A stretch of DNA of 64,000 bases from Mizuhopecten yessoensis (Eukaryota). The notes under the pieces are model-generated. The model saw only the letters and a program-made list of their open reading frames with translations, was not told where the DNA came from and did no database searches. The position numbers and the translations under genes are program-made. Below are positions 1-64,000 of the stretch, piece by piece. The DNA is taken from positions 381,912-445,911 of the forward strand of contig NW_018408803.1 of assembly GCF_002113885.1 (NCBI RefSeq), written 5' to 3'. Each line of letters starts with the position of its first letter. Position 1 is the stretch's first letter.

Positions 1-12365: not shown

Positions 12366-12903
12366 ACAAGCAAATTCGTGGAATTTATATCCCCGCTTTC
12401 AGGATATATTGTAGGTAAACATTATCGAGGTTAGGATTAAACATGCGAGTATCGTGCTGTTGAGGAATAAGTATAGCTTGAAACTCAAAGAAAATAAAGC
12501 CTTATCTAATATTTCCTGTAGTTATTAAGCGGAAATTGCAGATAATGACTCTGCCAAATGGAGTCCGATTAAAGTGGTTGTCAAACTTGGCCGAGCCCTT
12601 AATGCGTTGAACCCAGTTACTAAGTTTGAAGACAATCGGATACTATTTGCGAGAGTTAATGAACAGAAACGGAAGATAATGATGTTTTTCGATATTCAAG
12701 GGGCCATAACTCCACCAAATGAGGTCCGCTGAAAGTGGTCATCAAACACGGCCGAGCCCTTAAGGCATTTAACCCTGTGACCAAGTTTGAAGAAAATCGG
12801 TTAACATTTGTTGTAGTTATTGCACGGAAACGAAGCGTGACAGACAGACGGACAAACCCAAATTAATATCCCCCGTTTCGTTGAAAGCGGCCGGGGATAA
12901 TAA
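12366..12903. mobile_element. Helentron-like non-autonomous element (HINE) with ~160-bp internal repeats
   Basis: acaag...tatatccccgc at one end; two copies of a ...ataactc...ggccgagcccttaa...aagtttgaaga core; gacagacagacggac microsatellite; terminal hairpin atcccccg...cggggata. Confidence 0.65.
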
Positions 12904-14009
12904 ATTGTTTTTATAATTTATAAAACTAGATTTCTTGATAATTGACGATGAGAATATTGAATTATGAACATGATGAACCATGCACATATATATAAGACCC
13001 ACAGTTATCGTAAATTTTCAAAAGATTAGTCAGTTATAATTATCCAGTTTCTATTTATTTTTACCTAAGAGGATGACAGGCTTTCGTGTGATGACATATT
13101 TCAGTGTCTCAAATGCAAATTAAAATTGCAAATTTTATCAGTGTTTCGAAGGTATAAAATAAAGTAAAACACTTATTTTACAGACCCTCCATAACATAAA
13201 ATAGTCTGGTCCTTTTATTAGGCCACTCACATCAAAGATACACTCTCTTTTCAGACCATCTGAAACACTCCTCCCTCCAAGAAGATCATCCTTCTTATAA
13301 GCCCACTTATGTATATGACCTATGACTGTTTATCACAAAATTTTATAGTCAACAAATTAGCATTATTCATGAGTTTCAATTTCACTATGAACACACTCTA
13401 GCCAGCTAAACAGAGTTAATCCCACATTAATTTCCTCGTGTAAATTTACCATGGAATGAGTAACCAAGGTTGACCGCAGTTGAAAAATGTCCCTTATCTA
13501 AGCTCAATTGACTTATTATAATGCATTAATTGAACCTACTCGCATGAAATATTCACACACAAGAAAAATCCTACAACTTTCAAGTGCATGTAAAACTAAC
13601 CAAAACACTGGAGAAAGCCATGCATTCATTGTGTCTGACTTAGGCAGCAATAGTATTAAGTTCAAGAAAGTTTGTTTCAGTTATCTCAGCCTGCAGGTCT
13701 TCCTCTGTATATAAACAATCGTAAGACTTCCTCTTTCTTGTGACAAGACGGCTAAAGTAACTTGCGATCTGCTGGGCTGAGAGAAACTCATCTTTGGAAA
13801 CTTGCTTGGCAGGGCAATATGGCAGGATCGTAGATGCGAAGTAATATTATCCTTACATGTTGTAAACAGCAGGCATTTTGTAGGTGGTGAAATATTGCAA
13901 TTTGGTCCACAGTTTATGTGTTGACTGATTGATGAAAATGAACAGACATTCATGATTTCAGCCAGTAAAAAGAAATAAATATCATCAATATGATCAAAGG
14001 AAAGAAGTT

Positions 14010-14960
14010 AAAAACATAGAAGAGAATGGCAGATGCCCCCGCTCCAACTAATGATTGGGCTTAGCAATAATTTAACTTAAAATACCTTATGGCATAAAGA
14101 GTACAATTTTTTATAACCCTTCTTCAGATATACTGGTACTTTGAGTAACCATTACAAGTGTCAAAACCACACTGCAGCCTTTTTCTAATCAACTGATTAA
14201 AAAGGAAAGGAATACTTATGTTGTTTTGAAACCTTTTTCAACTGATTAAAAAGGAAAGGAATACTTATGTTGTTTTGAAACCTTTTTCAACTGATTAAAA
14301 AGGAAAGGAATACTTATGTTGTTTTGAAACCTTACATTTTGCTATTTCCCGCATAAGCAAGGGACATAACTCTGGAAAAAAAGGTGAATGTGTCAAATTT
14401 GATTTCTCTGTCTGTGCTTAGTGGTTCCTAACATTGTGTTAAAATTTCAAATGATTTTGTTTATGTCTTCTGAAGTTAGTGAGCGGAAAATTCGCATTAT
14501 CAAGGGGCTTAACCCAAGAACAAGTAAGAGAAATTTGTCAAATTCGAACTTGACCTGTGCCGAGTGGTTTCCAGCATGGTGTTAAAATTTCAAAAAAAAT
14601 ATTGGTGAAAAACATACTTTAAAGTGAGTGAGTGGAAACCTCAAATTTAGCTATTCCGCATTATCAAGGGGCATAACTCAGGAACAACAAACGTCAAATT
14701 CGAGTTTGACCTGTGCTTAGTGGTTCCTAGCATAGTGATAAAATTTCAAATGATTTTGTTTAAGCCTACTCAAATTAGTGAGAGCAAACCTCACATTTTG
14801 CTGTTTTCTGCATTTTCAAGGGGCATACATATGTAAATTCAGGAACAACAAATGTGACATATGTCAAATTTACACTCCACCTGTGTTTAGTAGTCCCTAT
14901 AATAACACCTTTAAATTTGAAAAGATAACATCGTTAAATTTGAAAAGATAACATCGTTAT
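14010..14960. mobile_element. HINE-like element with ~4 x 150-160-bp core repeats and a local 49-bp triplication (14189-14331)
   Basis: Core gggcataactc...tcaaatt...gacctgtgc..gtggttcc...aaaatttcaa recurs at ~14361, 14506, 14668 and 14821. Confidence 0.6.
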
Positions 14961-15147
14961 ACTGCCTTTATCTGTCCGTCTAAGGTTTGGCATTATAAAG
15001 GGGTTTGTGATATCAAAGGAGACATATAAAGGAATTAATAAGGAAAAAGAAAACTTCGGGCCTGGGATGTTAGAATTTGTTGGCGATAAGCGAGGTGGCA
15101 ATGAAACGAGGGGCATTATATCGAGATTTTACTGTAGTTTGTCAATA

Positions 15148-15277
15148 NNNNNNNNNNNNNNNNNNNNNNNNNNNNNNNNNNNNNNNNNNNNNNNNNNNNN
15201 NNNNNNNNNNNNNNNNNNNNNNNNNNNNNNNNNNNNNNNNNNNNNNNNNNNNNNNNNNNNNNNNNNNNNNNNNNNNN
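15148..15277. other. Assembly gap (130 N)
   Basis: Run of n. Confidence 1.
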
Positions 15278-17680
15278 AGCAATATATGTCTTTTTGTATT
15301 GCGCTAGCCTACACCACAACCACAATAAGGCTGAAATAGATTGTCGCCAGAAAGTAAGACAATATTAAAGGCTTAACGACATTTACTTTAAGTTAGTGTT
15401 AAACAAATCTACACAAACGTGACGCAGCACATGGACACAGATTGTAAATGTCATCTGTAATATATGCAAGTCATAAAATAGAAGAAAATAAACTAATTAT
15501 AAAAAAAAGAAAGTCCGGTATCGGGTTCCGGATCGGCTACTTTTTTTTCTATTGGTTAAACTCACGTGCCCGTGATTCAGCAGAAATAATTATGATTCAT
15601 GTAAAAAAGATATAATTAAACCAATTCTTTTGATATGTAGACTTTTGTTTGAAAATTATAAAGTTACAAAAAACGTGAACATTATAGACTGAAGTGTGAA
15701 CAAACGCTGTTTTATGGCGGACCGAACACAGTCAATCAATCCGTTTTTCTTTACTGTGATAAACCAGGGGTTGACTTGTCATGTCATGTGCGGTTTCTGA
15801 TATTGTGAAGTATTGTACTTAATTCACCCAGTTTGAGGAAGTATAGTTACAAATGAATATGCAAATCACATGACGCGCGGGTGGAGGTGGTGTGGGTGCT
15901 ATATCTACCTTATATACATTTTCTCATATTGATACTTACCGAGTTGTATTTAGTTTAAGTTTGAATAAAACGAATTCAATTAATTTCCTTATTTATTCAG
16001 CCCATAGGCCGACCACTATACAATTATAGTTCAACATAAGTACAATTTTACATCATTGACATTGGGGGCAATGTCTCTACAGTGATGAAGGTTACGTAAC
16101 TCAACGTTCGTTCGCATACTTGATATAGTTATAAAGTATACACAAACTTTTAAATTATATGCTAAATAATTAAACTAATGTTTAAGAACTGCAATTTTAA
16201 GATAACAATAGATTTTCTTTGGTATTACTTCCATAATTTCTTTGTACATTGGTCATAGGACAATATCGGTCATATACCGGCGAGAATATGGCGAAATCCT
16301 TCATCTGTGCTTCATTAATGCTGTAGTCTTTTTCTAGATGTACCCCTTTTACCCTTTTTAGGTCCCGCCCTTTCCTCCCCAGGGCGGAGAAGAACATCGC
16401 CGGAAGATGCCCCTTGCGAAATAAGTCAAACATGTTTAACCGTTCTGGAAAAGTAGTCTTTTAATGCCGACGACTGAACTTCCGTCAAGGTATATCATTT
16501 CACGAGCAATGCGTGAAATTAAACTGAAATTATTAAGTATATTAAGTCATCCTGTTTGTAACTTCCAGTTGTAACGCATACATTATGTGCAAATAATTCA
16601 CTATGCCAACGACAAATACCAATTCGATGTGTCATAACAGGCGTTTACCAGTGAGAAAATAATCTATTGATGCATTGAATACTTTCCTATCTTTCTGTTA
16701 ACAAACTTACAGCTGTTCTCCTTGTTTCACGTGATTTTGCAGAATTACCACCAACAGATACTAAAATGTACTGAGTAATCAATCGAAACCCACCTCGATC
16801 TTTGACAGCTTAACAGCCTCGCTTATTTATCATAGTGCGATAACCGAGGTTTTGGATTCTAAACAGGGGCGTAGCTAGTCCTTGTTCGGAGTGGATTAAT
16901 CTAAGATCGGGTCCAGGGCAGGGCCTTGATAGGGGAACAAGAGGGTCAACAAGCAGTGATTTTGTTTTGTTTTGTATTTCTGTTTGAAAATGAGGTTGAC
17001 TCACCTGCATACCAGCGTATAGGCAGCTCAGCGCCTGCTTAAGTGTTTAATTCCTATACATATATATATGTAAATAAAAAACAGAGTTTCCTAGTGCTTT
17101 CTCCTCTTTAGAGGTTCGTCAGGGAAATCCTGATATATATTCATACCGTTATACGCTCAATCGTCATACATAGCTATAAATTTAAGGCCCAGAACGTCAT
17201 TAAAAAGGGCATTTAAAGTTCAGTTTGGATTTCAGACGTGAGCAGACGCCATTGATTGAACTTCATTAATGTAATTACGTATGGGAGAAGAAAAGTTATA
17301 TCTAGTTTTTTAATCTTCACTATACAATTTTTTAATGTTAAAAGATTATCAACTTTTAAAATAGATACTGTTTAAACTAATATTGTACCGTGGTTAGATA
17401 TATACGTGAAAGTATTATACCAGTATCTGCTCTATTCCGGGATGAATCGAGACCACCAGCTCCCAAAGTGTGACTTTTGATCAGTATACACCGGAAGTGT
17501 TCATGTTTCCACACAAAAGGAAACGGGAAGGCCGGATGTCGCCATTACACCATAGGGAAATTATACACATTATACCGAAAGTACACAATCAGCGAATACA
17601 ATGTATTTCATTTACTTGTGAAATTGATGAACATTCCTTCGGTTAATCATGTGTGACTACTTCCTGCTTCGCTTTGCAGA

Positions 17681-17889
17681 GCCGCGGTGGCCAAGTGGTT
17701 AAGGCGTCTGACATTCTGATACCGCTAGCCCTCCACCACTGAATCACGGGTTCGAATGTCGCCAGGTACTATCCGTAGGTCGGTGTTTTTTCTCCGGGAA
17801 CTCCGGCTTTCCTCCACCACCAAAACCTGGCACGTCCTGATCAATGACCATAGCTGTTATAGGACGTAAAACACAAACAAACAATCAAA
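17681..17889 (+). mobile_element. tRNA-derived SINE (same family as 9397-9618)
   Basis: gccgcggtggccaagtggttaaggcg, ggttcgaat, ggtgttttttctccgggaactccggctttcctccacc, and an (aaac)n tail. Confidence 0.85.
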
Positions 17890-18737
17890 AGTCTTGACTG
17901 TCCAGCCCCGAAAGCCTCGACAGGGCGAGGCAGTATAGCGATATGCACATTATTTCCAAACAGAAAGAAACAAAAATTCCGATTTAACTTATACCCGCGA
18001 GCAGTTTAAATTTCAGTATGCATGATTTGGGAGTATGTTTGTTGTGCCGCCATTATTGCGCACGGATTAACTGACAAAACGTTTGTCCGGAACAGTGGCA
18101 TGGTTTTTATTTTAAGGATCATTGTCCACCTCTACTGTGTTGTTTTTTGTATATCAATTTAGCACAGTTGGGCCAGGACGATTCCGTTGACCAGGTAGCC
18201 CATTTGCATTGTATTAAGGGTTCGAATCTCGGTCTAGCCAAGCTAATTTTTTACACTCAGAAGACTGTTATTGGTCATATTTTGTATATATCATATGTAT
18301 ATCATAAAAATTCCCTGAAACTATGGTTTTCTTTCCAGAAATGATTTATCAAAGCCATAATCGTGCTGGGTAAGACACTTTTCAATGCGTAATTAGTTTT
18401 TGGCAGTGGTACGGTGATCCTTAACCCAGGGAGGATATTACAAGTTTAGAACGCCAGCACTGAACGTAGATTTGAGTCGTGTTTGACAGAGCAAGCCCTG
18501 GTAATGTTGAGTTATTCTGTAACCGGAAGTACTATAATAATGTTGGCCGGAAGTTTTAAAACAATGCTGGCCGGAAGGACTATGGCAAAGCTGGCCGGAA
18601 GGCACACTTGGTTCCCGATATTGTCATTATAGTTCAATGTATGAAAAATGTGTATTTCCTTATTGGAGACCGAGATCGATCTAATGTATACAACTCCAGT
18701 GACAGGTGTTTAACAGAAACATACCGGGGCATGTATC

Positions 18738-18947
18738 CACAGGGGCATGCTAATTTGTTACAGTCAAATTTGGACACAAACGGAGGTTTTCAAAGTAATA
18801 ATACACGTTTAAGGGGTTTATATGAATTTTCGGTAAAAAAAAAAAATATGCCGCCCCCGTCATCTCATTCCCTCAAATGTGTAAAACTACTCTGAACACC
18901 TCAGTTTAGGTCCAACTTTATTTGAAACAAATCCCCATGCCCCTGTG
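18738..18947. mobile_element. MITE with CACAGGGGCATG termini
   Basis: cacaggggcatg...catgcccctgtg with extended imperfect arms; a homologous right half lies at ~8400-8506. Confidence 0.65.
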
Positions 18948-19644
18948 CACGTACCATAAACTAGTGTACTTCGATATGTGCTTTGAGCACGTTCAAAGGA
19001 TTACATAACATAATCAAACGGATAGTTTGCCATCATTTAATTTTTAAGGTCGTTTGGAAAATGTGTCATTGTTTCGAAATAGTTTATGTTTTATTTGAAG
19101 ACATCAACATCAATCAATCAATCATTATTACGCAGTCAATATATTACATAATCTAAACATTTTACTGTGAAGTTTTAATTTCTATTCGAAATAATCGATT
19201 TCAAACTTAGATATTCAAGGGTTTTAGTAGTTTATTGACTGGCTATCCAAAAGGTTAACTTCTGTTTACTATATAATTTATTTATAATAGATTATATTTT
19301 CATCTTTTTATAAATCATGCATTATAAAAAGATTTATTGATACCTATGTTCAATAGCATTGCAGATTCAACTTTAAGGTTAGCCCCTTACAGGACATTGT
19401 AATACTGGCATTTAGCGGTGGGAACCGTAGCTCAAACGGTTACTCGTTTATTTATTTATATTTTTTTATAAATGTTGTATCGGATAACATTCTCTCCGCT
19501 GTCCTGGCATTATGCCCAGAATACAATTGGCAATACTGACCATGTACGAGTTATCGTTCTTGGTGATTTTGTTATCAGTTCGCAGCTGTCGACAATAGAC
19601 TCTTATCTCGTTCGAGTCGCGGATATAAACGGACACATACAAAT

Positions 19645-19831
19645 ATGATTACGAAATTATTAATAATTATTCTACATGTTTGTATCCCTCTTGTGGGTAC
19701 CACGCCCTCTACCGGTGACCAATCGCTCTTCGAGAGGTCGCTAGATGCCACAGAGGGACTTTTGGAATTCTTCAGTGCGGACTATAGCAGCATCAACGTT
19801 GACGGACTTTTTGGACTTCGAGTGGGAGAAG
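19645..19831 (+). CDS. C16orf89: C16orf89-like exon 1 (signal peptide to DGLFGLRVGE)
   Basis: ATG at 19645; donor G|gtaaaa. Confidence 0.9.
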
Positions 19832-22800
19832 GTAAAAGTGAAAACATGGCGTCGAGACAAGGATGAGAGAATATGATGAGAAAAGCCAGTGAGATCACAT
19901 GGATGTAACGACTTCAGAGAAGGCTTGTCCGGGACCTATTTAATATTTTTTGGTGAATTGATATTTTTGGGATATTTTACATGAGGATTTTCAACTTATG
20001 AAATTCAAATAGTTTGTTCAATAAGATTACAAAGATGTTCCCCAACGAGTGATGTTGTTAACCATGTTTATCAAATTTTTAGATTGTTTAAAGATTACGA
20101 GTTTGGAGACTTTTCTCTGCCGTTCAACGTTCATATGTTATATATAAAAGCTATATTTTTATCTTTTTACCTCGGGAATCCGTTTTTCCTGATTCTGATC
20201 GGGTAAGCAATTTCCATGAACTTTGATGTCACAATGGAAGATGACGTCGCCAGTATTGTCACTTAATGTCATGACTTGAATATTGACCAATGAAATCACT
20301 TGAACGGTGTTACCCACTAGTGGGTATCCAAAACTGTTTACCAAACCTAGCAGGTTTATCCGGTGAGTATGGAGTGAGGAAACCTTAAGTGAGTGTGGAG
20401 AGAAATATATAATTAATGTAATGCACAGGGTTATACCGTGGGTCGGGAAAGACTAATGTAATCAAAGGGGCATAACGAGGGTCGAGGACGGCTAGTGTGA
20501 TCACAGGGTTATAACGAGGGTCGGGAAGGCTAGTGTGATCACAGGGGTATAACGAGGGTTGGGAAAGCTAGTGTGATCACAGGGAATAAAGAGGGTAGGA
20601 AAAAGCTAGTGTGATCACAGGGGTATAACGAGGGTCGGGGAAAGCTATTGTGATCACAGGCGTATAACGAGGGTCGGAGAAAGCTAGTGTGATCACAGGG
20701 GTATAACATGGGTCGGAGAAAGCTAGTGTGATCACAGGGGTATAACGAGGGTAGGGGAAAGCTAGTGTGATCACAGGGTTATAACGAGGGTTGGGAAAGC
20801 TAGTGTGATCACAGGGTATAAAGAGGGTAGGAAAAAGCTAGTGTGATCACAGGGGTATAACGAGGGTCGGAGAAAGCTAGTGTGAGCACAGGGGTATAAC
20901 ATGGGTCGGAGAAAGCTAGTGTGATCACAGGGGTATAACGAGGGTCGGAGAAAGCTAGTGTGATCACAGGGGTATAACATGGGTCGGGAAAGCTAGTGTG
21001 ATCATAGGGGTATAACTAGGGTCGGAGAAAGCTAGTGTGATCACAGGGGTAAAACGAGGGTCGGAGAAAGCTAGTGTGATCACAGGGGTATAACGAGGGT
21101 TGGAAAAAGCTAGTGTGATCACAGGGGTATAACGAGGGTCTGAGAAAGCTATTGTGATCACAGGGGTATAACGAGGGTCGGGGAAAGCTAGTGTGATCAC
21201 AGGGGTATAACGAGGGTCTGAGAAAGCTATTGTGATCACAGGGGTATAACGAGGGTTGGGAAAGCTAGTGTGATCACAGGGTATAAAGAGGGTAGGAAAA
21301 AGCTATTGTGATCACAGGGTATAACGAGGGTAGGAGAAAGCTAGTGTGATCACAGGGGTATAACATGGGTCGGGAAGGCTAGTGTGATCATAGTGGTATA
21401 ACGAGGGTCGGGGAAAGCTAGTGTGATCAAAGGGGTATAACGAGGGTCGGAGAAAGCTAGTGTTATCACAGGGGTATAACATGGGTCGGAGAAAGCTAGA
21501 GTGATCACAGGGGTATAACGAGGGTCGGAGAAAGCTATTGTGATCACAGGGTTATAACGAGGGTTGGGAAAGCTAGTGTGATCACAGGGGTATAACGAGG
21601 GTCGGAGAAAGCTAGTGCGATCACAGGGGTATAACGAGGGTCGGAGAAAGCTAGTGTGATCACAGGGGTATAACATGGGTCGGAGAAAGCTAGAGTGATC
21701 ACAGGGGTATAACGAGGGTCGGAGAAAGCTAGTGCGATCACAGGGGTATAACGAGGGTCGGAGAAAGCTAGTGCGATCACAGGGGTATAACGAGGGTCGG
21801 AGAAAGCTAGTGTTATCACAGGGGTATAACATGGGTCGGAGAAAGCTAGAGTGATCACAGGGGTATAACGAGGGTCGGAGAAAGCTAGTGTGATCACAGG
21901 GGTATAACAGGGGTCGGAGAAAGCTAGTGTGAGCACAGGGGTATAACGAGGGTTGGGGAAAGCTAGTGTGATCACAGGGGTATAACGAGAGTCGGAGAAA
22001 GCTATTGTGATCACAGGGGTATAACGAGGGTTGGGAAAAGCTAGTGTGATCACAGGGGTATAACGAGGGTCGGGGAAAGCTAGTGTGATCAAAGGGGTAT
22101 AACGAGGGTCGGAGAAAGCTAGTGTGATCACAGGGGTATAACATGGGTCGGAGAAAGCTAGTGTGATCACAGGGGTATAACAGGGGTCGGAGAAAGCTAG
22201 TGTGAGCACAGGGGTATAACGAGGGTTGGGGAAAGCTAGTGTGATCACAGGGGTATAACGAGGGTCGGAGAAAGCTAGTGTGATCACAGGGGTATAACGA
22301 GGGTCGCAGAAAGCTAGAATGATCACAGGGGTATAACGTGGGTCGGAGAAAGCTATTGTGATCACAGGGGTATAACGAGGGTCGGAGAAAGCTAGTGTGA
22401 TCACAGGGGTATAACGAGGGTCGGAGAAAGCTATTGTGATCACAAGGGTATAACGAGGGTTGGGAAAGCTAGTGTGATCACAGGGTTATAACGAGGGTAG
22501 GAGAAAGCTATTGTGATCACAAGGGTATAACGAGGGTGGGGGAAAGCTAGTGTAATCACAGGGGTATAACGAGGGTCGAGGACGGCTGGTGTGATCACAG
22601 GGTTATAACGAGGGTAGGAGAAAGCTATTGTGATCACATGGGTATCACGAGGGTTGGGAAAGCTAGTGTGATCACAGGGGTATAACATGGGTCGGGAAGG
22701 CTAGTGTGATCATAGGGGTATAACGAGGGCCTGAGAAAGCTAGTGTGATCACAGGGGTATAACGAGGGTCGGAGAAAGCTATTGTGATCACATGGGTATA

Positions 22801-25800
22801 ACGAGGGTTGGGAAAGCTAGTGTGATCACAGGGGTATAACGAGGGTTGGGAAAAGCTAGTGTGAGCACAGGGGTATAACGAGGGTCGGAGAAAGCTATTG
22901 TGATCACATGGGTATAACGAGGGTTGGGAAAGCTAGTGTGATCACAGGGGTATAACGAGGGTAGGAGAAATCTATTGTGATCACAGGGGTATAACATTGG
23001 TCGGAGAAAGCTAATGTGATCACAGGGGTATAACATGGGTCGGAGAAAGCTAATTTGATCACAGGGGTATATTCAGGACGGTGCCTCCATGTGTGTCATG
23101 CGTGCGTGCTTGTTGTATGTGTTTGTCTATACCAGGACCCAACACAATAAACCCAGCCATGGAGGAACGCTTCGTCTCAGAGGCAGGTTACAGTGGTCAC
23201 AAAAGCGTGTAAGGCAAATGGACGTTTCATCTACTGTAATCGTCACACAATTTTTACGTCAATGACCAATTCGTTATACTGAATTAAGACAGTTAAGTGA
23301 CACCAACGCTTAAATCTTTAAGTTGAAGAGCAAGTACAAATAATGGAAAGTTTTTACATAAAATATAGCATCAACGGTTCAGGTGTTTACAGACGCTTTC
23401 AAGCAGTTTCTCGCGAGAAATTTAGATTTTATTTTACTGTCGATAGTGTAGCATAATCAAATCCAGGCTTTTCGTTAGAATTACTACCTATATAATTATG
23501 AGATCTTAGACGTAGAAAAAAAATTATCAATCAAGAAACTCGTGTCAATTTGGTTATCCATTCCATACAGGTCAGCTGCTGGACGCCATCGATGTCTGTG
23601 AGAAAAAGCCGACATGTCCATTTTCAATACTCTCCCGCTTGACGGCACTGGCAGTCAAGCTGGGGACCACGTGCGAACGCGCCTTGCCCTACGTTGAACA
23701 AGCTGACCCAGCCTATTATGAGAGATTCATGCAGACTATAGACGCCCCCTACCGGCTGCCATATAGAGTTACTACCCTTTCCGATGACGAAGTCGAAAGT
23801 GTGACGATTGGAAAGAATTCTCTATACGATGAAGACAAAGGAGACGCATGTTATGCACGACTCTTAGGGACATATGAAGAAGGCGGCTGGTAAGTCACGT
23901 GACGTCGAGGGACCTATGAAAACGCACGTAAGTCAGTCACGCGACATTGATAGAATAATATTGAGGCAGGTAGTTAAAATAATTCAGGGTGTGGCAAGTC
24001 TCGCAGGAGAATCACGAGCTATCGATAGAATTATCATGAAGTAGATAGGTAAATCATGTGTCAATGAGGGACCAATGACAAGGCACGTAGGTAAGTCACG
24101 TGACATTGATGGAATTATGATGAGGCTAGTAGATAAGTTGCGTGATATCAAAAAACCTGTGACGAACACTTTAAGTGTACCCTAAACGGAAATAGTTATG
24201 CATGTATTACTATTCGATATGATCCTAAAACAAAAATGTCGAAAACCGCATAGAAATCGGTCAGCCGAATGCCGAGATATTGACGTGCATAGTGTTAGAT
24301 TTTCACCTGTCCTTCTATTACTAATTAGCATAATCGTAACTTCCGGTAAATGGTACACTTTTTTGGCTCAACAGTTCATCACGGAAGGAATAAGCGAGAC
24401 CGAGAACAGTCATACAGCGTCAGATTGCGAATTAACATGATTTTTGAGGAATCAAATTACGCTTCGCCATAGATTGTGTTTACTATGTATCCGGATTGTT
24501 GTCTGCGTATGTTCTGCCTTCTAATACTGGCGTGAGTTCCACCGCTGCCACCACGCCAGTATTAGAGGGTGAATGTCTTAACAAAATCACAACACAGGTT
24601 TTGTAGATGTGGCACATTTATATAGGAACAAGAATACCCTGTTTAACATACAGAAAATACGCGGACAGCAATCCTCTATTAATTACATGTTTAAAGCATA
24701 AATGACGTCACGCTTGACAACAAGGCTGCGCGCCATTTTGAATGGGATACTAAATGCAATTCCGACGTTTTCTACTATTTTCTGGTATGACTGCATATAA
24801 AAATGTAATTAATTGTATATTTATGTAAATACTTAAGTGTGTGTACCAAACATTAATACCATAACAACCACTTATTCTACCGTCTCTTCATTTGAATCTG
24901 AACAAAAAAACGTTGCCTTTGAATGCAGCGAATAGAAGATACCGTTATGATTGGTCAATACCAAACAGTGATATTAAATATCACTTTTGATATTTGTCAC
25001 AGTGTGAAAGAGATCAGTTTTATCAAGTTGATAGAATCCGATATTTCACTGGCAAAAATGTAATAGATTGTAAACACAATCGATGGCGTAAAATGGCATT
25101 CAGCCATATCTAATTTGCGAGAAATGTCAGATAGTGGTTGAGTAGAAACCCAACTGAAGAATCTGAAGATGGTAACACAGACTAGTAGCATTGCATGACC
25201 AGTTTCTGAACACAAATGAAAAATGTGTTGAATAAACGAATTTCTATTTTTTATTTTTGTTTGCAAACCACAATCAATACATCTTTATGTCTGATCAGGT
25301 GGTTCTATGATAATTTACTCGTATTTGTGAGACTTGGACGCGCTGATTCATCAGATAGGTGAAACGGATAGATTCGTTTTCTGCAAGATTCTTAAAATTG
25401 GTGTGTATATTCATTATTTAATGAAAATGAAAGAGGTGTGCTTGTTAATTTCCTAGATTCCCTTGATTGCATAAAGAATACAAATATGTAACGTATCCCC
25501 TTCCCATACCTCCATATTCAATGCAAGAGACAAGGCAACTCAGGTCACAAATAGTACATACTGTATCACAATGTTTTTTGTTTTTATTACTTGGGGTATA
25601 ATACATAGGTTGCTGCTCTTTTTGAGTATATATCAATAAGAAGTGGGGTGCGCTTTCGTTTGACTCAATCAAGAAAAGAACATAATACATTGTATAATGT
25701 TAAACTTTATGCAACTAAATTTTGTCTATTCTCCACTACATCATTGCAGTGTCTGTCAATGTATTTATGTATTGTTAATATATTTACCGATTAGCTGAAA

Positions 25801-28800
25801 AGCTTAAAGTCAGTAAATGAATTTGAATTTGAATTTGACTCAATTTTTATCTATAGACTTTGTGTTGTGTAAAGGGTTCATCGTCAATTCAAGCGATCAT
25901 TTGATTAATAAAAAGTTTCATATTTACAGTACGGGATTAACGAATTATAAATACACATATGTATATACGTATAATCCCATGTTAGGATACCCCATCCCTA
26001 TGTGTGTTCGGACACCCGTACACAGCACATCGTTTGCCTCCTCGATAGGAACTCATTTTATCATTTAAATTGTAAAAGTCTGTAGCACTTTGGAAACGGA
26101 GGCCATCACGACGTTCGAACCTTTTCTGCCTTTTATTGTATTATAGGAAGCATTCAGGAATACTTTGACATAGGTCACTTGGCATTAATTAAGAGGCATA
26201 TTGACAGGCATATTAATAAATGTTTAAACGTTATAGCCAAATCTTCACCAGCTGTTCTAAGTTATCTATATTGTAAAGAACAATGACTGTGACATTGATG
26301 TTTATTTATGTTTTTAATTATTTTTTAAGGAAATCTCAGCTTACTTTAAAGAAATGAAATTATCACTTTCTGGGATGAGAGTGTTCCTGTAGAAACTAGG
26401 TTTATGGCGGACAAAACATAATTTCTGTGAAACAAAACATGGTAACTTTATTTATTTATTTATTTTATTTTACAGTCGTATTGGGAAATGTAATGTCACC
26501 AAGAACTGTGTTGATATGATGACGTCGAAGGGAACATCTCGTTACGTGACCACACATCAATTACTCTACTTTATCGTCATGGAAACAGTAAGATTTCTTT
26601 GTGTACTACTAGTAATTTATCATGGTGTGCATTGTATGTGACATACAGGTCTAGCGTGTAGTCCATTCTCCCGGTATCTCTGGAAAATATAGGAACACCC
26701 TATTTCACTCAAGAAACTTTTGCATTTCTGATTGGTAAATTTTCAGGTCATTATTTCTCCCAAATTTATTTTTACTATATTTTACCAGTATATGTTAGTT
26801 TGTCTTCAATATATGTTCACAGGGACCCGCATCCTCGATATCCAGGGGTTACGCTCCCTTTCGCTCTGTTCACCCCTGGGATATGTCATAGTGAAATTGA
26901 AGGCACTGAAATAGCTGTTTGATTGGTCTCCGGTAAAAAAAACCTGACCAATCGTTAGATTGATACCTGTCTTATGAAGATTACAGAGAAGCGACACCCG
27001 ACGTCAAAGCCAGTCAACTTTTACCGTTACGCGACCGCAAGATTGTTTTGATTTACATCAATAAGGTAGAGAGCGTACATGAGCATAACCCGTTGATTAT
27101 CGAGGACGAGGGACCGCTGAATTTGTGACGGTTGGTATGTTTGGACACACCAGGATAGGTGTAAACTTACCAACTGCGACGCATTCTCGGGCCCCTGTGT
27201 AAATGTAAAACCATTTTTCTCATCAAGTGACATTGCAGATCAGCTATTCCAGTAAAAACAACAACTTAAATAACACTAAGTGAAGTCGTAGTCATTTTGG
27301 AAAGCAGTAGTTCTTTAAGGATTTAATTAAGATAAAAGACATACGCTTTTCAATACAGGTGAAATGTCGAGAGAAAGTGGAGGAGTTCCTGGGAGACAAA
27401 GGCGTTGCTAGCTTCCAGAAGGATCTGTGTACTAATATTTACAAAGAGGCTCTCGAGGCGACCTCTGGCGGCAAGGTCATGGAATCGGAGAAAGATTTGT
27501 TTCTGGAAAGAGGTAGGCATTACAAGTTAACTGAAGATGATCCCTTTGCACTGTACCTAGTTATTAAATCTAACCAACGTAAGGATACGTCCTCACGTGT
27601 TTAAAGTAGTTGAGATATTTTAATTTTTATTCATATTACAGACCGTCGGCGGCTACCATCGTCATGTTTCCTCTTCACGTAACTTTTTTTGTATATCATA
27701 AATACTTTTTATTTGCGAGGGGAGGGGTTATATACACATATTTTATATTATGAGAAAACTGTATCCATGCTACCAGGATTTACCCTTCCATTGGTCTGTC
27801 CCTATCCCAGGGGACTTGTCCCTTTGTAATAACATCGAACCGAATGCTTGTAATGTAAAAATGAATACACCTATGCCACTAGGACTAGCCCTGGGGTCCA
27901 GCCCGCTCCTTGGAAACTTAGTTCCTTGATCATAGCATGAAAACTGTCAAGACCCCCCATATAACCATAGACAAATAAGGCATCCTTAGTATTGCCCGAT
28001 GTTTGTGACAGACAGGAGACCAAATTGGGAAATATTTGTATTATTATTACATTTAATGAGATTTGTTTGCTGTGATTGCTTAAAAAGTGCATCTAATGAG
28101 AGATACATTACGAAATATTTGCAGTAATGTAATGTATCAAATGACAATATTTTGCCATGTTTGCTTAAATAACCAGGTGAGAGATACAGCCCATCTTGCC
28201 TATTGTTTACACACTTTCACATTTCGTCATTTTCCCATCAAATTTTATGTCTCTTTTATAAAAAGAAAATTATGTCTTTGACATCCAATTTTGATGAAAG
28301 TTCACACCAGTAAAACAGGTTGTATATTGTTCCGGTTGGTAAGATTTATATTTATTTATATATTCGCTGCATTGTCACTAAATAGACTCACGTTTAGGGT
28401 CATATTACCATAAACCGAAAGGTAGTGAAACAAACGTAACCACAACGGAAACAAAACACGCGGAAGTCTCGCTTGACTTGTATAGGAGTAGAGAAATAGG
28501 ATATTGATGCTCTAGGTTTCTCATTATCATTATACTTGAGTCACGACACGGAACTGTGCTGTAGCTTTGAGCAAGATGCGTTACTCCGCTTGTTCCAGTC
28601 AACTCAGCTGTAAATGAGTACTTGATGAATGGATTTATACACTGCAAGATAAATTATAAAACAGACTTACTCAGTAGAAAGCTGACTTGCAATTCATCAC
28701 AACGGTCGGGGTTCGATTCCCCGATCGGAGGTGTAAGATATGGGTCAGCAGCCCGACCACGTTGGTTTCTCTGGGTACTCCGGTTTCCGTCTACAATGAC

Positions 28801-31385
28801 GCCCTTAGAATTTTCCATCTTGCTTACCGTCAATATATCTCAATATCCACTTTCCCTTTTTTCTTTCTGATTTCCTTTATAAATCCCCCTCGTTATATCG
28901 TCAGTACCCTTTATAATGTCAAAAATTGGTTGAAAAAACGGTGGCAATATAAAGAGGCTTTATATTGCATGTAAGGAAAATGAAAACAGAAAGATAATAA
29001 TAGAAAAGAACTAAACAACATGGTTTTGCGATTAAATTTCTCAACAACTTTGTCTGCCTTCTCAGTTTTACTGTGTGGAACCCTGGGTTACGAGGACTTC
29101 CTTAAGGAGGACTGGATCAAAATGACGCTTCAATGGCCGGACAGTAGGACTGGCTGTTTCAAACCTCGATACCACAGCAGTATATTTACAGGAAGGTAGG
29201 TATGGGGCTTGATTCGTTACACCGTGTACACAAGTGTGCGTTGGTGTACACCAAACGTATTCAAGTATCATGGTGTAACCACACTGGGTGTACGCCTTCT
29301 ACCGAGGTAGAGCAGCCGGTGTAGACGTCATTGCTAACATGGCCGATGATTGGTAAGAGGGCAACGCAAGATGGTAACAAATTAGATTTTTACTCTTGCT
29401 TTCAATGAGAATGTTCCAATGATTACGTTCAACTTCTTTTAGTGTTTGTCTTAGTGTTTTTGATCAATTTTAGGGAGATGTGGTGGTTGAATGGCTTATC
29501 AAGTCCATAATATGGGATTGATCAGACTTAATACCGCAGTATACTAAACGCACCTTCATCAGCGGAGGCGATTGTCTCGCATGTATGTATTTTCAAATAC
29601 TTGTGTCACACGGGTGTTATAAAGTTGTAAGTAACATCGGTATGACACATGTATACCCGAGACAATCGCCTGAGATCACAAGGTTAAGTTAATTTAAAAA
29701 GATAATTCAATGGCAGGAGACATGCGCTCATCAAAGAGAATATCATCTACGGTTTGGAATAGAGACATACTTTCCGCCATGTTTAGTGCACTGAAAACGC
29801 TTGATTCGCATACACACGGCGTAGGAATCAAGCGTGCTCTTCATGGGGATCACGGTGATTTGTAAGACTACTTAACATTTAGGTAGCAAAGAACATGCTT
29901 ACATAAGATTGGTTCAGAGAGGAATAACGTCGAAATGTTTAAAGGAACAAACTCAATACTGTTTCAAATCTAACGCATCAGACGTCTCGACGATTCTTAT
30001 TTCTGATATGTTTTCGCAAACAAAATCATTAAATACATTATGATTTTGGAATGTAAACAAGTAATGTGACGACACGATACTGGAACTTCATGGGAAAAAA
30101 TACCACAAAACAAAAGTCTTACATGAACATATTAATATATTTAGATTTCTAAATGAAAATGTAAATAATTAAACTTCATAACACGTAAATATTTGTTTCA
30201 ATGTGGTCCTGAACGCGCTACACAAAACGTTGTATGTAGATTTTTATCATCGTACAACTTACATGAACAACTCCTTTACGCACCCGTACTCTATGACCAA
30301 GATATGACGCTCACGTTCGCTCTCTGCACCCCTGGACTGTTTCATAGCAAAACTGAAGGACGTCGCTTGCTATTTGATTGGTCTCTGGTAAAAAGAAATC
30401 TGGCCTATCGCTAGGCTGATACCTGTCATTTGAAAATTACAGAGGAACGGTAACCGACTTTGAAACCAGTCAATTTTACCGTTACGTGACCGCAAGGTTC
30501 TTTGATGTAGATCCAAGGATCCAACTAGTCCTCTTGTCTCATCCACAAAGTGTTGCACACCGAGACTTTGATTTTGCTATGACATATCCCAGGGGTGCAG
30601 AAAGCGAAAGCGTGCGTAACCCCCGGAGTATCGAGGATGAACGACTCGTTATCTTTTAGATTTTCATTATCGTACAACTTATCACATCATGTTATGTTTC
30701 ACAGAAGTGAGCGGTCCAATATGAGGAAACTTCTTCGGGAGAAAACTATGAAAGGTAAAGTTTCAAATTCAGCCACAGAACCTACTAAAGATAACTTATA
30801 TATCACTAAGCTTTACCAAGGTCCCCAAGTCCATCTTCACTATATTTCACATAAAACGGCAATAAAACACCACCTTAAACTTAAACTTTCTTATAAATAC
30901 TATTTAATGCAGATATACATTTATGTAGACATATGAAATGACACTCATTGACTTAACGTAAACAATATATCACATGTCTTATGGTGGCTAATCACGGCCA
31001 TCTCGCGTTGTCGCGTTGTCGTGTTATCGCTTTTTCGCGGTTACAAACCGCGATAAATAGAGATTTAGTAAATAAAATGTCACATTGTCGTTTTTTTACT
31101 GTGACAAAGCGACAACTCGACGAGGACATTTAGAACACGCGTTCATATTGTCCTGTTTTCCCCAGATTGTCGAGTTGTCGCTTTGTCGTATTGTCGCGTT
31201 GTCATATTGTGGCTTTGACCTGTTGTCGCCTGGTTTGTTCGCTGTAATATCCATTTTTTGTGTCTTGAACTTGAATTATACTTGTTGTATTCGTGTTATT
31301 TCCAGATGGCTGTCTGTCTCACACCTCCGGGCTGGGGTTCGGAACATTCTGTCTATACCTCCATCACCTCACCATGAATATATGA
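19645..31385 (+). CDS. C16orf89: UPF0764/C16orf89 homolog, secreted, 7 exons, 343 aa (19645-19831, 23571-23889, 26476-26587, 27359-27512, 29066-29195, 30705-30754, 31306-31385)
   Basis: All introns are GT-AG and phase-compatible; the CDS totals 1032 nt, ending TGA, with AATAAA at 31401. N-terminal signal peptide MITKLLIIILHVCIPLVG. Family motifs: N.DGLFGLRVGEGQL, D.C...LLG, C..MMT..G...Y..THQLLYF, DLFLE...LCG.LGY.DFL...W......W....GCF, RKLLREK.M.DGCLSH.SGL.FG...YL. Confidence 0.9.
20440..23070. repeat. 39-bp G-rich minisatellite (gtgtgatcacaggggtataacgagggtcggagaaagcta), ~65-70 copies, in intron 1
   Basis: Clear tandem periodicity; source of the repetitive minus-strand ORFs at 20577-23036. 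Confidence 0.97.
23571..23889 (+). CDS. C16orf89: C16orf89-like exon 2
   Basis: Acceptor ccatacag|GT, donor TG|gtaagt; in frame with ORF 23639..23893. Confidence 0.9.
23890..24170. repeat. Degenerate ~42-bp tandem repeat starting at the exon-2 donor
   Basis: Recurring (a)ggtaagtcacgtgac.../gtaaatcatgtgtc/gataagttgcgtgat units. Confidence 0.6.
24493..24673. mobile_element. Short fold-back element with an internal perfect 15-bp hairpin (24520-24566)
   Basis: Outer arms ggattgttgtctgcgtatgttctg/cagaaaatacgcggacagcaatcc; inner stem tctaatactggcgtg/cacgccagtattaga. Confidence 0.6.
26476..26587 (+). CDS. C16orf89: C16orf89-like exon 3
   Basis: ttttacag|T...ACA|gtaaga; encodes RIGKCNVTKNCVDMMTSKGTSRYVTTHQLLYFIVMET. 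Too short for the ORF track. Confidence 0.92.
26830..27108. mobile_element. CATCCTCG MITE copy 6
   Basis: Family TIR; flanks agggacccg/agggaccgc. Confidence 0.8.
27359..27512 (+). CDS. C16orf89: C16orf89-like exon 4
   Basis: atacag|GTG...AGAG|gtaggc; encodes VKCREK...DLCTNIY...EKDLFLER. Confidence 0.9.
28690..28810 (+). mobile_element. tRNA-derived SINE fragment (second V-domain-like family)
   Basis: ggttcgattcccc B box and ggtttctctgggtactccggtttcc core; a related copy lies on - at ~51650-51865. Confidence 0.6.
29066..29195 (+). CDS. C16orf89: C16orf89-like exon 5
   Basis: ttctcag|TT...GGAAG|gtaggt; encodes LLCGTLGYEDFLKEDWIKMTLQWPDSRTGCFKPRYHSSIFTG. Confidence 0.92.
29207..29833. mobile_element. 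Probable non-autonomous DNA transposon just after the exon-5 donor
   Basis: Imperfect TIR gcttgattcgttacaccgtgt/acacggcgtaggaatcaagc; absent from the paralogous positions at ~40.3 kb and ~57.1 kb. Confidence 0.55.
30281..30639. mobile_element. CATCCTCG MITE copy 7 (ancestral to the duplicated copies at 41139, 49995 and 58006)
   Basis: Family sequence with similar flanks in each duplication unit. Confidence 0.8.
30705..30754 (+). CDS. C16orf89: C16orf89-like exon 6 (50 nt)
   Basis: tttcacag|A...AAAG|gtaaag; encodes (R)SERSNMRKLLREKTMK(D). Confidence 0.88.
31306..31385 (+). CDS. C16orf89: C16orf89-like exon 7 (terminal)
   Basis: tttccag|AT; encodes (D)GCLSHTSGLGFGTFCLYLHHLTMNI*; AATAAA at 31401-31406. 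Confidence 0.9.
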
Positions 31386-33080
31386 GTACGGTATCTGAAG
31401 AATAAACATTACAACTCCACCACAACATTTTCGTTGTAATTTTTACCAAATAACTTCTTTATTCAATAACCCAATATCCGTCGCAAAACATTTATGTTTT
31501 CATTCTGCAATTCATAGATAAATTAACAAACACCATATGTTATTATCAACCAGATCTATTACAGATTGATGTTTGCCAAAAGGAATATGTTTGGATCTTT
31601 GCGTCATACAGCTAGAGTAATAACGGCATACGTCAAATTCAAATTACGAAGAAAATTGATTGATTTGGTTATTACAGAGAACAGGGCCTTGCTGAAATAA
31701 GTTTAGAAGTGTGTTAAAAATAAGTCGCGAACACGACAAGAAAGAAGGGGAAAAGGAAAAAAGTAGAGAGTAAAAAAGTACAAACACACAAGCGCAATTT
31801 ACTTTGTTGTTTGAAAATAAATATAACGATTGAAATTATCTTTTGTCATATTATAATTGTATGAAACACACTCCGGTCAAGGATATAGAACCCAAAAATA
31901 TTTAGTCTTGACCGATCTAAGAAACAATGAACTAGGTAAACACTAGATATCGGTCGTTACTGTATCGATGACCGTTATGTATCTATCTCATGTTGTATCA
32001 TATAAAAAGTATGATTTGATTTTCCGTATATTTCACCTGCGTTTGATCTAAGGGAGACTACTCGTGAAATCTTATGGGCACAACGGACACGTATTGACGA
32101 TATGGTCGAACACAATGTCACTACACTGATATAAAAATAAAAATGATCATTACACGTGGTACAGAGTTCCGGCATACAGCTAAAAACCAGTTGAATTCAG
32201 CATTTATCTCATGTAATTTATTTTACATGTAATGTCTATACTTGATATTATGTTATATCATCTACTAATTTAATTTTAACGAAGTCAAAAGTAATAATGA
32301 CATTTTAGTAAGCTGATTATTTATGCAGCCGTCGGCAACGTCGCACAACCAGGAACTACTGCACACTGAATTACATTTGTATTAAATCGCTCATAATACA
32401 CCACCCCTGTAAATAGAAAGGTAGATAACAACACCCCAAACGTCAGGCTGGGGAGAGCACACCCTAACCGAGCTAGACTGTGTTGTCATAGAACTGTCTG
32501 GCCGGGTAGACAACAAAACACACACTTTTTGGCCTGGCAAATTCTGCAATGTCAGTTACGGATTTCAACAGTTCTCCCGAGGAACGATTTATTAACAGAA
32601 AAACATCTATTATTATGTTTGATGGACGAGTATATTAAATTGTTGTTGTTCGTTGTCTGTGGACGGCCTGACCTTGTAAACAAGGTGAGTTATTATTCGT
32701 GACTACAAATGTACTGTGAATCCTATATATAGAAATATATTCTACAACATCATTGCCCCAACGGGTAATTACCACAACTGCCAACCACTGGATTTTGTGA
32801 AACATAGATTCTAGTGGACACAAGATTTTAGATTAATTCGGTTTTATATTTCTGATGTATTCACTGAAATTTACGTTCTTTTCCAACGGACAATAACCAC
32901 GAGATTTGGTGAAACAAAGTTCACGTGCATAATGATAATCTTGTAAATACTGTCGATTTTTATTCCTCTTGTGGAAACAAACTTTTCAAAAACCAATGTA
33001 AACAGTTAAACATCAACCTGCTCCACTGTGTAATCAACTGTAAATCAATAATCCTCAATTGTTTTCTCCTTTTAGAAAAA

Positions 33081-34706
33081 ATGGCTACTTCCCTAAACAA
33101 AGGTCAGATTCCTTTCCGTGTCAAAGGTCAGACGAACTGTGTTCACCACAAAGGGGGACAACTGGACCTTTACTGTGAGGAATGCCAGCAGCTTGCTTGT
33201 ATTAATTGTCTTTCTTCTGTACATCAGAAACATTCTTTGTGTAGCCTTAGTGAACTCACTACTCAAAAGAAGGAAGACATTCAAAATTTTATAGACAAAT
33301 CTGAGAAAATTGACCTTGTACAAATTGACCAGTACATCACTGTTACGGATACACATCTAAAGGACAATGCCGGCAACTTTGAGAAACTTTCACACCAGTT
33401 AAAGACACAAACTAACAAATTAAAACTGGATCTTGACCTCCTAACAGCTGAGATTCTGTCTCTTTATCAACAAATTGAGGAGGATAACACCAAGCTACTA
33501 CAATCCTACAAACAGGACCTGGAAATGTACAGTACTCAGCTAAAAAATCAAGTACAAGAATGCAAAAAAGCCCTTCAGCGAGGCTCTGACATACAAATCT
33601 ATGACACAGGATGTGATATTCAATCTCCTGTCACAATCCCCGTAAAACCTGCCCTGGGTACCGCTAGCTTCAGTCCTAACCAAAATCCTCAGGGTGACCT
33701 GAAACAAGCTTTTGGAGAAGTAAACATTTCAGGTCAAGGTCAGGGGCAAGCCTTTCAAAGTCGTGATCGTTCAGTTGGAACATCTGCTGGATTATTCTCC
33801 ACACAACCTCAGGCAAAACTAAAGATAAAGACACCCTCTACTACTCAACAGAGATCAAATGGAAGAAAGGAAGTGACCAGTCCAGTAGATACCCTGTTGT
33901 CTCAGACCAAGATGTTGGGGGAGTGGGAGTCTCTATGTGGCATCACCTCTGTATGTCCCACCACTGATGGTCAGGTGTGGACCAGTTACTTTTCCAGTAA
34001 GACCTTAACTCTCCTGGACAGGAACGGGAAAGTTATACAGGAGGTTAAACACAATACTAAGATCAGAGACATAAGTCTGTCACCCACAACCAACACAATG
34101 TGGGTCTGTGACTGGGAAAACCACATCATAGAGCTTGTGTCAGGACGGCTGGTACATCGATTCAGCTACGGGGAGGAACCACGGTGTATCTGTATTACAG
34201 CTAGTAACCATGTCATTGTGGGGATGGACAAACACATCTCAATATTCACCACTAAAGGTACATTGGTACATACTACATTGGCAGCAGGGACGTGGAAACC
34301 ATTAGTGCATGCACCATACAGGATCTCAGAGTGTCCTGTCACTCACAATGTTGCAGTGGCTGACATTGACGGTGGTAAAGGGAAACCATGTGTAGTTGTC
34401 ATGGACACAGATTTCAAGGTACTATTTGTATATGGTGGTGAAGTCCCACTTACATATCAACCAACATCAAAGTCAGGAGGTAAACAATTTTACCCCTGGG
34501 GTGTGGTGTATGACAGTGTGGGTAACCTGGTCATAGCGGACTATAACAAAAAGCGTGTCCTACTCATCAGTGGGCGTGGTGAGTTCCTCAGGAACATACA
34601 CAGAGACAACAACATACCACGGGCTGTTGGTGTAGACAAGGCGGATGTCCTGTGGACTGTGTTTGGGTTTAACAATGTCAAACTTCTACAGTACAGCAGG
34701 TTGTGA
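33081..34706 (+). CDS. RING-less TRIM-like protein (B-box2, coiled coil, S/T/Q linker, NHL-like beta-propeller), copy 1, 541 aa
   Basis: B-box CVHH-x-LYCEECQQLACINCLSSVHQKH; heptad-rich helix; blades such as PWGVVYDSVGNLVIADYNKKRVLLISGRGEFL. The ATG at 33081 aligns with paralog starts and follows an acceptor (ttttag); the likely 5'UTR donor is caag|gtgagt at 32684. AATAAA at 34834. Confidence 0.93.
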   Translation: MATSLNKGQIPFRVKGQTNCVHHKGGQLDLYCEECQQLACINCLSSVHQKHSLCSLSELTTQKKEDIQNFIDKSEKIDLVQIDQYITVTDTHLKDNAGNFEKLSHQLKTQTNKLKLDLDLLTAEILSLYQQIEEDNTKLLQSYKQDLEMYSTQLKNQVQECKKALQRGSDIQIYDTGCDIQSPVTIPVKPALGTASFSPNQNPQGDLKQAFGEVNISGQGQGQAFQSRDRSVGTSAGLFSTQPQAKLKIKTPSTTQQRSNGRKEVTSPVDTLLSQTKMLGEWESLCGITSVCPTTDGQVWTSYFSSKTLTLLDRNGKVIQEVKHNTKIRDISLSPTTNTMWVCDWENHIIELVSGRLVHRFSYGEEPRCICITASNHVIVGMDKHISIFTTKGTLVHTTLAAGTWKPLVHAPYRISECPVTHNVAVADIDGGKGKPCVVVMDTDFKVLFVYGGEVPLTYQPTSKSGGKQFYPWGVVYDSVGNLVIADYNKKRVLLISGRGEFLRNIHRDNNIPRAVGVDKADVLWTVFGFNNVKLLQYSRL

Positions 34707-35509
34707 AATCTGGACAAACCACCATGAATATACAGAAACAAACACTGAAAGGATGCTGAAAAAAATATCTTGAAAAATTTCAACCCAAGATGTAAACTAC
34801 GGACCTGAGAAGTGTACCAACGCATTAGACAGTAATAAACATGTACGACAATTATTGAAATGTTTAAATTAAAAACAACAACAAAAAATCTAATAATTAA
34901 TTTAATCACAAAAAAACTGAACATGATGTTTGACGATAGTGATGAACTTCGGAAGAACTTCTCGGCCTAAAATAATATTTGACTTTTTTTTAGAATCCAA
35001 ATTCTTTGATGAATATCTATTCCCGCTGAAATGTAGTAAGTTGACTTGATATATTCTGCTGCCATTTTAAGCTGACCTGATGTCACAATATGGCTGTCGA
35101 ATGAATATGTGAATATTTTTTATATAACTAGTTTTAACGATCAGCTGTTCAATTCAATTACTCGAACATGTGTTATGCGTAAATAAAAGTTTTTGTTTGT
35201 CATCAAGTAAGATCTGTATTGTTTATTTCAAATGTTAGTATATATCTCATTACTCCAGCAAACTGCAGGCCACATTTCTTCACTCTCAACCTGTCTGTTC
35301 ATAGTTCATAAGACCATTTCGTTTAAAAACGTTGAAATATTTTAAATACGTGACTTTAAATATGGATCAAGGTCATCAGGTTATATTATTGAAAACACTG
35401 ATGAGAAAACATTTAACATTTATCGTTCAGGTGTTATTTTGTTCAAGTAAACTATTCAATCCATAACTAAAGGACCTTTTATCATTCAAGTAAGATCTTA
35501 ATAATTTCT

Positions 35510-36125
35510 TCAGTGTCCGGAATTAAAAGGTTCCACTGAAATATATTAAAGTGTCGAGGCAAACAATCAGTGTTCCATTTACAGAGAAATCCAAGTCTCA
35601 AGCCTACCGAGGTTACCCTGTAATAACAAAGTGTCCGGATTAACGAGGTTTCGATGTATATACAACGTGTTCGGAATAACTAGATTCCTCTGTAATAACA
35701 AAGTGTACAGACTAACGATCTTCCACTGTAATAACAATGTTACCGTACTTATGAGGTTCCCCTGTAATAACAAATTGTGCGGACTAACGAGGTTCCCATC
35801 TAATAACAAAGTGTCTAGACTACAAGGTTCCGCTACCATAACAAAGTGTCAGGACAAACGACGTTCTGCTGTGATAACGTGTCTGGAATACAGGTTCCGC
35901 TGTAGTGACAATGTGTCCGGACTATCGAGGTTCCACTATGATAACAAAGTTTAAAGACTTACGAGGTTCCGCTGTTATAACAAAGTGTCCGGACTAACGA
36001 GGTTCCGCTGTTATAACAATGTTTCCGGACTTACGAGGTTCCGCTGAAATAACAATGTGTGCGGATTAACGAAGTTTCCGCTATAATTACAAAATGTCCG
36101 GCTTATTAATATTCCATTGTACAGA
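35510..36125. repeat. 36-bp satellite (taataacaaagtgtccggactaacgaggttccgctg), array 1
   Basis: Tandem periodicity; appears as a 12-aa repeat in the ORF track. Confidence 0.9.
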
Positions 36126-36584
36126 GTAATCAAAGTATATTTATTTTTTCCATTTAAATCGCACAATGATAACACAACAGTAATTCAATGTTTCCAATTT
36201 ATAGAATTACATCATAAAACACAAACTGACCATTGAAATGTCATATACCAGAATAGCTTTTATTTTGAATAATTTTAGAAGTGATGGTGGCAAGAATTTT
36301 ATTGAAAATACCAATACCCATGAATTTAACATTTACCGTTCCGTAGCAAACAATTTTATAATCTTAATAATTTTACTTACTCTGATCGTTTATAGAACTT
36401 AAAAATAATAATAAGAATTTTAGTACAAATTTCTCGCCCTACTCGAGAAAAAAAGACCAATAAAGAAAATATCTTTCTACTACAATGGTTTCTTTGTGAT
36501 ATGCTAGTCTCTTGTTTTATTAATTCTATTATTGTAATTTTACGCGATTAAATCGCACGTGCAAATAGTCCAAATAATGTTTCA

Positions 36585-37230
36585 ATTATTGCAGAAAATA
36601 TCATGCAAAAACGTGAAGAAAAAAACAAACAATGCGATTCTATCATGGTATCTTCCGGGCAAGGATAGAGAAGCCGAGGTGAATCCCCATCCTTTTACCC
36701 CCTTGAACGGAAAATGGACTAAACCTGTGTTTATTGCCGTGAATGGGGAGCCTGCAATCGAAAGGGGTAGATAGCTATAGTACACATCGGGAGAGAGCCA
36801 GGTACCGGCCTATTTAGTAGCCCCAGTTAGACCCGGTGGGTTGTATAAAGCTCCCTTGGGAACTACGGACTCGGGTGCATTGCATGTAAAAGGAAAGGTT
36901 GAGAACTCGTCAGTGTTATAAACACAAGGAAAGTTTTGTAGAAATTGTGACTTTTACACCAATAGTGAAATTGACCGATTGTTTACTGTGATGCTCAGAG
37001 CGTAAGGGAATGACTGATAGCCCAGACAAGGGTGGAAATAGAACGTGTTACTTATACATGTTGTTATAGCAGCCATCTAACGTTATATATCATTGCGATA
37101 GGTAGAAAAGATTCAAACCTAAGACACTTACAGGTTAAAGCACCCTTTATGTTTAGTAATCCAAATGATTTACTGTCGAACAGGGATGGGTGGGTTAGAA
37201 TTGGTAAACACATTAATTTAGAAATATAGA
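36585..37230 (+). pseudogene. Decayed coding-like module, possibly a TIR-domain remnant (also at ~38790, 48470, 54685, 55463, 62555)
   Basis: Acceptor-like ttgcag/ttgtag in several copies. Frameshift-joined readings give KDRE.WVN..LLPLEWKLDY.C...RD, ESQV..YLV.P and PVILGD..KLPWEL. Stops and frameshifts occur in all copies; the identification is by eye only. Confidence 0.3.
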
Positions 37231-39327
37231 GGAGTACAAATTAATTTCATATTTAATTAATTATAAAGTCTTAAATCATGAACCGTGCCACTACTCAAAA
37301 GCGATAACTGGCCATCAAGGTTACAGCAAACCTCGGAAATGTAAAATCAGAATCTACCATCTTGTATCTTGAAAGATGACCGTAACACACGTACAGATGA
37401 TAGAACCTTTAACGTTTGTAATAGATACAGTATGTAAGTAATGAATGACACTGCATCATACAGCTGTGTCGTCCTTATAGGTGATGCTCGTGGTCAAAAC
37501 GTTGGAAATTCATATTGTCTAAACTACTGTTGAAACCGAGAGGAAGGTGCTTTGAACCCCATAATTTATCATTTAAAATAAAAGAAGATTACCGGTTGAT
37601 TTCAATTCAATAATGTGAAAAGGAAACAACTCAATTTGAATCTCGTTGGTGCTATTTCTCACTATATCACTAAACTATATTTCTAATTGTGCCCTTTTTA
37701 TTTAAAAACCAATGTTAACTTCATGTGTATTTCAAGTCTTTGTTCAAAACATTAAACAATTTAGGTGCGCAAAAGTAATTCATCTGAATCTGCGATTTTC
37801 TTTCAAAATAGATCGTAAGGCCTGTCTTTGTGTAAGTTAGTGCAATATATATACAGTTACCTGTGCTTAGTGCATCTAAACTCTATAACTGATACGGGTA
37901 CACGTGCATTGTCTAATTAACAACTTACATGTGTGAGTGACATAAGTATACACCATATACGTATCGAGATTTTACTTGATACATAGTCAGCTTGATACAG
38001 AAGACGATTATAAAAAACAATAGGTGTATCGTTCTAGTTTGATTAATATATTTAGATAAAACGTTCTTTAAAAATCCATTGATATGTCTCGTGCCTCAGT
38101 TAAGCTAACCAGGACGTTCTGAGTCATACCACCTGTGTGTGTACATTTATTTTTGTTATCTTTTAGAAAACTGCAGTAACGTGTGATTTGTAAAGAAAAC
38201 CTGTTTAAGTTATTAGCTATTTCACTCACAGTGACAAGTATATTGTTACATAGTCAGCTTTATACAGACCACGCCTATACAAAGGTACGTGTATGTGTCT
38301 AGTTTTATTGATTGTTCAAAAACATATCGGTTTAAATGCATTGATATATCCCGTGCCCAAGTAAAGCTAACGAGGACGTTCTGACTGAGACATACCACTA
38401 GTGTATTGTGTTATCTTTTTAGAAAACCGTGTAATTACGTGTACTATGCAAAGAATTTTTTTTAACTAATAACTGTTTTCACTTCATCGTCGTTAGAAAA
38501 AAAATATACATGATAACGATTTTTTCAACCTAACTGAGACAAAAGGGCCAATGAAGAAAACAATGGTTTGTTGTAATTTCCTATCTCATATTTTGTTATT
38601 GTTTCGTTTTAATTAAACCAAATTAAGTCTCAGGTGCAAGATAATTCCGAAAAAAACCACCCACCTATGTTGATGAAAACATTTTAAAGAACAATTTACT
38701 ACGGATTTACGCGTTGTTTTTTATTATGCTTTATGTTGCCTTGAAAGCTTAACTTTTTTTAAATAAGCAGGATTAACCATAGATTCCCTACTTGTAGAAA
38801 ATATTACGACAAAAACACCTTGATGAAGATTAGAAGTGAAGATATTATTCCAAATAATGAAATCAAGAATGGCATCTGTGCGGCAAGGTAGAGAAAGTGA
38901 GGTAATTTACCATCCGTTTTCCCCTAGAATGGAAATAGGACTTATCCTCTGTATGTTGCCGTGACTGAAAGCCTTTAATGGAAAGGGTAGCCAGCTATAT
39001 AGTACAACGGGAGAATTACTTCAATTGAATGCCCTAAATTTCTTTTTAGAGATATCTGTTTTTAATTTAGAGATATATTTATTTCAATCAAATCCATTTT
39101 TTCTCCTTCTTTTTATATGAGGCATCTCTCAATGATGTCTCTATAAGTATAAAATAGGATAGCTCTTTCACATTTAAAGATATCTCTTTTTGCATTGTAG
39201 ATATCAGCATTTCGTTAAAGCTATGCCTTTTACGTTGAAAGATATATATTTTTTACTTTGAAAACACCTCTGTTGGTATAACATGTTACGTTGACTCGCC
39301 ATATGGGTAGCTCTCTTGAGAACTACA

Positions 39328-39443
39328 GACTCGGGTACACTCGTACAACAGACTGGGGTACACTCGTACACCATACTCGGGTACATTCGTACAACATGCT
39401 CGAGTACACTCGTACAACAGACTCGGGTACACTCGTACAACAG
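39328..39443. repeat. 23-bp minisatellite (agactcgggtacactcgtacaac), ~5 copies
   Basis: Tandem periodicity. Confidence 0.9.
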
Positions 39444-40213
39444 GGACGTGTGTGTACTCGCCAGTGTTATAAAAACCAAGATAAGATCTCGGAAATTCTG
39501 ACATTGACAAAAATTGTGAAATATACTGAATATTTACTATTATGCCAATCTCTTGTCAACAGTGACCACATAACACGTATATACTTTCTATATAATCAAG
39601 CATAACACAAGATATACAGATATTTTAAACTGTAAAATATACCACAGCAGAGATATACAAAAAAATTATGTTGCCAGCAAGCACTTGGAGTTCTAATAAA
39701 AATATCTACCAATGAGGTTCATAAAATACAAATAGGGGGATGAAGCTTTCCTATATATTATTATAATGATATATAACGTTCAAGTGGCTGTGACAATATC
39801 TAACGTAGGCGTTGTACGTGAATTACGTTCTATTTTGGACACTTTGAGACCTCTCAGCCATATGTGTTTGCTCTTAGGTATCATAGCATATAAATCAGTC
39901 AACTCTTTATAAATCTTCCCTGTTATAACGTCATTCCCATTTTGATTGCCTATATTTAGCTGGAAAAATACTGACATTAATTACGAGGCTTTATTGTAAG
40001 TATGAAAAGCGCAGTTTTCTGTATTTTACTCGGTAATTTTGTCTTTCTTTGGAAAGTGGTCCATTAACCTACTATTCACTGTTTCGCGGAAACAAAACAC
40101 AAATAAGTTTAAACACAAATATGTAAACATTTATTACAAAGCAAGCATTGTGGAGAAGGACAAGAAAGACAGTGTTTTGCAAATAAACTACTACAATGTA
40201 AAAAATTTTTTAT

Positions 40214-40590
40214 TGGCTACGAGAACTTCCTGACGTTTTAGACTGGATCAAAATGACGCTTCAGTGGCTGCACAACAAGACGGGCTACTTCAAACCTCGG
40301 TACCACAGCAGCATATTTACTGGGAATGAAGTTAAAGGGAAGTCCCAGTGATTGACAAGAATGCTTTAAACCTTTAAGCTTAGGTATCACAGCAGCATCT
40401 TAACAGGAAGTAAGGTTCAGAGGAAGCTCACGGTGAAATATAAGACTGATTCAAAATTCGGTACAACAGCAGCATTGTTACTGGAAGAAGGGTTTACAGG
40501 GAGAGCACGGTGATTTATAATACTGCCTACAATTTAGATAAGATAGAAAACATGCCTACAGAAAGTAGGTTTAGGGGGAAATAACGATAA
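40214..40590 (+). pseudogene. Decayed copy of C16orf89 exon 5 followed by ~75-bp repeats of the exon end
   Basis: tacgagaacttcc...gactggatcaaaatgacgcttcagtggc matches 29089-29140; acceptor lost, frameshift and stop. Confidence 0.85.
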
Positions 40591-41138
40591 TAATAAATAA
40601 ATAATAATATACATCCATTGTATAGAACCCTATATAATTACTTTACTATAATTTGCAAAATTACTCTAAGGTGCTTTACGACATATGAATAATGGTATTC
40701 CTAGAGTGACAGTTATACACATCGTAGATGAAAAAAAGGAATTCAAATAAACATTACATATTAGGTAACAAGACATTTTCTTCATAATTAGTTATGCACA
40801 TATACATATAACCAATATGACGTCTGCGCAAAAGAGCCTAAAATGCAGACGTAAAAAGTGTGAAGGAAATGAAATGAAAATGTTTAAAGGAAAAAAAGTC
40901 AATTCATAGAGACATTTCACAGAATCGGATTTGTCATGCAATATCATAAAATATATAATATGCATTTGTTAAATAAAGAAGTAATGTTACAGGCCGTATA
41001 CTGTTTTCAATATTAATTTAAACAAGAAAAGTCATTGACAGGTAAAAACTTTGTTTTCAATGTTATCCTATGTACGCTACACAACGCGTTACATTTAATT
41101 GTCGTACAACTTAAAACTCATGTACGCGCTCATTCTCG

Positions 41139-41489
41139 CATCCTCAATACTCCAGGGATTATGCTCACTTTCGCTCTCTGCTTCCCTGGAAAATGTCAAA
41201 GCAAAATCGATGGCACGCGACTAGCTATTTGAAAGGTGTAGAAAAAAACTGACTAATCGTTTGATGGATAGCTGTCGTTTGAAGATTACAGATAAACGGT
41301 AACCCACTTTAAAGCCGGTCAATTTTACCGTTACGCGACCGCGATATTCATTGTATGTTCATCAAATGATCAGACTAGTCTTCTTGCCTCTTCGACAAGG
41401 TGCCGTACACTGAGCCTTTGATTTTGCTACGACATAATCCAGTGGTGCAGAGAGCGAAAGTGAGCATAATTCCTTGAGTATCGATCATG
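41139..41489. mobile_element. CATCCTCG MITE copy 8 (duplicated with its unit)
   Basis: Family sequence. Confidence 0.8.
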
Positions 41490-41566
41490 GTTCGCTACGC
41501 TACGCAACTCGTTATTTGTAGTTGCTCATTATCGTACACCTAACCACACTCTGTTAAATTTCACAG

Positions 41567-41617
41567 AAATTAGCATTTCATTATCAAATTACTTCTTCAG
41601 GAGAAAACTATGAAAAG
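41567..41617 (+). pseudogene. Decayed copy of C16orf89 exon 6
   Basis: tttcacag|aa...acttcttcaggagaaaactatgaaaa matches 30705-30754. Confidence 0.75.
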
Positions 41618-41917
41618 TGAAGTTTTTAATTCAGCCGCAGAACCAACTTAAGATAAGTTATATATCGATAAGCTATACCACGTCCAACCCCACTGTAATC
41701 CACATAAAACATCAATTAAACACCACCTTAAACTAAAACTTTCTTGCGCTATTCTTATAGATGTTATTTAATGTAGATGTACATCTATGTAGACATATGA
41801 ACTGGTACCCATTGACTAAACGTAAATAATATATTACGTGTCTTATGGTGTCTAATCACGGCCATATTGCGTTGTCGTGTTGTCGTTTTTTCGCGATAAA
41901 GGGGAGATTTAGTAAAT

Positions 41918-42812
41918 ACAAGAGGCCCATGAGCCTTAATGGTCACCTGAGTTATTTAAAAACTGATGTTATCGATGCTGCCAAATGAAAAAGAAATAAT
42001 TTTGTAACAAAGGTAACTTGAACTACATGTAATGCAAAAGTAGTGTGAAAGATCTGGGTAGTATATGTTCTGTCAGTCAGCTGAATTATGGTTAAGTACC
42101 TTAAGACCCTTCTATCTATGAAGAGTATTTGATTCTACCATATCTGGATCTTGAGAAGACGCTTTTTTGGCCCCGCCCCTCAGGCACCTGGGGGCTGGGG
42201 ACCATTTACTTTACAATTAAGCTATAGTAAAGTTTACCCCCTCCCCAGGGGGAAACGTGATACCCGTGGGTCATGAAATTCACAATTTTGGTAAAGCACT
42301 TTAAGCCCCTTCCATCTTTGAAGAGTATTTGATTCTACCATATCTGGGTCTTGAGGAGAAGATTTTTGAAATGTTAGTCAATTCAACCCTTTTTAACCCC
42401 ACCCATCAGCCCCTGGGGGTCAGTCAGGGCTGATATGTGCATACCAGCAAACTTCTATTCGATGCTGGTAATGCTTACCAAGTTTGAATTAATTCCAATG
42501 GAGATTAAACAAATGTTGGTCTAAAATGTGATTTCCCTATATAAACAATAGTAAAATGTATCCCATCATAGCATTTGATCCTACCATATCTGGGTCTTGA
42601 GCAGAAGATTTTTGAAATTTCAGTCAATTCGATCCTTTTTTGCCCCACCCATCAGCCCCTGGGGACCATATAATTTCATTAAAATTGGGTCAGGGGTTAT
42701 GGAGAAAAAGTCGAAAATGTAAATTGTTTACGGACGCACAACGGACGACGGATGACGCCGGACAAAAGGCGATCGCAATAGGTCACTTGAGACTTTGTCT
42801 CAGGTGACCGAA
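41918..42812 (-). mobile_element. Helentron-associated non-autonomous element (HINE)
   Basis: subTIR ggtcacctgag at both ends; IR ggtcacttgag..ctcaggtgacc; (gacg)n microsatellite; terminal hairpin aggcccatgagcct; internal ~240-bp repeats. Inserted in an A-run with no TSD; the empty site is visible at ~31072. Confidence 0.85.
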
Positions 42813-43240
42813 AAATTTCACCTTGTCGTTTTTTTACGTCATTTACGGATTTAAACAGTTCCACCGAAAAATGGTTTTTAACAGAAAACATCTCTTATTA
42901 TTTTATGACATAATCTGCTTTGATGAACGTGAATGTGCATGTGTTGTTGTTCGTTGTCTGTGGACGGCCTGACATTGTAAACAAGGTGAGTGACTATACG
43001 TGACTACAAATGTACTGTGGTTCCCAAACGGGCACCAACCACTGGATTTAGTAAAACAAAACACACTTTTAGTTGACACTAAGGATTATGAGAAATTCCT
43101 GATTTAGGGACACATTTTTCATTGTGGTCGTTTTTAACGGTATTAGATACCATGTAAACAGCTATACAACATACTGCTTCACCGTGAAATCAATTTTCTA
43201 TAGTCAATAGTCCTCAACTGTTTCACATCTTTTTATCACA

Positions 43241-44875
43241 ATGGCAACATCACTGCACAAAGCGCAAATCCCTTTCCGGGTTAAAGGTCAAACCACCTGT
43301 ATTCACCACAAGGCGGAACAATTGGACCTTTACTGTGAAGAATGCCAACAACTTGCATGTACTAACTGTCTGTCTATTGTACATAAGAGCCATCCATTGT
43401 GTAGATTAGATCAAATAACTCCCAAAAAGAAAGAAGACATCCAAAACTACATAGACAAAACCGAGAAAGCTGACCTGGTACAAATCGACCAATACATCAC
43501 TGCTACTGAGGAACATTTAAAGGACAATGCAAATAACTTTGAAAAACTTTCACATCAGTTAAAGACGCAAACTAACAAATTAAAACATGATCTTGACCTA
43601 ATTACAGCTGAGACGTTGTCTCTCTATCAACAAATGGAGGAGGATAACACCAAACTACTACAAACCTACAAACAGGACCTGGAAATGTACAGTACACAGC
43701 TGAAACAACAAGTGCAAGATTTGAAGACAGCACTTCAGCGGGGCTCTGACATACAAATCTACGACGCAGGATCTGAAATTCAATCTTCTGTCACACCCCC
43801 TGTTAAACCTACCCTGGGTACCGCTAGCTTCAGTCCTAACCGAAATCCTCAGAATTTTCTGGAACAAGCATTGGGAAAAGTTAACATCTCAAGTCAAGGT
43901 CATGGTCAAGCCTTACAAGAACATTATCGTTCAGTAGGATCATATGCTGGGCAAGGATTACTCTCTACACAACTCCAGTCAAAACTAAAGGTTAAGACAC
44001 CATCTACTCAACAGAGATCAAACGGAAGAAAGGACGTGTCCGGTCCAGTGTTTACCTTGTTGTCTCAAACCAAGGTGTTGGGGGATTGGGAGTCTCCATG
44101 TGGCATCACTTGTGTATGTCCCACCACTGATGGTCAGGTGTTGACCAGTTACTATGGCGGTGACACCATAACTCTCCAGGACAGGAAGGGCAAAGTTATA
44201 CAGGAGGTTAAACACAATACTTTGATAGGTGACATAAGTCTGTCACCTACAACCAACACACTGTGGGTCTGTGACTGGCTAAACAACCTCACAGAGCTCG
44301 TGTCAGGACGACTAGTACACAGATTCAGTACCAGGAAGACACCAAGGTGTATCTGTATTACAGCTAGTAACCATGTCATTGTAGGGATGGTCAAACATAT
44401 CTCCAAATTTACCACAAAAGATAAACTGGTAGTTACTACATCAGCTAAGGGAAAGACACTAGTGTGTACACCACACAGGATCTCAGAGTGTCCTGTCACT
44501 CACAATGTCGCAGTGGTTGACTTGGATATAAAATATAATGGTGGTGAAGGGAAAGCACATGTTGTTGTCATGGACACAGATTTCAAGGAACTATTTGTAT
44601 ATGATGGTAAAGTCCCACATACCTTTAAATCAACATCACAGTCAGGAGGTAAACGATTTAACCCCTCTGGTGTGGTGTATGATAGTGTTGGTAACCTAGA
44701 CATAGGGGACTATTACAACAACCGTATCCTACTCATCAGTGGGCGTGGTGAGTTCCTCAGGATCATCCACACAGATGACGACTGGACACGGTCTATTGGT
44801 GTAGACAGGGAGAATGTCCTGTGGGCAGCGTTTGGGTTTAACAATGTCAAACTACTACAGTACAGCAGTGTGTGA
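43241..44875 (+). CDS. RING-less TRIM-like B-box/coiled-coil/NHL-like protein, copy 2, 544 aa
   Basis: Intact ORF collinear with copy 1 (45 of the first 60 aa identical); AATAAA at 45003. Confidence 0.93.
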   Translation: MATSLHKAQIPFRVKGQTTCIHHKAEQLDLYCEECQQLACTNCLSIVHKSHPLCRLDQITPKKKEDIQNYIDKTEKADLVQIDQYITATEEHLKDNANNFEKLSHQLKTQTNKLKHDLDLITAETLSLYQQMEEDNTKLLQTYKQDLEMYSTQLKQQVQDLKTALQRGSDIQIYDAGSEIQSSVTPPVKPTLGTASFSPNRNPQNFLEQALGKVNISSQGHGQALQEHYRSVGSYAGQGLLSTQLQSKLKVKTPSTQQRSNGRKDVSGPVFTLLSQTKVLGDWESPCGITCVCPTTDGQVLTSYYGGDTITLQDRKGKVIQEVKHNTLIGDISLSPTTNTLWVCDWLNNLTELVSGRLVHRFSTRKTPRCICITASNHVIVGMVKHISKFTTKDKLVVTTSAKGKTLVCTPHRISECPVTHNVAVVDLDIKYNGGEGKAHVVVMDTDFKELFVYDGKVPHTFKSTSQSGGKRFNPSGVVYDSVGNLDIGDYYNNRILLISGRGEFLRIIHTDDDWTRSIGVDRENVLWAAFGFNNVKLLQYSSV

Positions 44876-45769
44876 CGACTGGACAAAATATCATGTGTAT
44901 ATAAAGTAACAAACACTGAAAGGATGATGGAAATTGTCTTGAAAAATTTCAACACAAGATGTAAACTACGGAACTAAGAAGTGTATCAACGCAAAAGATA
45001 CTAATAAACATATACGACAATTATTGAAATGTTTAAATTAAAAAACGACAATTCAGATAATTAATTTAATTTCAAAAGAACTGAAAAAGATGTGATGTTT
45101 GACAATAGTGATGACTTTAGGAAGAAATTCGAGGCATAGAATAATATTTAACTTTTTCAGAATCCAAATTCTTCGATAAATATCTATTCTCGCTGAAAAA
45201 TATTTGGTAAAAATGTAGTATGTTTATGTTTTCTGCTGCCATTTTGAGCTGACCTGATGTTACAAAAAATGGCTGTCGCGTGAATATGTGAATATGTTTT
45301 ATATATCTAGTTTTAACGATCAGCTGTTCAATTCAATTACTCAATCTGTAAATAAAAGGTTTTGCTTGTTTTCATTACAGTAAGATCTTAATCAGCTATT
45401 TTATATGTTATTATATATCCCATTACACCAGCAAACTGCAGGCCACATTTCTTCACTCTCAACCTGTTCATGGTTCATTAGAACATTGCGTTTAAATACA
45501 TTGAAATATTTGACCTACTTGACTTTAGATATTGGTCAAGGTCATTATTTTCACAAGCTTGATAGTACATAGTATGACCATAGCGTCTTATATTCATAGG
45601 AAAAAGTTTAAGTGGGGAAAAAAGTTTCTGTATCAGATTCAAGGTCATAAGAGTCTTATTTGAGAAAACACTGAACATTTATCGCTCAGCTTTTATTTTG
45701 TTCAAGTCAATGACTCAATATATAACAAAAGGGGCATTTTATATTTCCGTAAATTCATAATCATTTTTA

Positions 45770-47940
45770 AAGTGTCCGGACTTACGAGGTTTCCTTGTAA
45801 CATCAAAGTGTCCAGGTAAACAATTAATGTTCAATTTACACAGTAATCCAAGTCTCCAGCCTAACAAGTTATCCTGTAATAACAAAGTGTTGGGAATAAC
45901 AAGGTTTCGCTGTAATAAAAAAATGTACGGATTAATGAGGTTCTGTTGTAACAACAATGTTTCCGGACAAACGAGTTTCCACTGTTATAACAAATTGTAC
46001 GGACTATCGAGATTTCCCTCTAATAAAATAGTGTCCGGACTAACGAGGTTCCCTTTTAATAACAATGCGTCCGGACTTACGAGGTTTCTCTGCAATAAAA
46101 TCGTGTCCGGACTAACGTGATTCTCCAAGGTAATAACAATGTGTCCGGACTAACGAGGATACACTGTAATAACAATGTGTCCAGAATAACGAGGGTCCTC
46201 TGTTATAACAGTGTCCGATCATTCGAGGTATCCGTAATAACAAGGCTCCGCTGTAACAAAAAAGTGTCAAGACAATGTATCTGGACTTACGAGGTTTCGC
46301 AGTATAAACAAAGTATCCGGACTCATTGATAAACAAAGCCTTACAGGAAATATCAAATTCCAATCAAGTATACCAAATAATTGAGAAAGTTGTAATGTTA
46401 GGAAGCTGTCATTTCAACCAAGAATATAATGCAGTAATCAATTTGTTTGTCTTTACTACAAAGTGGCACATATGGAAAGAAAAAAATAAGATAAAATTTG
46501 ATAATGACTATGAAGTTGCTGACTTCACACAGCATATTTTGAAGTGTGTTAAACAAGAACTTAGGTTTACAATAAATGCAATTGAAAGCGTTAAAAGATA
46601 TCAACAATTGGGGAATAAGTTACAAGCAATTTTTGCAAATTGAAATTGAAATCAACGTAAGAGCAAATGAGTAGAAAGAAAGAAGATGAATAAGAGAAAA
46701 AAATGGTCAGAGTGAGGAAGATGAGCGTACAAATTAGAGCGAGTCGGAGAATGAATATGCTACATGTACTATGTACAGGGACTGGGCCAGGCCCCATCCT
46801 GGTATTCCCTATTGTATTCGGGATAATAAACCATAAAATAGAAAAGAAAAAAAAGTATCCGGACTAAATCAGTGCCACTGTAAGAACAAATTGTCCGGAC
46901 AAAAGAGGTTCCGCTGTAATAACAAAATAACAAAATGTACGAACTAAGGTGGTTTCCCTGTAATAAAATAGTGTCCAGACTCACGAGGATTCGATGTAAT
47001 AACAATGTGTCCGGACTAAAGAGGTTCCGCTGTAATAACAAAGCGTCCGAACTAACGAGGTTACCCTATAATAACGAAATATCCGGACTAACGAGGTTCA
47101 ACTGTAATAACAAAGCATCCGGACTAACTAGGTTTCCCTCTTATAACAAATAAGGACTAAATCATTTCCACTGTAATAACAAAGCGTCCAGACTTACGAG
47201 ATGCCCCTGTTATAACTACGTGTGCAGACTTACGAGATTCAGCTGTAATATAAATGTGTTTGGACTAGCAAGGTTTCCCTGTAATAACTGAAAATCCAGA
47301 CTAACGAGGTTCTGCGGTAATAACAATGTTTCCAGACTAACGAGGTTCCCTGTATAAACAATGTGTGCGGACTAATGAGGTTCCTCTGTTATAGCATAGT
47401 GTTCAGACGAACGTCGTTCCCCTTTTAAAAATAATGTATTTGGGCTAACGAGATTCCCCTTTATTAATAAAGTGTCCAGACTTACGAGAATTTGCTGTAA
47501 CAAAGTGTCCAGACTTACGAGATTCTTCTGTTATAACAAAGTGTCCAAACTTACTAGATTCCCCTGTTATAATAAAGTGTTCAGACTTACGAGATTCTCT
47601 TGTTATAATAAAATGTCCAGACCTACGAGATTCTCCTGTTATAATAAAGTGTCCAGACTTACGAAATTCTTCTGTTATAACAAAGTGTCCTAACTTACTA
47701 GATTCCCCTGTTATAACAAAGTGTCCGGACTAACGAGGTTTCGATGTAATAACAAAGTGTCTGGACTAACGAGGTCCCCTGTTATATCAAAATGTCCAGA
47801 GAAACAAGTAATGTTCAATTTTTCAAAGAAAAGTCCAAGTTTACGGCCTCACGAGGTTCCCCTGTATTAATAAAGTATCCGTCCTTACAATGTTCCATTG
47901 TATCGAGAAATCAAAGTATCAAGACTGACGAGGTTACCTG
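45770..47940. repeat. 36-bp satellite, array 2 (expanded; interrupted by a LINE fragment)
   Basis: Same unit as 35510-36125. Confidence 0.9.
46324..46851 (+). mobile_element. 5'-truncated L1/Tx1-type LINE (ORF2 C-terminus, 3'UTR, A-rich tail)
   Basis: ORF 46326..46643 has KWHIWKEKNKIKF (the K..IW..RN...F motif of L1/Tx1 ORF2 ends); AATAAA and A-tail; 14-bp TSD aaagtatccggact (46310-46323/46852-46865). Confidence 0.85.
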
Positions 47941-49994
47941 ATATATTTTATTTTCCCATTTTAATCGAGATTCCTGAGATTAGCACAATGATAACACAAC
48001 AGTACTACGATGTTTCCAATTTATAGAATATAACACTATAAAATACAAACTGACCATTGAAATGTCATATACCAGAACAGTTATTTTTTTGAATAATTTT
48101 AGAACTGATAGAGGCAAGAATTTCCCTGAAAAATTCCCACCTCATGAATTTAACTTTTTAACGTTCCGTGGCAAAGATTTTTTTTTATCCAAATTTTACT
48201 TACTTTGCTCTTCTATAGAAAATAAATGAAATACAAATTTCATTATAAAATTCTCGCCCTACTCGAGAAAAAGAGAATAAAATATTTATTTTTCTACTAC
48301 CATGGTTTCCTTGTGGTATTCCAGTCTCTTATTTAGTTATTTTTTTGTCGTAATTATATTCAATTAAATCGCACGTGCGAGATAATCCGAATAATGTTAT
48401 TAAAAAAATATTTAATCTAAAAACATTTTCATGTACAAGATTAAATATTTCCATAAAAGTTTAGCTTTCCTAGTTGCAGAAAATACCATGCAAAAACTTG
48501 AAGAAATGCAAAAAACAAGTAATGCAATTCCATCCTGGTAAATAGAGAAGGCGAGGTGAATCACCATCCTTTTAACCCATTGAACGGAAATTGGACTAAA
48601 CCTGTGTGTATTGCCGTGAATTAGGAGCCTGCAATCGAAAGGGGTAGATAGCTATAGTACACATCGGGAGAGGGCCAGGTACCGGCCTATTTAGTAGCCC
48701 CAGTTAGACCCGGTGGGTTGTATAAAGCTCCCTTGGGAACTACGGACTCGGGTGCATTGCATGTAAAAGGAAAGGTTGAGAACTCGTCAGTGTTATAAAC
48801 ACAAGGAAAGTTTTATAGAAATTGTGACTTTTACACCAATAGTGAAATTGGCCGAATGTTTACTGTGAAGGGTATGACTGAGAGGCCAATTAAGGGTGGA
48901 AATAGAACGTTTTTCCTATACAGGTTGTTATCGCAGCCATCTGACGTTATACATCATTGTGATAGATAGAAAAAAATTCAAACCTAAGACACACACAGGG
49001 GATAACACCCTTTATGTTTAGTAATCCAGTGATTTACTGTCGAAACAGGGATGGATGGGTTAGAATTGTTAAAATCCTTAATTTAGGAGTACAAATTAAT
49101 TTCACATTTAATTTATTATAAAAGTCTTGAATTATGAACCGTACCAAAACTCAAAAAGATAACTGGCCATCAAGGTTACAGCAAACCTCGGAAATGAAAA
49201 CTCAGTCTACCATCTTGTATCTTGAAAGATGATCGTAACACACGGACAGATGATAGAACCTTTAACGTTTGTAATAGATACAGTATGTAAGTAATGAATG
49301 ACACTGCATCATACAGCTGTTTCGTCCTTCTATAACTTATACTTGATGAGGAAAGAACTCAATTTGAATCCATTTGGTGTCATTTCTCAATGTATTTCTG
49401 ATCAGGTTTGTTTAAAAAAAATATGTATCTTTAACTTGATGTGTATACCTAATCTTTGTTCAAACCATTTTTTTCAAATTGATTACGTTATGTGCACATA
49501 ATGACTTCAACAGAATCGTTGGTTTCTGTCAAAATTGATCGTTACGTCTATCTGTGTGAATGATATTAATGTAGCTCTTTATCATATACGGGTAAGACAT
49601 GCATTGTTTACTTCACAACTTACATGTGTGAGTGACATAAGTATACACCATATACGTAATGTGGCATAGTCAGCATGATACAGACGACGCCTATAAAAAA
49701 GGTATGTGTATCTGTCTAGTTTGATTAATTGATTTAGAAATGTAATATATATGTTTAAATCCGTAGTGGATATATCGCATACCTTAGTTAAGCTAACCAG
49801 AACGTTACGACTGAGACATACCACTGGTGTCTTTTGTTATCCTTTAGAAAACCGCCGTAATGTGTAATTTGCAAAGAAAACATTTTCATATTATAAACAT
49901 TTTCACTTCATCAACTTTACAAATACAAAATGAAATGATAAAAAAANGGAAAATACAATGAACAAACTTGTTAATACAATGATTTAGATGCGCT

Positions 49995-50337
49995 CATTCT
50001 GGATAACCAGGGGTTACGCTCACATCTCTACCCCTGGAATATATGTGATAGCAAAATCGAAGGCACGGGACTAGCTATTTGATTATTTTAAGGTAGATAA
50101 AACTTACCAGCCGCTCATCTGATATTTGTCCTTTGACAGTTTTAGAGGAGCGACACCCGACTTAAAAGCCAGTCAATTTTACCGTTTCGCGACCGAACGT
50201 TTTTTTTATGCACATCAAAGGATTCGATGAAACTAGCCTTATCGTCTCATCAACAAGATGGTGCTCATTGAGCCTTCTATTTAGCTATAACATATCCTAG
50301 GGGTGCAGTGAGCGTGATCCCTTGAGAATCGAGGATG
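49995..50337. mobile_element. CATCCTCG MITE copy 9, in a partial duplicate followed by the exon-6 acceptor remnant (~50405-50420)
   Basis: Family sequence; downstream gtacaactaaccacattctgttacatttcacagaagtga matches 30672-30710. Confidence 0.75.
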
Positions 50338-50509
50338 ATACGCCCTACACAAAGTGATATGTAAAGATTTCCATAGTTGTACAACTAACCACATTCTGTT
50401 ACATTTCACAGAAGTGATCATTCTTCAGCTATTGCTGTAGATATACTTTAAACACCCCCTAACACGGAGAAAACGAAACTGAGTTGTGATTATGTGTGTT
50501 CAATCCCTT

Positions 50510-51190
50510 TGTATAAAGTGACTAGTTATAAAAACGTTAGGTAAGTGACTTTTATCTGCACTTAAGCTAATTGGCTACATGTGTACATTGCTGCTAACTG
50601 ACTGAAAATATAAGCTATTAAAAAGCGATGTATTATATTATTATTAAAAAGCGATGAAATATATGTTGCTAAGTGACAAAATATATTAACTATCTAGTCG
50701 TGACTAAATCGTTTGCTAAGTGACTAGATATGTAAACGGTTGCTAATTGTCCACTCTGAAAACGGTTGTTATGTAACTAGATATACAAACGATTGCTAAG
50801 TGATTAGATATATAGACGGTTGCTAGGTGACTAGGTATATCATCGATTGCTAAGTGATTAGATAGATAAACGGTTGCTAAGTGACTAGATATACCAACGG
50901 TTGCTAAGTGACTATATATATGAAGATTACTTAGTGATAAACTATGTATAACCGGTTGCTTAGTAAAAAGATATATACTTTATCTAGCTTCTAGATGTAT
51001 ATAAAGGATTATCAAGTAACTTCATATATAAACTGCTACTGGGTGATTAGATATATAAGCGGTTGCTAAGTGACAACATTAAAGTACATATATAAACTGC
51101 TACTTGATGGAATCATATACAAGCGGTTGCTAAGTGATAACATTAAAGTACATAAATAAACTGCAACTAGATGATAAGATATGAACCGCC
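50510..51190. repeat. Degenerate ~27-bp minisatellite (aaacggttgctaagtgactagatatat)
   Basis: Recurring gttgctaagtgac units. Confidence 0.8.
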
Positions 51191-51649
51191 GACTGGAATT
51201 AGGGTCCTTAAGTAGTAAAACATCAATTTTGTGATTTTTATCATTTCGACATCTAGAAACATTTCTGATCAAAATGATATAAAAAATATGTCAGTCCGTC
51301 AATATTTGATGATTTGACGCCACTTTAAAGATACGTCATACATAGAAGTATGCTATATGATTTCTGAGGTCGTATACCGGCGGGTAACATATGTATATTC
51401 ATTTTAATTGCTTATTTCTGGCTTCACTCCAGAAGTTTAAGCATTATTGTAAAGGGAAATTCCAGAGCATTTAAATGGAAATAATTAAATATGTTATTAC
51501 GTCATACACTAATACTGAAATGTAAAACGGTTCCATATGACCATGGTACAAAATCATGGCCTTCTGTGTTACGGATTAATTACAATTTTTATTTCTCTTT
51601 AGCGTATATATTCTTGCGACACTTTGTTTAAAACTCGTACAGGAATTAA

Positions 51650-51865
51650 AGATAAACTTTATTTATTTTACAACAATATGAAACAACATATTTCAGCTCA
51701 TATTGGGGGGGGGGGGGGGTTGTTATTCGAGGAAACTGGGTACCAAGAGAACATCAACGTGATCGGGCAGGTGACCCCATATCTGTTCACGTCCGATTGG
51801 GGAATTGAACCCCGGCTGCCTTGGTGAAAGGCAAGTGCGCTATCCACTTCACCACCCAATCACTC
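51650..51865 (-). mobile_element. tRNA-derived SINE, degenerate
   Basis: ggggaattgaacccc (reverse complement of the B box), gcgctatccact (reverse complement of the A box), and the ggaaactgggtacc core. Confidence 0.6.
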
Positions 51866-54449
51866 CGTACAGTACAACCCTGTGTAATAAGTATTTGACT
51901 ATTCTATTTTAGTTGAAAATGCTGATATACTTAGCCTCAGACTTCCCCAATGTAAGTATTTGAGGTTGATACGGTCACTTGTTCCAACAGTACCATTTTT
52001 CAATCTTTCTCTTTTAATTTAGCGATTGTTTTTCTCAAATATTTGTTAAACATCATTTTCAGAAAACAAAACAGGCATTTTAGTTAAGGCACAGAATATG
52101 TTATTCCAATATTCATACTGTTGTTGTTGTTTTTTTGTAGATGATAAATAACAAGTTATGTTTAGTTCACTTATCCATCATTTTATTGGCCAAGGAAAAT
52201 GTCAATACTCATATCACATCACTACACATTTTGGCCTCACTTTCTACATCCAGTAAACACTTTGACATGATGAAAACCCTAGAAAACTTGTACAGCCACA
52301 GAAAAACCGTCCTTAGGCCAGTACAAATGTACTGAATAGTCACTGAGATTCTTTATTAGTCTAAAAAGCATATTTCAAATCCAGTATGTCATCATTCCTT
52401 TGTTTGGATAGATCACCAATATGAGCTAAATTACACCTACTGTAAGCAGAAAAGGTCCCTGGCCTTTATCACCACTTTCTAGAAGACCTTCAGGAATGAC
52501 TTTCCCTCTCATAACTAGTCCCTCATCAGTCTCCTCCCCGCCAAGTGCAGGTTTTACCTTTAGTTCTCCTAAAATGAACATTTAATATACATATCAACAG
52601 AAAGTATATGCATTAGAAACCGATTTAGATATTCCTGGTACAAACAAGGTTTGGTGATCATCTTTGCACCCCACAATATATAAAAATATACAGCTATATT
52701 GTGAAGTAAAACAGTTTTGTAAAAAATGCATTCTCAACACATTCATTGGACGGGAAAAACATCATTGTACAATTAGAAACGATGGATTTCAGGGGGCTAA
52801 ATTACCGAGTTATCGTGAGGTATTTAAGTTTTATGAGTACACGTATGAAGCTCTCGGCGTGTAACATATGTCTACATGAACGTAGGACTTCGATCGTATA
52901 GCTGAACACGGCCAGCCCGGATCATATTGTTGTATAAACATTGTTTCACTGACATGCTGTGATGGTGTAATCAATTACGTTAACAATGAGACGTCTATGT
53001 TACTTTATATTTAAACAGGATGTTGCCCCTAAAATGGTCAGTTTATGCATAATCTATGACAAAATAACACAAGAAAAGTTTACTGAATTGATGTTTATTA
53101 TAAAATCAATTACTATCTCGCAAAAATTTGATGAGTCGTATCGAACACGTATAGAGACATTGGTCAGAACAGATTTTACCAACGATCAAGCGCGGGGTGT
53201 TTTACAAAAAAATATTTAAAAAAAATTATTTGCAAATCAATGAATCACATGATCAAGTTTCAAACTTATGAAGTTCCCGATCGAATTCAGGGTTTATGTA
53301 CCTTATACCATTCATCAGTCTCAATACTATGATGTACCACGTAATTAGGTTAAGTCTAAATCCGTGGATGGTGTACGTAGAAAAATGATTGTCTAAAAGG
53401 TTGAAAAATAGCCAGTTCCCGAGCTGATTCAGCATGCAACAATCGCAATAAATTCACCACCTGAGTCCACCATCTTGTATCGTGAAAGATGGCCTAACAC
53501 AGATAATTTGTAATAGATACAGTATGCAAATAATGAATGACACTGCATCATACAGCTGTTTCGTCCTTATAGTGGTGTTCGTTGTCAAAACGTTGGAAAT
53601 TCACATTGTCTAAACTAGTGTTGAAACCGAGAGGAAGATGCTTTGAACCCCATAATTTATCAATTCAAAATAATAGAAGACTACTTGTTGATTGCAATTC
53701 AATAATGTGAAAAGGAAACAACACAATTTGAATATCTTTGGTGCCATTTCTCACCAAATCACTAAACTATATTTCTGATCATGTCCTCTTTATTTAAAAA
53801 CAATGTTAACTGTATGTGTATTACAAGTCTTTGTTCAAAACATTTATCAATTTAGGTGTGCAAAAGTAATGCATCTGGATCGGCGATTGTCTTTCAAAAT
53901 AGATTGTTATGCCTGTCTTTGTGTGTGTGAATGCAATATATATACAGTTACATGTGCTTAGTGCATTTAAACTCGATAACTGATAAAGGTACACACGCAT
54001 TGTCTACTTAGCAACTTACCTGTGTGATTGACATATGCATATTCTGACATAGTCAGCTTAATACAAAAGACGATTATGAAAAAGATACGTATATCGTTCT
54101 AGTTTGATTAATTGATTTAGATAAAATCGTTCTTTTAAAATCCGTGAATATATCTCTTGTCTCAGTTAAGCTAACCCGGACGTTACTACAGAAACATACC
54201 ACCTGTGTGAATACATTTATTTTGTTTTCTTTTAGAAAACTGTAGTAACGTATAACTTGTAAAGAAACCCTGTTTAAATTGTTAGCTATTTCACGCACAT
54301 TGACAAGTATATTGCTACATAGTCAGCTTGAAATAGGACATTCTGACTGAGACATACCACTGCTGTCTTTTGTTATCCTTTAGAAAACCGCCGTGACGTG
54401 TAATTTGCAAAGATTCTTTCTCAAATTGTCAAACATCACGTTAACGTTG

Positions 54450-55880
54450 CTACTACACTGGTTTACTTGTGATGTCCCATCTCATATTTTGTTACTTTTT
54501 CGAATTGATTAGAACCAATAAAATCGCACATGCAAGATAATCCCGAAACAAACGACTTAATTTGCTGTAAATATTTTCCAAAAACTGGGATACGGATTTA
54601 CGCATGCTTTATTATTATGATTTACGTGAAAGTTGAACTTTTTTTCAATTAAACAGGATTAACCATTATAATTCATATTCCTTATTTGTAGATAATATTA
54701 TGCAAAAACCTAGATAAAGCGTAAAAAAAGACAAATTCCAAATAATGGAATTCCTTTATCGTATCTTTGCGGGAATAGTGGAGAAAGTGGGGTGAATCAC
54801 CAACCTTTTACCCCTTGAATGGAAATTGAACTATTCCTGTGTAGATTGTCGTGACTGAGAAACCTTTAATTGAAGGGGTAACCAGCTTTATAGTACAACC
54901 GTTGAGAGCGAAATACAAGATAAAAAAAATATTTAGGGGATTATTGCTATGTAATTTAGAGATATATTTATTTCAACTAAATTCAGTTTCCTTCTTTATT
55001 TTAGAAGTATGTCTATCACATTGAAATGTATCTCTATAAATTTAAAGAAATCGCTATTAGCAAATAACATTGGATATCTCTTAATTTTAATAGATAAAAA
55101 ATTATTTTGAAGATATTCCTAATTGTCAACAAGTTCACTGCATCTTCTTTAGAAATAAATATAAAATGATAAAAAAATAATTCTATTTTATCAACCTTAC
55201 TGAGAGAAAAAGATCAATGAAAAAACACGTTGCTACTACAATGGTTTACTTGTGATATCCCATCTCACATTTTGTTACTTTTTTGCTTTGATGAGAACCA
55301 ATAAACTCGCACATGCAAGAGAATTTCGAAAAAAAACACTCAAATTGTTGCAACTTTTTTTTCCAAAAGCTGGGGTCTACCGATTTCCGCATGCTTTATT
55401 ATTATGCTTTATGTTGACGTGAAAGTTGAACAAATAAACAGGAGTTACCATTATATCTTCCTTATTTGTAAATAACATTATGTAGAAACCTGGATGAAGC
55501 TTAGAAAAGAAGACAAATTCCAAATAAGGAAACGTTATCGTATCTCTATGAGAAGGATAGAGAAAGTTGGGTGAATCACCAACCTTTTACCCCTTGAATG
55601 GAAATTGGACTATTCATGTGTAGATTGCCGTGACTGAGAAACTTTTAATTGAAAGAAGGGGTAACAAGCTATATAGTACAACCGGTGAGAGCGAAATAAT
55701 TCGATAATAATAGATAAAAAAGAATATATTTTGGAGATATTCCTATTTAGTTTAGAGATATATTCATTTCAACTAAATTCAGTTTCCTTCTTTATTTTAG
55801 AAGTATGTCTATCACATTGAAATGTATCTCTATTAATTTAAAGAAATCACTATTAGCAAATAACATTGGATATCTCTAAA
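54450..55880. repeat. ~780-bp tandem duplication (54450-55100 and 55230-55880), homologous to ~38560-39100
   Basis: Collinear sequence from gttgctactaca..ggtttacttgtga to gcaaataacattggatatctct. Confidence 0.85.
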
Positions 55881-57048
55881 TGGGTTATCTATTAGGGTAA
55901 ACTATTTCTTTATTACAATTAAAGATAGCTCTTCCACTTTTAAAGATATCTCTTATATTTTAGAGACCTACATTTATTTTAAAGATATTACATTAAAAGA
56001 TAGCTCTTTCTTATTTATAAATGTCTGCATTTGCAATGTAGATACCTATCTTCTATTATTGTTAACCCTATTACATTTAAAGATATATGTAATACGTTTT
56101 TTACTCCTCCATTGTTATTAAATGTCAAGTTGACTTGGGCGCTCATGAAATAGGGAAAAAACCAGGAGAACTATTACTCTTACACAAATAGTGAAATAGA
56201 CAGTGTCAACAGTGACCATAAAAACGTTTATATTTTCTTTACAATCAAGCATAAAAACGATATAAGATATTTGAAACTGTATTCAATACTGGCATTAATA
56301 ACGAGTTTTTTAACCTGCTGGTGACTGTTTCTCGTGGGAACAAAATAAAGAAAACTAAAGAAAAAACAACAACATGTAAAGATATATTTCAAGGCAAGCA
56401 TTGGGGAAGGGGACAGGAAAGACATTGTTTTGTAAATAAACTACTAAATTATTAAGATATTTCAAACTGTATTATATACCACAGCAGAGATATACAAAAA
56501 CGTCTGTTGACAGCGAGCTCTTTACGTTCTAATACAAATATCTTCTAATGAGGTAAACAAAGCGCAAGTAGGGAGATGAAGCTTTCCTATATATTATTAT
56601 AATGAAATAGGACGCCAAGTGGCTGTGACAACATCTGATGTAGGAGGCGTGTATTACGATCTATTTTGGACACTTTGAGACCTCTCACCCATATGTGTTT
56701 GCTCTTGGGTATCAAAGCATATAAATCAGTCAACTCTTTATAAATCCTCCCTGATATAACGTCATTCCCATTCTTATTGCCAAAATTTAGCTGGAAAAAT
56801 ACTGGCGTCAATTACGAGGTTTTATTGTAAGTATGGAAAGCGCAATGTATTGAAGTTCTCTATATTAAACTCGATAATTTGTCTTTCTTTGGAAAGTGGT
56901 CCATTAACCTACTGTTCACTGTTTCGCGGAATCAAAACACAAATAAGTTTAAACACAAATATGTAAAAACTTATTAAAAGGCAAGCATTGTGGAGAAGGA
57001 CAAGAAAGAAAGTGTTTTGCAAATAAACTTCTACAACTAGCAAAATGT

Positions 57049-57170
57049 TTGGCTACGAGAACTTCCTGACGTTAGACTGGATCAAAATGACGCTTCGGTG
57101 GCTGCACAACAAGACGGGATACTACATCAGCATATTGACTGGGAATTACGTTAGAGGGAAGTCCCAGTGA
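57049..57170 (+). pseudogene. Second decayed copy of C16orf89 exon 5
   Basis: Translates as GYENFLTLDWIKMTLRWLHNKTGY; original acceptor deleted. Confidence 0.85.
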
Positions 57171-58005
57171 TTGACAAGATTGCTTCAAAACTAAGACGGT
57201 AGGTAAAAAGGAATAACACAGTGATTTTACAGACTGCTTTAAGCTTAGATAAATAATAATATACATCCTTTGTATAGCACCCTGTATAATTACTTTACTA
57301 TCATTTACAAAATTACTCTATAGCACCCTATATAATTACTTTACTATCATTTACAAAATTACTCTAAAGTGATTTACAACATTTGACTAATAATATTCCT
57401 ACAGTGACAGTTATACATATCGTAGAAAAAAAAGGAATTCAAATCAGCATTATACAATAGGTAACAAGACATTTTCTGCATATGCATGTAACCAGATATA
57501 CAGGGTTGTGTGTCCATGACGTCTGCGCAAGAGAGCCTAAAATGCAGACGTTGAAAGTGTGTGTTTTTTTAGCCAGTACTTTTCACTTTCTGGTAGCAGA
57601 TGGAAAGCTATTCCACAACGTGGCCGAAACTTGTCCAGGGCACCGGTTACCATAGGTACAAGATTTTGGGACAACCAACAAGGATTCTGAATATGACGAT
57701 GCAAATGTTTAAAGGAAAAAAAAAAGTCAATTCATAGAGACATTTCACATAATCTGAATTGTCATACAGTATCATAAAATATATAATATGCATTTGAAAT
57801 GTAAACAAGTAATATTACAAGCCAATACTGGAACTTTAAGGAAAAAATACAACAAAATAAAATTCGAAAAATATTAATTTAAACAAAAAAAATCCTTGAC
57901 AAGTAAAACTTTGTTTTCAATTTGATCCTATACACGCTTCACATCATGTTACATGTAAATTTTTATTATCGCACAACTTACGACTCCTGTACGCGCTCAT
58001 CTTCG

Positions 58006-58110
58006 CATCCTCGATACTCCAGGGGTTACGCTAACTTTCGCTCTCTGCACCCCTAAAATATGTCATAGCATAATTGACGGCATGAAACTAGCTATTTGAT
58101 TTATCTCAAG
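58006..58110. mobile_element. CATCCTCG MITE copy 10 (left arm only)
   Basis: catcctcgatactccaggggttacgct...; truncated at the 39-bp array. Confidence 0.75.
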
Positions 58111-58388
58111 TACAAAAGCTGTAAACGTGAACAGGTGACAGTGGTCAAGCACAACAGCTGTAAACGTGTACAGGTGACAGAGGTCAAGCACAACAGCTGT
58201 AAACGTGAAAAGGTGACAGAGGTCAAGCACAACAGCTGTAAACGTGTACAGATGACAGAGGGCAAGCACAACAGCTGTTTACGTGTACAGGCGACAGAGG
58301 TCAAGCACAACAGCTTTAAACGTGAAAAAGGTGACAGAGGTCAAGCACAACAGCTGTAAACGTGAACAGATGACAGAGGTCAAGCACA
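58110..58388. repeat. 39-bp minisatellite (cacaacagctgtaaacgtgaacaggtgacagaggtcaag), ~7 copies
   Basis: Tandem periodicity; unrelated to the intron-1 39-mer. Confidence 0.93.
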
Positions 58389-59045
58389 CGAATCAAACAC
58401 TTAAATTTAGCATTTATCTCATGTAATCAATATTACGTGTAATGTCTGTGTTTTATATAATATTACATATTCATTTAATAGTAACGATGTCCACAGTAGT
58501 AATGAAATTTAAAAAAAGTCTATGGTCACGAAACCGTATTCGCTGTTACCATACTTGATATCTAATTCACGTTATGTCAGCTGATCACTGCTACAGATCG
58601 TCGGCGCCTCGTACCACCAGGAACTGTTAAATGCGCTGCGGCACACTGATCTGTGAAGTAGCTCATATTACACCACCCCTATATTTGGCAGGTAGATAAT
58701 AGCATCCTTGACGTCAGGCTGAGGAAAGCACACCCTTACCTGGCTAGGTTGTATTGTCATAATACTGTCTGGCCGGGTAATTAATTAAACACCCACCTTC
58801 TACAACATAATTACCCCGACGGGCGCTAACCACTAGATTTAGTGAAACAAAGATTTTAGTGGACACTTAGGATTATGAGATTACTTTGGATTTTTATTCC
58901 TGATGTAGCGACAAACGTTTCTTTGTGGTCGTTTTTAACAGTGTTAGATACAATGTAAACAGCTATACAACAAACTGCTTCACCGTGAAATCAACTTTTA
59001 ATAGTCAATAGTCCTCGACTGTTTCAATTGTTTTTTTATATCATA

Positions 59046-60461
59046 ATGGCAACATCCATGCAAAAAGCGCAAATCCCTTTCCGGGTTAAAGGCCAAATCA
59101 CCTGTATTTACCACAAGGAGGGACAACTCGACCTTTACTGTGAAGAATGCCAACAACTTGCTTGCATTAACTGTCTGTCTACTGTACACAAGGGCGATCC
59201 TTTGTGTAGATTAGATGAAATTACTCCTCGAATAGAAGAAGACATCCGAAACTACATAGACAAAAACGAGAAGGCTGACCTGGTGCAAATCGACCAATAC
59301 ATCACTGCTACTGAAGAACAGTTAAAAGATAATGCAAGCAACTTTGAAAAACTTTCATTCCAGTTGAAGACACAAACTAACAAATTAAAACACAACCTTG
59401 AGCTGCTAGCAGCTCAGACTCTGTCTCTCTATCGACAAATGGAGGAGGAAAACTCCAAGCTACTACAAACATACAAACAGGATCTGGAAATGTACAGCAC
59501 TCGGCTAAAACAACAAGTACAAGAATGTAAGGTTGTACTTCAGCGTGGCTCTGACATACAAATCTACGACGCAGGGTCTGAAATTCAATCTTCCGTCACA
59601 CTCCCTGTAAAACCTACCCTGGGTACCGCTAGCTTCAGTCCGAACCGAAATCCTCAGAATTACCTGGAACAAGCTTTGGGCAAAGTTAACATCACAGGAC
59701 AAGGTCTTGGTCAAGCTTTACAAAGACATGGTCGTTCAGGTGGATCATCTGCCGGACAAGGATTACTCTCCACACAACCTCGGGAAAAACTAAAGGTAAA
59801 GACATCCTCTACTCAACAGAGATCAAAAGCAAGAAAGGACGTATCCAGTCCCGTATATACCCTGTTGCATCAGACCAAGGTGTTGGGGGAGTGGAAGTCT
59901 TTATGTTATATCACTTCTGTATGTCCCACCACTGATGGTCAGGCATGGACCAGTTACTTTGGCAGTAACACCTTAACTCTCCTAGACAGGAAGGGAAAAG
60001 TTATTCAGGAGGTTACACACAATGCTGAGATCATAGACATAAGTCTGTCACCCACAACCAAGACACTGTGGGTCTGTGACAAGGAAAACAACACCACAGA
60101 GCTCGTGTCAGGACGACTAGTACACAGATTCAGCACCAGGAATAAACCACTGTGTATCTGTATCACAGGTAGTAACCATGCCATTGTAGGGATGGCCAAA
60201 CACATCTCAAAACTCACCACTAAAGGTACATTAGTACTTACTACATTGGCAGCAGGGACTGGGAAACCATTAGTGTGTACACCATACAGGGTCTCAGAGT
60301 GTCCTGTCACTCACAATGTTGCAGTGGCTGACTTGGATAGTAAACCTCATGGTGGTGAAGGGAAACCACGTGTTGTTGTCATGGACACCGATTTCAAGAA
60401 ACTATTTGTATATCATGGTAAAGACACACATACAAATAAATCAATGGTCAAATGTGTATAA
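59046..60461 (+). CDS. TRIM-like copy 3, C-terminally truncated (471 aa; probable recent pseudogene or truncated isoform)
   Basis: Collinear with copies 1 and 2 up to ~60444; the last ~80 aa are replaced by MVKCV*. The final B-box His is changed to Asp (HKGD). Confidence 0.85.
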   Translation: MATSMQKAQIPFRVKGQITCIYHKEGQLDLYCEECQQLACINCLSTVHKGDPLCRLDEITPRIEEDIRNYIDKNEKADLVQIDQYITATEEQLKDNASNFEKLSFQLKTQTNKLKHNLELLAAQTLSLYRQMEEENSKLLQTYKQDLEMYSTRLKQQVQECKVVLQRGSDIQIYDAGSEIQSSVTLPVKPTLGTASFSPNRNPQNYLEQALGKVNITGQGLGQALQRHGRSGGSSAGQGLLSTQPREKLKVKTSSTQQRSKARKDVSSPVYTLLHQTKVLGEWKSLCYITSVCPTTDGQAWTSYFGSNTLTLLDRKGKVIQEVTHNAEIIDISLSPTTKTLWVCDKENNTTELVSGRLVHRFSTRNKPLCICITGSNHAIVGMAKHISKLTTKGTLVLTTLAAGTGKPLVCTPYRVSECPVTHNVAVADLDSKPHGGEGKPRVVVMDTDFKKLFVYHGKDTHTNKSMVKCV

Positions 60462-60860
60462 ATCTTCAAATGACTTCTTAGCAATTACAAAAAAGCCCGA
60501 AATGATAATAATTTGCCAGATGATGCTGGCTGCTTTGCATGCCATGTTTGTTCAATTCAAAACCTTTAACTCATTTCCAAGGTCACAAATGTCAAGTGTG
60601 TTAAAATCGTGAAACAAGTTCTTCTGAATAAGGATGTTTATATTTGGCCAGTAGCATGAAAATCAACCAGGTTAATTCAACTGAGTTAACGTGCTCGACC
60701 TTAAGGTCACAGTTGTCAAATGCGTAAAAATATGTTTATGGGTTTTTCTGAATGACCGTAAGTAGTTCAATTAAACCCATTTTTAAATGTTTGACCTTGG
60801 TTCACACACATGTGTGAGATTAATACAAGGTGAGCAAAACAGTTCCATGGGACATCTTGT
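60445..60860 (+). mobile_element. HINE-like 3' fragment replacing the end of TRIM-like copy 3
   Basis: aggtcaca..tgtcaa.tg.gt.aaaa core repeats; ending aggtgagcaaaacagttccatgggacatcttgt resembles the end of the 41918-42812 element in reverse complement. Confidence 0.55.
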
Positions 60861-61019
60861 AGTACTGTTTGATCACATTGTCCGGGACATATCTCATTTG
60901 CTCTGTCGCTTACTATTGCTCAATTTGGGCAAGGTAAACTAAAAACGGTATGGGCAAGAACACCTTTTAACTATATATAAACCAGAGAGTCCAAATTTAA
61001 GATGTTAAATAGTAATACA

Positions 61020-61200
61020 AACCAAAGTATCCGGACTATCAAAGTTCCACTGAACTCACAAACCAAATTTTCTGGACGAACAAGGTTTCACTGTGTTCAA
61101 TGTATCCTGACTATCAAGGTTCCACTACATGATAACAAAATTTTCTGAGCGAACGAAGTCCACTGTTCACACAGATCAATGTGTTCGACTAACGAGTGCC
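61020..61200. repeat. 36-bp satellite, array 3 (short, degenerate)
   Basis: aaagtatccggactatcaaagttccactg units. Confidence 0.7.
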
Positions 61201-61466
61201 TAGGCAAACTATAAATTAGATGAGAAGTTATTAATTTCAATTCAATAATCTGAAACGGAAATAACTCAATTTGAATCTATTGAGTGCCATTTCTCACTTT
61301 ATTTCTGATCATGTCGCCTACATTAAAAAAAAAAAGAAAATCTCTTCAACTTCATGTGTAAAACTAGTCTTTGTTCAAGATATTCCCAATTAATTACGTT
61401 AGGTGCACGTAAGACATTCATCTGGATAGGACGTTTCTTTCAAAATAGAACGTAAGGCCTGTCTTT

Positions 61467-61834
61467 CCGGTGTGTTTCCATCTTGCTACTATTAATACAC
61501 AAAGCCAAGGTCAAGGCCGACTTGTCCCGGAAGTGAGGCCCAGTACAGTGTAATCCACCTGGAGGCGCGGCAAAGGGAGTGTATGCATATATGTAAGTAA
61601 AGATCATTTGTACGGTAACTTTGAATGTAAGTTTGAATGTAAGTAAAAATGTTAAATAAGGCAGTGAAAAAATAAAGAAATAATATTATAATTACTAATA
61701 AGTATGAAAGAAAGTATGACAGCCCTCTTGTATGAGGACACATGACTGTGAAGATGCTGATCCCGGGGCTCCCCAACCTCGGCAGTATCCTAAATGTGCT
61801 GGGGAAGTAAAATGTTTGAAAAAAATAAAATAAA
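61467..61834 (+). mobile_element. 5'-truncated retroposed insert (LINE 3'UTR-like) with A-tail
   Basis: 13-bp TSD aaggcctgtcttt (61454-61466/61835-61847); A-rich tail; empty sites at ~37817 and ~53910. Confidence 0.8.
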
Positions 61835-62716
61835 AAGGCCTGTCTTTGTGTGTGTGAATGCAGTATATATACAGTTACCTGGGATCAGTGCATTTACACT
61901 CTATTACTGATAAGGGTACACATGCATTGTCTACGTAACAACTTACATGTGTGAGTGACATAGTCAGCTTGATACAGAAGACTATTATAAAAAATGATAG
62001 GTGTATCGTTCTAGTTTGATTAATTGATTTAGATAAAATCGTTCTTTTAAAATCCGTGGACATGTCCCGTACCTCAGTTAAGTTAACCAGGACATTCTGA
62101 CTGAGCCATACCACTAACGCTTTTTGTTATCCTTTAGAAATCGCCGCAACCTGTTAATTGCAAAGAAATAACAATACTAACAATTTCAATGCATCGTCTT
62201 AAGAAAAAATCCAGACGACGCCTTTACACAGGTATGTGTATCTGCCTAATTTATAAATTGATTTAGAAAAAAATGTTCTTTTTAAATGCGTGGATATATC
62301 CTGTGTCCCAATTAAGCTAACCAGGACGTTACTAATGAGACTGTATCCAAACTGTTCGTTTGTATACAGTTAGTTTTTGGTATCCTTCAGAAAACCTTCG
62401 TAACATGTTATTTACAAAGACATTTTTTTAACATTCTTAACTATTTAACTTCTTCGTCTTTAGAAGAAAAATCATAACAATTTAGATTTTTTTTAACTGA
62501 ACGAATAAGACCAATGAAAAAAACAAATTTGTTTGCGTAAAAATTGAACAAACTTGCCGCAGCTTAGATGTGAGAAATGTCCTAAAGATGCAATATCAAA
62601 AGGTGAGGTGAAACACAATCTTTTCAGTCCCTTGAACGGAAATTGGACTAATCCTGTGTGTACTGTCGCGAATGAGGAGCCTGCAATTGAAAGGGTAGAG
62701 AGAGATAGTACATAAA

Positions 62717-62747
<31 letters not shown>

Positions 62748-62748
62748 G
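62717..62748. repeat. (AG)n microsatellite
   Basis: Direct observation. Confidence 0.95.
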
Positions 62749-64000
62749 CACCAATAGTGAAATTGACATTAAGTAACCCCAGTCATACTCGGTGACTGGA
62801 ATAAGCTACCTTGGGAGTTACATACTCGGGTGTGTTGCATAAAAACGGGGAAGGTTGAGAATTCACCAGTTTTATATAAACAATGAAAGTTGCAGAGACA
62901 TCCTGACTTTTTCACCAATAGTGAAATTGACCAATTGTATACTGTAATGCTCAGAGCTTAGAAGTATGACTGAGAGACCACAAAAGCAAAATAGAACGTA
63001 AATTCTTGTACATGTTGTTGTCGTAGCCATTTGACATTATATATCATTGTGATAGATAGAAAAGGTTAAAACACTCAAAGGTAATAACACCTTATACGTT
63101 TGGTAATCTGTCGAAACAGGGGTGGGCTAGGATCGTTAAACCTCTTAATTTATTAATTTAAAAATTCAAAGGAGTATAAATAAATTTCAAATATAATTGC
63201 CTATAAAATTTTATATTATGAACCGTGTCACTACTCAAAAGAGATAACTATGGGCACCAAGGTTACAGCACACCTCGAGGAATGTAAAATTACCACCTGA
63301 GTCTACCACATTGTATCGTGAAAGATGACCCTCAGACACGCACAGATGATATAAGCTTTAAAACTTGGAAATAGATACAGTATGTAAAAAATTAATGACA
63401 CTGCATCATACAGCTGTTTCGTCCTTCTATAACTTATACTTGATGAGGAAAGAACTCAATTTGAATCCATTTTGTGTCATTTCTCAATGTATTTCTGATC
63501 AGGTTTGTTTAAAAAAAATATGTATCTTTAACTTGATGTGTATACCTAATCTTTGTTCAAAACATTTTTTTCAAATTGATTACGTTATGTGCACATAATG
63601 ACTTCACCAGAATCGTTGGTTTCTGTCAAAATAGATCGTTACGTCTATCTGTGTGAATGATATTAATGTAGCTCTTTATCATATACGGGTAAGACATGCA
63701 TTGTTTACTTCACAACTTACATGTGTGAGTGACATAAGTATACACCATATACGTAATGTGGCATAGTCAGCATGATACAGACGACGCCTATAAAAAAGGT
63801 ATGTGTATCTGTCTAGTTTGATTAATTGATTTAGAAATGTAATATATATGTTTAAATCCGTAGTGGATATATCGCATACCTTAGTTAAGCTAACCAGAAC
63901 GTTACGACTGAGACATACCACTGGTGTCTTTTGTTATCCTTTAGAAAACCGCCGTAATGTGTAATTTGCAAAGAAAACATTTTCATATTATAAACATTTT

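What the first reader, a model, noticed from the sequence alone, without database searches (positions are those of the whole stretch)
33081..60461. RING-less B-box/coiled-coil/beta-propeller paralogs with variable blade loops: candidate diversified intracellular receptors
Seen: the scaffold is conserved (LYCEECQQLAC, VCPTTDGQ, DISLSPTT, ELVSGRLVHRFS, SECPVTHNVAV). Differences cluster in inter-strand loops (copy 1/2/3): YFSSKTL/YYGGDTI/YFGSNTL; NTKIRD/NTLIGD/NAEIID; DWENHII/DWLNNLT/DKENNTT; YGEEPRC/TRKTPRC/TRNKPLC; DIDGGKG/DLDIKYNGGEG/DLDSKPHGGEG; and RDNNIPRAV/TDDDWTRSI in copies 1/2. Established: NHL propellers bind RNA or protein on their top face, and TRIM clusters under pathogen pressure vary in the ligand domain (e.g. 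TRIM5 SPRY). Inference: a lineage-expanded sensor or adaptor family lacking its own E3 RING. This is the best candidate here for an under-described system.
Basis: partly seen in the sequence, partly recalled or inferred. Interest (0 to 1): 0.7.

Follow-up and report, generated by a model that had tools for sequence, protein, structure and literature searches.

The report
Scallop RING-less TRIM-NHL genes, hypervariable face
Three tandem Yesso-scallop genes (two intact, one cut short) belong to a family of over a hundred RING-less B-box/coiled-coil/NHL-propeller proteins in which amino-acid change is concentrated, with dN/dS above 1, on the one propeller face that binds ligands in known NHL proteins. 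That is the pattern expected of a diversified intracellular recognition repertoire, but the ligand and any immune role are untested.

Summary
The window is Mizuhopecten yessoensis contig NEDP02005476.1. It carries three intronless paralogs: B-box, about 125 residues of coiled coil, a disordered linker and a six-bladed NHL propeller. Copies 1 and 2 are intact. Copy 3 is cut off after blade 4. A fourth copy lies 5 kb beyond the window.

No RING is present. No frame of the window holds a RING pattern, and none of the 120 listed relatives has a RING domain. An in-frame stop lies 11 codons upstream of the copy 2 start.

By propeller topology these lie on one face, the one opposite the termini, which binds RNA in LIN-41 and Brat.

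In 98 paralogs these loops hold 2.06 bits of entropy, against 1.02 for the opposite face. In 14 scallop coding sequences omega is 1.5-1.8 for top loops (LRT against 1, p about 1.5e-5) and about 5 for B-C loops alone. It is 0.4-0.5 for bottom loops and 0.2-0.3 for the B-box and coiled coil.

The family forms species-specific clades with pseudogenes and mosaic recombination.

Immune function, ligand and effector mechanism remain inference. Copy 2 is almost silent in three RNA runs. The scan reached the same reading earlier on two other loci of this genome.

The parts
33081..34706 (+). Copy 1: intact intronless CDS of 541 aa (B-box about 33129-33245, propeller about 33891-34703).
   Evidence: ORF. 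Pfam zf-B_box 1.3e-7 and NHL 7e-8. The annotated gene is a single CDS in NEDP02005476.1.
43241..44875 (+). Copy 2: intact intronless CDS of 544 aa (B-box 43289-43405, coiled coil 43406-43780, linker 43781-44053, six-bladed NHL propeller 44054-44872).
   Evidence: The AF2 model has propeller pLDDT above 90. The best structural matches are the NHL domains of TRIM2 and TRIM3, TM 0.74-0.77.
44093..44842 (+). Span of copy 2 that holds the 12 top-face loops. Residues: 285-290, 304-308, 325-328, 346-348, 364-367, 384-385, 400-410, 428-439, 455-474, 491-494, 512-515, 532-534. The conserved strands and bottom loops lie between them.
   Evidence: Strand map from DSSP of the model. Entropy per loop. Omega 1.5-1.8 for the class and about 5 for B-C loops. 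The 30 most variable propeller positions all lie in or next to these loops.
59046..60461 (+). Copy 3: a 3'-truncated paralog. Homology to the family ends at 60443 in the D4-A5 loop. Blades 5 and 6 are missing, and the ORF runs 5 unrelated codons to a stop.
   Evidence: The NCBI model LOC110464034 (P0030, 399 aa) splices out of it after ...LTTK.
42923..42985 (+). Putative short 5' exon of copy 2, ending in a GTGAGT donor. It holds a 21-codon upstream ATG frame with one Cys and no RING. The homologous element of copy 1 is at about 32622-32684.
   Evidence: Conserved block in alignment A2. Motif positions. Translation. Splicing is not shown: a contig of run X1 is colinear with the genome from 42841 to 43213.

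Best explanation
The locus is part of a tandem, birth-and-death array of RING-less TRIM-like genes in the Yesso scallop.

Each protein has one B-box, a long helix of the TRIM coiled-coil type and a disordered linker. Its C-terminal six-bladed NHL propeller has a conserved scaffold and a conserved bottom face. The loops of its top face (B-C and D-A loops of every blade) are being diversified by positive selection.

Shown here:
- the domain architecture;
- the absence of a RING;
- the face-specific variability;
- omega above 1 on that face and well below 1 elsewhere;
- species-specific expansion;
- pseudogenes and mosaic recombination between paralogs.

Inferred:
- The proteins dimerise through the coiled coil as TRIMs do.
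- They use the variable top face to bind different, fast-changing ligands inside the cell, most plausibly components of pathogens or other genetic parasites.
- Lacking a RING, they act by B-box or coiled-coil assembly and sequestration, or by recruiting a separate effector such as a RING-bearing TRIM partner.
For: Architecture:
- Pfam B-box and NHL hits.
- The AF2 model has a helix at 56-167 and a 24-strand propeller with pLDDT above 90.
- Foldseek's best hits are the NHL domains of TRIM2, TRIM3, Thin, Lin41 and Brat.
- The family profile hits TRIM71 NHL at 3e-18 and the TRIM3 and KAP1 B-box/coiled coil at 8e-10 and 1.5e-8.

No RING:
- No RING-type Cys/His pattern in six frames of the window.
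- 0 of 120 listed relatives carry a RING Pfam domain.
- An in-frame stop lies 11 codons before the ATG of copy 2.
- The annotated genes are single-CDS.

Face assignment:
- B-C and D-A loops are on one side by topology.
- The chain ends (start of strand D6, end of strand C6) are on the other side.
- In TRIM2 the C-terminus is on the bottom surface (PMC9634614). In LIN-41 the RNA-binding surface is opposite the N-terminal entry (PMC5908797).

Variability:
- Entropy is 2.06 bits for top loops, 1.02 for bottom loops and 1.12 for strands (Mann-Whitney p 2e-9).
- All 30 most variable propeller positions are top loops or strand ends next to them.

Selection:
- Seven independent pairs give omega 1.51 for top loops (binomial p 0.008), 0.38 for bottom loops, 0.51 for strands, 0.28 for the coiled coil and 0.23 for the B-box.
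- GY94+F3X4 gives omega 1.76 for top loops, with 2dlnL 17.4 against omega = 1.
- Ungapped top-loop columns give 1.80. B-C loops alone give 5.0 with 2dlnL 29.9.

Family dynamics:
- The window copies sit in a clade of 17 sequences, all from Mizuhopecten. Species labels change 12 times on 98 tips, against 44.9 when shuffled.
- Frameshifted fragments of the family lie in four other loci.
- The N-terminal and propeller trees disagree. Copies 2 and 4 are 94% identical over nt 1-450 but about 84% in the propeller.
- Top loops are rich in aromatic residues (8.9% against 2.0% in bottom loops).
Against: - No ligand, induction by infection, localisation or effector is known for any member. No paper in the searched library treats these genes.
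- Copy 2 has 0-2x depth in three RNA-seq runs.
- The selection tests use class-level omega on 14 paralogs that recombine. Recombination can inflate likelihood-ratio tests.
- The D-A loops alone are not significantly above 1 (omega 1.3).
- Face assignment rests on topology and an AF2 model, not on coordinates or a solved structure.
- The only N-terminal signalling-domain fusion seen (P0070, DED-like) is below Pfam's cut-off and is unique.
Confidence: 0.55

Rival explanations
1. They are Brat/LIN-41-like RNA-binding regulators. The top face binds RNA, and diversification changes RNA target specificity, whether for host mRNAs, transposon RNAs or viral RNAs. They would then be post-transcriptional repressors rather than protein-ligand sensors.
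For: The closest folds are RNA-binding NHL domains, and the variable face is the face that binds RNA in Lin41 and Brat (PMC5908797, PMC4015489). Brat also lacks a RING (my own knowledge).
Against: The top-loop net charge is not uniformly basic. It averages -0.3 with sd 3.9 and ranges from -13 to +6 over 98 paralogs. The RNA-binding surface of LIN-41/TRIM71 is strongly positive (PMC9634614). Only one blade keeps a canonical NHL sequence signature.
Confidence: 0.2
2. They serve a non-immune conflict or a regulatory role. One possibility is RING-less decoys or modulators that heterodimerise with RING-bearing TRIM-NHL ligases. Another is players in reproductive or self/non-self recognition. Their loops would then co-evolve with host partners.
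For: RING-less TRIMs have been proposed to regulate orthodox TRIMs by hetero-interaction (PMC2533329). An earlier scan note reports TRIM32-type RING/B-box/NHL ligases in the same genome (untested here).
Against: Nothing in the window links the genes to such partners. The coiled coil, which would mediate heterodimerisation, is the most conserved part (omega 0.28-0.32), and the diversity lies in the ligand face. Over a hundred species-specific copies is more typical of host-parasite conflict.
Confidence: 0.15
3. This is neutral decay. Surface loops of redundant duplicates simply drift under relaxed constraint in a birth-and-death family, without any recognition function.
For: Copy 3 is truncated, and frameshifted fragments are common near other members. 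Copy 2 is barely expressed. D-A loops have omega near 1.
Against: Omega is significantly above 1 for the top loops and about 5 for B-C loops. The equally exposed bottom loops have omega 0.37-0.47, and synonymous divergence is the same in all propeller classes (dS 0.22-0.24). ORFs of about 540 codons stay open in 13 of the sampled paralogs.
Confidence: 0.1

Closest known systems
TRIM-NHL proteins (TRIM2, TRIM3, TRIM32, TRIM71/LIN-41, Thin, Mei-P26)
   Same: Same order of B-box, coiled coil and C-terminal six-bladed NHL propeller, closed by the N-terminal strand. They are the best structural and profile matches.
   Different: No RING and no filamin domain. A single B-box. Over a hundred lineage-specific intronless copies instead of a few conserved genes. 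A hypervariable top face under positive selection that is not uniformly basic.
Drosophila Brat / C. elegans NCL-1 (RING-less B-box/coiled-coil/NHL)
   Same: RING-less TRIM-NHL architecture. The ligand (RNA) is bound on the top face (PMC4015489; the RING-less state is from my own knowledge).
   Different: Brat has two B-boxes, is a conserved developmental regulator and has a conserved basic RNA-binding surface. The scallop genes are a fast-evolving multigene family.
TRIM5alpha and the group 2 TRIMs (SPRY/B30.2)
   Same: Lineage-specific tandem expansions, with positive selection focused on the surface loops of the C-terminal ligand domain while the B-box and coiled coil stay conserved (PMC2533329).
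   Different: The recognition domain is an NHL propeller, not SPRY. There is no RING, so no intrinsic E3 activity. No pathogen ligand is known.
Pyrin/TRIM20 and other RING-less TRIM-like proteins (TRIM14, TRIM16)
   Same: The tripartite motif has lost its RING (domain table in PMC2533329) yet still acts in innate sensing (for pyrin, PMC2533329 mentions only immune-related disease; the sensing role is my own knowledge). One Pecten relative (P0070) has a DED-like exon where pyrin has a PYD.
   Different: The C-terminal domain is different. The DED-like fusion is sub-threshold and unique. The window's genes have no N-terminal domain at all.

Membership tests
TRIM (tripartite motif) family | N-terminal RING finger | tested here: not met
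   No RING Cys/His pattern in six frames of the window. No RING Pfam hit in the three copies or in 120 relatives. A stop lies 11 codons upstream of the copy 2 ATG.
TRIM (tripartite motif) family | B-box zinc finger followed by a coiled coil | tested here: met
   PF00643 hits at 1e-7 to 4e-7. The zinc ligands C20, H23, C32, C35, C40 and H48 are invariant, and C43 and H51 are at least 90% conserved, in 98 sequences. The model has a helix at 56-167. The profile matches the B-box/coiled coil of TRIM3 and KAP1.
TRIM-NHL subfamily | C-terminal six-bladed NHL beta-propeller | tested here: met
   The model has 24 strands with pLDDT above 90. TM is 0.73-0.77 to the NHL domains of TRIM2, TRIM3 and Brat. 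TRIM71 NHL is hit at 3e-18. Only blade 5 keeps the canonical sequence motif.
TRIM-NHL subfamily | Filamin/Ig domain between coiled coil and NHL (present in TRIM2, TRIM3 and TRIM71; absent in TRIM32) | tested here: not met
   There is no Pfam hit in that region, and residues 216-269 are disordered in the model.
RNA-binding NHL proteins (Brat, LIN-41) | Conserved, positively charged top surface | tested here: inconclusive
   Top-loop net charge averages -0.3, sd 3.9, range -13 to +6. This counts loop residues only.
Diversified innate recognition families (TRIM5/finTRIM-like pattern) | Lineage-specific tandem expansion with pseudogenes | tested here: met
   Four tandem copies lie at this locus. 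There is a 17-member clade made only of Mizuhopecten sequences, and other species-specific clades. Frameshifted fragments occur in L004, L006, L007 and L010.
Diversified innate recognition families (TRIM5/finTRIM-like pattern) | Positive selection concentrated on the ligand-binding surface | tested here: met
   Omega for top loops is 1.51 (p 0.008) and 1.76 (2dlnL 17.4). For B-C loops it is 5.0 (2dlnL 29.9). Bottom loops, strands, coiled coil and B-box range from 0.2 to 0.8.
Diversified innate recognition families (TRIM5/finTRIM-like pattern) | Binds a pathogen component, or is induced by or protective in infection | not testable with these tools
   Copy 2 is nearly silent in three unchallenged RNA runs, although paralogs are expressed. 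No literature exists on these genes.

The most novel reading that the evidence does not exclude
Scallops, and perhaps molluscs in general, carry a germline-encoded repertoire of cytosolic receptors built on the NHL propeller. This would be a convergent counterpart of TRIM5alpha and finTRIM. In it, twelve top-face loops act like complementarity-determining regions. Recombination between paralogs shuffles constant B-box/coiled-coil modules with variable propellers. Signalling works without an intrinsic E3 ligase.
Probability: 0.35. Interest if true: 0.8.

Novelty: new variant of a known kind. Interest (0 to 1): 0.62.

Why it matters
Bivalves lack adaptive immunity. They are known for expanded innate gene families, including B-box and TRIM genes (PMC8382680), and TRIM genes are associated with herpesvirus and Perkinsus outcomes in oysters (PMC9437489, PMC9892467). 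What these expanded TRIM-like proteins recognise, and with which surface, is not described in the library searched.

This analysis gives a concrete, testable map. It names twelve loops on one face of an NHL propeller, with about two hot positions per blade. It also shows that the NHL domain, usually treated as a conserved RNA-binding module of developmental regulators, can evolve like the SPRY domain of antiviral TRIMs.

The map makes ligand hunts, loop swaps and association studies in scallop aquaculture directly designable.

Tried and rejected
- **Per-site counting on reconstructed ancestors (SLAC-like).** I used seven phylogenetically independent pairs and class-level codon models instead.
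- **Upstream RING exon.** Searched by pattern in six frames, by the annotated gene models, by translation upstream of the ATG and by reads. None was found. The conserved upstream block with a GTGAGT donor holds only a 21-codon frame. Its splicing is unconfirmed because the X1 contig runs colinear through it.
- **Expression.** The three raw RNA runs give almost no depth on copy 2. Most reads on the stretch come from repeats at 41973-42957, or from paralogs, as shown by loose ends at 44115, 44514 and 44876. Nothing can be said about induction.
- **DED-like N-terminus of Pecten P0070 as a clue to signalling.** The hit scores 27.2 bits against a cut-off of 35.9. The domain is encoded by a separate upstream exon. 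It has no second example among proteins of comparable length. I keep it as a lead only.
- **Literature.** None found a paper on these loci, or on positive selection in NHL loops of bivalve TRIM-like genes.
- **The search of protein representatives.** Not used. The claim does not rest on an absence of relatives.
- **Copy 3 beyond its break.** Not read through. It was analysed only up to 60443.
Full report
**Where the window comes from.**
The three ORFs match annotated genes of Mizuhopecten yessoensis (Yesso scallop), assembly GCA_002113885.2, contig NEDP02005476.1. The window corresponds to record positions about 381912-445911. It is eukaryotic DNA of 30-46% G+C with many dispersed and tandem repeats.

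**Observation.**
- ORFs at 33081-34706, 43241-44875 and 59046-60461, all on the + strand, encode proteins that are 73-79% identical.
- tblastn with copy 2 finds exactly these three places in the window and nothing else.
- Copy 3 is truncated. Its homology stops at 60443, which is residue 464 of copy 2. The ORF then runs five unrelated codons to a stop, and the missing part is not elsewhere in the window.
- NCBI annotates copy 3 as a 399-aa product that splices out after ...LTTK (P0030).
- The copies sit in a tandemly duplicated unit of roughly 10 kb. The flanks of this unit, including a 36-bp minisatellite, are also duplicated.
- A fourth intact copy (P0002, LOC110464016) lies about 5 kb beyond the window's end.
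- A fifth close relative (P0003) lies 250 kb away on the other strand, inside a gene of the NRF/acyltransferase type.

**Architecture.**
- Pfam finds a B-box in all three copies and an NHL repeat in copies 1 and 2. It finds nothing else above threshold.
- In 98 aligned family members the zinc ligands C20, H23, C32, C35, C40 and H48 are invariant. C43 and H51 are at least 90% conserved.
- An AlphaFold2 model of copy 2, built on that alignment, has mean pLDDT 80.6. It shows the B-box, one long helix (56-167) followed by short helices, a disordered stretch (216-269, pLDDT below 50) and a 24-strand propeller with pLDDT above 90.
- Foldseek ranks the NHL domains of TRIM2 and TRIM3 first (TM by target 0.73-0.77). 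Thin, Lin41, TRIM71, Brat and Mei-P26 follow.
- The family profile hits TRIM71 NHL at 3e-18. It hits the B-box/coiled coil of TRIM3 at 8e-10 and of KAP1 at 1.5e-8.
- Only blade 5 keeps a canonical NHL sequence signature.

**No RING.**
- A RING-type Cys/His pattern uninterrupted by stops occurs in none of the six frames of the whole window.
- None of the 120 listed relatives, from four scallop species, has a RING Pfam domain. They all begin at the same MATS-type start.
- The annotated genes are single coding exons.
- In copy 2 an in-frame stop lies 11 codons upstream of the ATG.
- A block conserved between copies 1 and 2, about 260-400 bp upstream, ends in a GTGAGT donor and may be a 5' exon. 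Its only frame is 21 codons with one cysteine.
- Contigs of run X1, whose RNA status is a guess, tile 42841-45322 and nothing beside it. They are colinear with the genome through that block. The intron is therefore unconfirmed, and no read joins the coding exon to anything upstream.

**Which face varies.**
From the DSSP strands I assigned four strands (A-D) to each of six blades. The N-terminal strand (272-284) serves as strand D of blade 6, as in LIN-41 (PMC5908797).

In a four-stranded meander the A-B and C-D loops lie on one side and the B-C and D-A loops on the other. The chain enters at the start of a D strand and leaves at the end of a C strand, so both termini are on the A-B/C-D side. 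In TRIM2 the C-terminus is on the bottom surface (PMC9634614). In LIN-41 the RNA-binding "upper" surface is opposite the N-terminal filamin domain (PMC5908797). The B-C/D-A side is therefore the top, ligand-binding face.

All of its conserved strings are strands with A-B or C-D loops.

**How strong is the pattern.**
- In 98 paralogs the mean column entropy is 2.06 bits in top loops, 1.02 in bottom loops and 1.12 in strands. Top against bottom gives Mann-Whitney p 2e-9. Bottom against strands is not different.
- All six B-C loops (2.14-2.85 bits) and five of the six D-A loops (1.77-2.60) exceed every A-B and C-D loop (0.29-1.51). The D3-A4 loop (1.46) falls just inside that range.
- Of the 30 most variable propeller positions, 23 are in top loops. 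The other 7 are strand residues next to a top loop, and none is on the bottom.
- In the window's own three copies, 56% of top-loop positions differ against 24% of the rest of the propeller (p 4e-7).

**Selection.**
I extracted 14 coding sequences of M. yessoensis from the window and ten fetched loci.

Pairwise Nei-Gojobori values among the window's copies give top-loop omega of 0.97-3.7. Bottom loops give 0.13-0.46 and the coiled coil 0.16-0.26.

| Class | Seven independent pairs, summed | GY94+F3X4 on fixed tree |
|---|---|---|
| Top loops, all | 1.51 (binomial p 0.008 against neutrality) | 1.76 (2dlnL 17.4 against omega = 1, p about 1.5e-5) |
| Top loops, ungapped columns | not done | 1.80 (2dlnL 13.3) |
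| Top loops, short loops only | not done | 4.6 (2dlnL 27) |
| B-C loops | 1.83 (p 0.02) | 5.0 (2dlnL 29.9) |
| D-A loops | 1.34 (p 0.07) | 1.3 (not significant) |
| Bottom loops | 0.38 | 0.47 |
| Strands | 0.51 | 0.82 |
| Linker | 0.64 | 0.63 |
| Coiled coil | 0.28 | 0.32 |
| B-box | 0.23 | 0.22 |

- dS is alike in the three propeller classes (0.22-0.24).
- Top against bottom loops gives an odds ratio of 3.6, p 1e-7.

Caveats:
- The tests are class-level, not site-level.
- The paralogs recombine.
- The classes come from a model, not a solved structure.

**Family dynamics.**
- The word search returned 149 relatives. The 120 listed are all from Pectinidae, and at least 58 are from M. yessoensis. 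They are named "uncharacterized" or TRIM2/3/45/71-like.
- On a FastTree of 98 members the window's copies fall in a clade of 17 sequences, all from Mizuhopecten (support 96).
- Species labels change only 12 times, against 44.9 in shuffles. The expansions are therefore largely species-specific, or the genes are homogenised within species.
- Frameshifted or fragmentary copies lie next to intact ones in four other loci.
- The tree of the N-terminal half groups copies 2, 4 and 3. The propeller tree pairs copy 1 with P0003 and copy 3 with P0009.
- Copies 2 and 4 are 94% identical over the first 450 nt but about 84% in the propeller. dS is 0.05 in the B-box against 0.2-0.3 downstream. The genes are mosaics made by gene conversion or unequal exchange.
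- The ESM Atlas lists many mollusc clusters of 50-84 "hypothetical proteins" with B-box plus NHL and no RING family. The architecture is therefore widespread in molluscs and unnamed.

**Ligand type.**
Top-loop residues are not uniformly basic. Net charge averages -0.3, sd 3.9, range -13 to +6. They are richer in aromatic residues than bottom loops (8.9% against 2.0%). This fits varied ligands better than a common RNA-backbone interface, but it does not exclude RNA.

**Expression.**
In three RNA-seq runs of 2026, about a fifth of each read, copy 2 has 0-2x depth. Reads that touch its conserved parts carry loose ends with a related but different sequence (135-172 reads in X24), so at least one paralog is expressed. 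No challenge data could be examined.

**Comparison with what is known.**
- The proteins are TRIM-like, with B-box, coiled coil and NHL in the canonical order. They fail the RING criterion and lack the filamin domain.
- By architecture the nearest known thing is Brat/NCL-1 (RING-less B-box/coiled-coil/NHL; my own knowledge).
- By evolutionary behaviour the nearest are the group 2 SPRY TRIMs such as TRIM5alpha (PMC2533329).
- Bivalve expansions of B-box genes and TRIM associations with disease outcomes are published (PMC8382680, PMC9437489, PMC9892467).
- I found no paper describing face-specific positive selection in an NHL propeller, or these loci.

**Earlier notes of this scan.**
Two follow-ups on other pieces of this genome (s1-519437, s1-512427) reached the same reading. 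I found these only after my own analysis. They are not independent evidence for the biology, but they show that the pattern is family-wide.

A third note (s1-528118) reports CaaX tails in a branch of the family. In my set P0008 ends in CIIS and P0014 in CIIL. The window's copies have no such tail.

**Verdict.**
The structural and evolutionary parts of the interpretation hold up well, and the immune-receptor function remains a well-motivated inference. I rate it a new variant of a known kind.

Noticed in passing
window 20424-23071: A 39-bp satellite of 68 copies, 89% matching, with strong G-over-C skew (GC skew up to 0.44). It lies inside the span of the upstream DUF4735 gene.
   Followed up: partly
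window 1-31385 (+): The neighbouring annotated gene encodes a 343-aa DUF4735 protein. Its last exon ends at about 31385. It is unrelated to the finding.
   Followed up: no
window 35604-36101, 45874-46217, 46926-47797: A 36-bp minisatellite lies 0.9-1 kb downstream of copies 1 and 2. It is part of the duplicated unit and is expanded behind copy 2.
   Followed up: partly
window 1258-1517, 4704-5014, 5108-5508, 7172-7534, 26828-27061, 30307-30687, 41138-41548, 49995-50422: A dispersed repeat of about 260-400 bp (SINE-like) is present on both strands. The stretch 41973-42957 upstream of copy 2 attracts very many RNA reads that run on into unlike sequence, so it is an expressed repeat family.
   Followed up: partly
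window 8568-8966: A 20-bp tandem repeat of 20 copies that creates spurious ORFs on both strands.
   Followed up: no
L001:10001-11641; L002:10001-11689: A fourth tandem copy (LOC110464016) lies 5 kb past the window's end. A close relative (LOC110464014) sits 250 kb away on the opposite strand, within the span of a gene of the NRF/acyltransferase-3 type.
   Followed up: partly
L006:10001-11629 (P0008); L010:10001-11689 (P0014): Two relatives end in CaaX-type tails (CIIS, CIIL), which suggests prenylation in a sub-branch. The window's copies end in ...QYSRL and ...QYSSV without it.
   Followed up: partly
L011:6001-6309 and 8239-9894 (Pecten maximus P0070): One gene model joins a DED-like upstream exon to the B-box/NHL exon. 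The Pfam hit is 27.2 bits, below the cut-off of 35.9. No second example was found among proteins of similar length.
   Followed up: yes
L004:12720-13138, L006:18650-20690, L007:14569-15648, L010:18204-19862: Frameshifted or fragmentary copies of the family lie beside intact ones, consistent with birth-and-death turnover.
   Followed up: partly
window 43241-43700 versus L001:10001-10460: Copies 2 and 4 are 94% identical over the first about 450 nt (dS 0.05 in the B-box) but about 84% in the propeller. This looks like a 5' gene-conversion tract.
   Followed up: partly
window 32622-32684 and 42923-42985: The conserved upstream block carries an ATG-initiated 21-codon frame with a hydrophobic core (..LLFVVCGRPD..). 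In copy 2 it would be in frame with the main ORF if it were spliced to the AG of the stop 11 codons upstream. In copy 1 it would not, if the AG just before the start is the acceptor.
   Followed up: partly
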